Shown: one piece after another, positions 1-64,000 of the stretch
How the letters are laid out: every line of letters begins with the position of its first letter
Position numbering within the stretch: the stretch's first letter is position 1
Origin: Candidatus Borrarchaeum weybense
Lineage (GTDB): Archaea; Asgardarchaeota; Sifarchaeia; Borrarchaeales; Borrarchaeaceae
Reading direction: 5' to 3'
NCBI GenBank assembly: GCA_019057385.1
Contig: JAHQJS010000005.1
Location: forward strand, 128,699 to 192,698
Length of the DNA stretch: 64,000 bases
Translations under genes and position numbers: made by a program
The notes under the pieces: generated by a model
The model's input: the letters and a program-made list of their open reading frames with translations, nothing else
What the model was told of the DNA's origin: nothing
The model's database searches: none

Positions 1-24
1 TATATTGAGGGGCAGTCTAAAAAA

Positions 25-1788
25 CTATCCTATCAATGTTGCGAATTGTTCATCGATCTCCTTTGAAAGTTCATCACATGTCGCGTCTATTTTTTCGGGA
101 TCAATTATTTTGAGACGAGAGATGTTTTCGTAGACGCCCAGTTTAAGGATGTCCGCTATAGATGCACCACTTTCACTTGCTGCTCTCATCTTTTGATGTG
201 TCTGCATGATTATTCCAAGCATTCGCTTTGCCTTATCTAGGGAACAGTAAGAATCGACTGGATGATATGCATGTTGCATCAAGTAGTCCTCGCGAATGAT
301 ACGCGCGGCCTCAAGCACTACTCTTTCAATCTCAGGTAACGCATCAGGACCTACTAATTGTACGATTTCCTTGAGTTCTTTCTCCTTTTGTAAAAGCGAC
401 ATAGCTTCAATTCTCAAATCTCTCCAATCCGCGCCTAAATTGTCTTTATACCATTCCTCAAGTGTTTCTTGATACAATGAATAACTAGTTAACCAATCAA
501 TAGCTGGGAAATGCCTTCGTGATGCTAAGTCTTTAGATAACGCCCAGAAGACCTTTACAACACGTAATGTGTTTTGCGTAACTGGTTCAGAAAAGTCACC
601 GCCAGGTGGGCTAACTGCGCCAACAACGCTTACAGATCCATAACGTTCGTCAGAACCTAGAGTTTTAACTCTTCCTGCGCGTTCATAAAATTCAGCGATG
701 CGGGATGCAAGATATGCTGGATAGCCTTCTTCTCCAGGCATTTCCTCAAGCCGTCCAGAGATCTCGCGAAGCGCTTCGGCCCATCTTGATGTTGAATCTG
801 CCATGATAGAAACATCATAACCCATATCACGGAAATATTCGGCAAGTGTAATGCCCGTGTAAATACTCGCCTCTCGTGCAGCGACTGGCATATTTGAAGT
901 ATTGGCAATAAGGACAGTTCTTTTCATTAAAGGTTCGCCAGATCGAGGATCCTCTAGTTCTGGAAATCTTTCTAATACTTCCGTCATTTCATTGCCACGT
1001 TCACCACAGCCAACATAGACAACAACTTGTGTGTCAGCCCACTGAGCAAGTTGGTGTTGCATGACTGTTTTTCCGGTCCCAAACCCCCCAGGAATGGCGC
1101 CCGTGCCTCCCTTGGACATGGGGAAGAAAGTATCAAAAATCCGTTGTCCAGTAAATAGAGGAACTATTGCGGGAATGTTTTCTTTGATTGGTCGAGGGAC
1201 ACGAACAGGCCATTTCTGCATCATAGTCAAATCTTGACGTCCTTTATCCGTTTCAACTACTGCAATGACATCTTCAATTGTGTAGTCTCCTGCTGGAACA
1301 ATTTCAACAACCTTTCCAGAGGTTCGTGGTGGAACCATAATTCTGTGCTCGACTAAAGTCGTTTCAGGCACTGTTCCAAGAATGTCTCCACCAGTAACAT
1401 TATCACCAACGCTCAAGCGAGGCGTAAATGACCATTTCTTTGTCCGATCAAGAGGGCTCGCGACAATTCCTCTTGTAATGAAATCACCAGATAATTCTTT
1501 TAAGGAAGGTAAGGGACGCTCAATGCCATCGTAGATCTGGCTGATCAATCCCGGTCCTAATTCAACGCTTAAAGCGCCACCGGTAGCTATAACTTTTTCT
1601 GTAGGTCGAATTCCGGCAGTTTCTTCATATACTTGGATACTACACACGTCGCCTTCTAAGGCGATAACTTCTCCGATAAGTTCTTCACTTCCTACACGAC
1701 ATACTTCGTACATTTGTACGCCTGTCATGTTTTTAGCTTGAATTAACGAACCTGCAACTCGTGTAATTTCGCCTTCTATTGTTGCCAT
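25..1788 (-). CDS. atpA: A/V-type ATP synthase subunit A
   Basis: Walker [42 protein letters not shown] motifs. Confidence 0.98.
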
Positions 1789-1854
1789 AATTTTTCACCT
1801 ATAATCCCAGCGGCACTCTACCGCGATTTTAATTATAATAATATGTCGACTTTC

Positions 1855-2166
1855 TCACAAGTCAACTCCAACAGCCCTCTTGACTAGGGCTTTAATTGGA
1901 TCAATTTCTCGTTTCATTGGTCCATGTTTGTCTTGGAGTTCTACAACAATGGGAAATTCCTTTTCGGTAATTTGAGTTATAATTGAACGAACAGAGGCAG
2001 AATCAGCTATCCGTTCAGTAGTAATAATGAGACCAATATCTTTTCTTTCTGAGAGGGTTAAAAAAATGGACCTTGCGTCGTCATCAGTAGTTACATAACC
2101 CTCATCAATCCCAGCTAATTTCAAACCAGTAACAGTATCTTCATCCGCTACAGCTACTATCTTCAA
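1855..2166 (-). CDS. atpF: A/V-type ATP synthase subunit F
   Basis: MKIVAVADEDTVTGLKLAG N-terminus, KRAVGVDL C-terminus; directly upstream of subunit A; TTG start after GAGGAG. Confidence 0.93.
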   Translation of the reverse strand: MKIVAVADEDTVTGLKLAGIDEGYVTTDDDARSIFLTLSERKDIGLIITTERIADSASVRSIITQITEKEFPIVVELQDKHGPMKREIDPIKALVKRAVGVDL

Positions 2167-2192
2167 AAAAATCGCTCCTCTACTTATTAGAT

Positions 2193-2516
2193 CTAAGAGA
2201 TTATGCGGAGGAGAGTCTCAATAACTGTGTCTAAAGCCTTAGATAGGTTTTGATTTGCTTTTTCTTTAAGCGATGCAATTTGTGATTCAGATTCTTTGAG
2301 TATAACATTTACCGCTTCATCGATTTGTTTCTGAATATCCTGTTGAATTGTTTCAGCTTGCCCTTCGGCATTATTCTTTGCTTCTTCAAGCACTTGCCGA
2401 GCTTTTAGGTTTGCTTCTTCTTCAATTTTTTTAGCCTTTTCATTTGCTTCGGAAAGAATTGTGCGTGCTTGTTCCTCTAAATCTCGAATTGCTTTGAGTG
2501 TCTCAATGCTGGACAT
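2193..2516 (-). CDS. A-type ATP synthase peripheral stalk subunit H/G
   Basis: Charged coiled-coil ~107 aa, first gene of ATPase cluster; ATG at 2516 follows GAGGAG. Confidence 0.8.
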   Translation of the reverse strand: MSSIETLKAIRDLEEQARTILSEANEKAKKIEEEANLKARQVLEEAKNNAEGQAETIQQDIQKQIDEAVNVILKESESQIASLKEKANQNLSKALDTVIETLLRIIS

Positions 2517-2811
2517 AAATGATATTCTCCTCAATTTTCATGTAAACATTATGAATCGGTTTTATAATAGTTCCCTTTATATTCCTTTCTATCGCTGGCT
2601 TCGTTTTTCGAGGTCGGGACTTAGATGGAAGAAGATTGCTGTAAATTGAATCTATGAGGGATCTTAAGAGAAATTCTATAAATCTCTGATGCGTTTATAT
2701 ATAGTATCCAGTTTTCTGCGTCCAGTGTAAAGTTTTTATTTCAATTATTTCAATTTGAATCTGTACGTTTATGAAATTTATTTTTGTAAAGGTATTAACT
2801 GTGGGATAATA

Positions 2812-4062
2812 ATGAAAAAGGGATTTAAAAAACTTATACCAGTCTCTGAAGCCATAAATGCCGTTTTAAGCGAACTTAAGCCACTAAAAAGCGAAATAAT
2901 ACATGTTAAAGAGGGCTTAAATCGGGTAATTGTCAATGATATCGTTGCTCGATATGATGTACCAATGTTTGACCGTTCTGCAATGGATGGCTACGCAATT
3001 AGATCAGAAGATTCTTTTGGTGCTAGTGTAACTGACCCTGTGTATCTTAAAATTACAGGGAGAATTGAGATAGGAACTATCCCAGATATTGAAATTAAAA
3101 CTGGAGACGCCGCTCAGATTATGACGGGTGCAGCGCTCCCAAAAGGAGCAGATGCTGTTATAAAAGTCGAGGATACACGAGAACATGGACATAGTATAGA
3201 GGTAATTAAACCATATCCTCCGAGAAAAAATGTTAGTATTAGAGGAGAGGATGTAAGGAGAGGTGACGTTATCCTAAAGCAAGGTCATCTTCTTCATCCT
3301 CAAGACATAGGCATCATAATAGCATCTGGACATGATCAAATAAGTGTAATCCGCAAACCAAAAGTAAGTATTATATCGACTGGGAGTGAACTTATTGATC
3401 CTGGCGAGATACTTGAACCCGGAAAGATATTTGATGTCAATAATGCCACTTTGTCTAGTTTAGTAAGTCAATTTCATTCAATCCCCTCTTTTACCAGAAG
3501 AGTAAAAGATGACAGAGACGAATTATTACAAGCCCTTGAAAAGGCAATTGAACAAACAGATGTCATCGTGTTTTCAGGGGGCAGCTCTGTCGGAGAATAT
3601 GATATAATTGATGAGATTATTCTACAAAAGGGTAAGTTATTAGTTCAAGGTGTAGCTATGCGACCAGGCGCTCCAACACTCATTGGAATCATTAACAATA
3701 AACCAGTTTTTGGTCTTCCAGGCTCACCAGTAGCGGCAATGATTTCCTTTGATGTATTTGTGCGACCAACCCTTCAAACTCTGCTTGGAATGACACCATA
3801 TGATCCAAAACCAATAATTAAAGCGAAACTCAAACGTAGTATTCCATCAGAAGTTGGAAGACGAGATTTTGCGAGAGTAAGGATAGTAAAAGAAAACAAC
3901 GAATTCTTTGCAGAACTTGTAAGAGTAAGAGGATCAGGAATTATAAGCACCTTGGTGAAAGCAGATGGCATAATTGAAGTTTCTGAAGAGCGAGAAGGCT
4001 TAAGCAAAGGAGATTCTGTTGATGTTAAACTCTTTTCACAGCATTATTTTCCCAGTTCGTGA
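2812..4062 (+). CDS. moeA: Molybdopterin molybdenumtransferase MoeA
   Basis: PMFDRSAMDGYA, IMTGA, STGSEL, SGGSSVG, GLPG motifs; start moved to ATG 2812. Confidence 0.95.
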   Translation: MKKGFKKLIPVSEAINAVLSELKPLKSEIIHVKEGLNRVIVNDIVARYDVPMFDRSAMDGYAIRSEDSFGASVTDPVYLKITGRIEIGTIPDIEIKTGDAAQIMTGAALPKGADAVIKVEDTREHGHSIEVIKPYPPRKNVSIRGEDVRRGDVILKQGHLLHPQDIGIIIASGHDQISVIRKPKVSIISTGSELIDPGEILEPGKIFDVNNATLSSLVSQFHSIPSFTRRVKDDRDELLQALEKAIEQTDVIVFSGGSSVGEYDIIDEIILQKGKLLVQGVAMRPGAPTLIGIINNKPVFGLPGSPVAAMISFDVFVRPTLQTLLGMTPYDPKPIIKAKLKRSIPSEVGRRDFARVRIVKENNEFFAELVRVRGSGIISTLVKADGIIEVSEEREGLSKGDSVDVKLFSQHYFPSS

Positions 4063-4136
4063 ACTACAACCCCTACAAGTAGCGTGGCTCCCTGAACCAT
4101 CCATTCCCGTTGAGGGGATTTTCTTGCGGAGAAATG
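4059..4136 (-). mobile_element. 78-bp ends-only IS200/IS605 derivative (PATE-like)
   Basis: Starts GTGAACTAC (reverse complement of a ...GTAGTTCAC right end), ends with hairpin-TTCTTG-N10 then ATAAC, as in the larger elements; removal restores an in-frame TAA for moeA. Confidence 0.7.
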
Positions 4137-4212
4137 ATAACAGGCTTAAGGAAATTTATCAAAAACTCTCTTAGAGAGTTCACATGACTTCAAGTGGTTA
4201 ATAGGAGGTAAA

Positions 4213-6189
4213 ATGTTGAAACGCAAAGTCTACTTAGATCTAGTGTCTATAGAAGAAGCAAAAAGAAGGTTTTATGAGCATTTTAAAATAACTTATCACC
4301 TCACTAATTCATCTATATGGGATGCAGGTGGAAAAGTTTTAGCAGAAGATATTGTTGCAGGATACGATGTACCTCCTTTTGATAGGGCTCGAATGGATGG
4401 ATATGCACTTATTGCCAGAGATTCCTTTGAGGCGGATGAAGACAATCCTATTACATTGAAAATAGTAGATGAAATACCCGCAGGTGTTATTCCAGATGTT
4501 GAAGTCAATTCTGGGGAATGTACTGTTATATCAACAGGTGCAGTAATTCCAAAAGGTGCAAATTCTGTCATCATGGTAGAGTACACAGAACAAGAAGAAA
4601 AACAAGTGAGATTATTTAGATCTGTTGTGCCTGGCGAAAACATCATGTTTGCAGGATCTGACATTAAAATAGGCGAAATTGTGTTAAGAAAGGGTGAACG
4701 ATTATCACCACGAGAAATTGGTGTTCTAGCCGCTCTAGGAGTTTCTGAAATCCCTGTTTATCAACAACCAAATGTAGCAATAATCTCAACAGGAGATGAA
4801 ATAACATCACCAGGTGAACTTCTTGAACCTGGGAAGATTTTTGATATAAATGGTGCTACATTAACAAATGCCGTGAGAGAGTGTGGATGCAAACCCAACT
4901 TTTTAGGTATTATAAAAGATTCTCCTGAAATGTTAAAAGAGCAACTCAAAAAAGCGCTCTCTAAAGCTGATGTTGTACTTATATCTGGAGGAACCTCTAA
5001 AGGTGTTGGAGACCTTTCCTACAAGGTCATCAATGAGTTAGGAACGCCAGGTATACTAGTTCACGGCGTGGCAATTAAACCAGGTAAACCACTGCTTTTG
5101 GCGGTAGTAGATAATAAAGCGATAATAGGACTGCCTGGATACCCAACATCAGCGCTAACTGTTTTTGAGCGTCTTGTAGCACCGTTCTTGCGTTCATTAG
5201 CTGGGATAAATAGTCTTGAAAAAAAGGTTCTTGAGGCATACATGGTCACACGAGTAGATCATGCTCTTGGTCGCCATGAATTTCTTCCTGTCCATATTAT
5301 TAGAAAGGACTCCAAATATTTTGCATATCCAGTTCTTACTGGTTCAGGCGCAATAACTACTCTGAGTTTTAGTGATGGGTTCGTTGAAATTCCCTCAAAC
5401 CAACTTTTCATTGATGAAAATGAAAGGGTTACTGTAGAATTATTTAGCAACACTATTGAGCCCGCAGATCTTGTCTTTATTGGAAGCCACTGTCTTGGAT
5501 TAGATCTCATCTACAATTTAATGCAAAAACATGATCCAAGTGTTTCTTTCAAACTAATCAATGTAGGATCGATGAGTGGTATAAAGGCAATAAGAAGGGG
5601 AGAAGCAGATATTGCAGGAATACATCTTTTTGACGCAAAATCAAATGAATATAATTTACCATTTCTTCAAGACATTATTGGTCAAGTCATAGTTATAAGA
5701 GGTTATAAACGAGAGCAAGGTTTGATAGTTGAAAAAGGGAATCCAAAAAATATAACGGGGCTACGAGATCTACTGAGAGATGACGTGTCTTTTATTAATA
5801 GACAAAAAGGATCTGGAACACGGATCCTCACTGATTTCGAATTAGAAAAAATCGCTCAACAAGAAAATATGAAGTTCTCAGAACTTATTTGGGCTATTAA
5901 AGGCTATGAAGTTGAGGTGAAAACACATAGTGCTATTGCATCATCCATAGCGTACAAAAAAGCGGATATTGGGGTGGCAATATATTCCGTTGCTGCAAAA
6001 TATGATCTTGATTTTATACCAATTCGTGAAGAACTCTACGATTTTATAATCCTCAAAGACCGCTTAGATAAGGAAAGCGTTAAACTCTTCATTAAAACTC
6101 TCAGATCAAAAAAATTCAAAGAAAAACTCAGTTTAGTCTATCCTGGTATGCAGCCTACTGAAAAAACGGGATCTATAATATCTGAGTAA
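4213..6189 (+). CDS. MoeA fused to a C-terminal substrate-binding (PBP) domain
   Basis: PPFDRARMDGYA, SGGTSKG, GLPGYP then GSHCLG...GSMSG...AGIHL...NRQKGSGTR. Confidence 0.93.
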   Translation: MLKRKVYLDLVSIEEAKRRFYEHFKITYHLTNSSIWDAGGKVLAEDIVAGYDVPPFDRARMDGYALIARDSFEADEDNPITLKIVDEIPAGVIPDVEVNSGECTVISTGAVIPKGANSVIMVEYTEQEEKQVRLFRSVVPGENIMFAGSDIKIGEIVLRKGERLSPREIGVLAALGVSEIPVYQQPNVAIISTGDEITSPGELLEPGKIFDINGATLTNAVRECGCKPNFLGIIKDSPEMLKEQLKKALSKADVVLISGGTSKGVGDLSYKVINELGTPGILVHGVAIKPGKPLLLAVVDNKAIIGLPGYPTSALTVFERLVAPFLRSLAGINSLEKKVLEAYMVTRVDHALGRHEFLPVHIIRKDSKYFAYPVLTGSGAITTLSFSDGFVEIPSNQLFIDENERVTVELFSNTIEPADLVFIGSHCLGLDLIYNLMQKHDPSVSFKLINVGSMSGIKAIRRGEADIAGIHLFDAKSNEYNLPFLQDIIGQVIVIRGYKREQGLIVEKGNPKNITGLRDLLRDDVSFINRQKGSGTRILTDFELEKIAQQENMKFSELIWAIKGYEVEVKTHSAIASSIAYKKADIGVAIYSVAAKYDLDFIPIREELYDFIILKDRLDKESVKLFIKTLRSKKFKEKLSLVYPGMQPTEKTGSIISE

Positions 6190-6264
6190 CAAATCATAGA
6201 AAAGAAAAAGAAGTGCGAGATTTTAAAAGACTCAATTGGTTATTCTCAGTAGAATCTCATTATT

Positions 6265-7404
6265 TTAGAAGCATCGATGAATGGCAGCGGCGCCCATGTC
6301 TTGGTATTCTTTTTTAGTCACCCACATTTTCTGGAAGGTCTTAAGTGACGATAGAATACTACCTCCGATCCAGACACTGTAGCGTCTCTCTGGTGGGGCA
6401 ATGATTTTGATCTCTACGCCTTCGGGTACCAGTTCGGTGAGTTCCTTGTGCATGCGTTCCTTTAGTCCGGGGAACATGGTGGAACCGCCTGATAACACGA
6501 TGTTACCGTAGAGTTCGCGGCGCAAGTCGACGTCACATTTCATGATGGCTTGGTAGATGGCTTCGTCAATTGGTGAAGCTTCTAAGCCGATCACACCTGG
6601 GTTGAAGAATACTTCGGGAGCCAAGAAACGTTCAGGACCGACCACTAAGGATTGGCCATCTGGCAGAGTATAGGTTTTCTCCATACCGGAGACTTTCTCC
6701 GCTAATTTCATTTCCTTCTCGGGGTCTAGGGCCACGTAACAAAGTTTTTCCTTGATGTCACGGACGATTTCACGTTCGGCAGATGAGGTCAATGAATAGC
6801 CTCGCTGTCGGAGCAGTCGTCTTAAATACTCGGTGAGGTCACGACCGGCTAAATCGACACGAGAGATGGCGTGAGTGATGGCGAACCCTTCATAGATGGG
6901 CACGATATGTGTCACTCCGTCACCGCTGTCGACTACGATACCCGTAGTTCTTCCGCTGGCATACAGACTCAATACTGCCTGCATGCTAATATATACGGCG
7001 GGTACGTTGAATGTTTCAAACATGACTTCCGTCATCTTCTCTCTGTTGACTTTGGGATTGAGTGGCGCTTCGGTCAGCAAAACAGGGTGCTCATTAGGGT
7101 TAACTCGCAGGTCATTATAGAAGGTATAATGCCAGATTTTTTCCATAGCATCCCAGTCGTTGATAACCCCATGTTCTACAGGGTAGATGAGTTTCAACAC
7201 ACCTCGTAAGTTCAAGGCTTCTTCGCCGATATAGTACTCCCTTACGTAATGCTCAACATCGGTCATAATAGACTTATATTTTGGGTAGCCAATGAGCGTT
7301 GGGAAGACACTCCTGGGCTGATCCTCTCCAGCATAGCCGTTTTTGGACAGACCAGTCCCGTTATCTACCACCAACGGCTTTCCAGTTATTCCTTCTTCTT
7401 CCAA
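6265..7404 (-). CDS. Actin (Asgard-type, eukaryote-like)
   Basis: [78 protein letters not shown]-terminal HRCF. Confidence 0.98.
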
Positions 7405-7645
7405 TGGTTTTCCTCCATTTAAAAATCTTTAAAACACTTATTAAAAGAACTTAATCGTATTAAAAAAAACTTGTGGTAAAAGTCTGCGTTTTTCATGTTC
7501 CATATCGTAAACTACTTTAGATTTCAACTTCTTGTCTGCAGATAGTTTCAGTCTATGGAATGAAAAAAACTATATATTCCCAACGTTAAATAACGCGACT
7601 TTTTCACTGTTTGAACTCATTAGCTTTCTTAGTACCTCATTATAA

Positions 7646-8617
7646 TCAAATAAGTTTCATGGGTGCTGCTAGTTTGCTTAACAAAACAACTCTACTTGGG
7701 GTCGATTCGTCTAATATTCGATATCCGGTCAATTGACTCAAGTTTTCTGAAAATTCACGGATTTCCTCATGTGTTGGCATATGAGATAAGGCTAACCTAT
7801 CGCGAGAGTGACCCACCCACATATATGCTTTTGGCTCTATGTATACGCTTTCAGCTTTTGCTATTAACTTTGCATAGTCCTCTACATGCTCTAGGTTGTG
7901 TTGCTTTACTAGCGTCAATCGAAGCACAGTCGGACAGCTGAAACTATGAAGCATTTCCAAGGTTTCATTAAGTTTTTGCCATCCGTCATGGATTTGAGGT
8001 CTGCAAAGTCGTCTATAAATCTCTTCAGTGGGCGCAGAAACCGATACATATAATTGGGTAGGTTCTGTTATCTCAGATAGTCGCTCTGGAACCGTACCAT
8101 TTGTAACTAAGAAGGTAGTGAAGTCCATTCGGTGAAATTCTTCAATTAACTCGCCCAGTCGGGGGTACAAAGTCGGTTCTCCGGAAAGACTGATCGCAAC
8201 ATGTTTTGGAGAGAGCGCTTCGCTATATTTCAAAGGATCGACTTTGTTATGCGCTTTTGGATTATAACCGCTTAAGAGTCGTTTTTGTTCAATTAATGCA
8301 CCTTGAATGATTTCCTGAGGATCATCGACTTCTATATCTGTCATCTTTGTTCTATCTATTGAACTATCATAATAGCGCCAACAGTATAGACATTGTTGTG
8401 TACAAAAATTCAAGGCACATGTCATTTGCAAGCATCTATGTGTTTGAATTCCATAGAATTTAGACTTATAGCAGACAGTGTTTTCTACCAAACTTTTGCG
8501 TACCCAGCGGCAAGTTTTTACTGCGCTATGGCGTCCTACAATATGATATTTTTGTTTAAGAAGGGTTTTTTTCACGCTTTCAGGAATAAGTTCTCCATAC
8601 ATTCTTGTCGCGCCCAT
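7646..8617 (-). CDS. taw1: 4-demethylwyosine synthase Taw1/TYW1 (radical SAM)
   Basis: HSAVKTC, CYKSKFYGI, CTQQCLYCWR, AISLSGEPTLY. Confidence 0.95.
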   Translation of the reverse strand: MGATRMYGELIPESVKKTLLKQKYHIVGRHSAVKTCRWVRKSLVENTVCYKSKFYGIQTHRCLQMTCALNFCTQQCLYCWRYYDSSIDRTKMTDIEVDDPQEIIQGALIEQKRLLSGYNPKAHNKVDPLKYSEALSPKHVAISLSGEPTLYPRLGELIEEFHRMDFTTFLVTNGTVPERLSEITEPTQLYVSVSAPTEEIYRRLCRPQIHDGWQKLNETLEMLHSFSCPTVLRLTLVKQHNLEHVEDYAKLIAKAESVYIEPKAYMWVGHSRDRLALSHMPTHEEIREFSENLSQLTGYRILDESTPSRVVLLSKLAAPMKLI

Positions 8618-8665
8618 TATAAGAATACTAGACTAGAATAACTGGATTGTATTATAACTCTTTTT

Positions 8666-10681
8666 TTATACGGGAGGTGAAACCTTCTCTATACGATCTT
8701 TTTTGATTAATGGTTTTTCTGAGAAAAGTAAAAGGGAAGGACAGGTATCTAAACATTGAGTACAGTTTATACACTTTTTCTCATCGATTATCGGATAATT
8801 ACGTTGTACATCAAGAATTGTCGCTCCTTGAGGACAAAATATCTCACAAAAGCCACATCCGACACATTTCTGAGCTCTTGCAAAAATCTTTGCAAGATTT
8901 TTTATCAACTTTTTTCCCGCTTTTAGATGTGATGTGCTCACTTTGAAAGTTCCATCAGCAAATATGGTGACAGACGACTCGTTTATTTGCATATTAACTT
9001 GGTCAAACGCTTCATTTGTCCAACTCTTTCCTAGAATATTAAGGAGGTTTCCTATCCGCTGAATATCTAATGGGTATGGAAATCGTCCTTCCATTGTATA
9101 AAAATCATCATTATGAGAGCGAATTTTCTCTTTTATCACATATCGGGTAGGTTGTATGTCTATATGAGATTCAAGCTCATTAGTTTGTAAGCCCAGTTGT
9201 TTGGCTACTTGTATCTGACCTTTTGCAAGGGTTCTCCATCTCCAAAATCCGTGTGTTGCCCATTCTTCTGCATATCCATTTGATTTCGCCCAGTTCGTTA
9301 GAAATTCCATCCAGAATCTGTAAAGATGTTCGTGGGTCTCTTTAATATCATGTAATTCAGAAAGTTTCATAGCAGGGCAATAAATGCATCCAATTCGCTC
9401 AAACCCTTTATAATAGAGAGGATTAGCAATAGCATTTTTCATAAGCAGATAGAGCCAAACATGAAGTGCAGTCCAGTTTTTTATGGGACTCGCTCCGATC
9501 TGTCCTGGCACAAAGGGGTTCTTCCACACTCTATGCTCTTGTGCACGTGGCTGAGATTCGTATCGTCTAACGCCGAGAAAGGTTACTACTCCCTCTGGAT
9601 AGTTTTCTCTAATGATCTGTGCAGTGGGAGACAGTTTTAGAAGTTTGCAGCACCATCGAAAATCTCGCGCTGGAGGACCAAATTTTTCAAGCATAACATC
9701 CCAATCAGCTTCGGTCTTTTTGTAAATTAATCGGTTTTCTATACCTAGGTCTTTCATAGTAGTAAATACATTTTCTATTGTTTCAGGGAACTCTATTCCC
9801 GTATCAGCAAAAAATACATCAAACTGATCTTCTAAAGCCTCTAATGCCAATAATAGAAGACATAAACTATCCTTTCCACCGCTATAAGCTACTGCTTTAG
9901 GTTTTCTGTAACTCTTAGCTAGGGATCTCATAAATTGAATGGCTTCTTCTGCCCTTGAGTTCAAAATCTGCACGTTTGCCTGTACTGCCATATCCCATGT
10001 TTGTCCGTCATGATGAATAGTTGGAGGAGTTGGGGGTTCACGGTGTTTTATTTTTACGACCATACCTCTCTTTGTAGCAAGAATTGTCTCTCCTGAGAAT
10101 TTCGCTACACCTACCGCTAAAACCTCGTCGGATGGAGTTATTATCAACACATCATCTCCAGGTTGAATTGAGGGATCACAATCCTTTACACCAGGTGCAA
10201 GGAGACTTGCGCCCTTAAGAAGTGGATCAACTGCTCCTTCGTATATTTTTACCCACTTATTACATCCAGCAAGCCATAACCGCCTTGCTCCTTCAACCTT
10301 AGGCAAAAACTTCCATCTTTGATGCAGTATATCGAAATAAAGTGCGCCTATAATGACTCCATCAAGAATTATTTCGTTCCTTCTGTCAAGTGCAGGTGCC
10401 TTATTGAGCACAACGAGTTTCTTGTCAGGAATCAATTTTTGTCCTACACCTTCACCTGCAAACTGAAAATCTATAGTTTGCCGAATTAATTCGATATCAT
10501 GAGCAAATGCGGGACGTGTATCTCCTGGAGGTGTGATTTTGCATTTTATAGTAGGACTTCCGCATAGAGTGCAGTTTTCCATTTCCAAGATAGGTAGGTT
10601 ACACTGAAAACACCAATATAGCAGAAGAGGACCAAGATAAACTTTCTTTGGCATTTTTACTGAAGACTCCTTAGAGAACAT
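8666..10681 (-). CDS. PAPS reductase family protein with PUA and 4Fe-4S domains
   Basis: YSGGKDS, RWCCK, ERIGCIYCP, PUA-like GASLLAPGV, two C-terminal CxxCxxCxxxCP. Confidence 0.88.
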   Translation of the reverse strand: MFSKESSVKMPKKVYLGPLLLYWCFQCNLPILEMENCTLCGSPTIKCKITPPGDTRPAFAHDIELIRQTIDFQFAGEGVGQKLIPDKKLVVLNKAPALDRRNEIILDGVIIGALYFDILHQRWKFLPKVEGARRLWLAGCNKWVKIYEGAVDPLLKGASLLAPGVKDCDPSIQPGDDVLIITPSDEVLAVGVAKFSGETILATKRGMVVKIKHREPPTPPTIHHDGQTWDMAVQANVQILNSRAEEAIQFMRSLAKSYRKPKAVAYSGGKDSLCLLLLALEALEDQFDVFFADTGIEFPETIENVFTTMKDLGIENRLIYKKTEADWDVMLEKFGPPARDFRWCCKLLKLSPTAQIIRENYPEGVVTFLGVRRYESQPRAQEHRVWKNPFVPGQIGASPIKNWTALHVWLYLLMKNAIANPLYYKGFERIGCIYCPAMKLSELHDIKETHEHLYRFWMEFLTNWAKSNGYAEEWATHGFWRWRTLAKGQIQVAKQLGLQTNELESHIDIQPTRYVIKEKIRSHNDDFYTMEGRFPYPLDIQRIGNLLNILGKSWTNEAFDQVNMQINESSVTIFADGTFKVSTSHLKAGKKLIKNLAKIFARAQKCVGCGFCEIFCPQGATILDVQRNYPIIDEKKCINCTQCLDTCPSLLLFSEKPLIKKDRIEKVSPPV

Positions 10682-10838
10682 TCAACAAGAGCTCTCTGAA
10701 ACTTCTTTTTCATCCTTTAAAATCTTTCTGTAACTCACTTTGCGGTAGAATAATCATCATTTCGTAATTGTACGGGTTGGATTCTCTACTTCCTTTGTTG
10801 GCAAGAGTTTAAAAAGGGTAGAAAGCACTAAACCATCT

Positions 10839-11813
10839 ATGAGCCCCTTCGTCTCTATCCTTGTTCCTTGCTTAAACGAAGAAAATACTTTGCGTTCTCT
10901 TACAGGACGTGTTGAAAAGACTCTTGCTGGACTACAAAATATTCAATGCGAACTTATCTTTATAGATGATGGAAGTACAGACGAAACGGGGTCAATAATT
11001 GATCAATTAAGTCAAGAAATTCCATGGGTGAAGGCATATCATCATTCAACAACAAAAGGAAAATCTGCAGCCATAATGAACGGTTTTTACCATTCTAAAG
11101 GAAATATCATAATTCTATTAGATGCAGATCTGCAATTCTTTCCTGAAGACATTCCAGCAATCCTTTCAGAAATGACTCAGAAAAAATTAGATATTGTTAA
11201 TGGCTGGAGAAAGGAGCGAAAAGATCCTTTGTCCAGAAGGGCTGCATCTCGTCTCTATAATTCCTTTGCAAGTTCTCTCTTCGGACTAAAGGTTCATGAT
11301 TATAACTGTGGGATCAAAGGTCTAAAACGGGAGGTATTAGAATCCTTCAGATTAAGAAAAGGATATCATCGTTATATACTGGCCCTTGCAAAGCATCACG
11401 GGTTTCGTATAGGCGAAGTAGTAGTTCAACATGCCCCTCGCCCGTATGGAAAGTCTAGATACCGAACTAGTCGACTATTTGCAGGATTTGTGGATTTGAT
11501 GAGTTTAAAACTTCAATTCATGTTTATGGAGCGCCCCATGTCACTGTTTGGCGTGCTTGGCGCATTTATCTTCCTCCTCGGTCTTATTTCTGGAGCTTAT
11601 CTTGTATATCTTTGGTTTCTTGAAGGCGGTATTGGTACACGACCACTTCTCTTCCTTACAGTCCTCTTACTTGTTGCAGGCATTCAGTTTTTCTCATTTG
11701 GATTTTTAGCTGACGCAATTGCATCTTTAAAAACAGACGTTGATTATCTTAATCAATTAGTCATACAGAGGAAAGAAGAAAACACAAAAGGTCAATCACC
11801 CCCTAACAAGTGA
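10839..11813 (+). CDS. GT2 glycosyltransferase (ArnC/dolichol-phosphate type) with two C-terminal TM helices
   Basis: VPCLNEE, IDDGSTD, LDADLQ, HDYNCGIK; stop codon lies inside the adjacent element. Confidence 0.92.
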   Translation: MSPFVSILVPCLNEENTLRSLTGRVEKTLAGLQNIQCELIFIDDGSTDETGSIIDQLSQEIPWVKAYHHSTTKGKSAAIMNGFYHSKGNIIILLDADLQFFPEDIPAILSEMTQKKLDIVNGWRKERKDPLSRRAASRLYNSFASSLFGLKVHDYNCGIKGLKREVLESFRLRKGYHRYILALAKHHGFRIGEVVVQHAPRPYGKSRYRTSRLFAGFVDLMSLKLQFMFMERPMSLFGVLGAFIFLLGLISGAYLVYLWFLEGGIGTRPLLFLTVLLLVAGIQFFSFGFLADAIASLKTDVDYLNQLVIQRKEENTKGQSPPNK

Positions 11814-12199
11814 GGGGGCTTGTTCCGTGAGGAACAAGAGTAATTGGTTGATTAGCCTAAGAGAGGTCGTGGTGGAACACACATGACGGTATCTACGTTA
11901 TCAGGAGAGTTAAAGAACACACCAAGGGATGCTTCTCTAGTCCCGTGCTCTGTAAACGGTGGTTTAAACAGAGAGGAAACTCTCAGTGATCATCGTAGAG
12001 TACTGACTGATAACCTTGGCGAAGAGAACCTACTCCCCTGGTGTTGGGAGCGGCGGGACTTGCGAGTACCCGTTATTAAAACACCACCCGAGGTTGGGTA
12101 CACCAACCCCTGTCTTCGCAGAAAGGGTTGTGTGAGCAACGCTCGACCTCAATTCATGTATCCCCCCAACAAGTTGAGGGGTCTTCTTGCGAGGTAGTT
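11791..12199 (+). mobile_element. Non-autonomous IS200/IS605 element carrying a stand-alone IscB-type omegaRNA (HEARO-like), no iscB ORF
   Basis: GTCAATCACCCC..GGGGGCTTG, GTTGATTAGCCTAAG, CTACGTT, ACACC-GGATGCTTCTCTAGTCC, TAAACAG..CAGTG, AACCTTGGCGAAGAGA motif series; terminal AATTCAT-hairpin-TTCTTG-N10 then ATAAA. Confidence 0.85.
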
Positions 12200-12218
12200 A
12201 TAAAATGGTCTTCCTTTA

Positions 12219-13535
12219 TCAAATCTCGATAGTTTCTCCAACACGAGGAACAAATGTTTCAACACCCTCCTTTAGCTCCTGAACTCTTTTACTGAAAGCA
12301 AACGCCTTTTCTTTCTCGCCATGTACCACTATAACCCTTTTCAGGCCTTCTATTTCTGAAAGAATGCGCATGAGCCCGGCCTGATCGGCATGTGCACTAA
12401 ATTCAAAATGGTGTACTTTCGCGTTTATTTCTACTTTTTCACCGTCGATTTCTAATACACGTTCGCCTTCTTGAAGTTGACGACCTCGCGTTCCTTTTAC
12501 CATGTATCCAGTAAGACAAATGAGGTTTCGTTCATCATCTCCTAACTCTTTGAGATAACGTATTACCGGACCGCCTTGTACCATCCCGCTTGTTGTGATA
12601 ACAATAGCAGGTTGTTTTGTATTAATAAACTCGTCACGTTCAGAGGACGTTACTTCATGAAACATCTCAGATTCCCATGGTGACCTCTTAGTATATCTTA
12701 TTTGTCGGCGAATTTCAGGACGAAGATATAGCCAATATAACTTGTAGATTTCGTTCATTTTTCTTATCATTCCATCGATATAAACTGGCACTTCAGGTAA
12801 GAATCCGCTTCTCATGTAGGCCTCGATGGAGAGCATCGCCTGTTGAGCTCGTCCTGCCGCAAAAGCTGGAATAATGACTTTTCCTTGCCTCTTTAATGTG
12901 TTCTTAACAGCGAGTGCAAATTCTTTTTCGGTCTTTTTAAGATTGGGTAAACGATCATTAGGGTCACCATAAGTAGATTCAATAATCACAGTCTCTGTTG
13001 GTAAGGTGCTATCAGCTTGGTGAAGTGTTCTTGTATGGCGCGCGTTTACATCACCTGTGTAAAGAACAGTGTGCCCATCTATTTCTAGCCAAACCATGGC
13101 GCTCCCTAGAAGATGCCCTGAACGATATAAGATCATTTGTGCATTCGATACATCTAAAGGTACTCTGAATCGGACATCAACGGCATGAGATCTCATAGCT
13201 TGAACATCTTCTGCCTCATATGGACTTTCTTCGTGAGCTCTAGAAAGACGAAGATAATCGAAAACTAGCAGTTCAGTCATATCTTGTGTCACAGGCGTGG
13301 CGTAAATCGGACATTTGTATCGTTTTATGAGTGCAGGAGCGTGCCCAGAGTGATCTAAATGTGCATGTGTTAAGATCACAGCGTCTGGAGTATCAGGTAG
13401 CGGAAGAGGGTATCTATTTTCATCAGAAGCACCTAAATGCACACCAGCATCAAGAACTAACTTTGTGTCTTTGCTTTCCACAAATACACACGATCTACCG
13501 ACCTCTTGCGCTCCTCCTTGAAATGTAATGTTCAT
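12219..13535 (-). CDS. MBL-fold beta-CASP ribonuclease (archaeal CPSF-like, no KH domains)
   Basis: GGAQEVGRSC, THAHLDHSG, GHLLGSA, YTGD, ESTYG, FSAHAD, VHGE. Confidence 0.92.
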   Translation of the reverse strand: MNITFQGGAQEVGRSCVFVESKDTKLVLDAGVHLGASDENRYPLPLPDTPDAVILTHAHLDHSGHAPALIKRYKCPIYATPVTQDMTELLVFDYLRLSRAHEESPYEAEDVQAMRSHAVDVRFRVPLDVSNAQMILYRSGHLLGSAMVWLEIDGHTVLYTGDVNARHTRTLHQADSTLPTETVIIESTYGDPNDRLPNLKKTEKEFALAVKNTLKRQGKVIIPAFAAGRAQQAMLSIEAYMRSGFLPEVPVYIDGMIRKMNEIYKLYWLYLRPEIRRQIRYTKRSPWESEMFHEVTSSERDEFINTKQPAIVITTSGMVQGGPVIRYLKELGDDERNLICLTGYMVKGTRGRQLQEGERVLEIDGEKVEINAKVHHFEFSAHADQAGLMRILSEIEGLKRVIVVHGEKEKAFAFSKRVQELKEGVETFVPRVGETIEI

Positions 13536-13695
13536 TAAATCAACAGCCTCCATTCTTACTTTAAATGGCTTCATATAAAACAGTAATGAGTTAAATGAAA
13601 AAGTCAATCACTTTTATTTGTCAACTATAATATAATTATTAAAGGGATATTTAGAAAAAAAGATTTAGATAAAAATCGACTTATCTAAGAAACCG

Positions 13696-14442
13696 TTAGT
13701 GTAGGGCATCTGCAACATCTTGAAAAAGGTATGCGTTAGATTCTTTAAGTAAGACTTTAGGAACAAGTAGATATCGATCTACCTGGAGACAAAGATCTAT
13801 ATCCCTTTCATATCCCAAGCGCTTCAATTTAGCGCCTTCTGCGGAATTCTTTATTAAATTGTTAATATTGTCTTTATTTCTTTCATAACTTTCTGATGCT
13901 AATTTCGCATCTTCATCAAGAATGCATCCCTTCTCACCCAATTTAGAAGCTATAAGTCCTGCAGCGAGCCAATCTTCGCATTCCTCTATTGGACCACATG
14001 CTATAAGTACTATATCCAAATTCGTTTGTTTTGCTATGGTATATGCTGTTGCAGATACAGCAGAGGCGTTTAAAAAACCACCAACTAGTATATGCTCTGA
14101 ATTTCCCACACTGTGTATTATTCGAGTTCCGTTGGAAGTCGTAAGGACGAGAAATTTTTGAGAAACTGAATTTTCTAAGATTTCAATGGGTGAATTGCCA
14201 TGATCAAATCCTGACACCTTTTTATAATCCCGTTCTCCAGCTAAGATACAGTTTTCAATGCGATCTTTCAAAAGCCATACTGTATCAAGATCTGGAGCTG
14301 CATATACTCCTTTTGCTCCTGCCGCTAAACTACAGGTAATCATAGTACCTGCACGGATAACATCTACAATAATATACACAGCGTTTTTCTTTTCCAATTC
14401 AATAGAATTTTCCATTCCGAATAAATGAACTTCAGGTTTCAT
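13696..14442 (-). CDS. comB: ComB-family (2-phosphosulfolactate) phosphatase
   Basis: IVDVIRA, LAGER, FDHGNSP, LTTSNGT, EDWLAAG; ATG 14442 after AGGTGA. Confidence 0.88.
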   Translation of the reverse strand: MKPEVHLFGMENSIELEKKNAVYIIVDVIRAGTMITCSLAAGAKGVYAAPDLDTVWLLKDRIENCILAGERDYKKVSGFDHGNSPIEILENSVSQKFLVLTTSNGTRIIHSVGNSEHILVGGFLNASAVSATAYTIAKQTNLDIVLIACGPIEECEDWLAAGLIASKLGEKGCILDEDAKLASESYERNKDNINNLIKNSAEGAKLKRLGYERDIDLCLQVDRYLLVPKVLLKESNAYLFQDVADALH

Positions 14443-14517
14443 TAAACGATTCACCTTTTTGTTTTATAAAATCACAAAAAAAGCGGATACTAAACGTGAA
14501 TTTAATTGTGATTAACA

Positions 14518-14604
14518 CTACGACGACGAGGAGGACGAGGATGACGACAAACTACTTAAAACTAATAATGTTGAAGAAATAGAAGTCAACCTCTTTGTTA
14601 TCAT
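14518..14604 (-). CDS. Putative 28-aa serine-rich leader peptide MITKRLTSISSTLLVLSSLSSSSSSSSS
   Basis: ATG..TAG ORF with nine consecutive Ser codons (TCG/TCA/TCC mix), upstream TTTTATAAA box, 75 bp upstream of comB. Confidence 0.55.
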   Translation of the reverse strand: MITKRLTSISSTLLVLSSLSSSSSSSSS

Positions 14605-14911
14605 ATTATCACATCATCTTGTAAGGCAAGTACTACTGTCATCTTTTATAAAATTTTCTAAAGATACCTTTTCGAGATTTTATCTTAAAATATGATTTGC
14701 TGGAACACTTATTGCTACTATGTGGTATTAAAACAACATATTTTCTTCTTAAAGACACTCTTAGTATCATAAAAGTGTTTTATTTAAATAAAGCTTCAAA
14801 AAGTAATCTTTAAGAGCATTAAATAAACACCAAAATAAATTGAGGGGTAAATAGTGGATCCAGGCAGACCTTGGCTATGGTGAGCCTTACAAAAATTGCT
14901 TTATTGGAAAC

Positions 14912-16045
<1,134 letters not shown>

Positions 16046-16168
16046 TTATAGTTTTTTTATCTTCCTAAAGATATGCATTCCACATTATCAGATATATGTC
16101 AATAGAAGAGTGATACAATCATTTTTGCTTTAAGAGAATTTCTATTTCAAATGCTAATTAGAATTGGG

Positions 16169-16594
16169 TTAAATATCCAGAACAAACTGTAAGCGAACAT
16201 GAGACTCTTTTTTTTGTATTTGCATCTCAGCATAGGTGATTGCCTTAACTTCTGTTCCTTGTGAATGTTTATCTATATCGAACGCTTCACCCCAGACGTC
16301 TCCTGTAAGATACCATTCAGCATTTTTCAGTTCTATTTTGTGCACTTTAAACCTTGAAAATACTAAGCCATCCGCGTCAAACAAGACAATCAATGCTTCT
16401 AGCCATTCATATAAAAGAGCAAAAAGATCCTCGCCAGTTACAGTAACTGATCTCTTCTCTTTCGCCTCTACCTTTGATATTTCGGTCATAATCTCTGTTA
16501 GCGCTTGACCAGCGACTTCAAAAGTTTCTTCAAGTGAACTTCCGAGTACTTCAAATTTTACATCAGCAGTATGATCCAATATATTATAAGTCAT
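16169..16594 (-). CDS. Archease
   Basis: LDHTADV N-terminus, EVKAITY, VLDI C-terminus; divergent from rtcB. Confidence 0.95.
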   Translation of the reverse strand: MTYNILDHTADVKFEVLGSSLEETFEVAGQALTEIMTEISKVEAKEKRSVTVTGEDLFALLYEWLEALIVLFDADGLVFSRFKVHKIELKNAEWYLTGDVWGEAFDIDKHSQGTEVKAITYAEMQIQKKESHVRLQFVLDI

Positions 16595-16934
16595 AACAAC
16601 ACCTTGAGGAACTTCACTTCTTTAGGCGTATAATTTACGCATTTATCATTCTTGTTTGGTATACATCCCCTATTTTTTCTTCTTCGACATTTAATAACTC
16701 ATTCAATTTCAACTGAAATTCATAAGTAATTATATACGTTTCACTCAGATGTGCTTTGAACCTTATAGGGACTCTAGCCATCAACAGAATGCTTATATAA
16801 GGACACGCTTCTCATAAAAAAGAATGTTTGGTATATGAACAGTTCTCCCCAGAAAATTGGAGGAATCAAATAAAGAGTTTCTTAATACTTGAATAAGATT
16901 TATTGTAATTATTGAATTTACGCGAGGTTATGAA

Positions 16935-18392
16935 ATGCCATATCAAGGTCCATTAAACCAGATTTCGGAAAACATTTACGAAATTCCTATCAAACATAAA
17001 CAAGGGATGAGAGTTCCAGGAAGAGTTTATGCTAGTCCTGAACTTCTAGAAAAAATGAAGGGTGATCTTACACTTACACAGTGTGTAAATGTAGCGCATC
17101 TACCAGGGATACAAAAGTTTGCGATTACCTTGCCCGATGGTCATCAGGGCTACGGCTTTCCTATTGGTGGTGTGGGTGCTACTGACGTAAATGAAGGAGG
17201 CGTTATTTCCCCTGGAGGCGTTGGCTATGATATTAACTGTGGTGTACGTCTACTTTGGACGACTCTTGAAAGAAAGGAGGTCGAGCCTAAGTTAGATGAC
17301 CTCTTATCAACACTCTTTAGGACAGTCCCCTCTGGTGTTGGGAGGACGGGACAAATACGTTTTTCAAAAGGAGAATTAGATGAGGCATTACTTGGGGGAG
17401 TAAAATGGGCTGTTGAGCAAGGATATGGATGGCGTATAGATGCAAGTCATTGTGAAAGCCAAGGATCTCTTGAACACGCAAATCCTGACAAGATTAGTGA
17501 AAAAGCAAAAAGTCGTGGACAACCTCAATTAGGTACATTAGGTAGTGGAAATCATTTCCTTGAGCTTCAATATGTAGAGAAAATCTATGATGAACGCATA
17601 GCTAAAGCTTTTGGTATAACTAATGAAGGACAAGTCACAGTAATGATTCATACAGGATCACGTGGATTTGGACATCAAGTTTGTTCAGATTATCTTCGTG
17701 TTATGGAAAATGCAGTGAGAAAGTATAAAATAATGATTCCTGATAGAGAACTGGCATGTGCGCCTGGGACGAGTAGAGAAGGTGAAGATTATTTTGCCGC
17801 GATGGCATGTGCAGCTAACTTTGCATGGGCAAATAGACAGTTCATCACTCATTGGGTAAGAGAAGGATTTGATAAATGGTATAAAACAGACCCCGACGAA
17901 CTTGGACTTCAACTTATTTATGATGTAGCACATAATATTTGCAAACAGGAACGTCATGTCATTGATGGTAAAACAAAATCACTGTTTGTTCATCGAAAAG
18001 GTGCAACACGAGCATTTCCAGCAGGTCACACCGATCTTCCGCAAGATTATAAACCTATTGGCCAGCCAGTAATTCTACCTGGCTCGATGGGTACGGCATC
18101 ATATCTACTTTGTGGACAAGATACTGCAATGGAATATAGTTTCGGTAGTACTGCACATGGCGCTGGACGAGTTATGAGTAGATATAAGGCAAAAAAGAGA
18201 TATTTCGGAGAGAAAGTTGCTAGTGATTTAAGGCAGAGAGGAATATTTGTATATGCCACAAGTAACAAAGTAATCGCAGAAGAGGCACCAGGGGCATATA
18301 AAGATATTAATCAAGTTGCCAAAGTCTCTAATGACGTAGGGATCGCATCTTTTGTTTGTAAATTACGTCCTATGGGTGTTGTAAAGGGATAA
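16935..18392 (+). CDS. rtcB: tRNA-splicing ligase RtcB
   Basis: LPDGHQGYGFPIGG, GYDINCG, GTLGSGNHF, HTGSRG, HRKGAT, STAHGAGR, EEAPGAYK. Confidence 0.98.
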   Translation: MPYQGPLNQISENIYEIPIKHKQGMRVPGRVYASPELLEKMKGDLTLTQCVNVAHLPGIQKFAITLPDGHQGYGFPIGGVGATDVNEGGVISPGGVGYDINCGVRLLWTTLERKEVEPKLDDLLSTLFRTVPSGVGRTGQIRFSKGELDEALLGGVKWAVEQGYGWRIDASHCESQGSLEHANPDKISEKAKSRGQPQLGTLGSGNHFLELQYVEKIYDERIAKAFGITNEGQVTVMIHTGSRGFGHQVCSDYLRVMENAVRKYKIMIPDRELACAPGTSREGEDYFAAMACAANFAWANRQFITHWVREGFDKWYKTDPDELGLQLIYDVAHNICKQERHVIDGKTKSLFVHRKGATRAFPAGHTDLPQDYKPIGQPVILPGSMGTASYLLCGQDTAMEYSFGSTAHGAGRVMSRYKAKKRYFGEKVASDLRQRGIFVYATSNKVIAEEAPGAYKDINQVAKVSNDVGIASFVCKLRPMGVVKG

Positions 18393-18478
18393 CAAAACTC
18401 AAAAGTCCTAATTCCAATAATAAAACATTCTCAAGACCTTTTAATTCTAAAAATCAATAGTAGTTAATGCCATTCAAA

Positions 18479-18745
18479 CTAGGGTTTTGGGATATATTTT
18501 CGAACAGTTGCAATTGAATTATCTGAAACTCCACTAGTTTTCATACTCTCTTCGTTTACCCATACTTCCATTTCTGGAGTATCTGCATTACTGTTTGCAG
18601 TAAAATAAAAACGCTTCTTTTTTGTAACAACAAGTTCTATTTCATCATCTTCGGCTATCCCAAGTTCTTCCATAAGAGTTGGATGAAGTAATGCCTTTTT
18701 GGGAGGAATATCCTTTAAGTATACACGTATACGCTTTTGTTGCAC
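18479..18745 (-). CDS. Small protein resembling the CDC48 N-terminal double-psi barrel
   Basis: ALLHPTLMEELGIAEDDEIELV pattern; GTG start after GAGGG. Confidence 0.55.
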   Translation of the reverse strand: MQQKRIRVYLKDIPPKKALLHPTLMEELGIAEDDEIELVVTKKKRFYFTANSNADTPEMEVWVNEESMKTSGVSDNSIATVRKYIPKP

Positions 18746-18807
18746 AGTTCAACCCTCGCTAATTTGTAGAATTAAACTACCTTAAATAATTATGTTATGA
18801 ATAGTTA

Positions 18808-21807
18808 TTGCAAGTTATCCAAAAGCTTGGTGAAAAACTGGTGTACAATGAACTCAACTATGAAGTCGTCAAAAGCCTTAAAGCATGGATAAAATTCATT
18901 TCAAAGGTTATTTTTGTCACTGATCGAAAAACTAAAACTGAATTTATCGTCTTTTTAATCGCTAAACTCATTTCTATCCAAACATTAGCGGATTTTGGCA
19001 TTATTGATCCACAATGGCTTAAGAATTCGTGGAATTCCTTCAATAAAAAATTGTATTCGAACGGCAAACTTACTGTATTAAAGAAGTTTTTTGAACAAAT
19101 TGATGTACTATTTAGGGAATATTTTCATCGTGATCTGTTTAAGTTAAATATTCTTGAATATATTGACGAGAACGAAGATAATATTGCAATCTTCTATCAA
19201 AACCTGCAATTAGTTCTGGGTCTTAACAATAGCCAAGATTCATCTAGCAAGCTTAAGGGCATAACACAATATAATTATCAACATATCAATGAAAATATCT
19301 TCGGAAAAGTCTATGAAAACTGCCTTACTGAGATACGTCACGAAGAGGGCGTCTACTATACTCCTTCACATATTGTGGAATTTATCGTTGAGAACACTGT
19401 AGGCGAGGTATTTGATCAATATCTCACAGAAATAGAGTTTCAGATGAATGAAAAAAACTTCGAAGAAATAACAAGATTACTTCATAAATTTGTATCATTA
19501 AAAGTCTTAGATCCTTCCTGTGGTTCAGGAGCTTTTCTCATTGAAGTTTTTCGAGTAATAGAAAAGAAATACTCGACGCTTAATCAATTAATTTCGAAAC
19601 TTGAGACGAGATATTATTCATACAGAGGCTACAAACATAAATCTGGTGAAATGGAAATAAAAACTTCAAAAATTAATGAAATGAGAAATATTTTTGGAAC
19701 ACAAGACGAACACAAACTAATATTCAGTATTCCTATAAGACACCTATTTGGAATTGAATTGGATAAAACTGCTCTCAATATAGCCAAGATCAGTATCTTG
19801 CTAGAAACTATAAAACTAGCTTCATCACAACCTGGATTGGAAGAAAGTCTAAGAGAAGGTGGTCATCAGTTTTCTTATTTGGAAATGAATTTTATACATG
19901 GTAATACTGTTGTAGGGCTTCCTAATGAACATATTATTAAACATCTAAAACAAAAGAAATTAGAGATCCGCCAACTTTTTGAGGTAAGGAATTCATATCT
20001 TGCTAATTTTGAAAATCCAAGACCTCTAGTAGACATAGAATGCGTTAAATCAAGTCTAAGAAAAGAACTAGATGAATGTTTCCAAAGATATCTTGAAAAT
20101 CTGAATTTAACTTCAGATATTTTGGAGGATACAATTCCATTATATTGGGCTCTTGAGTTTTGGTATGTTTTTTTCGATCAAGAGGGAATCACTTTAAGCG
20201 AGGGTGATTCAGGTTTTGACATTGTTATAGGTAATCCGCCTTATATCGATTCTGAGACAATGACGAAGATGAGTCCCAATATCAGACATTATTGTGCAAA
20301 ACAATATGTAAGCGCGTCTGGCAATTGGGATTTATTCTGTGTATTTATCGAAAAGGGAATTACACATACTAAGAAAGATGGATATTTTAGCTATATTATC
20401 CCAAATAAACTTCTCGCTGCTGAGTATAGCTTAGAAACACAGAAAATACTTGAAAAATATGCTCTCAAGAGGATAAGTGATTATTCAAGAACGAAAGTTT
20501 TTGAGTCAGATACAAGTGTGTATCCCATTGTGATTGTTTTACAAAAATCATCTCCTAAGAGCAATGATATTATCCAAGTAGAGATTATTGAAGAGTCAGA
20601 AGAAAACGAACTCAAATTATCCTCTGAAAACCAAATTACTGTGGAAACGTTTAGGGAACTTCCAAAAGGTTTGTGGTCTCCTTTAGTTAGAGAAAACTTT
20701 CCATTTATTCAAAAGGTTTTGAACATTTCCAACGCTCTTCTTCAACATAGTAAAATTGTTGGAGCTGCCTCTGTTTCAGAGGCGTATAAAATAAAAGAAA
20801 TTTTAAAGGAAACCTCAGAAAGCGAATTTAATCAAAGTAATTTAGCGTTTATAAACACAGGAACCATAGATCGTTATAATGTACTTTGGGGACTTCTACC
20901 AACAAGGTATATTAAAAAAACTTATAGCAAACCTATTGTCAGACGTAGCGATCTTAGAAATATCTCAGAAAAGAGATTAAATGAATCAACTTCTCAAAAA
21001 ATCATTATTGCTGGAATGACACTAAGACTTGAAGCAATATATGACCTAGGCTATCTGGTGGCTGGAAAATCAACTATTCTCGTGCTCCCAAAAGACTTAG
21101 ACTTGAAATTTTTGATAGCGTGTATTAATAGCAAACTGATTAGTTTTATTTATAGAGAACTTTTTGAATCACTGTCATTGCATGGGAGATATCTTCGTAT
21201 CGGTCCCCCTCAAATTTCACGCATTCCCATTCGCCGCATCAATTTTTCCACAGCAACAAACACCCGTAAGGCTCTTTTTGAAGAAGCAAAAAAACTCTAT
21301 AAAAAATATCTAGTAACTAAAGATTACAACATAATCAGCGATTTCATCGAAGATCGTCTACCAAAAGACAAAAAGGGTGATCTAATCATCGAAAATGAAG
21401 AAAGTGACATTATTTATGACATCTTAATTTATTTAGCTGAACAGATAATAGAGCTGAACAAACAGAAAAATGAAGTAATTACAGAATTCATCGAATGGTT
21501 CGAAAAGGAACTAGATACGAAAATTGAGAATATGATTCACAAAAAGAAGTTGATATTTTATTATGATCTTGATTGTAATGAGTTTCTAGACGTTCTGGGA
21601 AAAAATCAAGCTCAAATTCCCATAATACTCTCAGATAGGGCAGTTCAAGATAGTCTAAGGAAAGTGTTTGAAAAAAACCTTGCGATACTTTCCCCTCTGA
21701 TAAATAAACTCAAATTAGTTGATGAACTCATTGACCAAGTCGTTTACAAACTCTATGGGTTAACTGATGAAGAAATTGAGACAGTGGACACTACTATTCC
21801 ACGTTAA
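18808..21807 (+). CDS. N6-adenine DNA methyltransferase, type IIG/Eco57I-like with target recognition domain; N-terminus appears truncated
   Basis: GVYYTP, VLDPSCGSGAFL, FDIVIGNPPY, C-terminal IDQVVYKLYGLTDEEI. Confidence 0.88.
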   Translation: MQVIQKLGEKLVYNELNYEVVKSLKAWIKFISKVIFVTDRKTKTEFIVFLIAKLISIQTLADFGIIDPQWLKNSWNSFNKKLYSNGKLTVLKKFFEQIDVLFREYFHRDLFKLNILEYIDENEDNIAIFYQNLQLVLGLNNSQDSSSKLKGITQYNYQHINENIFGKVYENCLTEIRHEEGVYYTPSHIVEFIVENTVGEVFDQYLTEIEFQMNEKNFEEITRLLHKFVSLKVLDPSCGSGAFLIEVFRVIEKKYSTLNQLISKLETRYYSYRGYKHKSGEMEIKTSKINEMRNIFGTQDEHKLIFSIPIRHLFGIELDKTALNIAKISILLETIKLASSQPGLEESLREGGHQFSYLEMNFIHGNTVVGLPNEHIIKHLKQKKLEIRQLFEVRNSYLANFENPRPLVDIECVKSSLRKELDECFQRYLENLNLTSDILEDTIPLYWALEFWYVFFDQEGITLSEGDSGFDIVIGNPPYIDSETMTKMSPNIRHYCAKQYVSASGNWDLFCVFIEKGITHTKKDGYFSYIIPNKLLAAEYSLETQKILEKYALKRISDYSRTKVFESDTSVYPIVIVLQKSSPKSNDIIQVEIIEESEENELKLSSENQITVETFRELPKGLWSPLVRENFPFIQKVLNISNALLQHSKIVGAASVSEAYKIKEILKETSESEFNQSNLAFINTGTIDRYNVLWGLLPTRYIKKTYSKPIVRRSDLRNISEKRLNESTSQKIIIAGMTLRLEAIYDLGYLVAGKSTILVLPKDLDLKFLIACINSKLISFIYRELFESLSLHGRYLRIGPPQISRIPIRRINFSTATNTRKALFEEAKKLYKKYLVTKDYNIISDFIEDRLPKDKKGDLIIENEESDIIYDILIYLAEQIIELNKQKNEVITEFIEWFEKELDTKIENMIHKKKLIFYYDLDCNEFLDVLGKNQAQIPIILSDRAVQDSLRKVFEKNLAILSPLINKLKLVDELIDQVVYKLYGLTDEEIETVDTTIPR

Positions 21808-21867
21808 GGTAAAAAGACGTTTTTTTTGTAAGGTAAACATACTCAGTCAAAAGAATTTAAGTTAGGC

Positions 21868-22182
21868 TTATTTCTTAGAACGCGATTTCTTTTCTTGAAT
21901 GCGAGTTCTCAATTTTTTAATACCAAGTGCAATCTTTTGGAGTGCTTTGCTCTTTGTATCCTTCTTACTGATTTTTACATAGCCTGGATCTTCCCACCAT
22001 GCCCTGGAGTAATATGCGGAAGAATTTACGATAGGCTCATATTTGAATGCTTGAGCAACAAGATATATTTCCCGAACTGTTGGGTTCTCAACCGCAATCT
22101 TCCGTGAGATTTTACGCCCTTGATTTCTTGTTTTTAAGGCATTAATGTAAGCCGGCCAAATTGTATAAGCATCGTCTTTCAT
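21868..22182 (-). CDS. srp19: Signal recognition particle protein SRP19
   Basis: IWPAYI..KTRNQGRKI..AVENPT..YSRAWW..G. Confidence 0.92.
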   Translation of the reverse strand: MKDDAYTIWPAYINALKTRNQGRKISRKIAVENPTVREIYLVAQAFKYEPIVNSSAYYSRAWWEDPGYVKISKKDTKSKALQKIALGIKKLRTRIQEKKSRSKK

Positions 22183-22267
22183 GAAAACTCCTCAATGATT
22201 ATGTTATTTATAAATTAAAATCATAGCTCTTATATTTTTAATACAAGATTTTTTAAGTTTAAGCTAT

Positions 22268-22645
22268 TCATTTTGATGCTATGATATCTTTTACACCCAG
22301 TTCTCGCCCGCCAATAATTTCAGTGTGGGTATCACCACACTTGGGACATTTTAAAGATGACATAAGAAGGTTTTGTAGTGGGTCATCTTCTATTGGAGGG
22401 CTCTCTCCTTCATAACCGCATTTCTTGCAACGAATTCTTCCTGGCATTCTCGTTATATTAATCTTAGCATCTTCCGCGATGGTATCTTTCGAAGTAATTT
22501 CTAGTGTAAATCTCAGACGATCTTCGCTGACAACTGTCAGATCGCCAATCTCCACGTTAATTTCTAAGATTTTCTTCGCATCATATTCTTTTGCAGCCTT
22601 AAGAACAGTTTCGATGATGGAAACAGCTAAACTGAGTTCATGCAT
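22268..22645 (-). CDS. hypA: Hydrogenase nickel metallochaperone HypA
   Basis: MHELSLA, two CxxC, GREL. Confidence 0.95.
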   Translation of the reverse strand: MHELSLAVSIIETVLKAAKEYDAKKILEINVEIGDLTVVSEDRLRFTLEITSKDTIAEDAKINITRMPGRIRCKKCGYEGESPPIEDDPLQNLLMSSLKCPKCGDTHTEIIGGRELGVKDIIASK

Positions 22646-22687
22646 CTTTTATGACTCCTTTAATTAAACATTGCATAATTATGTTAT

Positions 22688-23134
22688 TTACGTATTCCAT
22701 TCTTTGTGCGCAATAATACCTCCGAATGAAACAAATCCTCCTCCAATAATGGCCAATATCAAAGCAATTGTGTCCATAAGATTAAATCGAGACTGACTAT
22801 AGACAACACTCCATATGAAAACATCTAAAACAACAAAGCCGAATGCCATGAGACTCAAAGTGGATGCAGCTGACGTTTCACCCAGATATCGTGAGGGTTG
22901 TAAATATCTAGTGTGAAATACTGCCATATCCATATCTGTTGCTGCAGCATATGTTGCAATAGCTGCCAAAAAGTTTGGTATCAACGTGAAGATAATACCT
23001 GGGCTTTCTGGATAATAAAAGAAGGTTGTAATCCAGCTTATAAATAAAGCACCAGTGGCGATTATTAGGATTTGCGTAGCTTTCGTGAAGTCAATTTCAG
23101 TCATAATATCTTCTCTTATTATCGCAAAACTCAC
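22688..23134 (-). CDS. Hypothetical membrane protein (about 4 TM)
   Basis: Four hydrophobic segments; in run of minus-strand genes. Confidence 0.7.
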   Translation of the reverse strand: MSFAIIREDIMTEIDFTKATQILIIATGALFISWITTFFYYPESPGIIFTLIPNFLAAIATYAAATDMDMAVFHTRYLQPSRYLGETSAASTLSLMAFGFVVLDVFIWSVVYSQSRFNLMDTIALILAIIGGGFVSFGGIIAHKEWNT

Positions 23135-23146
23135 AGCGTTTCATTT

Positions 23147-23863
23147 TTATATATTCTGTTCGTGATGTTTCGAAAAATGTGCGTTTATTCGTTTCTTAAT
23201 TCCATTAAGATGCCCTAGCCCAATTACAGCGACTATTTTCTTTTCAGGGAATGTATTAAGCAATGAAATTATGCGTTTTGAAATATAGGCATCCCTTTCT
23301 TGAATTAAGATTCTTGAAATACCTGGAAATTTTTTATGCAGAGTGCCCATGAACTCTGGAAGGATGTCATTCGGATTTGTCTCCAAGTCTAAAAGAGAAT
23401 AACTGATATCTTTCTCAGCCCCAAGGATGCCCTTTACGAGTTCTATTATCAATCGATTCTTCTCAAGACCTACTGATTGAAAACGTTGAAGGGTAATCGG
23501 AAGTGGTTGGTCAACAAAAAAGATTTTTGAACCAGTTTCCTTTGCTGATTTGATAGCAACAAGCATTTCCTCACCTGGGATGACACCAAATTCTTCGCCA
23601 AGCCCTTGTTCAAGGTGAGAAATTAACCAGACCATCAAATTTGTCGAGAAACTCCCTTGGCGCGCAGATAACAGGAGTTCACCAAAACTTAAGGTTGCTT
23701 TAGGCTGTTCTAATAATGCCTCATATCGTCCTTGATCAAGTTCAACTGCGACAATTTCTGGTTTTTTTTCAAGGATCAAATCACGAACTCGCCGTTTACT
23801 CTCAGGACTGACATGAATAGTACCAACAAGAAACAGCCTATCAAAAAGTACTTCGATTTGCAT
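23147..23863 (-). CDS. TraB/GumN family protein
   Basis: LVGTIHVS, VAVELDQGR, PGEEM, ERDAYI, VAVIGLGHLNGI. Confidence 0.9.
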   Translation of the reverse strand: MQIEVLFDRLFLVGTIHVSPESKRRVRDLILEKKPEIVAVELDQGRYEALLEQPKATLSFGELLLSARQGSFSTNLMVWLISHLEQGLGEEFGVIPGEEMLVAIKSAKETGSKIFFVDQPLPITLQRFQSVGLEKNRLIIELVKGILGAEKDISYSLLDLETNPNDILPEFMGTLHKKFPGISRILIQERDAYISKRIISLLNTFPEKKIVAVIGLGHLNGIKKRINAHFSKHHEQNI

Positions 23864-23866
23864 TAA

Positions 23867-24712
23867 CTATTCCGACTCCCAGCGATAACTTTCTTCTGGA
23901 TCCCAGCTATAACTGTCGAATATATGCTCCAGACCACCAGCGAGATCGTTCATACCATCCATCGTTACAGAAGATACAGGGATTACCTCTCCGATGTATC
24001 CCTGCATTTTGAGAGCATTGAGAAGCGTTACATTTAATTCTCTTTGCTGCCCTCTCGTAGAGATTTCCAAGGCATCCGCAAGAACTACTGGATCATTCCA
24101 TCTACAAATCCGTTCTATTTCCTCTTCTGATATCAAGTCTGTCTTTGAGAGCACGGTAATATGGGGGACTGGAAAACGCACCTTTAATGATGCGCCAAGG
24201 AGCACCATTGATACGAAACTGGCAGGCGTTTTTGCAAGTAAAGCATCGATTAAATGAACGACAACGCTGTTTTTACTTAATGCAGTCACAAATAACAAAC
24301 CTGCGCTTCTATAAGCAAAAATCTCCATTTGACCGACAGTATCAACAACAATATAATCTGCATCGAAGCTCTCGATCTCTTTTTTGATGTCGTCAATTTT
24401 TGTAACCAAGATATCGGACGCTGCGATGAGTGCACCGTTCGGTCCTAGACCATATTGTTCTATAATCTGCTCTAAGTTTACATAATCTCTCACATCAACT
24501 TCTGGAGTGTATGGCAATTGACGCACTCCAGGATCCATATTCACTCGAACGACTCTCCAGCCTTCATCAAACAATAGTCCTGATAATTTCAAAGTCAGAG
24601 CAGATTTTCCACTCCCAGCAGTTCCAAGAATGTAAACAATATGAGATGAATCTGATTCCATGCGATATATCTCCCAAGAACATCTTGTTAAACAATAATC
24701 ATTATTTTGCAA
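23867..24712 (-). CDS. GPN-loop GTPase
   Basis: GTAGSGKS, VNMDPG, YGLGPNGAL, DTVGQME. Confidence 0.93.
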   Translation of the reverse strand: MQNNDYCLTRCSWEIYRMESDSSHIVYILGTAGSGKSALTLKLSGLLFDEGWRVVRVNMDPGVRQLPYTPEVDVRDYVNLEQIIEQYGLGPNGALIAASDILVTKIDDIKKEIESFDADYIVVDTVGQMEIFAYRSAGLLFVTALSKNSVVVHLIDALLAKTPASFVSMVLLGASLKVRFPVPHITVLSKTDLISEEEIERICRWNDPVVLADALEISTRGQQRELNVTLLNALKMQGYIGEVIPVSSVTMDGMNDLAGGLEHIFDSYSWDPEESYRWESE

Positions 24713-24984
24713 TCAATTACTAAAAGGGCGTTAAATATTTGCACTTATCACAGAACTTTCTATCCAGATAACAATGAACTTTCATAGAATAGAAAAATTT
24801 TCTAATACTACATGTAAATATATACGATTAAAGACGAAGACACATTAATCAACATATTTGTATATTATATAATAAACCCGCGAAGTGATATCACTCATCA
24901 TCAAGTAGAGTTATTGCAGGCAGTATGTGATGAATCAACTACTCCTCTCTGTCGGAAGGACTGAGTCTCCTTCGGTGATTTAAG

Positions 24985-25272
24985 ATGAATATAAGAGTTT
25001 CTTCTGTGCGTGGTAAAAAGGTATATACCTCTGTAGGAAAGTATCTTGGACATGTTAATAGCTTGAAATTTGATATACAAAGGAATAAAATTGCTTCGCT
25101 TTTAGTCAAAATCGATAGACGCATAAAAAGATTGCAATCTCGTGTTGTTTCAATCCCATATGATTGGGTAACTGCCGTCGGAGATATCGTGATTATTGAT
25201 AAAAAACTGTCAGCTTCTTGGAGTAAAAATAAAGAATCTAATATTCAAAACAAAGATTTTGTTGAATTATAG
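24985..25272 (+). CDS. PRC-barrel domain protein
   Basis: GKKVYTSVGKYLGHV...IPYDWVTAVGDIVII. Confidence 0.85.
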   Translation: MNIRVSSVRGKKVYTSVGKYLGHVNSLKFDIQRNKIASLLVKIDRRIKRLQSRVVSIPYDWVTAVGDIVIIDKKLSASWSKNKESNIQNKDFVEL

Positions 25273-25380
25273 ATATTAAGAGAACAATATCCACAGATAT
25301 TGTTGAAAAAAGTCTCATTTTGAAAAATATTAATGCTACTGCATACACATTGCACTAGATCTTGTCAATATGATCGATTT

Positions 25381-25863
25381 CTATTCTGTGAATATAGTTT
25401 CCTCTGACAAGACAACGATATAATCTGCAGCATTTTCTAATGTTTCACTAAACCCTTCTGTTCTCCCAAGCACGACCGTTTCCTTACCTAATTCCTTTGC
25501 TTTAATGAAAATCGGAAGAAAATTAATATCAGATGTCCAAAAAGCAACTATTTCAAGTTCATCACTGTAAATTAAGTCCATGGCTTCAATCGACATGTAG
25601 ACATCTATATCTCCAGGTACAACAATTGGTAGGTATCCTTTCGTCAATATTTTGTCAATATAGGTATCTGGTAACTGTTGATCGAGAATTACTTTCGCAA
25701 TTCGTAAATCACCAATTGATGCAATAGTTTCATCAATTTTTTCTAGATCTTCCTCAATATTTTCTACAAAAAGATTAGAACCATCGATCAAAAGACCAAG
25801 TTTCTCTTTTTTTACATCTTTCTTTCTACGAAGTACCCTTCCAACTCTGCGAAGAACACTCAA
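25381..25863 (-). CDS. NYN/LabA-like (PIN-fold) protein
   Basis: LLIDGSN, DIDVYM, TSDINFLP, KELGKE, LENAAD. Confidence 0.85.
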   Translation of the reverse strand: MSVLRRVGRVLRRKKDVKKEKLGLLIDGSNLFVENIEEDLEKIDETIASIGDLRIAKVILDQQLPDTYIDKILTKGYLPIVVPGDIDVYMSIEAMDLIYSDELEIVAFWTSDINFLPIFIKAKELGKETVVLGRTEGFSETLENAADYIVVLSEETIFTE

Positions 25864-26312
25864 ACTGTCACCTTCCTAGCAACATATGTACATTGAACAT
25901 AACATTGTATATGACTTTTGATATAAGATTTCTCGATAGTTTCACCTATGCGAGTATCTTCTTTCTTTAAAAATGCAGTGATCTATCACTCATTGAATTA
26001 GTGGACTTAATATTCATTGCTGAATTGTTTGACTTGGAATAGTGCATTTCATATTGCTAAAGTCAATATAACTGCAAAGGGATTATATTTGCGAATCAGG
26101 CATAGTGCACCTAACTAAAAGCACCTAAACGTCTAAAATGGAAATCTTTATGAGTGCACCCAGCGATGTAGGTGTACATTTATTTCATAGATTATATGAA
26201 TATTTATATCTATTTGTCAGGACATCTTCTCTACAACGAATATCATCTATATCAGTCCATTCTCACCAATATTAAAAGATAAGAAACTTCGACAGTGAAA
26301 AGGTGAGTACTA

Positions 26313-27089
26313 GTGAATTTGATTTCTCCCATCTACAAACTTTACAAAGCGTGGTTAAAAAGACAGATCAAAAATGGAGATGAAACCCGGCAACCTCCGC
26401 ACCACATTGGTATAATACTAGACGGAAATAGACGATTCGCGCGTGAAAAGGGATTGGATGTCTGGATGGGGCATCAATTTGGTGCTGCCAAAATAAATGC
26501 AGTTCTTGATTGGTGTTGGGAGGCTGGCATTAAGATTGTAACCATTTATTCCTTTTCGACAGAAAACTTTTCGCGACCCTTACAAGAAGTCGCTGAAATT
26601 ATGAAAATTGCTATTCAAAAGTTTGAAGAAATTCTTACTAATCCGAAAATCCACTCACGTGAGGTCCGAGTTAAGGCTATTGGACGTGTTAAAGACCTCC
26701 CAAAGAGTGTACAGGAATCAATAACTAGAGCCGAAGAGGCTACTAAACATTATGATAAACATTATCTTAATGTCGCCATAGGTTATGGTGGTCGTGCCGA
26801 ACTAGTTGATGCGTTTAGAAATATTGCTTCACTGATAGAGGAAGGGCAAATAGAGCCTGATGAGGTCACAGAAAAGACAGTTGAACAATTTTTATACACG
26901 TCTGGGATACCAGATCCAGATCTGATCATCAGAACCTCAGGAGAAGAACGCCTCAGTGGTTTCCTTCTTTGGCAAAGTGCTTATTCTGAATTGTACTTTG
27001 CAGATGTTTTTTGGCCCGAGTTTAGAGAAATTGATTTGTTACGAGCTATTAGAACCTACCAACATAGAAAAAGACGATTCGGTTCTTAA
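26313..27089 (+). CDS. uppS: cis-prenyltransferase (UppS family)
   Basis: HIGIILDGNRR, FSTENF, YGGRAE, PDLIIRTSGEERLSGFLLWQ. Confidence 0.96.
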   Translation: MNLISPIYKLYKAWLKRQIKNGDETRQPPHHIGIILDGNRRFAREKGLDVWMGHQFGAAKINAVLDWCWEAGIKIVTIYSFSTENFSRPLQEVAEIMKIAIQKFEEILTNPKIHSREVRVKAIGRVKDLPKSVQESITRAEEATKHYDKHYLNVAIGYGGRAELVDAFRNIASLIEEGQIEPDEVTEKTVEQFLYTSGIPDPDLIIRTSGEERLSGFLLWQSAYSELYFADVFWPEFREIDLLRAIRTYQHRKRRFGS

Positions 27090-27184
27090 TGGTTAATTCT
27101 TAAGCTTTTTATTGTTTAGAAAGGACTAATCTTTATCTTGATTCTCTAAAAGAGTGTATTGAAATTACCTTTGAGGCTAATTAA

Positions 27185-27586
27185 ATGCCATTAACTTCTA
27201 TTACAGGCAAACCCGTAGTTTCTGGCAAGGTTAGAGGAGATATATTATTTTCATCAGAAACTATCTCATTTCTTGGTGGCGTTAACCCAAAAACGGGAAT
27301 TGTGATCGCTCGTAACCATAATTTAGAAGGAAAATCTATTAAGGACACAATCCTTGTTTTTCCACACGGGAAGGGCTCAACTGTTGGATCTTATGTCCTT
27401 TATTCACTTGCAAAGAATAATGTAGCTCCAAAAGCCATAATTAATCGAATAGGCGATCCAGTTGTCGTTGTAGGTGCAATTATTGGAGAGATACCCATGC
27501 TTATTGATGTAGACATTGATCTACTACATGATGGAATGACAGTTGAAGTTGACGCGGACCAAGGGATTATTAAAATTTTAGACTAA
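27185..27586 (+). CDS. Aconitase X small subunit (phosphomevalonate dehydratase small subunit)
   Basis: ISFLGGVNP, KGSTVGSY. Confidence 0.9.
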   Translation: MPLTSITGKPVVSGKVRGDILFSSETISFLGGVNPKTGIVIARNHNLEGKSIKDTILVFPHGKGSTVGSYVLYSLAKNNVAPKAIINRIGDPVVVVGAIIGEIPMLIDVDIDLLHDGMTVEVDADQGIIKILD

Positions 27587-27601
27587 AAGGCAGGGTCAGA
27601 T

Positions 27602-28813
27602 ATGTTTTTGACTGCTAAAGAAGAACGAATTCTTGATGGAGAAGAGGGTTACGCTCGCCAGTTAGCAATGAAAATCGTTGTTAAGCTAGGAGACATCTTT
27701 TCTGCAGACAAACTTATTCCCATAACTGCTGCACATATCTCAGGTGCGTCCTACAAGACTATTGGTGATGCACCAATCGCGTTTTTAGAGGATTTAGTAA
27801 AAAATGGTGCACGAGCTACGGTCAAAGCGACTTTAAATCCCATTGGTTTCGATCTTCACGATTACAAGAATTGGTCTCTTTCGCAAACCGTCATTGAGAA
27901 GCAAAAGTATATTATCCATCTGTATGAAAAGTTGAGCATTGAGCCTATATTGAGTTGTACTCCCTACGTGTTGGAAAACTTTCATCTATCTCTTGGCGAT
28001 CATATTGCATTTTCCGAATCCTCAGCGTGTGTTTATACAAATTCGGTTATTGGTGCAAGAACCAATCGTGAAGGCGGACCAAGCGCATTAGCAAGTGCAA
28101 TTATTGGAAAGACAGCAAACTATGGATTACATATCACAGAAATGCGTCAACCTAAATTGCTAGTTGAGGTAGAAAACCCACCTAAAGAATATGCCGAATT
28201 TGGAATGCTCGGCACTTATGTAGGACGATTAGCTCGGGACAATATCCCAATCTTTCAAGGTATTCGAAACGCTACAAATAATCAATTAAAGTACTTAGGT
28301 GCTGGACTTGCTTCGACTGGAATGGTTGCTATGTTTCATATGCTTGGAATAACACCTGAAGCTAAAGAAATTGATGTAAAAGAATATAGCGAGAAAATAA
28401 CTGTATCACAAGATGAATTGAATAATGAACTAAATAAACTCTCTACAACAGATAATGTTCCAGACTTAATTTTCATAGGATGCCCACATTGCTCTCTTCA
28501 AGAAATACAAGAAATTGCAGCCTATCTGCAAAACAAAAAAGTGAGAGATGATCTTAAATTATGGGTTTGTACCTCTCAGGAAATAAAGAAAAGTGCACAA
28601 CAAGAGATAAAAACAATTGAAAACTCGGGCGCCAAAGTAATTTGTGATACGTGCATCGTTGTTGCATATCTTGAGCAGTTAGGCATCAAAACTATGATGA
28701 CAAGTTCTGCGAAAGCTGCGAACTACACACCACATTTCTGTGATATTGACTCTGTGATGAATACCGTTCAAGGCTGTCTCGAAACTGCTACTACCAAACT
28801 CAAAGATATATAG
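27602..28813 (+). CDS. Aconitase X large subunit (phosphomevalonate dehydratase large subunit)
   Basis: AHISGASY, SCTPY, ESSA..NSVIGARTNREG, IGCPHCS, DTCIVV. Confidence 0.92.
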   Translation: MFLTAKEERILDGEEGYARQLAMKIVVKLGDIFSADKLIPITAAHISGASYKTIGDAPIAFLEDLVKNGARATVKATLNPIGFDLHDYKNWSLSQTVIEKQKYIIHLYEKLSIEPILSCTPYVLENFHLSLGDHIAFSESSACVYTNSVIGARTNREGGPSALASAIIGKTANYGLHITEMRQPKLLVEVENPPKEYAEFGMLGTYVGRLARDNIPIFQGIRNATNNQLKYLGAGLASTGMVAMFHMLGITPEAKEIDVKEYSEKITVSQDELNNELNKLSTTDNVPDLIFIGCPHCSLQEIQEIAAYLQNKKVRDDLKLWVCTSQEIKKSAQQEIKTIENSGAKVICDTCIVVAYLEQLGIKTMMTSSAKAANYTPHFCDIDSVMNTVQGCLETATTKLKDI

Positions 28814-28855
28814 GGGAATTATCTAAAAGGTTTCTCATAGGAGAGTGCGAAAAAA

Positions 28856-30184
28856 ATGGATTTACGTACATTTTTAAGGGAGCAAGAAACGAATGGACGT
28901 CTTATCAAGGTCAATAAACCTGTTTCGCTCAAATATGAACTTTCTGCTTTATTAAAAAAGTTAGATGGTGGATCGACGATCATTTTTGAGAATATTGATG
29001 CAAATCAGATGAAGATAGTCGGAAATACTTGTGCATCGAGACAATCGCTTTGTATGGCGCTTCAAACAGATATGAAATCCCTTCATGATACTATAATAAA
29101 TGCAACGAAATCTCCCCGTGTACCAAACAAAATTTCTTTCTCTTTGTTAGAAGATAGAGTGCAATATGCACCGGATCTCTCACGCTTGCCAATTCCTACA
29201 TTTTATGAGAAAGATCGTGGACCATACCTAACTGCGTCTTTAGTCTTTGCAAAGAGTCCCACTTCTGGTGTTCAAAATGCTTCATTTCATCGAATGCTGG
29301 TGATCAATAAAAGACAACTTGCTATTCGATTAGTGCCACGCAATCTCTATAAATTTTACCAACTAGCAAAAGAGTCAAACCAATCATTACCAATTGCGAT
29401 AGCTATCGGGCTACACCCAGCGGTGCATATTGGTGCATCAACACCGCTCCCCTCTGAATTTGATGAAATGAGTGTTGCTAACGCTTTAATGAATGATGCG
29501 CTAAAAACGGTTTCAACACCATCTCTTCAGATTGATGTACCAAGTCATGCAGAAATCATTCTGGAGGGCTATATTCATCAAGATGAAACTGTTGAGGGAC
29601 CATTTACTGATATCACTGGTACTTACGATGAAACTCGATCGCAACCAATAGTAGAAATAACCAATATGATTTTTAGGAAAGATGCAATGTTTCAGACAAT
29701 CTTACCGGGTGGTATGGAACATAAAATATTAATGGGCTTTCCAAAAGAGGCAAAAATTTATGAATACGCGAAAAATGTTGTTCCTGATGTCCATGCAGTC
29801 AATTTAAGTGCGGGTGGGTCTGGCTGGTTGCATGCTATCATATCCATAACTAAACAAAAACAAGGAGATGCAAAGAACGCTATATTTGCTGCATTTGCAG
29901 CGCATCCAAGTCTAAAAATCTGTACTGTAGTTGATGAAGATATTAACGTTTACGATATTAATGATGTAGAATGGGCTATCTGTACAAGAATGCAGGCCGA
30001 TGAAGATGTTTTTATTCTCCCAAAATGCCGGGGTTCGAGTTTAGATCCGTCAGGAGATCAGGATGCCTTGCTAACAACAAAGGTAGGAATTGACGCCACA
30101 AGGGATTTAACGAAACCAAAAGAACACTTTGAAAAAGCTAAAATCCCTGGAGAAGATGAAATCAATCCCGCGCAATATTTTTGA
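28856..30184 (+). CDS. UbiD-family decarboxylase (probable anhydromevalonate phosphate decarboxylase)
   Basis: NASFHRM, EGPFTDITGTY, VVDEDI, GSSLDPS, KVGIDAT; operon with AcnX genes. Confidence 0.88.
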   Translation: MDLRTFLREQETNGRLIKVNKPVSLKYELSALLKKLDGGSTIIFENIDANQMKIVGNTCASRQSLCMALQTDMKSLHDTIINATKSPRVPNKISFSLLEDRVQYAPDLSRLPIPTFYEKDRGPYLTASLVFAKSPTSGVQNASFHRMLVINKRQLAIRLVPRNLYKFYQLAKESNQSLPIAIAIGLHPAVHIGASTPLPSEFDEMSVANALMNDALKTVSTPSLQIDVPSHAEIILEGYIHQDETVEGPFTDITGTYDETRSQPIVEITNMIFRKDAMFQTILPGGMEHKILMGFPKEAKIYEYAKNVVPDVHAVNLSAGGSGWLHAIISITKQKQGDAKNAIFAAFAAHPSLKICTVVDEDINVYDINDVEWAICTRMQADEDVFILPKCRGSSLDPSGDQDALLTTKVGIDATRDLTKPKEHFEKAKIPGEDEINPAQYF

Positions 30185-30239
30185 TTCATTAGAAGTCTTC
30201 TTTGAGATGGAATTTGGTTGTTTAACAGAGTGAAATTAT

Positions 30240-31325
30240 ATGAGAGGAGTTAACGGAAGAGGAGGGTACAGTCTGACAAACAAGAGCCAGTATCTCCCAC
30301 TTCTTCAAATTATTGAAGGCAAAGAGGTTGTCAAAGTTGGTAGTATCCAGAAAATCAAGAACGTACTTATTTCTTCACAAAGAGGTGCCTATGATACTCC
30401 ACGAAAAATGACCTCGACATTTATGAGCATGTTTAAGACTTGGAATAAACGAACTGAAACCGTAGACAAGAAATATTGCCGATTTTGTAATCTAGATCTT
30501 GCGGAAACTGAAAATTCCTTCCTAATTCAGGTAGCTGATCATCAAGAACGATCACCAGCTCCAATTGATACACAAAAAGACTTTATTGAAAGAGGATTTT
30601 TAGTTCTCATTAATCCTCAACCATGGCAAATGATCCAAGAAATCTTAGTACTAAAACGTCATGTAGAAACAATTTATGACTTTTCAATGACTGAGCATGA
30701 AAATCTCTTCTATTGTGCACTAAGTTGCTGGCAACGTTATTCCGCCCTAAAAACTGAGTTACAATTGCATGCAGAGATGTCGTTAAAAGAAAGTTGGCTA
30801 ACCTTATTCACAAATGATAGAATGGGTGCGACAGTTTTGCATGCTCATAGCCAACCAGGCGTTAGCCTACTACCTCCAGGAAAGGAAACGAAACCTGAAT
30901 TCCTTTCACAAGAGGCATGGAATTTTGCAGAAACAGATGCCTTTTCTGTATCAACTGTTCCAGGCAGAAACAATGAAATCGTTGTTTTTTCGAAAAGATC
31001 ATATACTATTGATGAACTAAACATGATTACGATAAGCGAACAGTTAGGGCTAATACGTACCGCAATTCTGGATTTATATAATGATCTTTTTGGAGGAAAA
31101 TTGCCTCTTAACGAAGGCATGTTTTTAAAATTCGACAGTCCTTCAATTTTGGTTTACGTTATTGTACCTTATTTTAATGAGGGAGCACCTCAAAGGTTAT
31201 TGAATCTGCAATATTATTCTGGAACTCCAAGAGAAGTAGCACAAAATATAGCCATAAAGTTGCAACAACTTGATGAGTGGAAAATGTTTGAAAAACAGGG
31301 ACTAAAACTTACCATCATGGTTTAA
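30240..31325 (+). CDS. Divergent HIT/GalT-like protein
   Basis: CRFC and GATVLHAHSQ (HxHxQ) motifs. Confidence 0.6.
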   Translation: MRGVNGRGGYSLTNKSQYLPLLQIIEGKEVVKVGSIQKIKNVLISSQRGAYDTPRKMTSTFMSMFKTWNKRTETVDKKYCRFCNLDLAETENSFLIQVADHQERSPAPIDTQKDFIERGFLVLINPQPWQMIQEILVLKRHVETIYDFSMTEHENLFYCALSCWQRYSALKTELQLHAEMSLKESWLTLFTNDRMGATVLHAHSQPGVSLLPPGKETKPEFLSQEAWNFAETDAFSVSTVPGRNNEIVVFSKRSYTIDELNMITISEQLGLIRTAILDLYNDLFGGKLPLNEGMFLKFDSPSILVYVIVPYFNEGAPQRLLNLQYYSGTPREVAQNIAIKLQQLDEWKMFEKQGLKLTIMV

Positions 31326-31387
31326 ACTTCAGGTGTATCATGCTTGAGTGGCATTAAACAATTATTTCACGCAATACACTGATGTAA

Positions 31388-31972
31388 TCAATAATAGACC
31401 CTATTCATTATGATTTTTCCTTTATCTGAAAATCTCACTCCTTCCATTTCCAGCAAGACCCGCTTCATTTTCACGCCACCTTGGTAACCCCCTAGACTAC
31501 CGTCAGTTTTTACCGCTCGATGACATGGGATGATTATGGGAAAGGGGTTTCGAGCAAGAGCGTTACCTACTGCCCTCGCGCCATTCGGGATTCCTATATA
31601 TTCTGCAATTCGTTTGTAGGTACTGATCCAGCCTCTAGGTATCTCATATTCAGCAAGGATTACCCTTTTCTGTGTAGCATAACATCTATCTAAATCGACT
31701 AAGTTTAAATCAAAATCTACTTTCTTGCCGTCTAAAAACATGAGGATCTTTTCACTAAGTTCTGTGATTAAGGGAGATGCCCCCGAATCAACTTGTTGAA
31801 AAGACGCTCGAACTTTATTTTCAGATGATGACTTTACATCGCTTAAAAATATCCTTTGGATAAGTATGCCCGATTGAATTTCTCTCCAAACAATGCTGAT
31901 ATTATCAAAAGGAGTAGAGAATATAGTGTAAAATATTTTCAATTCACATCGCCAATTTATAGTTTCTATCAC
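31388..31972 (-). CDS. ogt: O6-methylguanine-DNA methyltransferase
   Basis: ARAVGNALARNP, IPCHR, GGY. Confidence 0.95.
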   Translation of the reverse strand: MIETINWRCELKIFYTIFSTPFDNISIVWREIQSGILIQRIFLSDVKSSSENKVRASFQQVDSGASPLITELSEKILMFLDGKKVDFDLNLVDLDRCYATQKRVILAEYEIPRGWISTYKRIAEYIGIPNGARAVGNALARNPFPIIIPCHRAVKTDGSLGGYQGGVKMKRVLLEMEGVRFSDKGKIIMNRVYY

Positions 31973-32077
31973 TCCTCCAAATACTTTTACAAAATAAAGG
32001 GAAGCGTAGAATATGGTAAAAAGCTAGAAACTAAAGGTTTAATTCGATAATTAGAGATTGATACTTCCTTCAATATA

Positions 32078-33244
32078 CTAAAGGGTGAAGAAGAAAGTTG
32101 CACCTTTTCCCACTTCGCCTTCAGCCCAGACTCGGCCGCCATGCCGATGAATGATGCGTTTCACCGTAGCTAGACCAATGCCAATTCCCGAGAACTCATC
32201 TGCCGAGTGAAGACGCCGAAAGGCACTAAATAATTTATCAGCGTACGCCTTATCGAATCCAGCACCATTATCTCGTACAAAATACACCCTTTTTCCCTTG
32301 GGCTTCGTAACACCAAATTCTATCTTTGCGTGTTGCTGCTTTCCCGTGAACTTCCAAGCATTTCCAAGAAGATTCTCAAGTACTAACTGAAGAAGCCGCG
32401 AATCACCAGTAACTATCAGCCCTGGTGTGATGGTAAAATTCACCTGCCTCTCCGGTTGTCTCTCTTGAAGTTCGGTCACGATTTTCTGTGCCATTTCACT
32501 CAGATCGACTTGCTTAAGGCGTATCTCGCTTCGTATCACCCGAGACAGTTCAAGCAACGCATCAATGATTTCAGCCATGCGTTGGGTTGCTATACGCACA
32601 CGCTGGAGATAATCTTTACCTTGTGTATTCAGGTTTTCAGCGTAATCTTCCAATAGCGCTTGACTGAAACCGTCAATACTCCTAAGTGGAGCACGCAGAT
32701 CGTGCGAGACAGAATAACTGAAGGACTCCAGTTCTTTGTTAAGGGCCTCCAGTTCAACAGTCTTTCGTTTCAAGTCCTCCTCTAATTGTTTTCGGTCCGT
32801 GATATCCTTAACTATTTCCAACATAGCTACGATATTTCCTTCTGCATCTCTTACAGGAGAACTTGAAAGGAGATTATGACGCAGTTTTCCATTAGGCATT
32901 ACAATAGGCCGTTCCGCAAAAAGCATTTTTCCTTCATTAAAAACTGTTTCGATATAACAATCAGAACATGGCTCAGTTGATCTTTTATACACTTCATAAC
33001 ACTTCTTTCCGATGACATCTCCATAAAGATCTATTATTGGTTGATTTACCCAGATGATGTCGAAATTCTTATTTTGGACAGTGATGAGATCACCAATTCC
33101 TGTTAAAATAGCTCTGAGTTTTTCTTCCGATTCTATCAAAATCTTTGTTCTTTCCTCAACGAGCGGTTCCATATTTTTTGCATTATTTTTTTTCAGTTCC
33201 TCATCCCGAGTAGGATCGTTGATGTCTTGATTCTGATCTGACAT
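32078..33244 (-). CDS. PAS-domain sensor histidine kinase
   Basis: SHDLRAPLRSI H-box, NLLGNAWKF N-box, DNGAGF, GIGIGL; PAS with DITDRK. Confidence 0.93.
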   Translation of the reverse strand: MSDQNQDINDPTRDEELKKNNAKNMEPLVEERTKILIESEEKLRAILTGIGDLITVQNKNFDIIWVNQPIIDLYGDVIGKKCYEVYKRSTEPCSDCYIETVFNEGKMLFAERPIVMPNGKLRHNLLSSSPVRDAEGNIVAMLEIVKDITDRKQLEEDLKRKTVELEALNKELESFSYSVSHDLRAPLRSIDGFSQALLEDYAENLNTQGKDYLQRVRIATQRMAEIIDALLELSRVIRSEIRLKQVDLSEMAQKIVTELQERQPERQVNFTITPGLIVTGDSRLLQLVLENLLGNAWKFTGKQQHAKIEFGVTKPKGKRVYFVRDNGAGFDKAYADKLFSAFRRLHSADEFSGIGIGLATVKRIIHRHGGRVWAEGEVGKGATFFFTL

Positions 33245-33486
33245 ATCTTAAACCTCCTCCTAAATCTGAAATATGGATTTGGAAAGTCACCTTGTCATAA
33301 TGCAATAATATATTGATGTTTATCAACATATTATTTGCCAAATAACTATATATAAGTAGTTATATTTATAGTTTTTGCAAGATTTTACTTTACAAAAGTA
33401 AAAATACTCAATACTATGAAATCGCATACTCCCAGGAGTTCTAGGATATACAGTAACTAGTTAAATACTAAAAAAGCCAAAAAAAG

Positions 33487-34146
33487 TTAAAGGTCTAATG
33501 CTGCAATCAGGGAATCAACGCCCTCTTCGGTTTTTGCGCTAGTCTTGATTACCTTTATTTCTGGGTTGATTGTAAGAGCGTCACTCACCATTTCTTCTAC
33601 ATTTGCTTCTACTATCTCTGCTAAGTCCATTTTGTTAATAACCGCTACTTCTGAAAGCTTAAAGAGCAAAGGATGTTTTCGAACGACATGATTTCCTTCA
33701 GTTACACTAACAACAGTAATTCGTGCATGTGCGCCCAGTATGAAGTCTGAAGGACAGATGAGATTACCTACATTTTCAATGATGAGTAAATCCAAATTAT
33801 CTAAATCAAGATCCTTAGCAACATCTCGAACGAAGCTTGCTGTCAACGCACATTCAGATGCGGTTTCAATCTGGATAGCTTGGACACCATGACTTCTAAT
33901 ACGAGTGGAATCAACGTCCGTTGCCATATCTCCTGCAATTGCTGCGATTTTGTACTTCGATTTAATTTTATCGATTAAAAGCTCTATAAGAGCCGTCTTT
34001 CCAGCACCAATTGCCCCAACCACATCAAGAACACGAATGCCCTTTTCATCAAATAACGCTCTATTTTGAGCAGCAATTCTATTATTTGCTGCAATCAAAC
34101 TTGCCTCAGCATCAGCAATTGAGATGCTTATTTCATGTTCGCCCAT
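33487..34146 (-). CDS. hypB: Hydrogenase maturation GTPase HypB
   Basis: GAIGAGKT, IENVGNLICP, SVTEG, INKMDL. Confidence 0.93.
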   Translation of the reverse strand: MGEHEISISIADAEASLIAANNRIAAQNRALFDEKGIRVLDVVGAIGAGKTALIELLIDKIKSKYKIAAIAGDMATDVDSTRIRSHGVQAIQIETASECALTASFVRDVAKDLDLDNLDLLIIENVGNLICPSDFILGAHARITVVSVTEGNHVVRKHPLLFKLSEVAVINKMDLAEIVEANVEEMVSDALTINPEIKVIKTSAKTEEGVDSLIAALDL

Positions 34147-34248
34147 CTAAAGTTTCACCTTCTTGTAACTGATAAAATCTATTTTCATCATTATACATTT
34201 CCAAATACTCAAAGTTTTCTCTAAAAACTGTTCGGTAGCGGCGAGATT

Positions 34249-35469
34249 ATGATTTTTTTTGGGAATTATATAGTCGTATCAATAATTTATTGCATAACCT
34301 TTTTGAAAATTGCACAAATCAAGAACGAATCAAAGGTGATCTTCATGAAATTTAAGCCCTTTGAGTTGGAACGATGGTTTGTTAAATACGAACATGATTG
34401 TGAGATCATGATGGGCGAGAGTGGAGTTAAACCGCTCACACTTAAAGAACTATTGGATTTGACTGGTAATTCTATCGATAAAGTTTTAGACACAAAACTA
34501 GGCTATGGTTGGAGTAATGGACTACCTAAGTTAAGGGAATTAATTGCTGAAGAATATGAGGAGTTAGATACAAATCACATTGTTGTAACAAATGGAGCGA
34601 TAGAAGCAAATTTTATCATCTCTTACACACTTCTTGAGCCAAATTCTGAGGTTGTTACCTTTTTTCCAACATACGCGCAGCTTTGGCAAGTAGGAGAAAA
34701 TTTGGGAGCCCGTGTAAAGAAATTGAGATTACTCATGGATAACAAGTACAAGCCAAATATTGACCAGTTAGCGGGTATGATTAGTGAAAACACCGATCTG
34801 ATAATAATAAACTATCCAAACAATCCTTCTGGAGCCTGCATCGAAAAAACAGACTTGGAAGAAATATGCGCGCTTGCAGAGCAATATAACATCCCAGTTC
34901 TTTCGGATGAGATTTACAGAGGTTTAGAATATAAAACTACAGATCGTGCCCCTCCTGCTGCTGATTTATATGAAAATGCCATTAGTGTAGCAGGGCTGTC
35001 TAAGGTTTACGGACTGCCAGGCCTAAGGATTGGTTGGCTCGCTTGCCAGAACAAAGAACTCCTTAAAAGAATTTGGTCATTTCGAGACTTCACCTCAATC
35101 TGCAATGGTGTTTTAAACGAAAAAGTGGCTGAAATAGCTCTAAAAAGCCGTGAAATTCTCCTCGAACGGGGGCGCAAGATAGCTGTTAAGAATTTTGAGA
35201 TATTGAAACAGTGGGTTGACGATCATAGCGATGTAATTTCATGGGTTCCCCCTAAGGCTGCTGTATTGACTATGCTTATGTATCACTTCGACATGGATTC
35301 TGAAACATTCTGTAAAGGGCTGGCTGAAGAACAAAGCGTATTTACTGCGCCAGGATCCTGTTTTGAAACTGAAAAGCAATTTAGAGTAGGTTTTGGATAT
35401 GATACCGAAAGGCTTAAAGAAGGCTTGAAGAGACTTGGCGAGTATATCGCTTCATTAAAAGAACAATAA
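34249..35469 (+). CDS. PLP-dependent aminotransferase class I/II
   Basis: NYPNNPSG, DEIYRGL, LSKVYGLPGLRIGW; true start probably MKFKPF. Confidence 0.92.
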   Translation: MIFFGNYIVVSIIYCITFLKIAQIKNESKVIFMKFKPFELERWFVKYEHDCEIMMGESGVKPLTLKELLDLTGNSIDKVLDTKLGYGWSNGLPKLRELIAEEYEELDTNHIVVTNGAIEANFIISYTLLEPNSEVVTFFPTYAQLWQVGENLGARVKKLRLLMDNKYKPNIDQLAGMISENTDLIIINYPNNPSGACIEKTDLEEICALAEQYNIPVLSDEIYRGLEYKTTDRAPPAADLYENAISVAGLSKVYGLPGLRIGWLACQNKELLKRIWSFRDFTSICNGVLNEKVAEIALKSREILLERGRKIAVKNFEILKQWVDDHSDVISWVPPKAAVLTMLMYHFDMDSETFCKGLAEEQSVFTAPGSCFETEKQFRVGFGYDTERLKEGLKRLGEYIASLKEQ

Positions 35470-35488
35470 TGTTGAAAGAAAAAAGAGG

Positions 35489-36841
35489 ATGAAAAATATG
35501 GTAACTACTGAAGTTGGTGATACTTTTGAAGTACGTGATCTTTCACTTGCAGAAGAAGGAAAAAACCTCATCGAATGGGCAGAATTACACATGCCGGTGC
35601 TTCGAAAAATTCGTGAACGTTTTATAAAGGAAAAACCTCTCCAAGACGTTCGAGTCGGTTGCTGTCTTCATATCACAAAAGAAACGGCAGTTTTAGGACA
35701 AACACTTAAAGCTGGAGGTGCAAAAGTTTTCCTCTGTGCATCAAATCCTTTAAGCACTACTGATGAAGTAGCTGCTGCATTAGCAGAAGAAGATGGCATT
35801 CACGTGTACGCGTGGAAATTTATGGATACTGAAGGTTACTACAGATCGATTTCCAATGTTATCAAGAATGAGCCCCACATTAGTGTTGATGACGGTGCCG
35901 ACCTAGTTGGAATCTTGCATAAAATGAAAAGAGGAGAACAAGCCCCAGAGGTAGATATAGTAAAAAAGGTGTTAGGGGAAAGAATAGATTGGATTGATAA
36001 TGTGTGGGCTGGTGCAGAAGAAACAACCACAGGTGTAATACGCCTTAGAGCGATGGCAGCGGACGGTGCAATGCTTTATCCTATTCTTGCAACAAATGAT
36101 ACTCCAACAAAGTGGGATTATGATAATTATATCGGCACAGGTCAGAGCACAATTGACGGTGTTTTGAGAGCTACAGCAGATTTACTAGCTGGAAAGGTCT
36201 TTGTGGTTGCAGGGTATGGACGTTGTGGACGAGGAATAGCGATGAGAGCAAAGGGCATGGGCGCAAGACGTGTCATAATAGTAGAAGTAAAACCGCATAA
36301 GGTACTTACTGCCGCCCTTGAAGGCATGGATGTTATGCCAATAAAAGAGGCTGCTAAAGTAGGAGATATCTTTGTAACAGCAACAGGTTGCAAGAACGTA
36401 ATTGCACGGGAACATATGGAATTAATGAAAGATGGCGCAGTTCTAGCGAACTCTGGACACTTCAACGTGGAGATCGAAATACCTGCGCTTGAAGAAATTG
36501 CTGTGGAAAAGAAAGAAATCCGCCCTCTTGTGAATCAGTATACATTAAAAGATGGTAGGAGGATTTTTCTATTAGCTGACGGACGACTCGTCAACCTGGC
36601 TGCTGCGGAAGGACATCCATCTGAAGTTATGGACATGAGTTTTTCTGATCAAGCACTAGCGGTTGAGTGGATTTGCAAGAATAAAGATGACCTTAAAAAC
36701 AGAGGCGGAGTCGTTATTGACATTCCAAAAGAAATCGACAATCAAGTTGCTCAACTAAAGTGTGAAGTAATGGGTCTAAAGTATGATCTACTAACGCAAG
36801 AGCAAGATAAGTATCTAAAAAGTTGGGACGAAGGTACATAG
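35489..36841 (+). CDS. ahcY: Adenosylhomocysteinase
   Basis: LHITKET, SNPLST, DDGAD, EETTTG, GRLVNLAAAEGHP. Confidence 0.97.
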   Translation: MKNMVTTEVGDTFEVRDLSLAEEGKNLIEWAELHMPVLRKIRERFIKEKPLQDVRVGCCLHITKETAVLGQTLKAGGAKVFLCASNPLSTTDEVAAALAEEDGIHVYAWKFMDTEGYYRSISNVIKNEPHISVDDGADLVGILHKMKRGEQAPEVDIVKKVLGERIDWIDNVWAGAEETTTGVIRLRAMAADGAMLYPILATNDTPTKWDYDNYIGTGQSTIDGVLRATADLLAGKVFVVAGYGRCGRGIAMRAKGMGARRVIIVEVKPHKVLTAALEGMDVMPIKEAAKVGDIFVTATGCKNVIAREHMELMKDGAVLANSGHFNVEIEIPALEEIAVEKKEIRPLVNQYTLKDGRRIFLLADGRLVNLAAAEGHPSEVMDMSFSDQALAVEWICKNKDDLKNRGGVVIDIPKEIDNQVAQLKCEVMGLKYDLLTQEQDKYLKSWDEGT

Positions 36842-36878
36842 TGATTGCTTGTAACACCTCACACCTTCTTTTTCAATT

Positions 36879-38954
36879 TTAAGTTATTTTTGAACCTGGA
36901 CGAAGAGGCCGATCAACTATTAGAAGGCCTAAAGCACCTGTTTGCGGATCTTCTGCTGCTAAGAGCATTCCATTAGATTTTAGGCCACGGATTTCTGCCG
37001 GTTTAAGATTAACTAGTACTATAATCTGTTTATTCACTAATTCTTCTGGTTTATAGTAGCCGATTAGTGATGAGACAATTTGCCGCGTTCCAAGCTCGGC
37101 ACCTAGATCTACTTCCATGCGAATTAATTTTTCAGTACCTTCAACATGCTCTGCCACAACAACTTTTCCCACACGCATATCTAATGTTTTGAAGTCATCA
37201 AACGTAATGAGTGGAGTGGGTTCAGAAGGTTCAGATGGTTCAACTAGTGTTGCTTTTAACTTTTCTTCTTGAGCCTTTATTATTTTGTCATCTATCTTGG
37301 CGAACAGGGGTTCAGGATCATCTACGATTTTATGCCCTGCTGAAAATCCTTCAAGGGCTGCGTCCCAGGTCTGTTCGTGCACAGAATTCTCAAAACCCAG
37401 GGATTTCCACAATCTTTCTGCTACAAAAGGTAAGTATGGCTCCATAAAAATAGCAAGTGCTCTAACTACTTTTGCACACACACCAAGCGTAGTTTTTGCC
37501 TTTTCTGGTGCCTCTTTTATCGCTTTCCATGGGGCTTTATCATTAAAGTATTTATTGCACTTATGCATGAAGTCCATGATGCTTGTTAAACCAGTACGGA
37601 GTTCAAAAGACTCTATACTTTTTTCAATATTCTTTTGTAGTTCACCAAGATGTTCTAAAAACTTGTTATCGGCTTCATCGAGATCATTGATTTCTTGGAC
37701 TACACTGTCAAAGAAGCGATTGGTAAAAGTAAGCGTTCTGTGAATGAAATTTCCGAGGTCTGAAACTAGTTCATTATTTACTTTTGTTTGATACTCTTTC
37801 CATTTGAAGTCCGCATCTTCAAGGAGATTAGAGTAACTTATCCAGTAATATCGTAAGGTGTCAGGATCAAAGTTGTCGAGGAATTCAGTGAGTCCGACGT
37901 ACCAGCCTCTACCTTTGGACATTTTGCGCCCCTCAAGATTTCCATATCCATATGTAGGAATTTTGGTAGGTACGCGATGGCCAGATCCCATAAGTTCAGT
38001 AGGCCAGAAAAGCGCATGATGGTACACTATTCCTTTTCCAATAAAATGAATTAATTCAGTATCTTTTTCCTCTGCAAGATCCTTTAGCCAAAATTCTTTC
38101 CATTTCGATTCATCTTTCGCTTCTTCGATTGCCCACTCGATTGTAGAAGTCTTGTAACCAAGAAAAGCGTCAAACCAGACATAAATGACCTTTCCTTCAG
38201 CATCATCGAGGGGAACGGGAACACCCCAGTCTAAATCACGAGTTATACAGATATCTTCCAAGCCAGGTTCAAGATATTGCCCAATTAAATATTCCTTACC
38301 GTAAACTGGGAGCACATCTTCCTCTTCTAGCCATGTTCTTAATTTTTCTGCAAAATTTGAAAGTTTGAGATACCAGTGTTTGCTTACTTCAATTATTGTC
38401 GGAGATCCACACAATTTGCAATGTGGATAAAGTAATTCTCCCTCATGGAGAGCTCGACCACAACTGTCACATTCATCTCCTCGTGCGTGATCAAACCCGC
38501 AATAAGGACATTTTCCTTCTACATATCTATCTGGCAAGAATCTCTTATCATTAGGGCAATAGGGGAGCGAAAGGTCTTTCTCATAGATGTGTCCGGCTTC
38601 ATGTAGTTTTAAAAAAACGTCTTGAGTGTTTTCATAATGTAGTTTTCTACTTGTTCTTGAGAAATTATCAAAAGAAATGCCAAGGCGCTTGAAATCATTC
38701 ACATCTTGCTCATAGTATTTCGTAGCCACCTCAATTGGCGTAACGCCCTCTTCCTCAGCCCGTATACTAATAGGTGTACCATGTTCGTCAGTGCCACTTA
38801 CAAACACTATCTCATGACCCTTTAATCTGCAATAACGAACATAAATATCTCCAGGGATATATGTACTCCGTGCATGAGCTATATGCAACTCAGAATTAGC
38901 GTATGGGAGAGCGCATGTCACGAGAATCTTTCTTTTTTTCATTGCCACCACCAC
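36879..38954 (-). CDS. metG: Methionyl-tRNA synthetase with C-terminal tRNA-binding domain
   Basis: ALPYAN, GTDEHG, Zn knuckles, YVWFDA, KMSKG. Confidence 0.97.
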   Translation of the reverse strand: MVVAMKKRKILVTCALPYANSELHIAHARSTYIPGDIYVRYCRLKGHEIVFVSGTDEHGTPISIRAEEEGVTPIEVATKYYEQDVNDFKRLGISFDNFSRTSRKLHYENTQDVFLKLHEAGHIYEKDLSLPYCPNDKRFLPDRYVEGKCPYCGFDHARGDECDSCGRALHEGELLYPHCKLCGSPTIIEVSKHWYLKLSNFAEKLRTWLEEEDVLPVYGKEYLIGQYLEPGLEDICITRDLDWGVPVPLDDAEGKVIYVWFDAFLGYKTSTIEWAIEEAKDESKWKEFWLKDLAEEKDTELIHFIGKGIVYHHALFWPTELMGSGHRVPTKIPTYGYGNLEGRKMSKGRGWYVGLTEFLDNFDPDTLRYYWISYSNLLEDADFKWKEYQTKVNNELVSDLGNFIHRTLTFTNRFFDSVVQEINDLDEADNKFLEHLGELQKNIEKSIESFELRTGLTSIMDFMHKCNKYFNDKAPWKAIKEAPEKAKTTLGVCAKVVRALAIFMEPYLPFVAERLWKSLGFENSVHEQTWDAALEGFSAGHKIVDDPEPLFAKIDDKIIKAQEEKLKATLVEPSEPSEPTPLITFDDFKTLDMRVGKVVVAEHVEGTEKLIRMEVDLGAELGTRQIVSSLIGYYKPEELVNKQIIVLVNLKPAEIRGLKSNGMLLAAEDPQTGALGLLIVDRPLRPGSKIT

Positions 38955-39214
38955 AAGCCCCGTTCACTTATAACGAGGTTCTTGACTTACTTAATCTTTT
39001 TAATAGGTTTCAATAGGTACTATAACCGTAGATTAGACTTTTCATAAGATTCTTATCGCTTTATATCTATTGTGCATATAATAGTTGTGTTTAGAGTTCT
39101 ATTGAGAGGACTTTAGTTTGATGCATCTTGAATTCCTTAAAGAAGAAATTAGTATAAACTTAGAATACTGAATGGTTATCATTAACTACACTTTCAAACT
39201 CGGGGCACTAAATA

Positions 39215-39901
39215 ATGGGATATCCACCACGTACACTTAAATCCAAAGTTCGCCTGAAAAGAGCTCTTCTTAGTTGTTATAACAAAACTGGACTCGAAGG
39301 ACTTGCAACAGTCCTTTCAAAAGAAGCAAATATCGAATTAATAGCATCTGGAGGTACAGCAAAACACCTGAAGATTGCAGGCATGAAGGTAACATCAGTA
39401 GAAAAAATAACAAGTTTTCCAGAAATGCCTGGAGAACTAGTGAAAACAATTCACCCGATAATACACGCAGCGATTCTGGCAGAAATACCCACTTCAGGCG
39501 AATTGACAGAAAAAATAAATCCAGAACAATTGCAGTTTCTGGAAGCCCATGAAATCAAACCTATAGATTTAGTAGTTTGTAGTCTTTATCCTTTCAAGGA
39601 AACTGTCATAAAACAAAGTTCGATAGAAACTTGCCGAAGCCAAATTGATATAGGTGGCTCTGTGCTAATAAGAGCGGCTGCGAAAAATTATCCTCGCGTA
39701 GCAGTTCTTACAAACTCAGATCAGTACGAACATTTTCTAAGGCAGATCGAAAAGCAAGATTGGTGCACCACATTCGAACAAAGAATTGAACTTGCTAAAC
39801 AAGCATTTCAAGTAATCGCAGAATATGAGTATCAAATCGCAAAGTTTATGGAAAATGTAAATCAAAATTTAGATCGTTCAAAACAATTCTATCTAATATA
39901 A
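39215..39901 (+). CDS. IMP cyclohydrolase domain of PurH (stand-alone)
   Basis: RALLS..KTGL, ASGGTA, VKTIHP, IDIGG..LIRAAAKN; no transformylase domain. Confidence 0.85.
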   Translation: MGYPPRTLKSKVRLKRALLSCYNKTGLEGLATVLSKEANIELIASGGTAKHLKIAGMKVTSVEKITSFPEMPGELVKTIHPIIHAAILAEIPTSGELTEKINPEQLQFLEAHEIKPIDLVVCSLYPFKETVIKQSSIETCRSQIDIGGSVLIRAAAKNYPRVAVLTNSDQYEHFLRQIEKQDWCTTFEQRIELAKQAFQVIAEYEYQIAKFMENVNQNLDRSKQFYLI

Positions 39902-40031
39902 AAAAAGAAATAATCAATATTTAGTGAATTCCCAAAAGAGAAAAAATCTTGGAAAACTAAGCGAACTAATAATAATATTCAATTGGTCCTCAAGCTTGCA
40001 CTGGGGCTTGAGTTATTAGCAGACTAGTGAT

Positions 40032-41399
40032 AGGTAACTAAGCAAGAAAGCCCATTCCTTCAGGGGTGGGATGAATTGTGGCAGTGTTCTTTTTCACTTT
40101 TATCACGTTCATCATGGTCTCCCTAATCGTTAAATAGTTCTGGTGGCTCTCTTAGTTATTACCAGAGGCTTCAACCTTGAGAAGGTCTAATACCTTTAAG
40201 TTATGTCCCACCAAAGAACAAGAGCAGGAGTTATTCAGGCGAGCGAATGCCTGTGCCTGCATGTGGAATCAGCTCAGCTACCAAAGACGGCAATCATTTT
40301 TCAACGGACAGATGGATTGGAATACTGATGACGCCTATCACCACTACAAGAAACTAATCGGTTCTGCTAGTGCCCAACAAATCATCCGAAAGAACAATGA
40401 GGCGTGGAAGTCCTTTTTTGCCTTATTAAAGCAAAAGAAGGCGAGGATACTCCCGTCTCATATCCATAGAATCCGACCTCCAGGCTATTGGAAGGATAGA
40501 CGCACAGGGAAGCGAAAACTCAAATATTTAGTACGTTGTGACAATTATTGCTTAAGCATCACGAAGCTAACACTTCCATTCAAATTGAAGTTGAAATGGA
40601 AGGGTAGTAACAAGTGGCGGGGCAAACAAGGGAGACTGGAAATTAGTTATGATGAACTCACAGGTCAGTGGTATGCCTTCATGCCGGTGGAGGTTGAGCC
40701 TCCACATCAGCCACAAGGAACAAAGAAGGCCTATGTTGATCTGGGAGTGAAAGTACCAATTATGGCAATGATAGACGACACTACGCAGGTGTTTGGCTAT
40801 CGAGCAAATTCTATATTGGCAGAGTGGTGGTACTGGAATTACAAACTAGCTAAACACGAATCGCTCTTGAAAACCACCAACGATGCACATACTTCTAAAG
40901 AGTTACGTTGGTTATACCGAAAGCGGAAGCGGAGATTTAGGGATGTGATAAACAAAGTAGTGAATGACTTTGTAGTGCGCTGTTGGTCACAAGGCGTATC
41001 AGAAATAGTATTAGGTGAGCTCACCAACATACGTGACTCAGCTCAATTCTCTAAGAAGTTGAACTCTATGATCCATCTGTTCTGGAGTCATCGCTATCTG
41101 GTGACACGCATCAAGGAAAAAGCCGAGGAATATGGTATCACCGTAAGGGAAATAGATGAACAAGGGACCTCCTCAGTATGTCCTCGATGTGCTGCTAAAA
41201 GAGTAGTACGGAAGGGTAGATTGTTCAATTGTCTACGGTGCAGACTTGAAGCCCATCGAGACGCCGTAGGTTGTGTCAATATAAGGCTCGCTCAGGGAGA
41301 CCATCTCGCTGCGGGAGTCATTAACAGGGCGGTGGCACGCCCCTCATTTCTCACCATAGAAGTGTAGAACCCCACTGCTTTAACTGTGGGAGTATGTCA
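40032..41399 (+). mobile_element. IS200/IS605-family element encoding TnpB only
   Basis: Left end AGGTAACTAAGCAAGAA-hairpin-GATGAATT after GTGAT; right-end hairpin ending GTCA; removal gives lysE a stop (..YQVHH*). Confidence 0.85.
40177..41367 (+). CDS. tnpB: TnpB RNA-guided endonuclease
   Basis: N-terminal KLCPTKEQ, RuvC-I YVDLG, RuvC-II VLGEL, TSSVCPRC..CLRC Zn finger, RuvC-III HRDAVGCVNI. Confidence 0.95.
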   Translation: MRRSNTFKLCPTKEQEQELFRRANACACMWNQLSYQRRQSFFNGQMDWNTDDAYHHYKKLIGSASAQQIIRKNNEAWKSFFALLKQKKARILPSHIHRIRPPGYWKDRRTGKRKLKYLVRCDNYCLSITKLTLPFKLKLKWKGSNKWRGKQGRLEISYDELTGQWYAFMPVEVEPPHQPQGTKKAYVDLGVKVPIMAMIDDTTQVFGYRANSILAEWWYWNYKLAKHESLLKTTNDAHTSKELRWLYRKRKRRFRDVINKVVNDFVVRCWSQGVSEIVLGELTNIRDSAQFSKKLNSMIHLFWSHRYLVTRIKEKAEEYGITVREIDEQGTSSVCPRCAAKRVVRKGRLFNCLRCRLEAHRDAVGCVNIRLAQGDHLAAGVINRAVARPSFLTIEV

Positions 41400-42027
41400 G
41401 TACTTGGTATCCAAACCATATTCCAAATCCGATGAGAATTATGCCACAAACAAGAGAAACGTATTTTAGAAATTTACCACCAACTCGTTTTCCTCCCTTT
41501 CCTAAAACTAAAGCAAGGACGAAAAACCAGAGAACGACTCCTACAACAACAAAGAAACTGTAGAAAAGGGCACTCAATTGAGTGACTCCGCCGATTACTG
41601 AGGAAAGGTAGGATCCAAATATACCAATCCAAAAAATAATGGTAATCGGGTTAGCGACTGTGATTAAATACCCTGCTGGAAATGACCATCGTATTGACAT
41701 TTTTGCAGAGTTATCTTCCTCTTTCGACTGTGGATCAATACCTTTAAACTGGATAAAATCTTTGATTGCTATAAAACCCAAGTAGACCAAGATTATACAT
41801 CCGAAAACCCAGATCACTATTTTAGCAAGAGGGTACAGAAAAAGAACAGAGAGCCCAAAAAATACGATTAATAGGTACGTTGAGTCCGCGGCTGCAGCCC
41901 CTAAGCCCGTCAAAAATCCGTGATAAAATCCATTTACGCCGCGCTTGATAACCTCCGTTGTTGTTGGGCCAACGGGAGCGGCTAAGGATATCCCTATAAG
42001 AATAGCAATGAGGATTTCCACAATCAT
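41380..42027 (-). CDS. LysE/RhtB family exporter
   Basis: GISLAAPVGP, GLGAAAAD, NPITIIFW; several TM segments. Confidence 0.9.
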   Translation of the reverse strand: MIVEILIAILIGISLAAPVGPTTTEVIKRGVNGFYHGFLTGLGAAAADSTYLLIVFFGLSVLFLYPLAKIVIWVFGCIILVYLGFIAIKDFIQFKGIDPQSKEEDNSAKMSIRWSFPAGYLITVANPITIIFWIGIFGSYLSSVIGGVTQLSALFYSFFVVVGVVLWFFVLALVLGKGGKRVGGKFLKYVSLVCGIILIGFGIWFGYQVLTYSHS

Positions 42028-42177
42028 ATTTGGCTATTTAATGCGATTTTTTAAAAACCTTTACTTTGTAGCGAAACACCATCAGTTTTTAGAGTTTATA
42101 AGTTTGAACCTACTAGAACTATGTTTAAGTATTGTTTTTTCTTAAGGTTTTAAAAAGAGAAAACGAGGCGTATTAAA

Positions 42178-42558
42178 ATGAAAAAAGAAGTAGTAGTTTC
42201 CGATAAGATTCCAAAGCCAATTGCACCTTATAGTCCAGGCATAAAAGCAGGCAATTTCATTTTCGCATCGGGGCACGTTGCGTTGGATCCCTTAACTGGA
42301 GAAATTGTAGGCGATACAATAGCCGAACAAACAGAACAAGCGTTGAAGAATCTAAGAGACGTTATTGAGGCTGCTGGAAGTTCTTTAGAGCATGTAGTAA
42401 AAACTACAGTCTTTTTAAGCGACATGAATGATTTCAAAGAGATGAATGCCGTGTACGGCAAATTCTTTCAAAATAATCCTCCAGCGCGAAGTACAGTTCA
42501 AGTAGGTCTTGTTCTAGGATTTAAAGTTGAGATTGAAGCGATTGCTATAATCCCATAG
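42178..42558 (+). CDS. ridA: RidA family enamine/imine deaminase
   Basis: PYSPG, VVKTTVFL, NAVY, PARSTVQV, VEIEAIA. Confidence 0.95.
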   Translation: MKKEVVVSDKIPKPIAPYSPGIKAGNFIFASGHVALDPLTGEIVGDTIAEQTEQALKNLRDVIEAAGSSLEHVVKTTVFLSDMNDFKEMNAVYGKFFQNNPPARSTVQVGLVLGFKVEIEAIAIIP

Positions 42559-42920
42559 ACTGCTTTTTGCTCAATATAATAAGATCCAACATTCCTTTCT
42601 TTTTTACCGCTTCGACAGCATAATTTGCTTAATTCGGAAGTTTTTAGAAGATTAGAAAGAACCCAATGTACCCTGTGAGGTGTGTATACTGTCGAAGGAA
42701 AATGAATCATGTTCTTTTAGAGGATGAGGAGCTAGTCCTTGGACCTGGGTTATAGTTTTAGCAGTCCTAGGATTGCTTACTCTCTTGTCGTTTTTGACAT
42801 AAAAAAATCTCAAGAATAAATAGAATGAAAAGGCCTCTAAAACGCGGGGGGCTTTGGACGGCGGGTGCAACTCGCCTTTTAATTCGCTGAGATGAAAAGA
42901 AAAAGGAGAAAAAAGAACTT

Positions 42921-44126
42921 CTAAGTAAGTATATCATGGAAAGTGAGAAGTTCAATATCAAGAGGCTTTTTTGTAATATTTCCTAGTCGAGCACCGATCA
43001 GGTATTTGATATTTTTCTCTGAAGCAATATCTGATAATCGCTGAGTAATAACCCCATCAAACACAATTGCGTATACTCCTTCTATTGATTGAAGTTTATT
43101 AGTGAGTTCTGAAACTGGCATTGAATCTATTGAATTAAGTTCCTCACCAAATAAAACGGCTTCGGAAGTTTCTGTAATGTTCTCTGCGCTTTCTATAAGA
43201 GGTTCAGGTACTTTGGGAGTCTTTTTCTTCTTTTTAGTACTTTCTTTTGTGGGTTTTTTTACACTTTTAACTTCCATACGTGGTTTGTCTTGTTGACCTT
43301 CGAGGTATTGTTCAATGGGTATTTTGTTCCGAAGTTCTTTGATAATTTCTTTTCGTGACAATTCTTCAACTTCTCTATTCGGTGGAGCGCGAGCAACATA
43401 GTCTATCTCTGTAAGTTGCAACAGTTCTTTGAGGACAAGTTCGCCACCTCTGTCTCCATCTACGAATGCTATAGCGGTTTTCTTGCGTGAGAGAGTGACA
43501 ATAGTATCTGGGATAGATGTGCCTTCAACAGCAATCACATTACGGAAACCATGCTTAAGAAGGTTTAATACGTCAGCTCGCCCTTCTACAATAATAATGG
43601 TCTCCGATTCGTTGATTTCTGGTCCAGCAGGAAGTTGATCCTTTCCATATTTCATGATGACTCCTAAACGTGCCGCTTTGATAACTTCTTCGCTTATCCT
43701 CTGACTCTCAGGGATAACGTCATCTTCCCATGCTCTAAGGATCTGTGTTGCCCGATTTATGATATTTTTGCGTTTTTCATCACGTACATCTTCGATTTTC
43801 GCCATGCTGACATGTGCTAAACATGGGCCGACTCTATCAACCGTTTCAAGAGCGGCCGTTAAGATGGCAGTTTCAATTTTATCTAAACTTGAGGGAATGG
43901 TGATGATTCCGGTTGATTTCCCGCCTTTTGAATCAATACTTACTTGAATTCTACCAATGCGACCTGTCTTTTGAAGTTCGCGAATGTCTAATTCTTCGCC
44001 AAGTAATCCTTCTGTTTGACCAAAGATCGCGCCAACGACGTCTGACTTCTCAACCACTCCTTCAACTTCTATTTTTGCACGAACAACATATTTTGTCGTG
44101 CTATAAGATTCAAAATTCTCATTCAT
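42921..44126 (-). CDS. dnaG: Archaeal DnaG
   Basis: VVGAIFGQTEGLLG, IIVEGRADV, DGDRGG; ATG 44126 after GGAGGA. Confidence 0.96.
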   Translation of the reverse strand: MNENFESYSTTKYVVRAKIEVEGVVEKSDVVGAIFGQTEGLLGEELDIRELQKTGRIGRIQVSIDSKGGKSTGIITIPSSLDKIETAILTAALETVDRVGPCLAHVSMAKIEDVRDEKRKNIINRATQILRAWEDDVIPESQRISEEVIKAARLGVIMKYGKDQLPAGPEINESETIIIVEGRADVLNLLKHGFRNVIAVEGTSIPDTIVTLSRKKTAIAFVDGDRGGELVLKELLQLTEIDYVARAPPNREVEELSRKEIIKELRNKIPIEQYLEGQQDKPRMEVKSVKKPTKESTKKKKKTPKVPEPLIESAENITETSEAVLFGEELNSIDSMPVSELTNKLQSIEGVYAIVFDGVITQRLSDIASEKNIKYLIGARLGNITKKPLDIELLTFHDILT

Positions 44127-44360
44127 AATTAACATCCTCCATTTTTCAAAAAGAGATTTCACAATATTTTACAATGGATCGAGATACTCGATAATGCTCA
44201 ATTTGAAAGTGAAATTAATTTTAAGGTATAATGTGAACTAAATCTTTCTTTAACTCTCCTCCTATTTATGATATGATTTGCTAACGTAATTTTTACGAAT
44301 GTAAAGGAAATTATAACGGCTATCTTTACTTTATTTTTTGGAACTGATCACATTATAACT

Positions 44361-44801
44361 TTAATCCTTACCGATAGTATGTTGACTCGATACTTGGAGT
44401 TTTGAGACTAACGAATTGAGGCTTTCAACATCTTTTGTCAGTCGACTAAACACTTTTTTCATTTTGAGCCAATGTACTAAATCGGTTTTACAACGCTTTG
44501 ATTCTAGATGACTTGCCAGTTTTTTTGTAAGTTTTTCTCCTTGATCATCGAAGTCTGCTAAGAGTATAATTCGATTATAATGTGCGAGTTGCTCTGCGAC
44601 TTCAAATAAAGGGTCACCAACATGAACGCAATGAATAGGTCCTCGTATACCAAGTGCACGCAAGGATGCTTTGTCTTTTTTTCCTTCCACGATAATCGGT
44701 GTCCCGCTGTTTGAGTCTACCATCAAGTCGTGAAGGACATTGTCCATTTTTTCGGTCCAGTTTTGTGAAGGAAACTGACTAGTTCTCTTTTTTCTAGACA
44801 A
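44361..44801 (-). CDS. Small Toprim-domain protein
   Basis: IIVEGKKD, LADFDDQGEKL. Confidence 0.88.
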   Translation of the reverse strand: MSRKKRTSQFPSQNWTEKMDNVLHDLMVDSNSGTPIIVEGKKDKASLRALGIRGPIHCVHVGDPLFEVAEQLAHYNRIILLADFDDQGEKLTKKLASHLESKRCKTDLVHWLKMKKVFSRLTKDVESLNSLVSKLQVSSQHTIGKD

Positions 44802-45050
44802 TTTTGATGCATCTGCTTTTAGTATTTATATGCATAACTCTTAGCACATTGTAGAGTATCATGTTTGCTTTTACGCATTTGCACGATTCTTATCTCTTAA
44901 TTAAAAAGAATACCCGTAGCTTTATAAAGCTACTGAAAGCAGTATCTTGCAGACGAGCACGATGCAAGGAGTATACCAATTCATCAATGCATTGAAAACG
45001 ATCATAATTAACTTAATGACAAAGGCAAAAATCAAAGAAAGGCGAGAAAC

Positions 45051-46076
45051 GTGGAAATTCCTGAGATAATCACCCGAAATCTGGAAGAAATCCTAACAGA
45101 AGAGGAACTAATCGAATTACTAAGATCTAAGAAGAAGATTAGGACATACGTCGGCTATGAAACAAGTGGATTTGTCCATATTGGGACTGCATCTACTGCT
45201 TTAAAGCAATTAGACTTTTATAACGCAGGTTGGGAAGTTGTAGTTCTTTTAGCAGATCTTCATACCTTTTTAAATTCGAAAGGATCGAAAGAATGGATTG
45301 AAAGTATGATAGACTATTGGAGAGAAATATTCAAAGCATTGGGATTGAAGAAGGCTGAATATGTTACAGGGTCTGAGTTCGAGTATGAACCGAAATACGT
45401 TCTTGATCTACTAAGATCGACGCTTCTTACAACCCAAACACGAGCACGACGCAGTATGGATGTAATTAGTAAAGAAATGGAGGATCCAAAGGTGGCTCAA
45501 CTTGTCTACCCTCTCATGCAGTCTTTAGATATTGGTGCACTCAACCTTGATGTAGCTCATGGTGGGATGGAACAACGAAAAATCCATGTGCTTGCCCGTG
45601 AGATCTTACCAAAATTGAGTTATAAGAAACCAGTATGTGTTCATGGCACATTACTTTCATCTATAAAGGGCCCTGGAGAAAAAATGAGTTCAAGTAAGCC
45701 AGAGACCGTTATTCTTGTCCATGAAAAGCCAGAAAACATCAGAAAGAAGATGCAAAACGCTTATTGTGTTAAAGGACAAGAGGAAGATAATTTTCCACTT
45801 GATGTTGTGAAAATGATTATATTTCCTGTACTCGGAGAATTAACGGTTATTCGCCCCGAAAAATTCGGTGGTGATGTACGCTACACTCGCGTCGAAGATA
45901 TTGTTTCTGATTTTGTCCAAGAAAAACTACACCCACTTGATTTGAAAAAAGCAGTAGCAGAAGCAACAATAAAGGTTTTTGCTGAAGTTAGAGATATGAT
46001 TGATTCAAATAGAGACCTTCTTGAGCCTTTAATAGAAAAATATGGTGCAGAATTAGTTGAAGAATTAAGTATCTAA
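45051..46076 (+). CDS. tyrS: Tyrosyl-tRNA synthetase
   Basis: YVGYETSGFVHIG, LADLH, YPLMQSLD, GGMEQRK, KMSSS, LHPLDLK. Confidence 0.96.
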   Translation: MEIPEIITRNLEEILTEEELIELLRSKKKIRTYVGYETSGFVHIGTASTALKQLDFYNAGWEVVVLLADLHTFLNSKGSKEWIESMIDYWREIFKALGLKKAEYVTGSEFEYEPKYVLDLLRSTLLTTQTRARRSMDVISKEMEDPKVAQLVYPLMQSLDIGALNLDVAHGGMEQRKIHVLAREILPKLSYKKPVCVHGTLLSSIKGPGEKMSSSKPETVILVHEKPENIRKKMQNAYCVKGQEEDNFPLDVVKMIIFPVLGELTVIRPEKFGGDVRYTRVEDIVSDFVQEKLHPLDLKKAVAEATIKVFAEVRDMIDSNRDLLEPLIEKYGAELVEELSI

Positions 46077-46129
46077 AATATTACTTTTTCTTGTTTTGTC
46101 TTAGATTAACTTCATTTAAAAAGAAGTAG

Positions 46130-46410
46130 AGGGATGTTAGTGTTTCCTGACACTAACTCGATGCAATCATAGGTCGGCAGTAGCTCTCATTCCTTTGCAC
46201 CGTTCTCTCATGCCAGGTGATCTTAACAACCCTCTCCCGCTGGCTGTCTCACGTCTGGGTTGACTCTGTTTTCATTGATGGGTGACACACCCTGCCTCAA
46301 CAAGAGCCCTATTTCGTGAATTTTAACTAACCAACGGTGCTCTAGATGTCGCCTTTGTTTTGCTCTAGCCATCATCGTTACTCCTAGGCTAGTCCTCGAA
46401 AAAAGGGCTT
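46130..46410 (-). ncRNA. Candidate structured non-coding RNA of unknown family
   Basis: GC-enriched intergenic block with several stems (CTAGCC/GGCTAG, GCACCGTT/AACGGTGC, GTTAGTGT/ACACTAAC); strand inferred only. Confidence 0.4.
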
Positions 46411-46550
46411 TCCTTTCATCGCTTAGGTCTATATACTCGTAGACCAATTTAAGGATTTTTGTTGAAACGTTACCTTTGCTCGGTTTCTCTCAAAAATCTT
46501 ATAATCACTAAATTATTAGCAGGTAACGCTTCAATGACAAATTTAAATTA

Positions 46551-46757
46551 GTGAGCTACCTCGTGCTGAAACATCGAGGCTTCCTGCTTCACAGATGGAC
46601 TCGATCCCCTTGACGGGTTACGGAGGTCTTATCTCCACAGGCTTAACATCCCTACGCCCCGTAGGTACTATTAACTAGTTTACCATCTATCTATATAAAC
46701 CCTGCGTCTAAATTCATCTACTTGCTCAAGCCTTGTGGCTTTCTTGAGGAATTTTCC
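46551..46757 (-). mobile_element. Non-autonomous IS605 mini-element: left end + TATA box + TnpB-type reRNA scaffold
   Basis: Minus strand GTACC..GTTAAGCCTGTGGAG..GAAGCAGGAAGCC..GGTAGCTCAC; TTTATATA about 25 nt upstream; TTTAT next to left end; close copy at 52676. Confidence 0.85.
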
Positions 46758-46810
46758 ATAAACATAATCATTTTCATCGACAACTTAGCTCCGTACAGAG
46801 GTGCTTTCTA

Positions 46811-48352
46811 ATGAAACAGTCGCTGACACTATTTGATACTGAAGAAACTGTCCTCAAAACTCTTAAAAAAGACGATATGATGGATATTGAGAGTATATCA
46901 AAATCTACACAATTAGATAATGCTCAGATTAACTCTATTGCCTTTTCACTTCAAGAAAAAGGACTGGTTCAGATAGTTGAGGAAAAAAGCACATTCATTT
47001 TTTTATCAGACGAAGGCAAAAAATATGCTACGGTAAAACTACCCGAAATTCGATTACTTCATTATCTCTGTAAAGTAGGGGCACAAGAAATCCCGACAAT
47101 CCTACAGACGCAAGATCACGGAATGGAAAAGGCAGAGGTTACTATTGGTCTCAATTGGTTAAAGAAAAAGAAATGGGCAGAACTTAAAAAACAGCAAAAT
47201 GGAGCAACACTCCTTTATGTAACCGAAACTGGAAAAGATGCGGCACTTGGCCCCTGCTGCGAAGAAGAATTCCTTTCTCTTTTAGCAAAAAGTGATTTAG
47301 TCTTAGAGGAAATGCCTTCTAAAGATAGTTATATTGATAGTTATCTTGAATTTAGAAAAAGAAAATTACTAAAAGAAAAGGAAATAACAACAAGAAAACT
47401 TCAATTAACGGAACTTGGAATGAAAGTGGTGACAGGAGAAGTCCAAATTATTAAAGAAGTGAGTAAGCTTACTCGTGATGATATAACCTCTGGAAGATGG
47501 AAATCTGTCGTGCTTAAACCCTATAATGTTACAGCACCTCCTCCTACTGTATATCTCGGGAAGAAACAGCCGTTCCTTGAATTCTTAGAAGAGGTAAGAA
47601 GGGCAGTAATTGGTATGGGATTTCAAGAAGCAAAAGGTCCCCTTATTGAGATGGAGTTTTGGAATTTCGATGCATTGTTCCAGGCGCAAGATCATCCAGC
47701 CCGTGAGATTCATGATACGTATTACTTAAAAGACCCGATATTTGGTGATTTAGAACTAGATGCTCTAAGAAAACGAGTGAAAGCGACTCACGAAAATGGC
47801 TGGACAACCGGTTCGCGCGGTTGGAGATACCCTTGGAGTTTGAAACGTGCATCCCGACTTATTCTTCGTTCCCAAACTACATCGGTCTCTATGCGATTTT
47901 TACACGAGCATAAGACTCCCCCACTCAAAATGTTCTGCCTTGACAGGAATTTCAGACCTGATGTCTTAGATGCTACACATGCTATAGAGTTTTTTCAATT
48001 GGAGGGTATTGTAGGCGACAAGAATTTGACTTTAAAGCACCATCTAGGATATTTGAAACAAATTGTGATAGAACTAATTCCAGGTGCGGAAGTGAAATTC
48101 AAGCCGGGCTATTTTCCTTTTACGGAACCTTCTGTTGAAGTCTTCGCTCGTCATCCGAAACTAGGATGGATAGAAGTCGGAGGATCTGGAATTTTCCGAC
48201 CAGAAGTCGTCAAACCATTTAATGTTGACTTTCAGGTGCTAGCTTGGGGGATCGGTATTGCACGACTAGCTATGATCTACCTTGAATATGATGACATTCG
48301 CGATCTTTACAGCGATAACCTTGACCTTCTAAGGACTAAGGAAGTGAGGTGA
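46811..48352 (+). CDS. pheS: Phenylalanyl-tRNA synthetase alpha subunit
   Basis: FWNFDALFQAQDHPARE, DATHAIEFFQLEG, YFPFTEPS, GIFRPE. Confidence 0.97.
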   Translation: MKQSLTLFDTEETVLKTLKKDDMMDIESISKSTQLDNAQINSIAFSLQEKGLVQIVEEKSTFIFLSDEGKKYATVKLPEIRLLHYLCKVGAQEIPTILQTQDHGMEKAEVTIGLNWLKKKKWAELKKQQNGATLLYVTETGKDAALGPCCEEEFLSLLAKSDLVLEEMPSKDSYIDSYLEFRKRKLLKEKEITTRKLQLTELGMKVVTGEVQIIKEVSKLTRDDITSGRWKSVVLKPYNVTAPPPTVYLGKKQPFLEFLEEVRRAVIGMGFQEAKGPLIEMEFWNFDALFQAQDHPAREIHDTYYLKDPIFGDLELDALRKRVKATHENGWTTGSRGWRYPWSLKRASRLILRSQTTSVSMRFLHEHKTPPLKMFCLDRNFRPDVLDATHAIEFFQLEGIVGDKNLTLKHHLGYLKQIVIELIPGAEVKFKPGYFPFTEPSVEVFARHPKLGWIEVGGSGIFRPEVVKPFNVDFQVLAWGIGIARLAMIYLEYDDIRDLYSDNLDLLRTKEVR

Positions 48353-50052
48353 AACAAATGCCAACTATTACGGTGTCCTACAATGACCTTATTAGTCTGA
48401 TTGGAAAAGAAATCCCATTAGAAACATTAGAGGATCGTTTGTTTTACATTAAAGCAGAAGTTGAAGATATCACACCCATTTACGGGTCAAAAAATGAAGT
48501 TGTTGACCACGATCTTCAAGTTGAGATCACTTCAGACAGACCAGATCTGCTCTCAGCAAGTGGTCTCGCACGCGTCTTAAAAGGTGTTTTTGAAGTAGAA
48601 ATGGGCCTCCAAAAGTTTGATGTTGAACCTTCTGGAATTCAATGCACTGTTGACTCTTCTGTACTAGATGTACGTCCCTATATCGTTTGTGGCGTCGTAA
48701 AAAATGTTCATTTAACAGATGCCTTAGTTCGACAGTTAATGCAACTTCAGGAAAAAATTCACGATACCCACTGTCGTAGACGACGAAAGGGCTCTATTGG
48801 ACTTCACAATCTCGATGCGGTTGAGCCTCCTTTCACATACTTGGCAGAAAAACCAGAGAATATCAACTTCGTTCCACTTAACGAGACAGAAAAAATGAAT
48901 GGCTATGAAATACTAAGAGAGATTCCAAAAGGGCGGGATTATGCTCATATAATATCGGATTTCGACAGATATCCGCTTTTGGTAGATAAAAACGGTGATG
49001 TTCTCTCCCTGCCACCAATAATCAATGGCAATCTAACAAGAGTTGACATGGATACTAGAAATCTCTTTTTTGACGTGACCGGAACTGATGAATATATCAT
49101 TATTTATGCTCTACACATTCTTCTTGCTGATCTTTACGATCGTGGCGCGAAAATCGAATCAGTTGAGATCCTCTATCCTGACAAAACTCCTGAAGTCTAT
49201 CCTAACTTCACACCTACTAAAATGAACTTGAGTCTACAAAACACAAATGAACTGCTTGGATTTGGCTTAAACCTAAATGATTTAACAACAATACTGAAAA
49301 AAATGCGATTTGATTCAAAAGAAATTGATGATGACACTTTAGAGGTTCTTGTGCCTGTATATCGACCAGACTTTCTTCATGAAGTTGATATAATTGAAGA
49401 CGTAAGTATTGGCTATGGCTATGATATAATGGAACCTGAGCTTCCGCAATCAATGACTGTGGGCGGGGAACTTCCTTTAAGCACATTCGAACGTAAGATT
49501 AAAGATTTGATGGTTGGAATGGGCTTTCAAGAAATTTTGAATTATGTCCTTACAAATATGCATGATCTTGAGACAATTCGTTCGTTTACTGAATCTAATG
49601 AGATAACTGAAATTGCAAACCCAGTAAGTGAAAAATATACTTTCATTCGTAATCAATTGATGCCAGGACTCATTAACTTTCTAAGTAAAAATACCCATAG
49701 TGCTTTTCCACAGAAAATCTTTGAAGTAGGTCCTGTCGGAATCCCTGATTCGTCTTTCATAAATAAAGTACGTACTGTTTCAAGAATAGCTGCAGCCATT
49801 ACTGACTATGCTACAAGTTATGAGCACATTCAAGCAGTAGTGGGAGGGCTTCTCACCAACTTAGGCGTTCCATTTAAACTGAAAACTGCGGTCAATCCTT
49901 CTTTTCTTGAGGGAAGAGTTGCTGAGGTCTTTGTAAAAGGTAACAAAGTAGGTGTTTTGGGAGAACTTCATCCCGAGGTATTGCTTAAATTTAAACTAGA
50001 AAACCCCACCGCCGTTTTCGAAATTGAAGAACTCCCTCTCTTTGAAGCATAA
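48349..50052 (+). CDS. pheT: Phenylalanyl-tRNA synthetase beta subunit
   Basis: DRPDLLS, QLQEKIH, SLPPIING, RPDFLHEVDIIEDV, GELHPEV. Confidence 0.97.
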   Translation: MKQMPTITVSYNDLISLIGKEIPLETLEDRLFYIKAEVEDITPIYGSKNEVVDHDLQVEITSDRPDLLSASGLARVLKGVFEVEMGLQKFDVEPSGIQCTVDSSVLDVRPYIVCGVVKNVHLTDALVRQLMQLQEKIHDTHCRRRRKGSIGLHNLDAVEPPFTYLAEKPENINFVPLNETEKMNGYEILREIPKGRDYAHIISDFDRYPLLVDKNGDVLSLPPIINGNLTRVDMDTRNLFFDVTGTDEYIIIYALHILLADLYDRGAKIESVEILYPDKTPEVYPNFTPTKMNLSLQNTNELLGFGLNLNDLTTILKKMRFDSKEIDDDTLEVLVPVYRPDFLHEVDIIEDVSIGYGYDIMEPELPQSMTVGGELPLSTFERKIKDLMVGMGFQEILNYVLTNMHDLETIRSFTESNEITEIANPVSEKYTFIRNQLMPGLINFLSKNTHSAFPQKIFEVGPVGIPDSSFINKVRTVSRIAAAITDYATSYEHIQAVVGGLLTNLGVPFKLKTAVNPSFLEGRVAEVFVKGNKVGVLGELHPEVLLKFKLENPTAVFEIEELPLFEA

Positions 50053-50081
50053 AAGAATAAGAATTACATTAATTAATGTTC

Positions 50082-50567
50082 TCACTTTTTTTCTTCAAGC
50101 AGCTTCCCATTTTTGTTAATTGTCCCTGCCCTAATTCGTGACGATGAGATTGGCATCCCATCTTCTGCTAATATTCGGGGAACACTTATTATGGTTAAGG
50201 GCACAAGCCTATTTGCTTTTCTTATGTCATTGATTTCTTCTGCAGTAGGACGAGTTTCTTCAGTAACGATTATTGCCTCCATTTCAGGTAATGTAATAGC
50301 AGGACCATATCGATCATTAAGCTTCACAATTTTGGCGCGTTGGAGAAGTCCATTATTTTGCAAATAGTTTTCCATGTTTTTAACGCGCTGCGTATAAGAT
50401 TGGACTTTTTTGGCGTTATCTTTATCGGAGAGCATTTCCTCAGAAGTAATTCCAATTAAAACATGCTCTCCGATTTTAAAAGCTTTCTGAAGAAGTGTTT
50501 TATGTCCTTTATGAATACGGTCGAAGGTCCCACCAATACCGACAAACGAATATTCTTTTTGTGGCAC
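50082..50567 (-). CDS. coaD: Phosphopantetheine adenylyltransferase (archaeal type)
   Basis: GGTFDRIHKGH, YGP, IVTEET, ISSSRIR. Confidence 0.93.
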   Translation of the reverse strand: MPQKEYSFVGIGGTFDRIHKGHKTLLQKAFKIGEHVLIGITSEEMLSDKDNAKKVQSYTQRVKNMENYLQNNGLLQRAKIVKLNDRYGPAITLPEMEAIIVTEETRPTAEEINDIRKANRLVPLTIISVPRILAEDGMPISSSRIRAGTINKNGKLLEEKK

Positions 50568-50655
50568 AGATTACCCTCAGGTTCCCTCTACATTTTTATG
50601 TGACAAACTAAAAAAATAATTGTTAGCCTCCCCACTAAAAAAACTTGTTTCGAAT

Positions 50656-51087
50656 CTACGCGCTTTGAGCGGTTTCTGTACTTTGAGGTTTAACTTCGAG
50701 GGGATTATAGGCATAAATTAAATCTATGTAAAGTGTATCTTGTCCTCCACATAGCGGACAATTTCCTAGTTTCTTGTAGACATAATCGCCTTCCTTGAAG
50801 TCTCTAATTTCTGAGTATTCGCATCCTTCTTGTTCGCATTTTAATTGAGACACTGTATGCCACTCAATCTTTTTTGAACGTCCTCTGATCCAGAAATTAA
50901 ATAACCAGATAGCTCCAAGTATTAGGAGTCCAAACAGCAATTGTGTTTGCCATTGACTCCCTTGTGGATTCTGAAAATAGCCTGTAGTTGCCGATACTAT
51001 GAAATATAAGGATACTACCATTCCAATGCCTATAAGGATTAAAATTACACGCGAAACGCGTGCTTGGGGTCTTTTTTCTTCACTCAT
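50656..51087 (-). CDS. Membrane protein with C-terminal zinc ribbon
   Basis: Two TM helices, C..C and FKEGDYV..CPLC. Confidence 0.75.
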   Translation of the reverse strand: MSEEKRPQARVSRVILILIGIGMVVSLYFIVSATTGYFQNPQGSQWQTQLLFGLLILGAIWLFNFWIRGRSKKIEWHTVSQLKCEQEGCEYSEIRDFKEGDYVYKKLGNCPLCGGQDTLYIDLIYAYNPLEVKPQSTETAQSA

Positions 51088-51097
51088 CTTTTCAACC

Positions 51098-52231
51098 TCA
51101 TTGTCCTACTCCAAGTGTGTTTCCAATTCCTGCTACGACTATCGTATCTCCTTCGTTTGTTTGATTATTAATAATCCAATGAATGCGTTTAATGACGTCA
51201 TCTACGGACGTTGCTATTGATTTTTTCATTGAAGTCAGAGCGTCCTCGATCGATTGCTTTACTATTATTGCATCAATAGGGATGTTGTACTTTACCCCAG
51301 ATTCTTCTATTTTGTGTTTTTCGGGACCGGGATCGCCAATTGCTGCGCCGACACCTTCGATCACATCGCCGGTCACTTCGCCTTCTAACTTCAAGGCGGC
51401 ATCGATCATTATTACACGAGCAACTTTCCCTTCTTTTTCCTCTATGACATTCTTTACTCCAAGTCCGGGCTTTCCAACAGTACCTCCGGGTCCCTTAGCC
51501 TTTACAATGATGACATTGCGGTTATTTATGTTCTTTTCGACTGCAACGACCTCTTTTGCTACCTCCTTCGGTTCACCGCCTCTCATGAGTCGCGCTGCGA
51601 CAAGAGGTCCTACGCCATCACCGATGGGTTTACCTTCTGCAAAGCACTTTAACGCTTCGAAATACGCCTTAGCGAAGATCATAATTAAGGGGAGCTGCAT
51701 GTAAATCTGCATGATTAAAAATGTGCTCTTAGTTTTCTTGCCAAGTAATAAGAAGTGACGTATTATTCTAAAGATAGTGAAAACGGCTATTGTCGCCTCA
51801 ATCACGTTTTCAAGTGTTTTAGAATCCGCCTCATTCGCTTTAGGTGCTACGCGAGAGACGAAATCTTCGAATCTTGACTTTCTCACATCCATCAAATGCT
51901 CTAATCGGTTTAAAACTCCTGCCGGGTCTTTATCCACAGGCATTATCATAAAGAATTCAAGGAAACCTTCTATCGTATCAAACACTTCCTCGTCAGAAGC
52001 ATCGCTAAAATTCGAGACCCGTAACTTGCAGATTACTTTGCCTTCTCGCTGCCATACATCTAACTTCATTAGTGCACGTTCAATTTGTTTAAGCCACATG
52101 AACTGCTGAATACGCTGTCCATAAAATATTGAGAAAATGATAAAGACAAAGAATAATAAATTGAAGATAACGGCATATGGATTACTTCCTTCCCCACCGC
52201 CACCTGTTAATAAATCTAATAACCCTTGCAT
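51098..52231 (-). CDS. Conserved archaeal DUF1512-like protein
   Basis: PIGDGVGPLVA, KAKGPGGTVGKPG, IDAALKLEGE, GIGNTLGV. Confidence 0.85.
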   Translation of the reverse strand: MQGLLDLLTGGGGEGSNPYAVIFNLLFFVFIIFSIFYGQRIQQFMWLKQIERALMKLDVWQREGKVICKLRVSNFSDASDEEVFDTIEGFLEFFMIMPVDKDPAGVLNRLEHLMDVRKSRFEDFVSRVAPKANEADSKTLENVIEATIAVFTIFRIIRHFLLLGKKTKSTFLIMQIYMQLPLIMIFAKAYFEALKCFAEGKPIGDGVGPLVAARLMRGGEPKEVAKEVVAVEKNINNRNVIIVKAKGPGGTVGKPGLGVKNVIEEKEGKVARVIMIDAALKLEGEVTGDVIEGVGAAIGDPGPEKHKIEESGVKYNIPIDAIIVKQSIEDALTSMKKSIATSVDDVIKRIHWIINNQTNEGDTIVVAGIGNTLGVGQ

Positions 52232-52411
52232 TGTTTTCAGCCAGCCTCAAATACATGTATTTATCCGTTTCTGTATTCCTAAGACACTTTGCTATGCATT
52301 ATCCTTTTCACTTTTAAACTATTCCGTAATGGACACAGTTGACAAGAATTCAGACAGTATTCATTGAATAGAGAGAACATCCTCTTTGGTATTGATATAA
52401 GCAGAAAAAGT

Positions 52412-52534
52412 GGACCTTCAGCATTCAGGTTTCCCATCTGCTCTCGCAAGGTAGTACTCCCACGAACGTCTCCAGACTTAACTTCTGAGTTCGGCCGGGA
52501 TCAGGTGTGGCCCTGGAGCGATGGCCGAAGATCC
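52412..52534 (-). rRNA. 5S rRNA (stand-alone)
   Basis: GGATCTTC..GAAGGTCC terminal helix, CACACCTGATCCC, CCGAAC, GAAGTTAAG, AGTACT, GGGAAAC; upstream TTTATATA. Confidence 0.95.
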
Positions 52535-52615
52535 AATATAAGGCATATCCCATCTATATAAAAACTTTACTACAAAGTATCAATACGTCAATCGTTGATC
52601 TAGAAAAAGTAAAGA

Positions 52616-52662
52616 TGGTGGGGACGGAGGGATTTTCAGAAAGAGAGACTTTCTCTCTTTTA
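52616..52662 (-). pseudogene. Displaced 3' end of tRNA-Trp with T-loop intron remnant (att-like direct repeat)
   Basis: 52616-52635 identical to 53505-53524; adjacent sequence matches the tRNA-Pro 59/60 intron. Confidence 0.8.
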
Positions 52663-52675
52663 TTTTTATTAATAA

Positions 52676-52997
52676 GTGAGCTACCTCGTGCGAAAGCATG
52701 GAGGCTTCCTGCTTCTCAGACGGACTCGATCCCCGTCCGTGACGGGTTACGGAGGTCGTATCTCCACAGGCTTAACATCCCTACGCCCCGTAGGTACGGT
52801 AAACGATGGTGAGACCATCGGAGTATGCACCTTGTCGGCAAGTGTTCCTGTTATCCCTCCAATTGCTGTTGATATCTTTCTCATTTCACCTATATAACTT
52901 GAGGCAGACCCCCCATTGCACATGATGCAAGTGAACATACACATCTACCGCAATTCATCACCACGCTGAAGCGCTGGTGCTTTCTTGCTTAGCTACT
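52676..52997 (-). mobile_element. Non-autonomous IS605 mini-element with TnpB-type reRNA scaffold and 45-aa remnant ORF
   Basis: About 120 bp near-identical to 46551-46668; left end closely resembles that of the TnpB element at 40032. Confidence 0.85.
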
Positions 52998-53078
52998 AGC
53001 AAAAAAAGTAAGATCAAACCTATAAAAACTTCTATTGAAAGAAAGCAAGAGTAAGATGACCCAGGAGTAGACGCCCTC

Positions 53079-53399
53079 TCAAAGTTTTGGGTCCGGGTCT
53101 TCGGTGTTTTCGCCACCTTCTTGTATCAGCAGCATCCGCATTGTTGACGATGCATGCCGGAATACCATTGCTTCTTGGTACTCAGGATCAGCTATCCAAG
53201 CCTCAACGTGAGTTTTGCTCGGAAACTCTAATATTACCATCCTATCTGTGTATGTCTCTCCTTCCAATGTAGTAACCGGTTCCCCGCGTGTGAGAAACTT
53301 CCCTTGGTACTTCTTCACTATGGGTGGTGTCCTATCCGTGTATTTACGATAGGTATCTGGATCATGGATCGCCATCATCGAAATTACATACGCTGGCAT
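53079..53399 (-). CDS. DUF1330 family protein
   Basis: MPAYVI..YRKY..KYQGKFLTRG..LEG..VILEFPS..YQ. Confidence 0.9.
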   Translation of the reverse strand: MPAYVISMMAIHDPDTYRKYTDRTPPIVKKYQGKFLTRGEPVTTLEGETYTDRMVILEFPSKTHVEAWIADPEYQEAMVFRHASSTMRMLLIQEGGENTEDPDPKL

Positions 53400-53504
53400 T
53401 TATTACTCTCCTATGGATATTGTTGAGTTCAACTCCACCGCGTTCAAAAGATTTGAATCGGTTAAGAGAAAAATATCATCTTACTGTATGATGATTCTTA
53501 AAAG

Positions 53505-53762
53505 TGGTGGGGACGGAGGGATTTGAACCCCCGATTCGAAATGAGACTTCCCTAATTTTGACTGATGTTTTTTGCCTCATTCTTCCGCCAACCGTGAGAA
53601 CCACGCCACGTGTTGCCATCGGGTTTCTCTGGTAAGCACAACTCCAGAAGATCTTCATCCTTCCGTCAGTTTTTGCTATTTACAACCTCTGGAGCCCGAC
53701 GTGCTACATTACCTCATACTAACCTACCAGAGATTAATACGAACTGGCTACACTACGTCCCC
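53505..53762 (-). tRNA. tRNA-Trp(CCA), four predicted introns (18/19, 37/38, 45/46, 46/47)
   Basis: GGGGACG/CGTCCCC acceptor, TCGGG-CTCCAG..A-CCCGA, GGGGG-TTCAAAT-CCCTC, encoded CCA; introns 53708-53743, 53625-53688, 53583-53616, 53535-53581. Confidence 0.9.
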
Positions 53763-53866
53763 AATTGCTACAATTGTAGACACGAAATAGTGATCAGGTT
53801 TTGTTTTAAATTTTACTAAAAATGATAAATTAGTTGTTTCTCAACAAAAAAATAGCCCAGAACAGG

Positions 53867-55015
53867 TTATTCTTTTCTTATAAAACCCACAAGTTTCTTC
53901 AAATCGTCCGCAGTCGCTGATGGACCTACAAGTAATACTTTCTTGCGCCCATCCCCTCCTACATGACAATAGAGTACCATATTTTCTGTTCCTACGATGT
54001 ATATGTCGCAATCCTCTACATCACTTAAAACTAATGTATTTTTAGTTCTCTCTTTTTGTAACTCACCTTTCTGTAACAAGGTGTCTTGAAACTTTTCATC
54101 CCTGACGGCGTCTAAAAGAAACCCAATATCGCCCCAGAGACTCCCATCAACTGTGATATAGTAATATTCATTGAATCGTGAATTAAGGTCATTTGAGAAA
54201 TCTAACGGTCCAAGTGGTTGAGATTTTTTGTAAGAAAGCCGCACAACATCATCAGCATCATCACCTTCGCTAACAGCCTCTTTTATAGCCTGTGTTAGTT
54301 TATCTAACACAACATCACCTGAGAAGGCCCTTAACCATGCAAAAATCGTTCCGCTCCAAATCATGGTGTTAATTCCAAAAACCACATCTGCACCAACTTT
54401 TTCTAATGTGCTTGCATCCGGTTTCTCACGAAATTGAACGCATTCCAAAAGGGGGTATTCGCCCTCTTCTAAGAGAATACATTCAGCAATACCCATTTGT
54501 GTCGGATCGTGATGATCCTGGACTGAGGCTTGCAAACCTATAATTTTTTCTGGATGTTCCAACGTCTTATTTAAGAGGACAAGTTCAGCATTGATGAATG
54601 CATCTGCTTTATCATGATCACACGGCATAAAGATTAGGAGAATTTCTTCTGCACAATCCTCGTTGATCCATCCCGCATTCTTGCATTTCTTACATTGATT
54701 CACATGGGAGTAAATTATTCGTGCAATTGCAGCTGGAAACATATGTCCATTAGAACGGACATAAGGAGGCTCTTTAAGGACTATATCGATTTTAGCCTCT
54801 TTAATCCACGATTGCATTGCATCATCCTCTTTGATGGCGAGTATAACTTGTAGAGGTGTCCGTTCTCGAACACGCAGAACATCGGCCAGCAATATCCTAG
54901 TTTTATCTCGTTTTATCTTCAATAAGTGCTTAGGAAATCCTCCAAATCGCGTTGCTCGTCCCCCAGCCGATGTTAAAAGATATTTCTCTGTGTGATGGAT
55001 TTTATCCTGTGCCAT
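53867..55015 (-). CDS. Divergent sugar-phosphate nucleotidyltransferase (ManC-like)
   Basis: AGGRATRF..PKHLL, MPCDH, FREKPD, INTMIW, WGDIG. Confidence 0.75.
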   Translation of the reverse strand: MAQDKIHHTEKYLLTSAGGRATRFGGFPKHLLKIKRDKTRILLADVLRVRERTPLQVILAIKEDDAMQSWIKEAKIDIVLKEPPYVRSNGHMFPAAIARIIYSHVNQCKKCKNAGWINEDCAEEILLIFMPCDHDKADAFINAELVLLNKTLEHPEKIIGLQASVQDHHDPTQMGIAECILLEEGEYPLLECVQFREKPDASTLEKVGADVVFGINTMIWSGTIFAWLRAFSGDVVLDKLTQAIKEAVSEGDDADDVVRLSYKKSQPLGPLDFSNDLNSRFNEYYYITVDGSLWGDIGFLLDAVRDEKFQDTLLQKGELQKERTKNTLVLSDVEDCDIYIVGTENMVLYCHVGGDGRKKVLLVGPSATADDLKKLVGFIRKE

Positions 55016-55189
55016 TGCGTTCTCCTCATTTTACTCTTCAGACATCTCATCTGAACACCATGATTTTGGAAATGTCTCTTCATTTCTACATTAAGTCAGG
55101 TTACAAATAAAAAAGTTAACTTCGATATCGAGAACTTCGCTCAGAATTATTATGAGCACCTTTTAATCCATGTAGTTATCTGAGCAATT

Positions 55190-55735
55190 TTAATTTATAA
55201 AGAAGTTCGTTTGATAGATATTTCCTGTGGCTGAGTAAATAGTGACCCTTACAGAACTATCTGTAAGAAAATAGTCTCCAGATCCTTCACAATACAACTT
55301 AAAGCTAACGAAAATACGAGATGCAGGGATCGTCACCCCTAAATCATTCCCTTTAGGATTAAGTAAAGTCTCATCATCATTTAGATATACAGCTACTTTC
55401 CAGTTGTTATCCGTTCCAGATGTCCAAATTCTACCATCATTTTCTACTTCTAGATGTGTCAAAGTAATTTCTGTACCCCCTGTATTAGTAACAACAAAAC
55501 TCATAGCATAATCCTGTGATGCACCTCCTGGTGCAACCGAGAACTTATTGGCTCTGTCTCCATCTCTCGCATGATATTGAAAACCGCCAATCGCAATAGC
55601 TTCTTGCTGGCTTGCCACATAAAGAAATGCAAAACTAAAAAACATTATCACGGAGACTAATATTCCCAGAAATAAAATATATGGAGTTTTAGCTTTGAGT
55701 TTATACACGACCCAGCCCTCTTTTCCCAAAGTCAA
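55190..55735 (-). CDS. Archaeal pilin-like surface protein
   Basis: Basic N-terminus + TM helix, VTNTGGTEITLT strand, VRVTIYSATGN C-terminus; cleavage site atypical. Confidence 0.55.
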   Translation of the reverse strand: MTLGKEGWVVYKLKAKTPYILFLGILVSVIMFFSFAFLYVASQQEAIAIGGFQYHARDGDRANKFSVAPGGASQDYAMSFVVTNTGGTEITLTHLEVENDGRIWTSGTDNNWKVAVYLNDDETLLNPKGNDLGVTIPASRIFVSFKLYCEGSGDYFLTDSSVRVTIYSATGNIYQTNFFIN

Positions 55736-55913
55736 TTAACTTGATATCATTTTTTTCAAGTGAGTGGCTCTCAATATTAAATGGAACAAATGGAACATAT
55801 AGATTAAATGAATATAAGAAGCATATAGATCCAAGCTTCATGGATTCAGGGTTCACCATAAAGGTTAAAAAAATAAAAAACAAATCAAATAAAAAGCAAT
55901 GCCACCAATAAGA

Positions 55914-56016
55914 GCCGCCGTAGCTCAGCTGGTAGAGCGTTGGACTTGTAATCCAATGACAGTTCTGCTATTCGCATAACTGGTGGAAGTCGAGGGTTCA
56001 AATCCCTCCGGCGGCT
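55914..56016 (+). tRNA. tRNA-Thr(TGT), one intron at 45/46
   Basis: GCCGCCG/CGGCGGC, TTGGA-CTTGTAA-TCCAA; 30-nt insertion 55959-55988. Confidence 0.93.
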
Positions 56017-56058
56017 TCATATACTGTCTCACATCCCAAAAGACAGTTTATTTAATGT

Positions 56059-56259
56059 GGGCGGGTGGTCTAGCATGGTATGATTCCGGATTTGGGTGCC
56101 CTCCTCTTAATGAGGAGACAAAAACATCCGGAGTTCTGCTTGGGTAACCCCAGCACGATACGGAATGACTCTACACGCGCGCTGTGGTGTCCCGTTTGCC
56201 GGGAGTTCGAAGGAATAGAGAGAAACCCTCTCTTTCTGAAAATCTCCCCTCGCCCACCA
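56059..56259 (+). tRNA. tRNA-Pro(TGG), four predicted introns (37/38, two tandem at 45/46, 59/60)
   Basis: GGGCGGG/CTCGCCC, CCGGA-TTTGGG..A-TCCGG, GGGAG/CTCCC, encoded CCA; introns 56097-56125, 56134-56165, 56166-56197, 56212-56242. Confidence 0.88.
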
Positions 56260-56351
56260 CTCTTTTTGAAAAATAAGTATTGAATAAGATAATATAATTC
56301 CTAAAATCATACTCTAATTCATTATTTGAAATGCTCAAGTTAGGTGTTTAG

Positions 56352-57809
56352 ATGAATCATGTGGAAATAATGATGCTCGATAAGAAGACCCGAATCGTTC
56401 TTTGGCAGTGTCTTGTTGAAGTTATTGAAGAATATATTACAAATGTTAATCAAGCACGCGTTGCCCCCTATTTAGATGCAGATAAGATACGATCTCTGCT
56501 AAACTCTATTACATTTACAAAGTCCATAGATCCTTTACAGGCATTGAATTTTGTAGTGAAAGGCTTGTGGGACTATCAAATGCATGTAGCTAATCCACAA
56601 TACTTTGGATTATTCAATCCGTCTCCAACCACAATGGGGATCGCAGCTGATGCTTTGGTTGCTGCTTTTAATCCTCAACTCGCAACATGGAGTCATAGTC
56701 CCTTTGCCGTGGAAGTTGAACAACATTTAATTCGATTTTTTGCTTCTCAATTTGGTTATAATTCGGAAAAAATAGATGGCACTTTTACATCTGGTGGTAC
56801 TGAAGCTAATCATACAGCTCTATTAACAGCTCTCACTCACAAATTTCCAAAATTTGCACAAAGAGGGCTAAGAGGACTCGACACACTGCCTAAACTGTAT
56901 GTTTCTACAGAGAGTCATCATTCTCTTATAAGAACTGCTCGTTCATGTGGTCTGGGCGTAGAGGCAGTGCAACAAATACCTGTAGACGATTCATTGCAAA
57001 TGAAAGTTGATGTGCTTATTGAGCAAATTGCAAAAGATAGAGACGTTGGGTTCGCTCCATTTCTAGTCGCGGCTACCGCAGGAACGACAAACGCCGGAGT
57101 GGTAGATCATATAAAAAGAATTGCTGATGTAGCAGAAAAGGAGAAACTTTGGTTTCACGTTGACGCGGCATGGGGAGGTGCGATCGTATTTGTAACTGAA
57201 ATGAGAAATGTTCTTGAAGGCATTGAACGATCAGATTCGATCACATTCGACACACATAAGTGGCTAAATGTCCCTATGGGCGCTGGTCTATTCTTAACTC
57301 GCCATCCAGAAATTCTCCTCAGAACTTTTTCTATAGAAGCCGATTATATGCCAAAAGATGCGTTGGGATTAAATGTAGTAGATCCATATATTCGTTCCCT
57401 CCAGTGTTCCCGCAGATTTATTGGTCTAAAAGTCTTTTTATCTCTTGCTGTGGCAGGATGGAATGGATATAGCACCGTAATTAGACACCAAGTAAAAATG
57501 GGAGATTTATTGCGCCAAGAACTTAAAAAATCAGGTTGGAAAATCGTCAATCAGACAAAGTTACCAGTTGTGTGTTTTGTTGATCAACAAAGACCAGAAG
57601 GGAAATCTGTCGAGTTCGTCGAAAGCATCGCTCAGGGAGTCGTTTCTTCTGGAAAGGCTTGGATTTCTACTACAAGACTGAAACAGAATATACCTGTGCT
57701 TAGAGCTTGTATTACCAACTACCGGACAGAACCAGAAGATATTCATGCTTTAGTCCATGTGCTCAACGAAACAAGGCAAGCTTTTTACAGCAAAATTCGT
57801 CAAACATAG
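56352..57809 (+). CDS. Group II PLP-dependent decarboxylase
   Basis: FTSGGTEAN, ATAGTT, HVDAAWGG, DTHKWL. Confidence 0.92.
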   Translation: MNHVEIMMLDKKTRIVLWQCLVEVIEEYITNVNQARVAPYLDADKIRSLLNSITFTKSIDPLQALNFVVKGLWDYQMHVANPQYFGLFNPSPTTMGIAADALVAAFNPQLATWSHSPFAVEVEQHLIRFFASQFGYNSEKIDGTFTSGGTEANHTALLTALTHKFPKFAQRGLRGLDTLPKLYVSTESHHSLIRTARSCGLGVEAVQQIPVDDSLQMKVDVLIEQIAKDRDVGFAPFLVAATAGTTNAGVVDHIKRIADVAEKEKLWFHVDAAWGGAIVFVTEMRNVLEGIERSDSITFDTHKWLNVPMGAGLFLTRHPEILLRTFSIEADYMPKDALGLNVVDPYIRSLQCSRRFIGLKVFLSLAVAGWNGYSTVIRHQVKMGDLLRQELKKSGWKIVNQTKLPVVCFVDQQRPEGKSVEFVESIAQGVVSSGKAWISTTRLKQNIPVLRACITNYRTEPEDIHALVHVLNETRQAFYSKIRQT

Positions 57810-57820
57810 CTTTCAAGTTA

Positions 57821-58312
57821 TCATGTTAATGAAAGTGTAGTATCCTCTTTCTCAGTAGAAAGTACAATAACACTCCGCGTTCGTCCCACTCCAGGAATAC
57901 GATTAATGGTTCTTATCATTCCCTCAAGAGTTGATATATTTTCGGTCTTCACTTTAATAAGGTGATCTGCATCCCCCGCCAAGTTAAATACTTCCAAGAC
58001 ATCCTTCATATTAGCAACTTCGTAAGGAACAGCCACATCTGGTTCATGGGCCTTAAAATCTAATGTAATTTCAATAAAGGCGGTAACATCTTTGCCTAAC
58101 TTTTTCTCGTCTAAAATAACTGTGTACTTCTTGATGATTCCACTTTCTTTCATTTTTCTTATTCGTTCATGGACTGTCGGAATCGCTAAATTTACAATTT
58201 CATCGCTTGCAATAGTTTTAATTGGTCTTGATGAATCCTCTTGTAGTAATTCAAGAATTCTCAGGTCTTTTTCATCTAACGTGAAGCCATTTGTTGACAC
58301 CATAAACTTCAC
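57821..58312 (-). CDS. Lrp/AsnC transcriptional regulator
   Basis: LDEKDLRILELLQ HTH, ERIRKMKESGIIKKY, RAM domain. Confidence 0.93.
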   Translation of the reverse strand: MKFMVSTNGFTLDEKDLRILELLQEDSSRPIKTIASDEIVNLAIPTVHERIRKMKESGIIKKYTVILDEKKLGKDVTAFIEITLDFKAHEPDVAVPYEVANMKDVLEVFNLAGDADHLIKVKTENISTLEGMIRTINRIPGVGRTRSVIVLSTEKEDTTLSLT

Positions 58313-58447
58313 CCTCTACTTTTAGTGTTATCACTAAGTGAATATTTTCTTATTGATATATAAAGGTTCCCTCATATTTTCTTTGATAACTGATATAAAC
58401 CAGAAGAAATAATACAAATATTGAAGTTGACCGAAAAGAGATGTTAA

Positions 58448-58780
58448 TTGTACGAAAATAATGGAGGCATTATTATCATGTCATTTGAAGTTAATTTTAA
58501 TAGAGTAACTCAAAATTTGAACACGGTTATATTAAGTGAGGAAAGGAATCTGCTACAAGAAATAGCAAAACCACAAATCTTAAAGAGTCTTAGAATATCA
58601 GAAAACAAACTCTTGCGGCTAGTTCTGAAAGATCAAAAATACTTTATTGAGTTAATAGCGAGTGGTTATAAAGTTACACAGTTAGCAGCAGGGAAAACTA
58701 CTCTACAAGAGGCAGAAAAATGTTATGTGGAACTCCTCCATAAGATAAAAAATGGAGGAAGCATGCTAGAGCCATATTGA
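58448..58780 (+). CDS. Hypothetical protein
   Basis: ORF with GGAGG before MSFEV. Confidence 0.6.
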   Translation: MYENNGGIIIMSFEVNFNRVTQNLNTVILSEERNLLQEIAKPQILKSLRISENKLLRLVLKDQKYFIELIASGYKVTQLAAGKTTLQEAEKCYVELLHKIKNGGSMLEPY

Positions 58781-59034
58781 TTCGAAACATTACCGCAGTT
58801 CATTAGTTTTTTATGATTTTATAATCGTTAAGCACTTACTCCGAAATTTTTTTCGTTGTTGCATCATCTTTTTACTACTTTTTCTGATTCAGTAATTATC
58901 TGTATAAAAATTGCCGTAAATCTTTAGTCAAAACGGTTATAACCCCGAAAATCATTAATATATATAGGTAGGAATACCTAAAATATTTCATGATCTATCG
59001 TGATAGTTACAAATAATGAAAGAGGTGAGGGGAA

Positions 59035-59307
59035 ATGAAGGGAAAAATAAAGGATGTTATACTTCAACTCCTCGACGAATCGTTCTACGAAGTCCCTATA
59101 GCGGTTCCTAAAGTCACAGCTTTCATAAAGGAATTCTTCCCTAAAGCAACAGAACATGAAATCGAGGCAGTTATTGAAGAATTAATAAAGGACGGCTTCT
59201 TAATCCTTGGAATTGCTTATGGCTATGAACGTGGCATAATGAGTGCGAAGAAGATTCCTGAGAAACCACCGCTAGCCTACTTAAAGCCAATTCTTGCGAA
59301 AACATAA
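59035..59307 (+). CDS. Small hypothetical protein, possible winged helix
   Basis: GAGGTGA SD; EIEAVIEELIKDGFL pattern. Confidence 0.65.
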   Translation: MKGKIKDVILQLLDESFYEVPIAVPKVTAFIKEFFPKATEHEIEAVIEELIKDGFLILGIAYGYERGIMSAKKIPEKPPLAYLKPILAKT

Positions 59308-59495
59308 CATTCTCTTTTTTTCGTTTTTTAGATATTTTTCTGATCTGATTTTTCAAGTCAAAAAATGGATATTTTCTCTAAATTCCCTTGCTGACGTTTT
59401 TTGAAGAAATGAAAATAGGAAACCGCTTTAACGTTGATAACGCTATTAACCGTTAACATTTAAAAAACGTAACATGAATTTAGGGAAGATCAACA

Positions 59496-59864
59496 ATGAA
59501 AATATCAGCTATTGAATTGGAGAAACTTTTAGACGAAATACCCGTAGCACTTACGTACGTAGATACGAACGGCATCATTCTCTATCGTAACAAAACCGCT
59601 GCACAACGACCTTTGCCGAAAGGAACTCGAGAACCTGGAGCCAACATACGAGACTGCCATGCACTACCGGAGAGTTTAGAACAGATAGAAAAAATCTTTA
59701 ATGGTTTTAAAAACGGTCGCAAAACACCACATCACTATATTTCTCAAAGGACAGATCTCAAAGAATTAGTAACTTTAACTCCGATGTTCGAAAAAGATCA
59801 GTTTGTTGGATGTTTCTCAACTATCCATCCGCTTGAAATAAAGGGTGTAAGTAGAACTTTTTAG
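59496..59864 (+). CDS. Stand-alone PAS-domain protein
   Basis: LLDEIPVALTYVDTNGIILYRN, DCH, FVGC. Confidence 0.8.
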   Translation: MKISAIELEKLLDEIPVALTYVDTNGIILYRNKTAAQRPLPKGTREPGANIRDCHALPESLEQIEKIFNGFKNGRKTPHHYISQRTDLKELVTLTPMFEKDQFVGCFSTIHPLEIKGVSRTF

Positions 59865-59869
59865 AAGAG

Positions 59870-61426
59870 TTAGTTCCCGATTAAATCACGAATGAACTGA
59901 ACTAACAGGCGTACCCCTACTCCTGAAGCACCTTTTGGGATGTATGCTTTCTTTTTATCTGAGCGAGCAGTACCTGCTATATCTAAATGAATCCATGGAG
60001 TTCCTTTTTCTACAAATTCTGATAAAAATACAGCAGCTATAATTGCTGCCCCTTCGCGTCCACCTACATTTTTTAAATCGGCAAAATCACTTCTTAAATG
60101 CGTAGAATACTCTTTCCATAGGGGTAATTCCCAGACTCGTTCCCCAGTTTTTTCACCTGCTGACGTAAGTAGTTTCTTGAAGTTTTCTGCTTCTTTATTT
60201 GCCATTAATCCGCTAGCATGTGCTCCTAAAGTTATTCTAATTGCTCCAGTAAGTGTTGCAATATCGATTACAAGAGTTGGAGAATATTTCTTAGCATAAG
60301 TCAGTGCATCAGCCATTACTAATCTTCCTTCAGCGTCTGTATTCACAACTTCTATGGTTTTACCAGAAAAAGACTTGATTACATCACCTGGTTTTATTGC
60401 TTTTCCTCCGGGTAAGTTCTCTGTTGCGGGAATGAGGGCAAATAAGTGAATTGGCAACTGTAAATGGCTTACTGCATGTATGAGACCAATTACTGTGCAT
60501 CCGCCGGATTTATCGTATTTCATGTTCTCCATTCCTGTCTTCTGTTTTAATGAAAGACCTCCAGAGTCAAAAGTAATAGCTTTGCCAATGACGACAATCG
60601 TTTCTAGTGCCTCTTTTTCTTGTGGAGTATATTCAAGAATAATGAACTTTGCAGGCTGATCACTTCCTTGTGCCACACTTAGATAGGCATTTAGCCCCAT
60701 TTCTTGTGCAATTTCTTCATCTAGAATATTATATTTTAGACCCAGACTTATTGCAAGGTCTTCTGACTTCGTAGCTAGGTAAGTAGGGGTTGCTATGTTA
60801 CCAGGCATATTAGCGAGATTTCGCGCAAAATTTGTGGCTTCTGCAATAGTTTTACCAATGTTTGCTCCTTCCTGGATTTCATCAAGAACGGTCATTTCTC
60901 GTTCCAAAAGCAGAATTTTCTTTATGTCAATAAATTCACTGCGAGAATCCGTTTTTAGTTCTACAAACTTATACATGCCCAATATACTTCCTTCAATCAC
61001 TGCTTGCGCAGTATCTTTCGCCGAATTATCTAGACGAATTTCATGAAGGGTTGTTACAATTTCTTGGCAATTCAATTCTCGAGTACGAACTGCAGTTTTT
61101 CCACTTACTTGTCTAAGCCTTTCAAGGCTAAATTCATCCTTTTTGCCCAGACCTACGATTAAAAGTCTGGAATGCGAATTCTTCCAATCTGGTCGAACAA
61201 TCTCTATAGTATTCAATTTACCTACGAATTCTTTGCGAGTTAACAATCCGTTAATCGCCCCGTCAAGGGCAGAATCTACTGCTTGTAAAGATTTACTCGT
61301 AAAATCACTGGTTTCATTCTCAAAAACACCTAAAATTGCGATATCAAATACCCTTTCTTTAATATTTTCTTCGAGTTTCCCCTGTTGTATATGAATCTCC
61401 ATGATGTAAGCAACTCCCTGTATCAT
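59870..61426 (-). CDS. pepA: Leucyl aminopeptidase (M17)
   Basis: GKAITFDSGG, MKYDK, NTDAEGRL, ATLTGA, WIHLDIAG. Confidence 0.96.
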   Translation of the reverse strand: MIQGVAYIMEIHIQQGKLEENIKERVFDIAILGVFENETSDFTSKSLQAVDSALDGAINGLLTRKEFVGKLNTIEIVRPDWKNSHSRLLIVGLGKKDEFSLERLRQVSGKTAVRTRELNCQEIVTTLHEIRLDNSAKDTAQAVIEGSILGMYKFVELKTDSRSEFIDIKKILLLEREMTVLDEIQEGANIGKTIAEATNFARNLANMPGNIATPTYLATKSEDLAISLGLKYNILDEEIAQEMGLNAYLSVAQGSDQPAKFIILEYTPQEKEALETIVVIGKAITFDSGGLSLKQKTGMENMKYDKSGGCTVIGLIHAVSHLQLPIHLFALIPATENLPGGKAIKPGDVIKSFSGKTIEVVNTDAEGRLVMADALTYAKKYSPTLVIDIATLTGAIRITLGAHASGLMANKEAENFKKLLTSAGEKTGERVWELPLWKEYSTHLRSDFADLKNVGGREGAAIIAAVFLSEFVEKGTPWIHLDIAGTARSDKKKAYIPKGASGVGVRLLVQFIRDLIGN

Positions 61427-61703
61427 ATTATGTATAGCGCAGTTCGATCTAAAAAATAGAGGAGTTTATTAAAAAAAATAATTTAAATTAGTAGATTTCA
61501 AGAGCTCGTCTATGAAACTCTCCTATGTGAACTCGGTATTTTTCTTTCATTGGTAGAATTTGCCTGTAAATGGTAAGTTATTATGTTAAGATGAAGAGAT
61601 TTACTAGAAAATTTATCAACTATGGTGACATGGTTATACCCAAACTAGGAGTTTGTTTTCTAAAGCCCGATGGCGAGACTCCTCAAAGAACGAGGTGATT
61701 TCT

Positions 61704-62219
61704 CTGAAAAAAAGTCTAATAGTCTCAGTATTCAGCCTCGTACTATTGCTAACGTTGATGCCAGCTGCCAATGCTGCATACACGCATGAAGACCTAACGC
61801 TAACCGTCTTGGTGAATGGTTCTGATACAAGCGCTCACAACGTCAAATCAAATCCTTTAGTAATAGACTTAGCGGAGCCCATCACAGTTAGCCTTTCGAT
61901 GACTAATGCCGGTGAGACAGTTCATTTAACTGACGCTACAGTGTCTTTCTACACCCTCCAAACAATACTCTTCTGGGATATTGAATCGAAGGTATATGAT
62001 CATCAAGTAGACCTTGATAATGAAGATGATGATGGTGATGGAAAGGAAGGTTTCGATATATCTGCTGCCACAAGCGAGTCTGACAGTTTTGACATATCTC
62101 CTGAAGAAATGGCCGAGTATAGAGATGCACTTTCTGGGCAAAGAGTACGGATTGACATCCTCTTTAACTTTGAAACTATTCCAGACTATACAATAAAAGT
62201 CTACATAACTTTAGTTTAG
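61704..62219 (+). CDS. Secreted acidic beta-rich protein
   Basis: Signal peptide KKSLIVSVFSLVLLLTLMPAANA; probable CTG start after GAGGTGA. Confidence 0.7.
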   Translation: MKKSLIVSVFSLVLLLTLMPAANAAYTHEDLTLTVLVNGSDTSAHNVKSNPLVIDLAEPITVSLSMTNAGETVHLTDATVSFYTLQTILFWDIESKVYDHQVDLDNEDDDGDGKEGFDISAATSESDSFDISPEEMAEYRDALSGQRVRIDILFNFETIPDYTIKVYITLV

Positions 62220-62414
62220 CCCTCTCTCTCTTTTTCTTTTTTTATTTTGCCTCTAATTTCATTCTAGGTGTTGATTTTCTAAATTATGTTGAGAAAGAAC
62301 TCTTCACTCCTTATACGAATAAAGAAACATCAGAAGTTAACAATTGAGAGGGATATTCTTTTATATTTTAATTACTTATGACGTAATCTAGCTATAACAG
62401 CTTAACATCACCAA

Positions 62415-62611
62415 GCCGGGGTGGCTAAGAGTCGATGCATGAGGAAATTACCCTCACTACATCGATGAGAAGCCTGGTTATAGCGCCGGACACTTTCCGA
62501 GCCGGTTTCATAGAGAATATCCCAAGAAAGCCCTTTCTTGAGACATCCGGAGAGACGTTACACGCTGAGGTAATGTTCTGAAGGTCGCGGGTTCGAAGCC
62601 CGCCCCCGGCA
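62415..62611 (+). tRNA. tRNA-Met(CAT), probably elongator, four predicted introns (about 15/16, 32/33, 37/38, 45/46)
   Basis: GCCGGGG/CCCCGGC, GCTA/TAGC D-stem, CCGGA/TCCGG; introns 62430-62472, 62492-62507, 62513-62544, 62553-62583. Confidence 0.88.
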
Positions 62612-62662
62612 CTATCCTTAAAGGCTTGAGACACACCCTACGAAATTGATACATCATAATAA

Positions 62663-62833
62663 GCGGGGGTGGCCGAGCCAGGTCAATTTGCCTACAAGGG
62701 TCAGATCATAGGCGCTGGTGTGTGAGGCAACTGCTGCCTTATGCTACGAGACTTAAGATCCAGTGACGTAGGTCTACGTGGGTTCGAAAAGTTTTGGCGA
62801 AAGCCTTTTTCGGAAATCCCATCCCCCGCACCA
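62663..62833 (+). tRNA. tRNA-Leu(TAA), three predicted introns (D-loop, about 30/31, 59/60)
   Basis: GCGGGGG/CCCCCGC, CTTAAGA loop, long variable arm, encoded CCA; introns 62687-62709, 62719-62750, 62789-62816. Confidence 0.9.
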
Positions 62834-62873
62834 ACTCATCCTTAAACAAAAACCCTCTTTTGAATTAAAAAAT

Positions 62874-63010
62874 GCCCCGATAGCTCAGCTGGTAGAGCGC
62901 GACCTTGGTAAGGTCGAGTTGTCTTCGGAACTCCCGAAGGTGCGAGAAGTCGCGGGTTCGAAGGAAATTTGAGCGGAGCGCTCTTTCCGAAACACCCGCT
63001 CGGGGCTCCA
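62874..63010 (+). tRNA. tRNA-Thr(GGT), two introns (45/46, 59/60)
   Basis: GCCCCGA/TCGGGGC, CGACC-TTGGTAA-GGTCG, encoded CCA; introns 62919-62948, 62963-62993. Confidence 0.92.
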
Positions 63011-63296
63011 TTCAATTTACTTCAATTTTAACAAGTAACCCCAGTTAAATCCGCGATCCTTATATAATCAGATCAGTCTTATTGAGCGGTAACCCCTTCA
63101 ACGTTTCTTTGAATTATAGGTTAAATATCTTCAATCAAAGAATTAATTAACAAGTAATTGATGAATAGATGTAGTAGAGGGAGTAAAACTTAAATTTTAA
63201 GAAAAATTGAAGTAGAGGCGCAAAACTTTATTTATTATAGTTCAGTTATTAAGGTGAATAAAATTAGTGGATTTAAGGACGAATGTTGGTGATTAT

Positions 63297-64000
63297 TTGC
63301 AGTTAATTGACGCTTTTCAAGGACTTATTAACTCATTAGCGGCTTCAACTGGTTTAGCCGCTGTTATTTTTGAACTAATCTTTGTTGTCGTTATTCTTGT
63401 AGTATTAGTCTTCGTAGGGTATCTGGCAGGAAAATCTGTAGGAGGAGGAAGAGAACCCTCAGCAACTTCTAAACTTCTAATCCCATCTGAAGGATATTCC
63501 GTAGATGAAAGTATTTCTATAGATGAAGTAACTCAAACTCAAGAAACTCTGCAAATACTCGACGTTGAGAAAACATCTGCAACGCAGGCTATTAAAAATG
63601 CAGAAAAAGCCTATAAAAGTAAAAAAATTAGCCCAACTGCATATCAAAAGCTTATGGAACTATATTCTGAGCGGCTTGAAAAAATTAATTCCGAAATTTC
63701 ACGCCGATCAAGTGTTGTAAAAGCAGGGACTTTAGAAGCTGAATTCGAACGTGCGAGACAAGAAGCGCTTGTAGAATTGAAAGGAGAACCAGAAGAAGTT
63801 ACCGGACCAGGTGTTCCAGAAGCAGGATTAATAGAAGAATCTGAAGTTCTAGAAGGACCTGAAACTCCAGCAGGACCCCCAACAGCGCCTCCCACCGGGC
63901 CTCCCACCGGACCCCCAACAGCGCCTCCCACCGGGCCTCCCACCGGACCCCCAACAGCACCTCCCACTGGACCTCCAACGACACCTCCAGCAGGACCCCC
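63297..64000 (+). CDS. Membrane-anchored coiled-coil, proline-rich protein (runs off window end)
   Basis: TTG after GGTGA, open to window end; TM helix, helical region, then (PPT[G/A])n. Confidence 0.8.
   Translation, partial: MQLIDAFQGLINSLAASTGLAAVIFELIFVVVILVVLVFVGYLAGKSVGGGREPSATSKLLIPSEGYSVDESISIDEVTQTQETLQILDVEKTSATQAIKNAEKAYKSKKISPTAYQKLMELYSERLEKINSEISRRSSVVKAGTLEAEFERARQEALVELKGEPEEVTGPGVPEAGLIEESEVLEGPETPAGPPTAPPTGPPTGPPTAPPTGPPTGPPTAPPTGPPTTPPAGP
63873..64000 (+). repeat. 12-bp tandem repeat (36-bp higher-order unit) encoding PPTG/PPTA
   Basis: GGACCCCCAACAGCGCCTCCCACCGGGCCTCCCACC repeated. Confidence 0.9.

Follow-up and report, generated by a model that had tools for sequence, protein, structure and literature searches.

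Evidence for a network of non-autonomous IS200/IS605-type transposons with shared ends and different cargoes in the Asgard archaeon Candidatus Borrarchaeum weybense

We analysed a stretch of 64,000 nt from Candidatus Borrarchaeum weybense (the window). Five elements in it, e1 to e5, are very probably non-autonomous IS200/IS605 ('OMEGA') transposons belonging to one Asgard network, in which a Y1 TnpA would act in trans, internal deletion would give rise to shorter forms, and the RNAs of the elements would be usable in trans. With an empty site for every element, the locus is a fully bounded example of the OMEGA transposon ecosystem of an Asgard archaeon, and the genome combines, side by side, several natural forms of an address code of the IS608 type. 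It bears on the circulation of RNA-guided nucleases in the archaeal lineage nearest to eukaryotes.

Five insertions and their empty sites

The exact bounds of all five elements were set by empty sites in genomes of the same genus. Every site was found empty in congeners, with the tetranucleotide present once and without target duplication. Because the tetranucleotide is present at the empty sites, it belongs to the target and not to the element. As in the IS200/IS605 group, all five elements are inserted 3' of a specific tetra- or pentanucleotide. They are true and recent insertions, younger than the split from the congeners. The original prediction of five elements with common hairpin-TTCTTG-N10/11 ends was borne out; the four AATTCAT motifs also lie where they had been placed. 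In the empty sites given below, a slash marks the point of insertion.

Element e1 (4059-4136, minus strand) is a 78-nt protein-less mini, and its site is empty in congeners G003 and G004. It had been described as carrying nothing, but it is composed of a TnpB-type right end of 50 nt (4059-4108) and a truncated left end of 28 nt (4109-4136), which are 88% and 86% identical to the family-A right and left ends, respectively. Its target is TTAT (ATAA on the plus strand, 4137-4140). The hairpins are weak at both ends, only 4-5 bp, and e1 is a decayed right-end plus left-end mini. Two e1-type copies of about 81 nt were found in G001, with better hairpins in the one inspected.

Element e2 (11791-12199) is a protein-less element of 409 nt. 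Its active strand is the minus strand, and the plus strand carries an IscB omegaRNA. The target is TTTAT (ATAAA on the plus strand, 12200-12204). The empty site, ...cacaaaag/ATAAA, was found in G004 and G002, and the site is empty in G001 too. The left end (12151-12199, minus strand) consists of N10, CAAGAAGA (with the guide AAGA), an 8-bp hairpin and then ATGAATT. About 9 full-length copies, with 84-93% identity, are present elsewhere in the genome.

Element e3 (40032-41400, plus strand) is a tnpB-only element of 1369 nt, composed of a left end (40032-40079), tnpB (40177-41367) and a right end, ...GTATGTCAG, finishing at 41400. Its target TGAT (40028-40031) was confirmed by the exact empty site ...TGAT/tacttggta in G003. 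Full copies with 85-86% identity are found at other loci of G004.

Elements e4 and e5 are both protein-less and lie on the minus strand. The 207 nt of e4 (46551-46757) comprise a TnpB-type right end with scaffold (46551-46675), a TATA-like box, GTTTATATAG (46691-46700, minus strand), and a left end (46711-46757) with a hairpin of only 4-5 bp. The empty site aaatta/GTAA was found in G004 and G002; on the plus strand, the target (46758-46761) is ATAA here and GTAA in the relatives. The 323 nt of e5 (52676-52998) comprise a TnpB-type right end with scaffold (52676-52797), a 58-nt remnant of tnpB coding sequence (approximately 52817-52874) and a left end (52952-52998). Its site is empty in G002 (attaataa/GTAA), and the plus-strand target (52999-53002) is GCAA here and GTAA in G002. 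The element is piecewise homologous to a full tnpB element at C5:22775-24300.

Shared ends and the address code

The motif AATTCAT-N(10-35)-TTCTTG had 4 matches in the window, while 0.31 were expected, and 4 matches were reached in 0 of 100 shuffles. As predicted, four of the five ends carry AATTCAT; the end of e1 (TTCTTG at 4121-4126) is the one that lacks it. Read on the opposite strand, the motif is the left end on the active strand of the transposon. This end is laid out as the target tetranucleotide, N10-11, CAAG with a 4-nt DNA guide (G_L), an imperfect hairpin and then AT. In the right end, a 4-nt guide (G_R) precedes a hairpin, which is followed by about 4 nt and the cleavage tetranucleotide. 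As in IS200/IS605 elements, subterminal imperfect palindromes occur at the left and the right end, both on the active strand; the hairpins are clear at the left and right ends of e2, e3 and e5, likewise in the families found genome-wide, and those of e1 and of the e4 left end are weak.

Two types of right end were found. Type 1 is the 3' end of the putative TnpB omegaRNA scaffold (...TAGYTCAC/), and type 2 corresponds to the first hairpin of the IscB omegaRNA in reverse complement (...TGATTGAC/). One left-end architecture is present on tnpB, TnpB-RNA-only, HEARO+iscB and HEARO-only elements. The left-end core of e2 (12160-12189) agrees at 30 of 30 positions with that of a TnpB-type mini (C7:66025-66054), and with respect to the common ends TnpB runs antisense to IscB. 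The genome-wide census of the end motif, which the original prediction had proposed, gave 136 left ends of this type (nhmmer), with the same architecture across cargo types. The left-end motif is present in many Asgard genera, where the hairpin arms vary between genera and their self-complementarity is kept.

The cleavage or target tetranucleotide can be predicted from the four bases that flank each end hairpin on its 5' side, in the pairing geometry of IS608 (register from PMC5934647). AAAG in G_L leads to TTAC in 52 of 60 left ends, and AAGA leads to TTAT in 50 of 54 and to TTAC in none (Fisher p = 9e-27 for the AAAG/AAGA contrast). Smaller families join GAGA to TCAT and GAAG to TCAC, on TnpB-type and IscB-type left ends alike, and left ends of family D (AAGT/AGTT) lead to TTAA. 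At right ends, GAAG leads to TCAC in 50 copies and CAAG to TGAC in 9-11 copies. Guide base 1 covaries with target base 2, and guide base 4 with target base 4. These positions agree with the IS608 crystal contacts A+16:T-3 and A+17:T-4 and also fit the IS608 pairs AAAG/TTAC and GAAT/TCAA (PMC3201880, PMC5934647).

There are exceptions. Element e3 follows TGAT though its G_L, AAAG, predicts TTAC, and single-hairpin minis join an AAAG guide to a TCAC right terminus, so that the rule is broken at the right end. The e3-type right-end assignment (GAAC/TCAG) hinges on the placement of the hairpin foot. The targets of e4 and e5 are now TTAT and TTGC, and TTAC is found at the empty sites of relatives. 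The abutting pentamers had been described as related to each other; we found no single series, and they are targets of two address codes, of TTAC type and TTAT type.

Cargo, copy families and guides

The cargo predicted for e2 and e3 was recovered. In e2 we detected a full HEARO (IscB omegaRNA) scaffold on the plus strand (11791-12033; Rfam RF02033, model positions 1-211), scoring 128.7 bits against a gathering cut-off of 83 bits. The right-end hairpin of e2 is the first hairpin of this scaffold, seen from the other strand. The scaffold is 91-96% identical to scaffolds adjoining iscB genes, most of which have intact frames. IscB (RRXRR) had no match in the window, and e2 is an orphan scaffold, with 16 iscB genes elsewhere in the genome; a 104-aa ORF within e2 (11883-12197) matched no Pfam family. 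The TnpB of e3 (396 aa) is encoded by one ORF next to the right end and matched the RuvC-like OrfB_IS605 domain (PF01385, 8e-13) and the Zn-ribbon domain Cas12f1-like_TNB (PF07282, 6e-16). Elements e4 and e5 retain the 3' part (about 120-150 nt) of a tnpB element. They have 122 nt in common (90% identical) that are homologous to the 3' end of tnpB-bearing elements, while their surrounding sequence differs. Position and strand fit a putative TnpB reRNA scaffold in e4, e5 and e1, and so does piecewise homology to the final ~150 nt of a complete tnpB element. The TnpB-type scaffolds matched no Rfam family, and 23 aligned copies showed no covariation, being too alike to reveal compensatory changes.

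The 4.18-Mb genome contains 41 TnpB hits, 16 IscB, 36 HEARO (20 of them orphan, without iscB) and one tnpA. Measured from right end to left end, the elements fall into classes of about 31 nt (approximately 20 single-hairpin minis, with TnpB-type and HEARO-type termini), of about 188, 240, 298 and 315 nt (TnpB scaffold only) and of about 390 nt (HEARO-only, at least 10 copies); those of about 1350-1600 nt are tnpB elements, and those of about 1523 nt are HEARO+iscB. The length classes of e1, e2, e4 and e5 have 10-20 copies each (16 for e4, about 20 for e5), dispersed, with two ends and no protein gene, as in PATE-like elements. Because each deletion class is present at many loci, the classes must have transposed after the deletion arose.

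The protein-less cassettes might instead be inert deletion relics, once mobile and now decaying, whose RNAs are neither expressed nor used. Decay had been named in advance as an argument against the network, and it was partly observed: the hairpins of e1 are degenerate at both ends, the left-end hairpin of e4 is reduced and the target motifs of e4 and e5 deviate from TTAC. The lack of covariation within the genome also fits relics. However, identical deletion architectures recur at 10-20 loci each. The full-length scores of orphan HEARO copies (116-134 bits) equal those of iscB-linked copies, e4 and e5 are about 90% conserved over the 120-nt TnpB-type scaffold in different surroundings, and e4-type copies have a TATA-like box approximately 20-25 nt upstream of the conserved scaffold. 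Also, all five insertions postdate the split from the congeners. We therefore consider inert relics rather unlikely and prefer elements that kept transposing, with RNAs that may be transcribed.

The flank that would serve as RNA guide lies on the same side, beyond the right end, in the IscB and TnpB classes alike. From established IscB biology, the guide of e2 is placed in the ~20 nt upstream of the scaffold (11771-11790), within the GT2 gene at its 3' end. The corresponding putative guides are 41401-41420 for e3, 46531-46550 for e4 and 52656-52675 for e5. Every guide-side flank is unique, in agreement with the prediction that each insertion has its own guide.

The claim that three elements provide stop codons of host genes also held, when checked against native C-termini at the empty sites of relatives. 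The stop of MoeA (TGA, 4060-4062) is supplied by e1, that of GT2 (TGA, 11811-11813) by e2 and that of LysE (TAA, 41380-41382, minus strand) by e3. Elements abut 3' ends of host genes, with the guide overlapping coding sequence, in 3 of 5 cases in the window and in 16 of 102 genome-wide. This overlap could suggest that the dispersed guides are a domesticated host repertoire for gene regulation or for defence against foreign DNA, and not selfishly maintained. We regard this as highly improbable. Each 24-nt guide matched its own flank only, no second target flanked by a TAM (target-adjacent motif) was found, and the best second matches, of 18-21 nt, lack the required adjacent motif. Presence of the elements varies among congeners, which is unexpected for a fixed host function. 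Moreover, the stops at the right-end terminus (G-TGA-AC, G-TAG-TT) end any incoming frame, so that supplying a stop is incidental to insertions tolerated close to the ends of genes.

The candidate transposase and known systems

In the 64,000-nt window we found no tnpA, as predicted. The only one in the genome is at C7:194221-194586 (Y1_Tnp match, 131 bits). Its locus is orthologous in G004, and the two sequences differ at 10 of 429 nt (8 being third codon positions), with an intact frame and the HUH motif; judging from these sequences, the single tnpA is under purifying selection. Its own element has a diverged left end (GGAAAG-hairpin-GATAAGAG) and the target TTAA (family D), and cross-mobilisation of the other families by this TnpA is therefore an assumption.

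The mover could thus be another transposase, whose tnpA was lost, is unassembled or is carried by a virus or plasmid, or the elements could have spread by nuclease-driven homing only. In addition to the different end family of the resident tnpA, no tnpA was seen in three incomplete congeners (69-77% complete). Since the assembly comprises 8 contigs, with an estimated contamination of 7%, a further tnpA could be missing from it or be extrachromosomal. Nevertheless, a single intact tnpA is kept in each of the two complete genomes of the genus, where it occupies the same locus and is under purifying selection; all end families share one layout and one pairing rule, with target choice set by the element and not by the enzyme; and homing alone cannot make insertions at new TTAC/TTAT sites. 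A different mover is in our opinion unlikely. That one Y1 TnpA acts in trans on both RNA classes, as the original prediction had it, is plausible.

In the network that we favour, a Y1 (HUH) TnpA, for which the conserved chromosomal gene is the sole candidate in the genome, would cut out the active strand and integrate it 3' of a tetranucleotide pairing with G_L, without duplication. Since the address is written in the DNA of the element, one enzyme could serve families with different targets. Internal deletion would leave derivatives that still transpose, with only an IscB omegaRNA (e2), only a TnpB scaffold (e4, e5) or only two ends (e1), and the ~50-nt single-hairpin minis elsewhere may be further such derivatives. 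The many TnpB and IscB proteins encoded elsewhere could load the RNAs of protein-less elements in trans; they would cut the emptied donor site, and recombination would restore the element. We put forward more tentatively that one vertically kept TnpA drives more than 130 non-autonomous elements with at least five cis-encoded addresses, and that the gene-less omegaRNA elements are hyperparasites on the transposase and on the TnpB/IscB nucleases, homing to emptied sites. If true, the selfish network would have three layers, in an Asgard cell that is presumably polyploid, and would be a natural counterpart of laboratory 'resetting the site' experiments. With its several variant codes, the genome is a good source of matched TnpA, TnpB, IscB, omegaRNAs and sets of ends with which excision, homing and trans-guide use could be assayed.

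No new mechanism is revealed. Termini common to IscB and TnpB elements, mobilisation in trans and omegaRNA elements without a protein gene (PATEs) have already been published (Kapitonov 2016, PMC4810608; Meers 2023, bioRxiv 10.1101/2023.03.14.532601), and comparable networks have been described in bacteria and other archaea. In Geobacillus stearothermophilus, the IS605 network has one candidate tnpA and approximately 47 elements in several families with similar ends, which carry tnpB, iscB or no gene (PATE-like, often omegaRNAs needing a nuclease in trans; Meers et al. 2023). As in Borrarchaeum, DNA guides in the ends read the target, and gene-less elements accompany one candidate tnpA. The Borrarchaeum network differs in its Asgard host, about three times as many copies (136 left ends), at least five coexisting left-end address codes and the single-hairpin minis.

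In Ktedonobacter racemifer, ISC (IscB) and IS605B (TnpB-only) elements have common terminal hairpins, with TnpB antisense to IscB and 4-bp targets without duplication; their ends were defined from empty sites and trans mobilisation by a Y1 TnpA was predicted (Kapitonov, Makarova, Koonin 2016, PMC4810608). All these features of the ends are found here too, while the targets there are GT/GR and ATGA, and here TTAC, TTAT, TCAT, TCAC and TTAA. That study predates omegaRNAs and does not describe RNA-only derivatives.

IS608 of Helicobacter pylori has subterminal imperfect palindromes, with four bases 5' of the hairpin that pair with the cleavage tetranucleotide, and it inserts 3' of its target without duplication (PMC3201880, PMC5934647). 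Family B has an identical pair, AAAG/TTAC, AT follows the left-end hairpin in both systems, and about 18-19 nt separate target and hairpin here, as they do in IS608. At the right end, the site of cleavage is 8 nt past the hairpin here and 10 in IS608, and most elements here, unlike IS608, have no tnpA.

The palindrome-associated transposable elements of haloarchaea (Haloquadratum walsbyi, PMC3119063) are reported to be protein-less and bounded by IS1341/TnpB-type ends, as here, and stand-alone omegaRNAs or ORF-less HEARO (RF02033, without the HNH ORF) resemble e2. Compared with these PATEs and with stand-alone HEARO, the Borrarchaeum genome has both IscB-type and TnpB-type RNAs on gene-less mobile elements that share one end architecture.

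Insertions, their orientation and the host stop codons

The window is C5:128699-192698 of G000, an archaeal genome of 4.18 Mb in 8 contigs with a G+C content of 37%. Its PheRS alpha subunit has 96% identity to MAGs labelled Candidatus Borrarchaeum yapensis and Promethearchaeota, which places the organism among the Asgard archaea. We observed four occurrences of AATTCAT-N-TTCTTG in the window, while 0.31 were expected. They lie where the original prediction had placed its shared end motif, and the fifth end, that of e1, carries only the hairpin-TTCTTG part. All five elements (e1-e5, of the IS200/IS605 type) are real insertions, as the flanks occur without the element in same-genus genomes (G001-G004). 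Element e1 (4059-4136, 78 nt) is absent in G003 and G004. The empty site of e2 (11791-12199, 409 nt) reads '...cacaaaag/ATAAA...' in G004 and G002, and that of e3 (40032-41400, 1369 nt) reads '...TGAT/tacttggta...' in G003. For e4 (46551-46757, 207 nt) we found 'aaatta/GTAA' in G004 and G002, and for e5 (52676-52998, 323 nt) 'attaataa/GTAA' in G002. No target duplication was detected at any of the five elements when filled sites were compared with the empty sites of congeners. The tetranucleotide beside the N10/11 block also occurs at the empty sites and therefore belongs to the target, not to the element.

Element e1 consists of a left end of 28 nt and a right end of 50 nt. Element e2 carries a full-length Rfam match to HEARO, the IscB omegaRNA (11791-12033, plus strand, 128.7 bits, cut-off 83), and e3 a TnpB reading frame with both Pfam domains (40177-41367). 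Elements e4 and e5 have 122 nt in common, and e5 is pieced together from parts of a full tnpB element, namely its left end, 58 nt left over from the coding region and its last ~150 nt. On the minus strand, TATA-like boxes are located at 46691-46700 (e4) and 52890-52898 (e5).

The omegaRNA of e2 points inward from the left boundary, which requires its guide to be in the left flank. The motif of e3 is upstream of tnpB and on the other strand. Elements e4 and e5 have, at the boundary away from the motif and in antisense, a stretch with homology to tnpB-element 3' ends. From these layouts, the motif on the other strand is the left end of the transposon's active strand. TnpB runs along the active strand and IscB against it, and both classes would take their guide from flanking DNA outside the right end. 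The same arrangement was described for ISC and IS605B elements with common termini (Kapitonov et al. 2016, PMC4810608).

In e2, 117 nt (12034-12150) separate the HEARO model from the left end. This stretch is common to other HEARO-only copies and not to iscB-bearing elements, in which homology to e2 ends at 12033. A 104-aa reading frame overlapping it belongs to no Pfam family. Further, ~51 nt of intergenic DNA beside e2 (12200-12204 and flank) is missing from the window in comparison with G004 and G002 (extracted loci L007, 1449-1501, and L008, ~1449-1503). In G004 it lies between two ATAAA (TTTAT) sites, one of which is kept in the window. Either a deletion between the short repeats, ahead of the insertion, or one associated with the element end could explain the loss.

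Comparison with the C-termini of relatives bore out the claim that three elements provide host genes with stop codons. The MoeA stop (TGA, 4060-4062) is inside GTGAACTAC of e1, and relatives have three more codons. The GT2 stop (TGA, 11811-11813) lies in the first HEARO hairpin of e2 and replaces ...DKKD and its stop. The LysE stop (TAA, 41380-41382, minus strand) is in the right end of e3 and replaces ~14 residues. Genome-wide, 16 of 102 elements supply a stop codon. The right-end terminus has stop codons on both strands, and therefore the supply appears to be a side effect of insertions being tolerated close to gene ends. Selection for it is unneeded as an explanation, given these stops and the same effect in 16/102 elements.

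Regarding the surroundings, e1 lies between two tandem MoeA-family genes (2755-4062 and 4213-6189), the second with a fused PBP-like domain. At a distance of 144 nt from e5 lies a solitary 5S rRNA gene (52413-52532, minus strand, 77.6 bits), and the window contains no 16S or 23S rRNA gene. A tRNA gene (55914-56016, plus strand) has a 32-nt intron-like insertion 3' of the anticodon stem-loop, and there is a weak tRNA match at 62874-62932 (plus strand, 30.1 bits, cut-off 29).

Length classes, guides and the transposase

The genome-wide census of the end motif suggested in the original prediction, performed with a profile made from the motif, gave 136 left ends. Each was paired with the nearest right-end terminus, and discrete length classes were observed. 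The smallest are single-hairpin minis (~31 nt, about 20 copies), with termini GTGAACTAC (TnpB-type) or GTCAATCAC (HEARO-type). They are followed by the e4-type (~188 nt, 16 copies), a class of ~240 nt (13 copies), the e5-type (~298 nt, about 20 copies), a class of ~315 nt (8 copies) and the HEARO-only, e2-type class (~390 nt, at least 10 copies). The tnpB elements measure ~1350-1600 nt and those with HEARO and iscB ~1523 nt. Most iscB elements have a variant left end, CTTTCCT-hairpin-TCTCCAGA. The left-end cores (30 nt) of e2 and of a TnpB-type mini are identical.

In a single-hairpin mini, one hairpin has the right-end terminus, which is GTGAACTAC or GTCAATCAC, on one side and the left-end guide block with N10-11 on the other. 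The whole element has ~50 nt (for example G000, the host genome, C7:539634-539693, C3:105350-105395 and C7:90577-90622). A copy of GTGAACTAC at 37637-37645 (minus strand) was rejected as a chance match, since it is inside a long reading frame and adjoins neither hairpin nor left end.

We counted 41 TnpB zinc-ribbon matches in the genome (~33 in long frames), 16 IscB and 36 HEARO. A HEARO precedes all 16 iscB genes, so 20 HEARO are orphans. A permissive E-value search of 40900-53100 assigned the TnpB-type scaffolds to no Rfam family. RNAalifold gave stems without compensatory changes for the B-type scaffolds (n = 23 copies, too similar to one another).

The dispersed guide repertoire that had been proposed stood in part. 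Every 24-nt flank is unique, and each of the 102 guides matched in full only its own site in the genome. The two best exact partial matches in the own genome (18-19 nt) have no adjacent target motif. Therefore we saw no sign of targets beyond the own donor sites, and the own donor site is the target expected by the published homing model (bioRxiv 10.1101/2023.03.14.532601).

The genome has a single Y1 tnpA (C7:194221-194586). It encodes 142 aa with the HUH motif, and it is part of a tnpA-tnpB element of family D, the left-end class with target TTAA. The left end of this element has the common layout and a diverged sequence. It is not unrelated, as 12 sister copies have the same layout with their own code TTAA. 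The orthologous locus of G004 contains the same element (94% identity over 3.4 kb including flanks). Between the two copies, tnpA shows 10 differences in 429 nt, of which 8 fall at third codon positions, whereas the neighbouring tnpB carries 31 amino-acid changes in 428. Elsewhere G004 has tnpA fragments only, and no tnpA was found in three incomplete congeners. One enzyme could serve all families because the choice of target sits in the DNA of the element, and this TnpA is a plausible candidate for that role.

In the tnpA-tnpB element (G000:C7; locus L001, 1381-1390 and 3167-3176) the 10 nt ATAGACTTGG open the left end and occur again directly after the right end, at the junction ...GTAGTTCAC/ATAGACTTGG. 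The repeat seems to be what is left of a tandem or circle-junction copy.

The left-end motif occurs in many Asgard genera. The hairpin arms differ and stay self-complementary. There were 20 matches in the same-class genome G005, and 9, 8, 6 and 6 in G040, G069, G035 and G045, respectively, while reversed-pattern controls gave 0-1.

The address code and its comparison with IS608

The four bases directly 5' of the hairpin on the active strand predict the cleavage or target tetranucleotide. At left ends AAAG goes with TTAC (52/60) and AAGA with TTAT (50/54, TTAC in none); the two groups differ with p = 9e-27 (Fisher test). GAGA goes with TCAT and GAAG with TCAC, each at both TnpB-type and IscB-type ends, and AAGT/AGTT with TTAA in most of the 13 copies retrieved of family D. 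At right ends we observed GAAG with TCAC (50 copies) and CAAG with TGAC (9-11 HEARO-type ends). The pair GAAC/TCAG at e3-type right ends hinges on the placement of the hairpin foot.

There are exceptions. The target of e3 is TGAT, while AAAG predicts TTAC, and in single-hairpin minis AAAG occurs together with a TCAC terminus. Elements e4 and e5 now adjoin TTAT (46758-46761) and TTGC (52999-53002), while the empty sites of relatives have TTAC. Such a change would block left-end cleavage by TnpA and recognition of the donor joint by the nuclease, and would therefore fix the element in place. The changed targets of both B-type minis (class AAAG/TTAC) may be due to chance, as there are two cases only.

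In summary, the original observation was confirmed and sharpened. The interpretation given to it is reasonable and in part demonstrable, and it is already published knowledge (bioRxiv 10.1101/2023.03.14.532601; PMC4810608). The main value of these elements is a well-bounded Asgard example with a natural multi-variant address code. The first guide base covaries with the second base of the site, and the fourth guide base with the fourth base of the site. The second guide base is invariably A and the first base of the site invariably T. This pattern matches the geometry of IS608, with its pairs A+16:T-3 and A+17:T-4 (PMC5934647). Both IS608 pairs, AAAG/TTAC and GAAT/TCAA (PMC3201880, PMC5934647), fit too. 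The AT directly 3' of the left-end hairpin, the start of the conserved ATGAATT, probably corresponds in position to A+42/T+43, which form base triplets in IS608 (PMC5934647).

What the first reader, a model, noticed from the sequence alone, without database searches (positions are those of the whole stretch)
11771..12204. Orphan IscB-type omegaRNA packaged as a mobile cassette, with its guide drawn from a glycosyltransferase 3' end
Seen: a HEARO-like motif series followed by a transposon end and ATAAA, with no PLMP/HNH/RuvC ORF. Established: IscB guides lie 5' of the scaffold and the TAM lies 3' of the target. Inference: the guide is about GAAAGAAGAAAACACAAAAG, made by read-through of the GT2 mRNA, and acts in trans with an IscB/IsrB elsewhere. 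The element also supplies the GT2 stop codon.
Basis: partly seen in the sequence, partly recalled or inferred. Interest (0 to 1): 0.7.

Follow-up and report, generated by a model that had tools for sequence, protein, structure and literature searches.

The report
Nuclease-less IscB guide-RNA mini-transposon
A 409-base mobile element that carries only the guide-RNA scaffold of an IscB (Cas9-ancestor) nuclease has landed in the last codons of a glycosyltransferase gene of an Asgard archaeon; it is a clean example of an already described kind of element.

Summary
Window 11791-12033 (+) is a full-length HEARO/IscB omegaRNA (Rfam RF02033, 128.7 bits, E 2.5e-26). It lies in a 409-bp protein-less IS200/IS605 (ISC-type) element, 11791-12199.

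- **Copies:** the genome (Asgard, Borrarchaeum-like) has 36 HEARO loci. Sixteen sit beside an IscB gene; 20 are solo.
- **Insertion site:** three congeneric genomes keep the empty site ...GAAAGAAGAAAACACAAAAG|ATAAAA.
- **GT2 stop:** GT2 now ends at a TGA inside the element (11811-11813). The native end (KDKKD*) was lost with a 51-bp stretch between two ATAAAA repeats.
- **Candidate partners:** two intact IscB genes elsewhere have 93-95% identical scaffolds and the same ATAAA flank.
- **Transposition machinery:** one TnpA is present, and about 40 TnpB elements share the end type.

Read-through transcription and trans activity are not shown. They fit the geometry: no T-run of 4 or more in the element, and a scaffold better conserved than the rest of the element.

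Protein-less omegaRNA elements, trans-acting standalone omegaRNAs and N|ATGA or ATAA targets are all published. This scan also reported sister copies on other DNA of the same genome. Verdict: real, correctly read, a new member of a known kind.

The parts
10839..11813 (+). Family-2 glycosyltransferase gene (324 aa). Its last 7 codons and its TGA stop (11811-11813) lie inside the element.
   Evidence: ORF list. Pfam Glycos_transf_2, E 5e-29. The C-terminus is ...KEENTKGQSPPNK*, against ...KEENTKDKKD* in congeners.
11771..11790 (+). Guide-equivalent host flank GAAAGAAGAAAACACAAAAG, immediately 5' of the scaffold.
   Evidence: Flanks of sister copies are unrelated up to this junction. The 20-mer is identical in the G004 empty allele, where ATAAA follows it. 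Its last 16 nt occur once in the genome.
11791..12199 (+). Protein-less non-autonomous IS200/IS605 (ISC-type) element, 409 bp.
   Evidence: Nine full-length sister copies at 84-93% identity at other loci. Absent from the orthologous site in G001, G002 and G004.
11791..12033 (+). IscB omegaRNA scaffold (HEARO). The first stem-loop (CCCCCT 11799-11804 / AGGGGG 11813-11818) doubles as the RE-type transposon hairpin.
   Evidence: RF02033 at 128.7 bits, model positions 1-211. The reverse complement of the end resembles the RE of the TnpA-TnpB element.
12033..12074 (+). 3' extension of the omegaRNA: hairpin 1 (12033-12050) and hairpin 2 (12052-12074). Hairpin 2 carries in its loop the remnant of the iscB TTG start.
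   Evidence: Aligns to the SD/start region of full-length elements, with compensatory stem changes: GATAGG/CCTATC becomes GACGGG/CCCGTC, and CTTTAAC/GTTAAAG becomes CTCCC/GGGAG. Most conserved segment, 0.92 mean pairwise identity.
12075..12155 (+). Solo-specific structured module, absent from IscB-bearing elements.
   Evidence: Found only next to solo HEARO copies and at one contig edge. No match in full-length elements. The predicted hairpin shows compensatory changes.
12156..12199 (+). Far (LE-type) transposon end: hairpin 12162-12181, then TCTTCTTGCGAGGTAGTT.
   Evidence: Shared with three IscB-bearing elements. Shared in reverse orientation with sequences upstream of tnpB genes, e.g. C5:285492-285544 before a tnpB whose TNB-domain hit is at C5:286532. 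Hairpin pairs covary.
12200..12204 (+). ATAAA, the transposon-adjacent motif (host DNA).
   Evidence: Present at the empty site in G004 and G002. All 10 copies with a TCTT-type end (the TCTTCTTGCG end and four variants of it) are followed by ATAAA.
12219..13607 (-). Convergent neighbour: metallo-beta-lactamase/beta-CASP ribonuclease gene. Its stop lies 19 nt beyond the element.
   Evidence: ORF list. Pfam Beta-Casp, Lactamase_B and RMMBL.

Best explanation
Window 11791-12199 is a non-autonomous, protein-less member of the IscB (ISC) branch of IS200/IS605 transposons.

**Anatomy (shown).** It keeps both TnpA-type subterminal hairpin ends and a complete IscB omegaRNA scaffold, but iscB is replaced by a short structured module. 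It inserted without target duplication between ...CACAAAAG and ATAAA, in the last codons of a GT2 gene and in the same orientation as that gene. The site later, or earlier, lost 51 bp between two ATAAAA repeats. The native stop codon and the intergenic hairpin went with it, so GT2 now terminates in the element's first hairpin.

**Mechanism (inferred).**
1. Transcripts that start upstream, i.e. the GT2 mRNA, run into the element and yield an omegaRNA whose 5' guide is the GT2 3' end.
2. An IscB made elsewhere loads this RNA. The likely partners are the ATAAA-type genes at G000:C4:846035-847246 and next to the scaffold at C6:904550.
3. The complex cuts any allele that has the guide sequence followed by ATAAA, i.e. 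the empty or excised site. Repair from an occupied copy then restores or spreads the element.
4. Mobility depends on the single TnpA in the genome, acting in trans.
For: **Shown**
- HEARO hit at 128.7 bits.
- 36 HEARO loci: 16 with an adjacent RRXRR+HNH IscB of about 401 aa, 20 solo. The IscB matches solved IscB structures, E 1e-47 to 1e-39.
- Sharp junctions and unrelated flanks among 9 sister copies.
- Empty sites in three congeners read guide|ATAAA. The 20-nt guide is identical in G004.
- A sister ATAAA-type copy has scarless empty sites.
- Three IscB-bearing elements share this end type and the ATAAA flank, with scaffolds 93-96% identical to this one. Two of their genes are intact.
- The end type covaries with the flank motif in Watson-Crick fashion (TCTT with ATAAA, TCTC with ATGA), as expected for TnpA DNA-guide recognition.
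- One Y1 TnpA is present, and tnpB elements share the far end.

**Supporting the inferred steps**
- The GT2 ORF reads 23 nt into the scaffold, and the element has no T-run of 4 or more.
- The scaffold and its 3' hairpins are better conserved among copies (0.90-0.92) than the module and far end (0.73-0.74).

**Literature**
- IscB guides require transcription from outside the element; PATE-like omegaRNA-only elements exist; the TAMs there are TTTAT and TTCAT (PMC10055086).
- Standalone omegaRNAs function with IscB (PMC9581776).
- ISC termini begin GTCA, targets are N|ATGA or ATAA, and ends are shared with antisense TnpB elements (PMC4810608).
Against: - There is no transcript, processing or cleavage evidence for this copy or for any copy in this organism.
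- Genome-wide co-orientation with the upstream gene is only 19 against 10, and my random control for it was flawed.
- The guide has no other plausible target in this genome; the best candidate has 2 mismatches in 16. Any activity would matter only after excision or on incoming DNA.
- Only one tnpA exists, and its own ends differ in sequence from these, so current mobility is unproven.
- The 51-bp loss shows that the locus has changed beyond a simple insertion.
Confidence: 0.65

Rival explanations
1. Inert relic. The element is a real ISC-derived mini-transposon, but its omegaRNA is no longer made or used. It is simply decaying DNA that happens to end the GT2 gene.
For: - No nuclease gene in cis.
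- The target is absent from the genome.
- The site has suffered a further 51-bp deletion.
- There is a single tnpA.
- Some sister copies score lower against the HEARO model, 94-105 bits.
Against: - The scaffold still scores 128.7 bits, within the range of IscB-linked copies (121-135).
- The scaffold and its 3' hairpins are more conserved than the rest of the element.
- Stems keep compensatory changes.
- Intact cognate IscB genes exist.
Confidence: 0.28
2. Domesticated host element. The structured RNA now serves the host as a 3' UTR, stabiliser or terminator of the GT2 mRNA. Alternatively it shields the convergent RNase gene, having replaced the lost intergenic hairpin.
For: - The native stop and the intergenic hairpin were lost, and the element supplies the stop.
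- In five elements genome-wide, this one included, the host ORF ends inside the element.
Against: - The element is absent at this site in three congeners, so the insertion is young.
- The same element sits at many unrelated sites.
- It contains no oligo-T terminator.
Confidence: 0.05
3. Chance resemblance to HEARO, not a real RNA gene.
For: None beyond the absence of a neighbouring IscB.
Against: E 2.5e-26 over the full model. There are 35 paralogous hits, 16 directly upstream of IscB genes.
Confidence: 0.01

Closest known systems
PATE-like, omegaRNA-only derivatives of IscB/TnpB IS elements in Geobacillus stearothermophilus (ISGst families; Meers et al. 2023, PMC10055086)
   Same: - Protein-less element with both IS200/IS605 ends and an omegaRNA.
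- Many copies alongside nuclease-bearing relatives.
- A single TnpA in the genome.
- End types shared between IscB and TnpB elements.
- AT-rich TAMs: TTTAT and TTCAT there, and their complements ATAAA and ATGA(A) here.
- The guide lies outside the element, so outside transcription is needed.
   Different: - The host is an Asgard archaeon, not a Firmicute.
- iscB is replaced by a conserved module of about 80 nt shared by solo subfamilies.
- This copy sits inside a host ORF end and is accompanied by a 51-bp host deletion.
- Nothing has been tested experimentally here.
ISC transposons (Kapitonov, Makarova and Koonin 2016, PMC4810608)
   Same: - 5' terminus GTCA.
- Subterminal hairpins, and no target-site duplication.
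- Insertion at N|ATGA, with ATAA and ATCA variants.
- Termini shared with TnpB elements in the opposite orientation.
- Mostly non-autonomous.
   Different: ISC elements are defined by carrying iscB, and this copy has none. The ATAAA subtype with a matching end-base change is a local variant.
Standalone omegaRNAs of OMEGA systems (Altae-Tran et al. 2021, read here only through its citation in Hirano et al. 2022, PMC9581776)
   Same: An IscB-type omegaRNA not adjacent to a nuclease gene, proposed to work in trans with IscB encoded elsewhere.
   Different: I could not read the primary paper, and trans function is not tested for this system.
HEARO RNA, Rfam RF02033
   Same: Full-length match above the gathering score, including the pseudoknot-forming segments.
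   Different: There is no associated HNH ORF at this locus. The real RNA extends about 40 nt beyond the model (two more hairpins), as Meers et al. also noted for RF02033.

Membership tests
HEARO / IscB omegaRNA (RF02033) | Covariance-model score at or above the gathering threshold over the whole model | tested here: met
   128.7 bits against 83, model positions 1-211, E 2.5e-26.
HEARO / IscB omegaRNA (RF02033) | Lies directly upstream of an IscB (RRXRR + HNH) ORF | tested here: not met
   No such ORF at this locus. The feature is met for 16 paralogous copies in the genome. This copy keeps only the start-region remnant.
HEARO / IscB omegaRNA (RF02033) | Variable guide segment 5' of the scaffold, outside the element boundary | tested here: met
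   Flanks are unrelated up to 11790 in all copies. The same 20 nt are host sequence in the empty alleles.
IS200/IS605 superfamily, non-autonomous (PATE-like / ISC-derived) | Subterminal imperfect hairpins at both ends, no terminal inverted repeats, no target-site duplication | tested here: met
   Hairpins at 11799-11818 and 12162-11181 region (12162-12181). The flanks AAAAG and ATAAA are not duplicated. A sister copy has scarless empty sites.
IS200/IS605 superfamily, non-autonomous (PATE-like / ISC-derived) | Insertion next to a conserved 4-5-nt motif that stays outside the element | tested here: met
   ATAAA follows 10 of 10 copies with this end type; ATGA follows the other type. ATAAA pre-exists at the empty site.
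IS200/IS605 superfamily, non-autonomous (PATE-like / ISC-derived) | A Y1 (TnpA) transposase available in the genome | tested here: met
   One Y1_Tnp gene, at C7:194221-194586, next to a tnpB. Whether it acts on these ends is not tested.
IS200/IS605 superfamily, non-autonomous (PATE-like / ISC-derived) | Evidence of mobility: multiple copies at different sites and presence/absence between genomes | tested here: met
   At least 9 sister copies in the genome. The site is empty in G001, G002 and G004.
Trans-acting standalone omegaRNA | The RNA is expressed, loaded by an IscB encoded elsewhere, and directs TAM-dependent cleavage | not testable with these tools
   Only the prerequisites are shown: intact cognate IscB genes, a matching TAM and a conserved scaffold.

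The most novel reading that the evidence does not exclude
The protein-less copies are not decay products but a selected lineage.

- They have swapped iscB for a conserved structured module.
- That module stays 93% identical between solo subfamilies whose scaffolds have diverged beyond blastn detection.
- They outnumber the nuclease-bearing copies, 20 to 16.
- Together they act as a dispersed library of trans-acting guides for a few IscB nucleases in an Asgard archaeon.

On this reading, the 51-bp loss between two ATAAAA motifs at this copy is a footprint of element activity. It could come from TnpA using a second target motif, or from an IscB cut repaired by microhomology. It would not be ordinary slippage.
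Probability: 0.15. Interest if true: 0.55.

Novelty: new member of a known kind. Interest (0 to 1): 0.3.

Why it matters
This is a well-resolved natural example with three features in one locus.

- Exact junctions and an empty allele in a sister species.
- A guide and TAM that can be read off directly.
- Identifiable candidate partner nucleases.

It shows an IscB guide RNA surviving without its nuclease in an Asgard archaeon. It gives a ready-made test pair for trans loading: this solo omegaRNA plus an ATAAA-type IscB of about 403 aa. It also shows how such elements remodel host gene ends, here through a new stop codon, a new C-terminus and the loss of the intergenic hairpin. It does not reveal a new mechanism.

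Tried and rejected
- **Coding ORF inside the element (11883-12197, 104 aa).** No Pfam hit, and the frame is broken in four of the nine sister copies. Rejected.
- **Simple internal deletion of a full-length element.** Only the scaffold, the start-region remnant and the far end match the IscB-bearing copies. The stretch 12075-12155 has no counterpart there. The origin of the module stays unknown.
- **Other Rfam families in 11500-12500.** None at E up to 1.
- **A second genomic target for the guide.** None; the best has 2 mismatches in 16 and is followed by ATAAGA.
- **Genome-wide orientation bias as support for read-through.**
  - The nearest upstream gene is co-oriented in 19 cases and divergent in 10.
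  - All 14 elements within 100 nt of a gene end abut the 3' end of a co-oriented gene.
  - My random-position control was biased by how ORFs were cut, so I draw no statistical conclusion.
- **Whether adjacent deletions recur.**
  - One other ATAAA-type copy has clean empty sites.
  - Another has no conserved flanks in the congeners.
  - The 51-bp loss is therefore not general.
- **Insertion at the second ATAAAA with loss of the left-hand 51 bp.** There is no microhomology at that junction, so this is less likely than a deletion between the two ATAAAA repeats.
- **Altae-Tran et al. 2021.** The paper could not be read.
- **ARAGORN on the window.** It found no tRNA.

Full report
**Observation**

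Rfam/Infernal places a complete HEARO RNA (RF02033, the IscB omegaRNA) at window 11791-12033 on the + strand. It scores 128.7 bits against a gathering score of 83, with E 2.5e-26, covers model positions 1-211 and is not truncated. No other RNA family matches between 11500 and 12500. The only ORF inside (11883-12197, 104 aa) has no Pfam domain, and its frame is interrupted in several sister copies. The GT2 gene (10839-11813; Glycos_transf_2, E 5e-29) runs 23 nt into the scaffold and stops at TGA 11811-11813.

**Extent of the element**

- blastn of 11700-12300 against the whole genome finds nine other full-length copies at 84-93% identity.
- In their alignment, similarity starts abruptly at GTCAATCACCCC (window 11791). 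It ends after the subterminal hairpin and an 18-19-nt tail (window 12199).
- Mean pairwise identity is 0.29 in the left flank and 0.90 in the scaffold. It is 0.92 in the next 42 nt, 0.74 in 12076-12155, 0.73 in the far end and 0.28 in the right flank.

The element is therefore 11791-12199, 409 bp.

**Genome context**

The assembly (4.18 Mb, 8 contigs, about 37% G+C) has 36 HEARO hits.
- Sixteen are followed within 28-75 nt by an RRXRR-domain gene. The one scanned in full (403 aa) also has an HNH domain and matches solved IscB structures at E 1e-47 to 1e-39.
- Twenty are solo. Nineteen of these share the architecture of the window copy, and one is a truncated full-length element.
- There is one Y1 transposase gene (C7:194221-194586), next to a tnpB.
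- There are about 40 tnpB loci, one of them in this window near 41.1 kb.
- The closest IscB relatives in public genomes are from Candidatus Borrarchaeum, other Borrarchaeota/Promethearchaeota, Sifarchaeum and Heimdallarchaeota MAGs (taxonomy). The host is therefore an Asgard archaeon of a Borrarchaeum-like genus.

**Empty sites**

Three genomes of the same genus carry the orthologous GT2 / beta-CASP RNase junction without the element.
- G004 reads ...GAAAGAAGAAAACACAAAAG|ATAAAAAGGACTAA..., and G002 is similar.
An ATAAA that pre-exists in the target follows them directly.
- There is no target-site duplication.
- A second ATAAA-type solo copy (C7:348633) has scarless empty sites in G002, G003 and G004, again just 5' of AT[AGT]AAA.

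**A secondary change at this locus**

In the congeners, GT2 ends ...KEENTKDKKD*. About 35 nt of spacer with a small hairpin follow, then a second (A)ATAAAAT motif just beyond the convergent RNase gene. In the window, the right flank (ATAAAATGGTCTTCC...) corresponds to that second motif. The 51-53 bp between the two ATAAAA repeats are missing. Three outgroups agree, so the loss happened in this lineage.

The simplest account is insertion at the first ATAAA plus a deletion between the 6-bp direct repeats, in either order. If the deletion came second, the lost DNA was already redundant, because the element supplied a stop codon. Insertion at the second motif with loss of the left 51 bp is less likely, because that junction has no microhomology. 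The consequence is a new GT2 C-terminus (GQSPPNK* instead of DKKD*) and loss of the native intergenic hairpin.

**Anatomy of the element**

1. *11791-12033, the Rfam scaffold.* Its first stem-loop (CCCCCT/AGGGGG) is also the transposon's RE-type hairpin. The reverse complement of this end (...GGGGGTGATTGAC) resembles the RE of the TnpA-TnpB element (...GGGGTAGTTCAC).
2. *12033-12074, two further hairpins.* They align with the Shine-Dalgarno/start region of the full-length elements. The stems are kept by compensatory changes (CTTTAAC/GTTAAAG against CTCCC/GGGAG, and GATAGG/CCTATC against GACGGG/CCCGTC). The iscB TTG start lies in the second loop. Meers et al. also noted that RF02033 lacks downstream structural elements.
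3. *12075-12155, a module found only in solo copies*.
   - It has a predicted hairpin with compensatory changes.
   - It is 93% identical between solo subfamilies whose scaffolds no longer match by blastn.
   - The elements are therefore mosaic.
4. *12156-12199, the far end.* It is shared with three IscB-bearing elements. In reverse orientation it is shared with sequences just upstream of tnpB genes. It is thus the LE in the TnpA frame, as Kapitonov et al. described for ISC and IS605 pairs.

**Two end types and two flank motifs**

- Copies whose far end reads TCTTCTTGCG (or one of four close variants that keep TCTT) are followed by ATAAA. That holds for 10 of 10: seven solos and three IscB-bearing elements.
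- Copies reading TCTCCTTGAG or TCTCCAGAGG are followed by ATGA. That covers ten solos, plus the IscB-bearing copies of that end type, whose flanks read RTGA. One solo has ATCA and one has TTAA.
- On the complementary strand this is A with T against G with C. That is the behaviour expected if a subterminal DNA guide base pairs with the target motif, as in the IS608 paradigm. The paradigm is my own knowledge; Meers et al. describe the same TAM and DNA-guide logic.
- Their G. stearothermophilus TAMs, TTTAT and TTCAT, are the complements of ATAAA and ATGAA.

**Candidate partners**

The three IscB-bearing elements of the ATAAA type have scaffolds 93-96% identical to the window copy.
- Two have intact genes of 403-404 aa: C4:846035-847246 and the gene next to C6:904550.
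- The third (C6:787599-788111) has an in-frame TGA.

**What is inferred**

- *Transcription.* The GT2 mRNA must contain the guide and the first 23 nt of the scaffold. There is no T-run of four or more in the element to stop an archaeal polymerase. Meers et al. state that IscB omegaRNA biogenesis relies on transcription from outside the element and report an orientation bias.
- *Orientation in this genome.* Every one of the 14 elements lying within 100 nt of a gene end abuts the 3' end of a co-oriented gene. In five of them, this one included, the host ORF ends inside the element. The overall count is only 19 to 10, and my random control was flawed.
- *Trans loading.* Standalone omegaRNAs working with IscB are reported in the literature. 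The better conservation of the scaffold than of the rest of the element fits selection on the RNA.
- *Target.* The guide has no other credible target in this genome. The expected substrate is the empty allele, whether after excision or on DNA from a relative such as G004.

**Comparison and verdict**

All defining features of a non-autonomous ISC/IS605 element are met, and so is the RNA family threshold. The one HEARO feature not met is the neighbouring ORF, which is the point of the finding. The following are all published:
- protein-less omegaRNA elements;
- trans use of omegaRNAs;
- GTCA termini;
- N|ATGA or ATAA targets;
- ends shared with antisense TnpB elements.

Earlier agents of this scan reported sister copies on other pieces of this genome. 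This is a correct reading of a real element, and a new member of a known kind. The local particulars are the 51-bp repeat-bounded host deletion, the stop codon donated by the RE hairpin, the exact guide+TAM match in a sister species and the solo-specific module.

Noticed in passing
window about 41089-41283 (+) (G000:C5:169787-169981): A TnpB gene (Cas12f1-like TNB domain hit, open frame 403 aa) lies in the same window. It is one of about 40 tnpB loci in the genome, against a single tnpA.
   Followed up: partly
window 12182-12204 and sister copies genome-wide: The fourth base of the far-end motif TCT[T/C]CTTG covaries with the flank: T goes with ATAAA (10 of 10) and C or A with ATGA. This is Watson-Crick on the TnpA strand and suggests a DNA-guide base that sets the target motif.
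   Followed up: partly
window 12075-12155; also G000:C5:392674-392793, C7:566656-566775 and C4:921433-921554: A solo-specific structured module is up to 93% identical between solo subfamilies whose HEARO parts have diverged beyond blastn detection. The elements therefore look mosaic or recombinant. The origin and role of the module are unknown.
   Followed up: partly
window 12052-12074; full-length elements, e.g. L039 around 1470-1500: The TTG start codon of iscB lies in the loop of a hairpin. The stem is conserved by compensatory changes, and the solo copies keep it. This may couple omegaRNA structure to iscB translation.
   Followed up: no
window 11727-11734: A TATA-like TTTAAAAA lies inside the GT2 coding sequence, 57-64 nt upstream of the element. 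It is conserved in congeners as coding sequence. If used, it would give a leader of about 30-35 nt.
   Followed up: no
window 55914-56016 (+) and 62874-62932 (+): The Rfam tRNA hit at 55914-56016 is 103 nt long, probably an intron-bearing archaeal tRNA. The hit at 62874-62932 is only 59 nt and scores at threshold. ARAGORN reports no tRNA in the window.
   Followed up: no
window 52413-52532 (-): A 5S rRNA gene with no large-subunit rRNA hit beside it in the Rfam scan.
   Followed up: no
G000:C4:705319-705994: A solo HEARO element (C4:705743-705994) sits directly upstream of an IscB-bearing element (C4:705319-705554) on the same strand. The flank after the solo copy's ATAAA therefore runs into the guide region of the next element.
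   Followed up: no

Follow-up and report, generated by a model that had tools for sequence, protein, structure and literature searches.

Why should an archaeal genome carry, less than a kilobase downstream of a working tRNA-Trp gene, a second copy of that gene's 3' end, joined to a piece of intron for which the working gene itself has no counterpart? The question is raised by a locus of Candidatus Borrarchaeum weybense (contig JAHQJS010000005.1 of assembly GCA_019057385.1), which we analysed within a window of 64,000 nucleotides (positions 128,699 to 192,698 of the contig). Its features, numbered from the first nucleotide of the window, are these:

52413 to 52532, minus strand: 5S rRNA gene (Rfam RF00001, 77.6 bits)
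52533 to 52615, minus strand: 'B-type' trailer behind the fossil, including the 5S promoter
52616 to 52632, minus strand: presumed fossil 3' exon, positions 60–76 with CCA; with the preceding three A's it makes up the distal repeat copy (52616–52635)
52633 to 52658, minus strand: presumed fossil of a 59/60 intron, which retains the inner hairpin together with the 3' bulge and, of the central helix, the 3' strand (TGAA)
52659 to 52675, minus strand: AT-rich linker at the right end of the islet
52676 to 53004, no strand assigned: MITE of about 330 bp (boundaries ±3 nt), derived by deletion from a TnpB element of the IS200/IS605 family
53021 to 53031, minus strand: promoter-like 11-mer AAGTTTTTATA, which recurs at 52557–52567 as the promoter motif of the 5S gene
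53051 to 53423, minus strand: DUF1330 cassette, an ORF at 53079–53399 (106 aa) with short flanks
53480 to 53504, minus strand: 'A-type' trailer of the working copy
53505 to 53524, minus strand: proximal 20-nt repeat copy (T-loop AAA, positions 60–76 and CCA) within the working gene
53505 to 53762, minus strand: working tRNA-Trp(CCA) gene, 258 nt, with encoded CCA and four introns, none of them at 59/60
53535 to 53581, minus strand: its 46/47 intron, 47 nt
53582, minus strand: its one-nucleotide exon G46, between the 46/47 and 45/46 introns
53583 to 53616, minus strand: its 45/46 intron, 34 nt
53625 to 53688, minus strand: its 37/38 intron, 64 nt
53708 to 53743, minus strand: its D-loop intron, 36 nt
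56059 to 56259, plus strand: tRNA-Pro gene, whose 59/60 intron (56212–56242) is the closest relative of the fossil intron in the genome

Interrupted tRNA genes were parsed by comparison with compact alleles (motif-free spliced alignment together with ARAGORN), and bulge-helix-bulge assignments come from manual pairing and comparison between alleles, as the splicing motif's 4-bp central helix does not appear in MFE folds. ARAGORN called no tRNA on the unprocessed window, in which Rfam detected two interrupted tRNAs and no more. In silico removal of the four inserts from the working gene leaves 77 nt, called tRNA-Trp(cca) by ARAGORN and canonical. The 5' exon of tRNA-Trp is present in a single copy in the genome, within this complete gene.

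The initial annotation had described a 20-bp repeat of the tRNA-Trp 3' end that brackets an islet of about 0.9 kb, made up of a mini-IS and a DUF1330 gene. The repeat finder returns precisely such an exact 20-nt direct repeat, TGGTGGGGACGGAGGGATTT, at 52616–52635 and 53505–53524 with a spacing of 889 bp, the longer stretch of similarity covering 26 nt at 92%, and the bracketed DNA contains the MITE and an ORF of the Pfam family PF07045. The 18-nt tRNA-Trp 3' end is found at two sites only, in the window and, even with up to three mismatches allowed, in the whole 4.18-Mb genome. Moreover, among 71 tRNA-like 3' ends with an encoded CCA, that of tRNA-Trp is the only one with an extra copy outside a tRNA.

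The second element of the initial annotation, a stretch of 26 nt before the distal copy that matches the 59/60 intron of tRNA-Pro at the same position, is likewise confirmed. This 26-mer directly abuts a 17-nt 3' exon identical to that of the working tRNA-Trp, and agrees with 56217–56242 in tRNA-Pro at 24 of 26 positions (two mismatches), shuffled sequences being expected to yield 0.00 such matches. It is without the first ~5 nt of the intron and without the entire 5' half of the T-arm; folded alone, with no T-arm partner, it forms only a 9-bp hairpin. The complete splicing motif, namely two 3-nt bulges round a 4-bp helix formed with the T-loop, is absent from it, and hence it is a relic and not a spliceable intron. 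A permissive Rfam scan of 52300–54000 returned nothing for the MITE or the fossil, and only the 5S gene and a tmRNA-like match on the tRNA 3' end. These comparisons support the identification of the distal segment, whose 3' exon matches tRNA-Trp alone, as the relic of an intron-bearing tRNA-Trp 3' end, presumably functionless. Its structure is not an assembly artefact, a refutation that the initial annotation had itself allowed for: the tRNA/islet junction is 100% identical in a second deposited assembly and in the Logan contigs of a public run (the source sample possibly being shared), and the junction of DUF1330, fossil and 5S recurs in a different species, G002. The run comparison used assembled contigs only, holes in the contig cover of other runs being ignored. 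One joint from 52658 to 53514 in run X2 (21-nt side, at the depth of the main contig) is most likely that contig's tRNA-Pro intron aligning to the fossil and was not counted.

The intron sets of tRNA-Trp in related genomes place the relic in an evolutionary frame. The gene of B. weybense has introns in the D-loop and at 37/38, 45/46 and 46/47; that of Candidatus Borrarchaeum yapensis (G004) has them in the D-loop and at 37/38, 45/46 and 59/60; of three metagenome lineages, L018 has all five (D-loop, 37/38, 45/46, 46/47 and 59/60), and L016 and L033 have those at 37/38 and 59/60; and G005, of an out-group family, has introns in the D-loop and at 29/30, 37/38, 45/46 and 59/60. A 31-nt insert after the T-loop AAA is seen in all five of these relatives, and the relatives' 59/60 introns mostly belong to one sequence family. 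The two-copy islet arrangement is found in none of the five, as the initial annotation would have it. The 5' part of tRNA-Trp is unassembled in G002, which was left out of this comparison. Thus, the 59/60 intron, present in every sampled relative, is ancestral and missing only from the working copy of B. weybense. The proposal of a five-intron ancestry for tRNA-Trp is supported by these sets, with L018 carrying all five and a contig of run X14 carrying the 46/47 and 59/60 introns together. The idea that the 46/47 intron arrived with the islet was dropped, as L018 has that intron without any islet.

The GAGAGA...TCTCTTTCTGAAAA type is confined to four Pro genes, out of 22 genes that have a 59/60 intron, and to the Trp fossil. 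The fossil matches the intact tRNA-Trp 59/60 introns of B. yapensis, L018 and L033 at 21 of 26 positions and the G002 fossil at 22 of 26, a divergence like that of the flanking DNA. Within the family, 19–24 of 26 positions are shared whatever the host or species, as against 14–18 of 26 for unrelated 59/60 introns; the introns of the tRNA-Pro orthologues are identical between B. weybense and B. yapensis, and the pairwise identities of Pro and Trp 59/60 introns hold no tree-like signal. At 92% identity (24/26), the same position and in one genome, the Trp fossil and the Pro intron form a cross-isotype pair as defined by a threshold of at least 80–90%. Judging from these identities, the Pro and Trp 59/60 introns constitute a single family, which bears out one half of the suggestion that near-identical introns move between tRNAs. 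The movement itself is not established, since neither its direction nor its recency is readable from 26–31 nt under strong constraint by the splicing motif.

The DUF1330 ORF gives a strong match to PF07045 (E=4e-27, 94.9 bits against a gathering score of 23, profile positions 1–92 of 94) and occurs among the 31 relatives in B. weybense and G002 only. Between these two the cassette is 97–99% identical, in contrast to 80–85% for the neighbouring fossil and trailer. The same disparity holds outside the ORF, with 71/72 identical positions in the non-coding islet and 15/16 in the linker, which is thus part of the high-identity block, versus 22/26 in the intron remnant and 66/82 in the trailer (Fisher p=2e-4). 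The fossil 3' exon is identical in the two (17/17), and so is the 24-nt core of the fossils (24/24), which lies beside a trailer of 80% identity. A copy of the cassette just downstream of tRNA-Trp in L033 is 96% identical at the nucleotide level, the upstream flank of L033 being only ~69% identical, and remoter relatives (at most 92% identical: L046, L055, P0003–P0006) lie in other gene contexts, without tRNA-Trp. Relatives of the DUF1330 protein were sought in viral contigs and none was found. These observations show a foreign islet with a cassette that evidently moves laterally. The MITE has more than 25 full copies in the genome besides shorter variants, and longer copies that share its ends and sequence encode OrfB_IS605/Cas12f-TNB proteins of 427–432 aa. 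Its site is empty in G002, and the alignments show an element that evidently inserted after the islet had formed.

The two trailers have different affinities. Anchored at the CCA, the A-type trailer is homologous to that of the B. yapensis tRNA-Trp, with 19 of 25 positions identical; none of 12,850 pseudo-trailers reaches even 17, and a fraction of 5e-6 of random 25-mers scores at least 19. When the ends of the islet were aligned locally with trailer and 5S regions without an anchor, the result was only marginal; the anchored trailer test is clear. The B-type trailer is the same as that behind the intact tRNA-Trp of L016 and L018 and behind the G002 fossil, and together with the 5S gene it resembles a lineage other than B. 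yapensis. In the islet-less L016 and L023, as in B. yapensis, the 5S gene lies directly downstream of tRNA-Trp. L016 is 97% identical to B. weybense in the adjacent CDS, and again 97% from the repeat core through the 5S gene; the block from exon 1 to the 3' exon differs. Two trailers of different lineage affinity mark the locus as a recombination mosaic, in which the swapped block ends in the conserved terminal exons. Flank identity had been considered as a marker of two clades and was dropped, as a sliding comparison shows a mosaic.

We regard it as probable, if by a modest measure, that the fossil is a dead intron-bearing tRNA-Trp 3' end, displaced at a junction with DNA from a related lineage by illegitimate or one-sided homologous recombination. 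Of a bulge-helix-bulge 59/60 intron the fossil would then hold the final 26 nt, followed by the 17-nt 3' exon, CCA and a trailer typical of the lineage, with the 5S gene still attached. The incoming DNA would have supplied its own intron-less positions 60–76 with CCA, a B. yapensis-type trailer and the DUF1330 cassette, and its point of attachment to the gene would have been the 5' splice site in the T-loop. This would have left the older intron and 3' exon ~0.56 kb downstream, a distance that grew to 0.89 kb after insertion of the TnpB-derived MITE. As the join displays A-run microhomology alone and no recombinase gene, we infer illegitimate or one-sided homologous recombination and not the action of an integrase. 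Later, the block of tRNA body, islet and fossil may have been exchanged between Borrarchaeum lineages through homologous recombination anchored in the invariant terminal exons. The anatomy of the locus, the intron in all relatives, the foreign mosaic islet and the late MITE are seen in the comparisons themselves; the order of events and the recombination mechanism are deduced from them. Against this account, the islet/fossil junction is identical in B. weybense and G002 despite their diverged fossils and trailers, which is what site-specific integration predicts, and for a plain homologous transfer the crossover has to fall no more than about 15 nt from the junction. Further, the trailer of the working copy is homologous to that of an intron-bearing gene in B. 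yapensis, whose 59/60 intron is intact, and DUF1330 lies beside an intron-bearing gene in L033; hence, loss of the intron may have been a step of its own, after the duplication. The perfectly conserved core beside the diverged trailer is a hint of gene conversion or of constraint, and not of free decay.

The initial annotation had invoked one integration event that replaced an intron-bearing end with an intron-less one. In classical site-specific integration, which we consider rather unlikely, a small integrative or cis-mobilisable element would have targeted tRNA-Trp through an att core of ~46 nt, consisting of the 3' part of the 59/60 intron and the 3' exon; the fossil would be attR and the working copy attL, at first still with its intron, as in B. 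yapensis and L033. The intron would have been lost afterwards by an exact deletion, whether between the AAA runs of the two splice sites or through recombination with a cDNA of the spliced tRNA. Apart from the junction shared with G002 and its near-identical islet, such an event would account for foreign DNA flanked by direct repeats of a tRNA 3' part, for the A-type trailer behind the intron-bearing gene of B. yapensis and for DUF1330 adjoining the intron-bearing tRNA-Trp of L033. The presumed att is of typical size (44 bp in SSV1; PMC3293823), and as AAA closes both splice sites, slippage from one to the other would take out the intron exactly. However, the islet contains neither an integrase nor a fragment of one, DUF1330 being its only sizeable ORF, and the seven tyrosine recombinases (PF00589) of the genome all lie outside it. 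No attP or free form was found among the 14 metagenome and one viral matches to the core, and the viral collection is without a relative of this DUF1330; the sole viral match to the 20-mer is an unrelated AT-rich tRNA-like gene. The genome has no second duplicated tRNA 3' end, and the intron remnant diverges like the host flank and not like the element (22/26 versus 86/88). In addition, an unobserved step of intron loss is required, and the junction is without the homology that a site-specific recombinase needs. The single swap is therefore not established.

Less probable still is a tandem duplication of tRNA-Trp and 5S, or a second allele inserted in tandem, after which a deletion would have removed the DNA between the beginning of the first 5S gene and a point within the second tRNA-Trp, with DUF1330 entering the first spacer. 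What is left would be the working tRNA of the first unit, the working 5S of the second and the fossil. Such a history would accommodate the two different trailers and the arbitrary-looking point at which the fossil is cut, as well as the 11-mer AAGTTTTTATA in the islet, which is oriented like the 5S promoter motif, recurs to a total of only 20 copies in the 4.18-Mb genome, has a context like that of the B. yapensis promoter and is possibly the relic of a second 5S promoter. Beyond the 11-mer, however, the local alignment with the B. yapensis 5S promoter region is marginal (3 of 300 shuffles), and the motif may be a generic promoter. The full tandem state is seen in no relative, and the duplication leaves unexplained why the islet is far more alike between B. 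weybense and G002 than its flank.

That the distal piece is functional, as the 3' half gene of a split tRNA or as a processed RNA element for 5S or DUF1330 transcripts, we hold to be very improbable. Its 24-nt core is perfectly conserved beside the diverged trailer, its hairpin is kept in both species with changes in the loop only, and a promoter-like motif lies upstream. Yet the sole tRNA-Trp 5' exon belongs to a complete gene, from which splicing yields a canonical tRNA-Trp, and this is not the arrangement of a split half; the genome offers no partner with a complementary 5' intron part; relatives without the islet manage without the piece; and its conservation is explicable by gene conversion from the working copy or by crossovers within the core. 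Chance similarity or mis-assembly, for which nothing speaks but the low sequence complexity of the intron, is refuted by the shuffles and by the same junctions in other assemblies and a second species.

A single gene thereby presents a natural series: a five-intron allele, two different four-intron alleles and a two-intron allele in nearly identical flanks, with a relic of the lost 59/60 intron at a recombination junction with imported DNA. This speaks for recombination among related lineages as a mechanism at work in the turnover of introns, and for a dated loss. It also bears on the idea that introns in the attachment region of tRNA genes hinder integration. As a tentative conjecture, the intron complement of Borrarchaeum tRNA genes, and perhaps of intron-rich Asgards generally, might change chiefly through lateral exchange of the entire gene interior, by homologous recombination anchored in the invariant first and last exons and with cargo included, the DUF1330 islet of ~0.5 kb being a non-autonomous mobile cassette targeted to tRNA-Trp. 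If so, many 'gains' and 'losses' of introns read from species trees would be imports of alleles.

A close parallel is the heterogeneity of tRNA-Thr(GGU) in Caldiarchaeum subterraneum, ascribed to recombination between intron-bearing and intron-less versions of a tRNA segment (Sugahara et al., 2012; PMC3293823). In both cases a tRNA fragment is separated by inserted DNA from a working tRNA of the same identity (by 1–2 kb in Caldiarchaeum), fragment and working gene are unequal in introns, and close genomes differ at the locus. However, the Caldiarchaeum fragment is a 5' one, its insert encodes a recombinase and the event was read as the gain of an intron, whereas Borrarchaeum, an Asgard archaeon, has a 3' fragment with part of an intron and an insert of DUF1330 and a later MITE with no recombinase. 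It parallels the Caldiarchaeum model, except that an intron was lost where one was gained there. The locus also resembles the att duplications of SSV-type and pNOB8-type elements (PMC3293823), in which foreign DNA lies between tRNA 3' repeats and one side restores the tRNA gene. Unlike these, it has no whole or split integrase, no attP was found for it and its exact repeat is only 20 nt; further, the distal copy holds part of an intron missing from the reconstituted gene, which a simple crossover in a common core does not yield.

Position-preserving families of tRNA introns in Thermoproteales have been read as 'intron transposition' (Fujishima et al., 2010, as cited in 10.64898/2026.10.13.758758). 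The similar introns at the non-canonical 59/60 position of different isotypes (four Pro genes and Trp) are comparable to these, but the signal here is 26–31 nt with ends fixed by the splicing motif. Cross-isotype families are rare in Asgard genomes, at 1.5% with an identity threshold of 80% and 0.2% with one of 90% (10.64898/2026.10.13.758758). Up to five introns per gene have been reported, many of them non-canonical (2024, PMC11291895; Goswami et al., 2026, preprint), with 2.12 intervening sequences per gene in the Borrarchaeaceae (Goswami et al., 2026, preprint). The census preprint of 2026 tested inter-tRNA copying, mobile elements and reverse transcription, and did not find a general pathway by which introns arrive. 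While the censuses (PMC11291895; Goswami et al., 2026) give counts and inferred gains, the Borrarchaeum locus adds to the known cases of tRNA fragments and intron turnover a physical footprint, a fossil along with alternative alleles in near-identical flanks.

Candidatus Borrarchaeum weybense (G000; 4.18 Mb in 8 contigs, with the window at G000:C5:128699-192698) belongs to the Borrarchaeaceae, whose tRNA genes hold about two intervening sequences each (preprint 10.64898/2026.10.13.758758). Downstream of its tRNA-Trp gene lies a second tRNA-Trp 3' end, which retains part of an intron that the working gene lacks.

Features of the tRNA-Trp/5S locus, in minus-strand order (window coordinates)
first in order, upstream of tRNA-Trp, minus strand: 382-aa gene
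53762-53505, minus strand: working tRNA-Trp(CCA) gene
directly after tRNA-Trp, minus strand: trailer of the working copy, 25 nt
53399-53079, minus strand: DUF1330 gene
about 53004-52676, placed by position within the minus-strand order: repeat element (MITE), ~330 bp
between repeat element and intron-like piece, minus strand: AT-rich linker, 17 nt
52658-52633, minus strand: intron-like piece (fossil intron), 26 nt
52632-52616, minus strand: second tRNA-Trp 3' exon, with CCA
between second 3' exon and 5S, minus strand: distal trailer, 83 nt
52532-52413, minus strand: 5S rRNA gene

The repeat and the intron-like distal piece, first pointed out in the initial annotation, are real. The 20-nt direct repeat is exact, its two copies lie 889 bp apart, and the whole genome holds no further copy of this 3' end, in another tRNA or elsewhere, with up to three mismatches allowed; among the 71 tRNA-like 3' ends of the genome, only that of tRNA-Trp has an extra copy. 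The fossil 26-mer differs at two positions from the 59/60 intron of tRNA-Pro (56059-56259), and shuffled sequences gave no such match. The tRNA/islet junction is identical in a second deposited assembly and in Logan contigs, and the junction running from DUF1330 through the fossil to 5S recurs in another species (G002).

Both ARAGORN and Rfam miss the working gene, and its introns were defined by alignment to compact alleles: 36 nt in the D-loop, 64 nt at 37/38, 34 nt at 45/46 and 47 nt at 46/47, the last two parted by a single exonic G (53582). With these four inserts removed, a 77-nt sequence remains, which ARAGORN calls tRNA-Trp(cca); its T-loop is uninterrupted, and the 5' exon occurs once in the genome, within this gene. 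One splicing-motif pairing around the G53582 exon requires the first intron to be gone beforehand; a second possible central helix within 53535-53616, CGGA/TTCG, draws on the upstream intron's 3' end, and therefore the order of 45/46 and 46/47 splicing is not dictated by sequence alone. The MAG 'Candidatus Borrarchaeum yapensis' (G004), within the species collection the named genome closest to G000, lacks the 46/47 intron; the related lineage L018 has both. The 37/38 intron (53625-53688, minus strand) contains a core that hardly varies across five Borrarchaeum-type alleles, the remainder being variable; the core includes CTGA, a box-like GATGAAGA motif and a segment whose sequence complements the anticodon loop, and in these features recalls the C/D-box guide RNA carried by the Haloferax tRNA-Trp intron.

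Introns of tRNA-Trp across lineages (all genes splice in silico to tRNA-Trp)
G000 working gene: D-loop, 37/38, 45/46, 46/47; lacks 29/30, 59/60; followed by islet, fossil, then 5S
G004 (also L025): D-loop, 37/38, 45/46, 59/60; lacks 29/30, 46/47; followed directly by 5S
L018: D-loop, 37/38, 45/46, 46/47, 59/60; lacks 29/30; no islet, 5S inverted and ~0.5 kb off
L016/L023: 37/38 and 59/60 (unrelated sequence) alone, four other sites empty; followed directly by 5S
L033: 37/38 and 59/60 alone, four other sites empty; followed by DUF1330, contig without 5S
G005 (out-group family): D-loop, 29/30, 37/38, 45/46, 59/60; lacks 46/47

Among the lineages compared, the 59/60 intron is missing solely from the G000 working copy; it is present in all the relatives (G004, L018, L016/L023, L033 and G005) and is therefore an ancestral feature of the tRNA-Trp gene within this class. 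A T-arm joined to the 59/60 intron, with no islet, also appears in contigs of two further studies, one of which carries the 46/47 intron as well. This comparison supports reading the distal piece as the relic of an intron-bearing tRNA-Trp 3' end, and the proposed five-intron ancestry likewise gains support, a five-intron Borrarchaeum-type gene existing today in L018. The out-group gene (G005, contig L043, minus strand) also has five inserts, one of them in the anticodon stem (29/30) and absent from Borrarchaeum; thus five-intron tRNA-Trp occurs in two families at partly different sites. The metagenome contigs L016 (4770-4942) and L023 have local flanks 93-97% identical to the window, yet a two-intron tRNA-Trp, and their 59/60 intron shows no sequence relationship to the family of the other lineages: either one intron sequence took the place of another at this site or the whole gene interior was swapped.

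As expected for relatives, G004, L016/L023 and L018 lack the islet; L033, a 2138-bp ENA scaffold of a more distant lineage, lacks its two-copy arrangement. There (L033 338-879), a 96% identical (nucleotide) DUF1330 cassette begins 50 nt after the two-intron, intron-bearing tRNA-Trp, the upstream flank being only ~69% identical to G000; an aminotransferase gene lies beyond the cassette, and the contig has neither a 5S gene nor a second tRNA end. The islet ORF encodes a full-length protein of the strongly conserved DUF1330 family, common across bacteria and archaea; among 31 relatives the gene is confined to G000 and G002, and more distant copies sit in unrelated contexts. The MITE is present in more than 25 full copies, with shorter variants besides, and longer copies sharing its sequence encode OrfB_IS605/Cas12f-TNB (TnpB) proteins. 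Its site is empty in G002, and it is therefore a late insertion specific to G000. The genome has many TnpB elements and mini-derivatives, and the window a full-length HEARO RNA (11791-12033, 128.7 bits), an RNA associated with IS200/IS605 TnpB/IscB elements. The islet contains no integrase, and the seven tyrosine recombinases of the genome are all located elsewhere.

The locus is a mosaic. Between G000 and G002, the DUF1330 ORF is 96.8% identical, the non-coding islet matches at 71/72 positions, the linker at 15/16 and the 3' exon at 17/17, against 22/26 for the intron remnant, 66/82 for the trailer behind the fossil and 109/120 for 5S (Fisher p = 2e-4 when non-coding islet and linker together are set against intron remnant and trailer). 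The islet is thus far younger than the fossil-side DNA, or has been shared more recently. The two tRNA ends of G000 also have unlike trailers: the proximal one matches that of G004 at 19/25 positions when anchored at the CCA, a score reached by random 25-mers at a rate of 5e-6, and the distal one is of the type found behind the intact tRNA-Trp of L016 and L018 and behind the fossil of G002. In sliding comparisons, G004 is 93-99% identical to G000 downstream of 5S and 73-78% around the trailer and tRNA, and L016 reaches 97% in two stretches, one spanning the repeat core to 5S and the other being the final 223 nt of the upstream gene; the block unlike L016 begins in exon 1 and stops in the 3' exon. 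The two-intron architecture is common to L016 and L033, the intron-rich one to G000, G004 and L018; since architecture crosses local flank similarity, at least one gene-interior replacement between lineages is required. Across 49200-58800, identity to L014 (G004), L016 and L018 jumps between ~66% and 99% from one block to the next, each block a few hundred bases long, with the tRNA-Trp/5S locus on one such boundary; these jumps indicate frequent homologous recombination among Borrarchaeum lineages.

On the gene side, the join falls exactly at the 5' splice site (T-loop AAA, then position 60); on the distal side it lies about 5 nt into the 59/60 intron, and an A-run is the sole microhomology across it. 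Of three readings, we prefer recombination with DNA of a related lineage, which is in keeping with the mosaic, the unlike trailers and the absent recombinase. Illegitimate or one-sided homologous recombination would have joined to tRNA-Trp incoming DNA that supplied DUF1330, a trailer of its own and a 3' end lacking the intron. A later round of homologous recombination, with the invariant terminal exons as anchors, would have exchanged the whole block. Alternatively, site-specific integration would have duplicated a ~46-nt attachment core (the 3' part of the intron plus the 3' exon), the working copy later losing its intron precisely; slippage would do so exactly, as both splice sites end in AAA. 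Such an integration agrees with the same junction in two diverged hosts, with the L033 arrangement and with G004, whose intron-bearing gene is followed by the proximal type of trailer, but it comes without integrase, attP or an observed intermediate. A tandem tRNA-Trp/5S duplication resolved by deletion is the third reading; a 5S-promoter-like 11-mer inside the islet hints at it, with marginal support.

The fossil is probably non-functional: it lacks the 5' half of the T-arm and the first intron nucleotides, folds on its own into the inner hairpin alone and has no partner 5' piece in the genome, and relatives lacking the islet live without it. Its 24-nt core is identical between G000 (52616-52639) and G002 (L002 333-356), with the adjoining trailer at 80%; this could reflect constraint, crossing-over inside the core, or gene conversion with the working copy as donor.

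At least 22 G000 tRNA genes have a 59/60 intron, a 28-32-nt hairpin (e.g., C4:332490-334788, C5:184899, C5:191476-191650), and all genes with it encode CCA. On contig C1 (19436-19895, 74513-74748, 161784-161928), tRNA genes are uninterrupted and lie in clusters, unlike the remaining genome; the assembly's contamination is scored at 7%, and C1 may be foreign, as a contaminant, plasmid or virus. The GAGAGA...TCTCTTTCTGAAAA type of 59/60 intron is limited in G000 to four Pro genes and the Trp fossil, and occurs in relatives in Pro genes, in Trp of G004, L018 and L033, and in one other G004 tRNA; the 59/60 Trp introns of L016 and the out-group are unrelated to it. This Pro/Trp family likely has a common origin. 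The initial annotation went further, proposing that near-identical introns move between tRNAs: the cross-isotype family stands, but recent movement is not demonstrated, as members share 19-24/26 positions whatever the host or species, on a scale where unrelated 59/60 introns already share 14-18/26 and the intron ends are constrained by pairing with the T-loop.

Cross-isotype intron families are reported to be rare in Asgard genomes (preprint 10.64898/2026.10.13.758758), and those of Thermoproteales are of the same kind as the Borrarchaeum family. For the locus as a whole, the closest parallel is the tRNA-Thr locus of Caldiarchaeum, where a tRNA fragment and a working gene of unlike intron content flank inserted DNA; the explanation given is that an intron-bearing version recombined with an intron-less one (PMC3293823). 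The Borrarchaeum case is its mirror image: the fragment is a 3' one, an intron was lost and a recombinase is absent. It also differs in its host, an Asgard archaeon, and in tRNA-Trp alleles that span two to five introns.

Follow-up and report, generated by a model that had tools for sequence, protein, structure and literature searches.

Can tRNA genes that are interrupted by as many as four insertions still encode the tRNAs of the cell, and are the insertions introns of the usual archaeal kind? The question is raised by the window (the whole 64,000-nucleotide stretch of DNA analysed here), in which six tRNA genes lie between positions 53505 and 63010: Trp-CCA, Thr-UGU, Pro-UGG, Met/Ile2-CAU, Leu-UAA, and Thr-GGU. 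We confirmed that all six are interrupted. Trp, Pro, and CAU have four insertions each, as the initial annotation had stated, and Leu has three, Thr-GGU two, and Thr-UGU one (mean, 3.0 per gene). The 18 insertions amount to 601 nt and are 16 to 64 nt long, with 12 of them between 28 and 34 nt and a modal length of 32 nt. Their removal leaves products of 73 to 87 nt, and ARAGORN called a tRNA in all six, which bears out the earlier view that cloverleaves emerge once the insertions are taken out. Our preferred explanation, to which we give a probability of roughly 0.9, is that all six genes are functional and single-copy in a Borrarchaeum-like Asgard archaeon and that they contain 17 or 18 ordinary archaeal BHB introns.

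Simple detectors miss such genes, as had been anticipated. In the unspliced window, ARAGORN detected none of the six, ARAGORN -i called two of them wrongly, and the Rfam tRNA model found two. Of the 37 cellular tRNA genes detectable across the genome, about 33 are over-long.

The tRNA-Trp(CCA) gene is on the reverse strand (53508 to 53762; 255 nt from position 1 to the discriminator, 74 nt when mature), with its CCA end encoded at 53505 to 53507. ARAGORN called the spliced product as Trp(cca), and the mature sequence is the same in Candidatus Borrarchaeum yapensis, the nearest named genome (with one boundary set by hand). It is the sole copy on cellular contigs. Intron 1 (53708 to 53743; 36 nt) interrupts the D-loop between G18 and G19. 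It has 3 of 4 central-helix pairs and a 12-bp inner hairpin, and it does not differ from B. yapensis. Intron 2 (53625 to 53688; 64 nt) is at the canonical 37/38 site, with 3 of 4 pairs and a 7-bp outer helix that is the anticodon stem, and differs from B. yapensis by one indel. In Euryarchaeota, a tRNA-Trp intron bears a C/D-box guide RNA, and intron 2 is similar in being long, at 37/38, and nearly invariant between species. However, it has no recognisable box C or D except one CUGA, and it matched no Rfam C/D family. We do not class it as a C/D-box guide RNA intron. Intron 3 (53583 to 53616; 34 nt; 45/46) has 3 of 4 pairs and a 4-bp inner helix. Intron 4 (53535 to 53581; 47 nt; 46/47) has 4 of 4 pairs, a 7-bp inner helix, and the top score in a blind BHB scan. 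Only one exon nucleotide, G46 (53582), parts the two. B. yapensis has a homologous 29-nt intron at 45/46, followed directly by G-U-C, and lacks intron 4. Therefore, this 81-nt insertion is two introns.

The other five genes are on the forward strand. ARAGORN called the spliced form of tRNA-Thr(UGU) (55914 to 56016; 103 nt, 73 nt when mature), and this gene matched the Rfam tRNA model at 68.1 bits with an insert of about 31 nt (31 insert letters in the alignment). Its intron (55959 to 55988; 30 nt; 45/46) has 3 of 4 pairs and a 5-bp inner helix. The B. yapensis orthologue is intronless, being shorter by exactly those 30 nt. After a spacing of 42 nt comes tRNA-Pro(UGG) (56059 to 56259; 201 nt including the encoded CCA), which ARAGORN also called when spliced and which has the same mature sequence in B. 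yapensis. Intron 1 of this gene (56097 to 56125; 29 nt; 37/38) has 3 of 4 pairs and a 9-bp outer helix. Differences in a relative's contig are confined to this intron and include compensatory pairs (56104/56114 and 56105/56113). Intron 4 (56212 to 56242; 31 nt), at 59/60 in the T-loop, has 4 of 4 pairs and a 5-bp outer helix, topped the blind scan, and is exactly missing from B. yapensis.

By motif geometry alone, the 64 nt inserted at 45/46 of tRNA-Pro parse well as two abutting 32-nt introns, intron 2 (56134 to 56165) and intron 3 (56166 to 56197), with one phosphodiester bond in common. Intron 2 has 3 of 4 pairs and does not differ from B. yapensis, whereas intron 3 has 8 substitutions. In the full precursor, intron 3 has 4 of 4 pairs, drawing on the last bases of intron 2, and once intron 2 is excised it has 3 of 4. 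It is possible, if rather doubtful, that the insertion is instead a single intron cut at its outer sites only, with a coincidental inner site. Intron 2 has no inner helix beside its bulge, both halves occur together in B. yapensis, and a hand reading of the outer sites alone also gave 3 of 4 pairs. However, no inner helix then adjoins the bulges, whereas the two-intron parse gives the second intron its full central helix and yields an AA|G 3' bulge, as at 45/46 of Trp, Thr-UGU, and Thr-GGU. Also, each half has the modal intron length, and the analogous Trp insertion is two introns by comparison. Because we found no genome with only one half of the Pro insertion, the earlier count of about 18 introns becomes 17 or 18.

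The remaining three genes are close together. tRNA(CAU), an elongator Met or Ile2 tRNA, spans 62415 to 62612 (198 nt) without an encoded CCA; tRNA-Leu(UAA), of class II, begins after a spacing of 50 nt (62663 to 62832; 170 nt); and tRNA-Thr(GGU) follows after another 41 nt (62874 to 63010; 137 nt including the encoded CCA). ARAGORN called all three when spliced (the CAU product as Met(cat)), and all have the same mature sequence in B. yapensis. Unspliced, Thr-GGU gave a partial Rfam match of 30.1 bits. In the CAU gene, intron 1 (62430 to 62472; 43 nt) is in the D-loop at 15/16, with a boundary taken from D-loop length. Its motif is the weakest (2 of 4 pairs), and it is found in all three congeners. 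Intron 2 (62492 to 62507; 16 nt; 32/33) has 4 of 4 pairs and one substitution relative to B. yapensis. Intron 3 (62513 to 62544; 32 nt; 37/38) has 4 of 4 pairs and a 4-bp inner helix, joined by a 5-bp outer helix after intron 2 is excised. Intron 4 (62553 to 62583; 31 nt; 45/46) has 3 of 4 pairs and an 8-bp inner helix and is exactly missing from one congener (G002). Leu intron 1 (62687 to 62709; 23 nt), at the 3' end of the D-loop (about 20b/21 to 21/22), has 4 of 4 pairs, short flanking helices, and one substitution relative to B. yapensis. Leu intron 2 (62719 to 62750; 32 nt) is within the anticodon stem at 30/31, placed in the better of two equivalent registers, with 2 of 4 pairs and a 4-bp outer helix. 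Leu intron 3 (62789 to 62816; 28 nt; 59/60) has 4 of 4 pairs and a 5-bp outer helix, and a second congener (G001) has an intron of different sequence at that site. Thr-GGU intron 1 (62919 to 62948; 30 nt; 45/46) has 3 of 4 pairs and a 9-bp inner helix that is alike in B. yapensis despite 5 substitutions. Thr-GGU intron 2 (62963 to 62993; 31 nt; 59/60), another top hit of the blind scan, has 4 of 4 pairs, a 4-bp inner helix, and a 5-bp outer helix. It is exactly missing from G001.

Taking the 18 junctions together, the central helix has 4 of 4 pairs in eight, 3 of 4 in eight, and 2 of 4 in two, and 16 have at least three pairs between two 3-nt bulges. This fits the initial annotation, in which most junctions were a 4-bp helix with 3-nt bulges, often mismatched. 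Its site assignments were also correct: every one of the five genes with a short variable arm is interrupted at 45/46, and three genes (Pro, Leu, and Thr-GGU) are interrupted at 59/60. At the two junctions with 2 of 4 pairs, the inner hairpin is long (7 bp at CAU intron 1 and 10 bp at Leu intron 2), and these two and Pro intron 2 need relaxed recognition. A stricter test (H>=3 and an adjoining helix >=3 bp) was passed by 14 of 18 junctions, compared with 2.1% of 2,668 control intervals of matching length that were slid along these precursors, and the EndA register was the best in every set of equivalent cut registers. The blind scan gave 46 to 269 candidates per precursor, which is unspecific, so the introns are not definable from the motif alone. 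It is very unlikely that the insertions are not removed by EndA and are either retained as expansion segments or excised by self-splicing or a different nuclease. Splicing is deduced here, and the motif is weak at a few junctions, but the junction geometry is about 35-fold enriched over the controls, and insertions retained in the D-loop, T-loop, or anticodon stem would disrupt both tertiary folding and decoding. Moreover, 16 to 64 nt is far below the size of group I and II introns, no Rfam intron family matched the insertions, and the mature tRNA encoded is the same whether or not a congener has a given intron.

Comparison with congeners fixed some boundaries exactly. Five of the 18 introns are missing, at precisely the predicted junctions, from one congener or another, and three introns of congeners have no counterpart in the window. 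The Met-CAU gene has a fifth intron among congeners. Between the window and B. yapensis, only 3 of 463 exon nucleotides differ, compared with 33 of 484 nucleotides plus 11 gap columns in the common introns (Fisher P = 1.7e-7), and compensatory changes preserve the pairing of intron hairpins. The cellular exons are thus strongly constrained while the introns drift. A CAU T-loop intron is present in all three congeners and not in the window, and so exact loss in the window lineage is the best reading. The active proliferation proposed initially therefore holds as fast intron change and not as gain alone. As part of our best explanation as a whole, we are confident that introns are gained, lost, and replaced rapidly within the genus around a fixed mature tRNA. 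An intron-against-intron BLAST gave short matches only, with no large near-identical family across genes. These comparisons also bear on whether the insertions are chimeric joins or binning errors. The sequence comes from a metagenome bin whose contamination is estimated at 7% and whose scaffolds have gaps. However, the whole 9.6-kb stretch falls within a single contig of the probable source run, and the same interrupted genes, with sequence differences of their own, are found in four other congeneric assemblies and in contigs of independent studies. We regard the chance of such an artefact as negligible.

Could the interrupted genes be decaying pseudogenes or insertion-riddled relics, with working tRNAs supplied from elsewhere? 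Compact Pro-UGG, Thr-UGU, Trp-CCA, and Met-CAU genes do occur in the same bin, but only on contig C1. That contig is a tailed virus (major head protein, E = 9e-34; head protease, E = 1.5e-29), its tetranucleotide correlation is an outlying 0.91 compared with at least 0.98 among the other contigs, and its tRNAs are only 54 to 73% identical to the cell's spliced tRNAs (45/79 to 54/74 aligned columns). C1 is a mis-binned viral contig, foreign to the cell. On cellular contigs there are no second copies of the six mature sequences and no compact copies for these four anticodons. Together with the constrained exons and the congener orthologues that yield the same mature tRNAs, this makes the pseudogene idea extremely improbable. 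The inference of BHB-type introns in functional genes of an Asgard archaeon is supported.

The genome encodes two EndA paralogues, an alpha/beta pair. In the first, the positions that we read as the catalytic triad are occupied by Tyr, His, and Lys, and this paralogue aligns without gaps to Aeropyrum pernix chain 3p1z_B over what we presume is the specificity loop. The second appears from its sequence to lack the triad His. An RtcB RNA ligase gene is also in the window (17079 to 18389, forward strand; PF01139, 581.8 bits; G000:C5:145777-147087). We infer cleavage, ligation, and their order as follows. Each gene would give a long precursor, probably within two- and three-gene transcripts (Thr-Pro and CAU-Leu-Thr). 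Junctions would fold into a 4-bp helix with a 3-nt bulge on either side, and an alpha/beta EndA of the broad-specificity type would cut after the second bulge nucleotide on both sides, with RtcB expected to join the exons. Because motifs overlap at Trp introns 3 and 4 (around G46) and at the abutting Pro introns, splicing would be stepwise, with refolding and ligation between steps. Simultaneous cutting of all four Trp sites would free G46 as a single nucleotide.

That Asgard tRNA genes are heavily interrupted has been in print since 2024 (Valentin-Alvarado, PMC11291895), and a bioRxiv preprint by Goswami et al. (October 2026) covers 90 Asgard genomes with up to five introns per gene (10.64898/2026.10.13.758758). 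The archaeal maximum of three assumed initially is therefore outdated, four-intron genes were in essence already catalogued for this lineage, and the claim of novelty fails. Our genes share the published pattern: nearly every tRNA gene is interrupted, most by several introns (PMC11291895; 10.64898/2026.10.13.758758); introns are 20 to 35 nt at BHB motifs; many introns sit outside the canonical site, for example in the D-arm, variable region, and T-loop; the EndA paralogues fit an (alpha-beta)2 enzyme; introns have been gained recently and repeatedly; and standard callers miss genes. Borrarchaeaceae average 2.12 intervening sequences per gene, with half missed by tRNAscan-SE (10.64898/2026.10.13.758758). 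From gene lengths, we estimate about 2.1 for the present genome, and the six window genes are above that family mean. Thermoproteales, a different phylum, also have multi-intron genes (Sugahara 2007 and 2008; Fujishima 2010; reviewed in PMC4090602), with BHB introns at comparable positions (45/46, 59/60, 30/31, and D-arm), a heterotetramer endonuclease, and some introns that fold into the motif only once others are removed (PMC3728597). However, they have up to three introns per gene, compared with four here and five in a congener, and we found no large near-identical intron family in the six genes. The red alga Cyanidioschyzon merolae likewise has several BHB-like introns per gene, non-canonical sites, and ordered removal, but in a eukaryotic nucleus, with independently folding introns and some permuted genes (PMC3728597); none of our six is permuted.

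The window genes are thus a well-documented new example of the published Asgard pattern, not a new kind of thing. Unlike that census, our comparison fixes the exact boundaries of five introns by congeners without them and makes at least one exact loss visible. Smaller details are new: the one-nucleotide exon (G46) in tRNA-Trp and the two abutting introns in tRNA-Pro, which are not separable in a census that merges neighbouring insertions, and the rapid turnover of introns within a genus.

We placed six tRNA genes and 18 insertions by reading the sequence against the tRNA cloverleaf. tRNA-Trp(CCA), on the minus strand (53508-53762), has introns of 36, 64, 34, and 47 nt at 18/19, 37/38, 45/46, and 46/47, respectively. 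The other five genes are on the plus strand. Thr-UGU (55914-56016) has a single 30-nt intron at 45/46. Pro-UGG (56059-56259) has introns of 29 nt at 37/38 and 31 nt at 59/60, with two abutting 32-nt introns at 45/46. The CAU gene (elongator Met or Ile2; 62415-62612) has introns of 43, 16, 32, and 31 nt, in this order, at 15/16, 32/33, 37/38, and 45/46. The three introns of Leu-UAA (62663-62832) are 23, 32, and 28 nt long and lie at the 3' end of the D-loop, at 30/31, and at 59/60, respectively, and Thr-GGU (62874-63010) has introns of 30 nt at 45/46 and 31 nt at 59/60. After removal of the insertions, ARAGORN called a tRNA with the expected anticodon for each of the six genes, and the cloverleaves of the products contain the stems, U8, A14, G18G19, U33, and T-loop. 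CCA is encoded in four of the six genes. Therefore, the counts in the initial annotation (six of six genes interrupted, about 18 introns, three genes with four) were correct, as were its sites (45/46 in all five class I genes and 59/60 in three). The six interrupted tRNA genes are a real and well-supported finding, and we infer that they are spliced.

Default searches see little of this. ARAGORN with default settings found no tRNA in the unspliced 64-kb window, and the Rfam tRNA model reached its threshold only twice, at 55914-56016 (with an insert of about 31 nt) and in a partial match at 62874-62932. When introns were allowed, ARAGORN mis-called Thr-UGU as Tyr with a 9-nt intron and fused the 3' end of tRNA-Trp to a false 679-nt intron, calling it Asn.

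The junctions fit the bulge-helix-bulge (BHB) splicing motif, a 4-bp helix between two 3-nt bulges, in strict or relaxed form. A blind BHB scan of the precursors gave 46-269 candidates per gene, which is too unspecific to define introns, so the cloverleaf was used first and the motif second. The central helix is a perfect 4 bp at 8 of the 18 junctions, has one mismatch at another 8, and has two mismatches at 2, both with inner hairpins (7 and 10 bp). A stricter test, requiring at least three of four central pairs and an adjoining helix of at least 3 bp, was passed by 14/18 junctions versus 2.1% of 2,668 control intervals of equal length placed at sliding positions in these precursors (nominal binomial P of about 1e-20, for trials that are not fully independent). 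Where cut registers were equivalent, the one following the rule of the splicing endonuclease EndA (cut after the second bulge nucleotide) was always the best paired. Two other kinds of interruption were rejected. Group I/II introns are ruled out by the size of the inserts, only 16-64 nt versus a ribozyme core of hundreds of nucleotides, and there were no Rfam intron matches. Split or permuted genes are ruled out by exons that are collinear within 103-255 nt in each gene.

We then compared orthologous loci, aligned across Candidatus Borrarchaeum yapensis and four assemblies of the same GTDB genus. Among named genomes, the closest is the B. yapensis metagenome-assembled genome, which has the same tRNA cluster and 76% amino acid identity in the flanking aminopeptidase gene. 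With this neighbor and a further assembly of the same genus, the lineage described initially as probably Asgard is indeed an Asgard one. Precise absences were found for 5 of the 18 introns. Thr-UGU of B. yapensis is intronless, with the break exactly at the predicted junction (intron 1), and its Pro-UGG lacks exactly the 31-nt 59/60 intron (intron 4). In its Trp-CCA, the 45/46 intron is followed directly by G-U-C, and therefore the window's 47-nt intron 4 is missing. The CAU gene of one assembly (G002) lacks exactly the 31-nt 45/46 intron (intron 4), and Thr-GGU of another (G001) lacks exactly the 59/60 intron (intron 2). For the remaining 13 introns, there was no intron-free orthologue among the genomes compared. 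Some introns of the relatives are absent from the window. Trp-CCA of B. yapensis has a 31-nt 59/60 intron that the window gene lacks. A 28-nt T-loop intron in the CAU gene is present in all three congeners (B. yapensis, G001, and G002), which brings the count for this gene to five in B. yapensis and G001 and to four in G002, where the 45/46 intron is missing. Leu-UAA of G002 has a 31-nt variable-arm intron, and a contig from an independent RNA library has a 30-nt insert there. The direction of gain or loss was read by parsimony, using four draft genomes of congeners and no rooted tree.

Exons and introns diverge at different rates. Between the window and B. yapensis, 3 of 463 exon nucleotides differ, compared with 33 of 484 aligned nucleotides plus 11 gap columns in the 15 shared introns (Fisher P = 1.7e-7). 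Five of the six mature tRNAs are identical, and Thr-UGU has three differences. Compensatory changes keep the intron hairpins paired, as at 56104/56114 and 56105/56113 in a relative's contig, and the inner helix of Thr-GGU intron 1 is 9 bp long in the window and B. yapensis alike, despite five substitutions.

The shared introns have not all changed equally. Introns 1 and 2 of tRNA-Trp (53625-53743, minus strand; 100 nt) have no substitutions and one indel relative to B. yapensis, whereas 12-25% of positions differ in other shared introns (Trp intron 3, Pro introns 1 and 3, and both Thr-GGU introns). Pro intron 2 and Leu intron 3 are likewise unchanged. From this sequence conservation, Trp introns 1 and 2 may have a function of their own. 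C/D-box guides have a box C (RUGAUGA), a box D (CUGA), and guides placed to pair with the tRNA. We rejected such a guide for the 64-nt Trp intron (53625-53688), which matched no C/D family at E values up to 10 and by eye has one CUGA only plus a degenerate C'-like GAUGA.

Sequences at a given site may also have been exchanged. In G001 (locus L004), the Leu-UAA 59/60 and CAU 45/46 introns occupy the same sites as the window introns but are unrelated to them in sequence, and the first 11-12 nt of this Leu intron are also the first of the Thr-GGU 59/60 intron of the window. These patterns suggest that introns were replaced, or that genes exchanged them at equivalent positions. As for near-identical introns spread between genes, BLAST gave short matches only, apart from one of 26 nt involving an orphan tRNA-Trp fragment.

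This fragment (52616-52662, minus strand) duplicates the final 17 nt of tRNA-Trp together with CCA and lies between tRNA-Trp and the 5S rRNA gene (52413-52532, minus strand). Ahead of it is most of a hairpin of the 59/60 intron type, which matches the Pro 59/60 intron at 92% identity over 26 nt. The intact Trp gene does not need this fragment. G002 has the same piece behind the same DUF1330-like gene. In B. yapensis there is no orphan fragment, and tRNA-Trp with an intact 59/60 intron is directly upstream of the 5S gene. The orphan piece may be a trace of the event by which the T-loop intron was lost from the Trp gene of the window. With regard to an integrated element as the cause of that missing intron, the B. 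yapensis-like trailer adjoins the intact gene and not the orphan piece.

Two structural details concern tRNA-Trp and tRNA-Pro. Since B. yapensis has only the first part of the 81-nt Trp insertion, followed by G-U-C, a single 81-nt intron is ruled out; therefore, the insertion consists of two introns around a single exon nucleotide, G46 (53582). Their motifs overlap: GCGG, which closes the intron 3 helix, and CGGA, which opens the intron 4 helix, have three bases in common, and two nucleotides are common to both bulges. Either intron keeps three of four helix pairs once the other is removed, so either splicing order works. However, if all four cuts were made before any ligation, G46 would be freed, and we therefore infer that tRNA-Trp must be spliced stepwise. 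The 64-nt Pro insertion parses as two 32-nt introns with one phosphodiester bond in common. The first has a 3' 'AA|G' bulge, as do the 45/46 introns of Trp, Thr-UGU, and Thr-GGU, and the helix of the second is fully paired (4/4) and draws in part on bases at the end of the first. We consider it rather unlikely that this insertion is instead one 64-nt intron, a reading with which the genomes compared agree in that none has one half alone (G003, another assembly of the genus, is uninformative here because its Pro gene is the CGG paralogue). The published Asgard census would merge each of these pairs (Trp introns 3 and 4; Pro introns 2 and 3) into one insertion. Neither a one-nucleotide tRNA exon nor abutting tRNA introns were found in the literature accessible to search. 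Ordered splicing, with a motif that forms only after another intron is removed, has been reported for some archaea (PMC3728597).

A more speculative reading of these two pairs, to which we assign a probability of about 0.3, is that overlapping and mutually exclusive motifs would make a cut-join-refold-cut sequence obligatory and that new introns would prefer sites at or beside existing EndA cleavage sites. Landing at or beside such sites is proposed because there are five exact presences or absences in six genes, differing intron sequences at one site, and an 11-12-nt start common to the 59/60 introns of two tRNAs. One possible route of gain would be that cleavage and ligation run in reverse and that the product is then copied into DNA.

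The genome encodes enzymes that could splice these precursors. There are two EndA paralogues (PF01974), located at G000:C4:663774-664019 and G000:C5:195898-196158. One, of 208 amino acids, is alpha-like and has Tyr, His, and Lys at the positions read as the catalytic triad. Its best alignment, to Aeropyrum pernix chain 3p1z_B, is ungapped and includes a part that we take to be the loop linked to a broad substrate range. The second, of 223 amino acids, lacks the catalytic His by reading of its sequence. A gene for RtcB, the RNA ligase that joins exons, is in the window itself (17079-18389; 581.8 bits). Alpha/beta-type EndA pairs have been associated with cleavage of non-canonical introns (PMC5829648, PMC4090602), and such pairs occur in most Asgard genomes (bioRxiv 10.64898/2026.10.13.758758). 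The predicted proteins include an EndA probably able to cut non-canonical sites, along with RtcB.

Public runs with parts of these genes include several RNA libraries. In contigs from three runs of RNA libraries and from the DNA run that is the likely source, no spliced joints were seen at the predicted junctions over 53450-63050, although such contigs cannot show mature tRNAs. The RNA-library contigs in this interval contain only unspliced forms of relatives, possibly from DNA carry-over. A 269-nt contig from another study's RNA-seq library matches 62411-62679 with three differences and, in a single piece, spans the CAU gene in unspliced form and the spacer after it and reaches the beginning of Leu-UAA. 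It fits a polycistronic precursor but could be DNA carry-over.

We also searched the whole genome with a script that looks for U8, an acceptor stem of 7 bp, and an intact or split T-arm, with a filter for G+C-rich stems, which recovers all six genes. It found 37 tRNA candidates on the cellular contigs. Their median length is 136 nt; 33 of the 37 exceed 92 nt and 8 are at least 190 nt, lengths that serve as a proxy and not as a full parse. The mean excess of about 69 nt, with a local mean intron of 33 nt, corresponds by this proxy to about 2.1 introns per gene genome-wide. With 3.0 introns per gene, the window's six genes are at the heavy end. Judged by length, then, most tRNA genes of this genome are interrupted, many of them repeatedly. 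ARAGORN called a predicted tRNA-Pyl(CUA) at G000:C7:143743-143811 (minus strand), on another contig of this genome.

Intronless copies supplying the same anticodons had been named as evidence that would overturn the finding. BLAST found no second copy of any of the six mature sequences on cellular contigs. Compact Pro-UGG, Thr-UGU, Trp-CCA, and Met-CAU genes were called by ARAGORN, all on contig C1 (179 kb), which has 11-12 compact intron-free tRNA genes in clusters and its own RtcB. Among the proteins encoded by C1 (e.g., at L023:9232-10749 and L022:19435-19896) are a tail protein, a head maturation protease (E = 1.5e-29), and a major head protein (E = 9e-34); most large open reading frames of C1 have no NCBIfam match. 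It is a tetranucleotide outlier (r = 0.91 versus at least 0.98 among the other contigs), and its tRNAs share only 54-73% identity with the spliced cellular ones (45/79 to 54/74 aligned columns). C1 is therefore a tailed-virus contig binned with the archaeon and not cellular. This rules out its compact tRNAs as cellular spares, and on the cellular contigs no intronless copies supplying these anticodons were found.

Two other elements are in the window. A 332-nt non-coding repeat (52673-53004, minus strand) has 80 BLAST matches in the genome, 19 of them near full length; every match is on a cellular contig, and C1 has none. Each congener has dozens more, and G002 lacks the element at the equivalent site. 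It has no Rfam match and is probably a miniature mobile element. HEARO, the HNH-endonuclease-associated RNA, is the guide RNA of IscB-type elements. A full-length HEARO RNA was matched at 11791-12033 (plus strand; 128.7 bits).

Heavy interruption of Asgard tRNA genes is already known, and the window is a further example. In Atabeyarchaeia and Freyarchaeia, 92-95% of tRNA genes have introns, more than half of them several, and many are non-canonical (Valentin-Alvarado et al. 2024, PMC11291895). Goswami et al. (October 2026, bioRxiv 10.64898/2026.10.13.758758) surveyed 90 Asgard genomes without using the motif. They reported that a gene can hold as many as five intervening sequences, that gains on terminal branches are numerous, and that BHB motifs are enriched six- to ten-fold; for Borrarchaeaceae, the figures were 2.12 per gene, with 51% missed by tRNAscan-SE. 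The archaeal maximum of three per gene given in the initial annotation has thus been surpassed (bioRxiv 10.64898/2026.10.13.758758). Sites 45/46, 59/60, and 30/31 are the classical non-canonical ones in Crenarchaeota (PMC4090602). Only three features here may be new: the exon of one nucleotide, the introns that abut, and the exact data on intron presence and absence within the genus. To our knowledge, the multi-intron phenomenon in Asgard archaea is two years old in the literature, and splicing has yet to be shown in any Asgard cell.

Our analysis adds carefully bounded examples of interrupted Asgard tRNA genes. Congeners lacking single introns give junctions that are independent of the motif, which addresses the circularity problem raised by the 2026 preprint. 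There are also practical consequences: default tRNA callers under-report tRNAs in such genomes, and a viral contig binned with a genome can give its tRNA set a false look of completeness. How EndA and RtcB treat overlapping motifs, and in which order, can be asked with the one-nucleotide exon and the abutting introns as substrates. The differences within the genus make Borrarchaeum well suited to the study of tRNA intron gain and loss.
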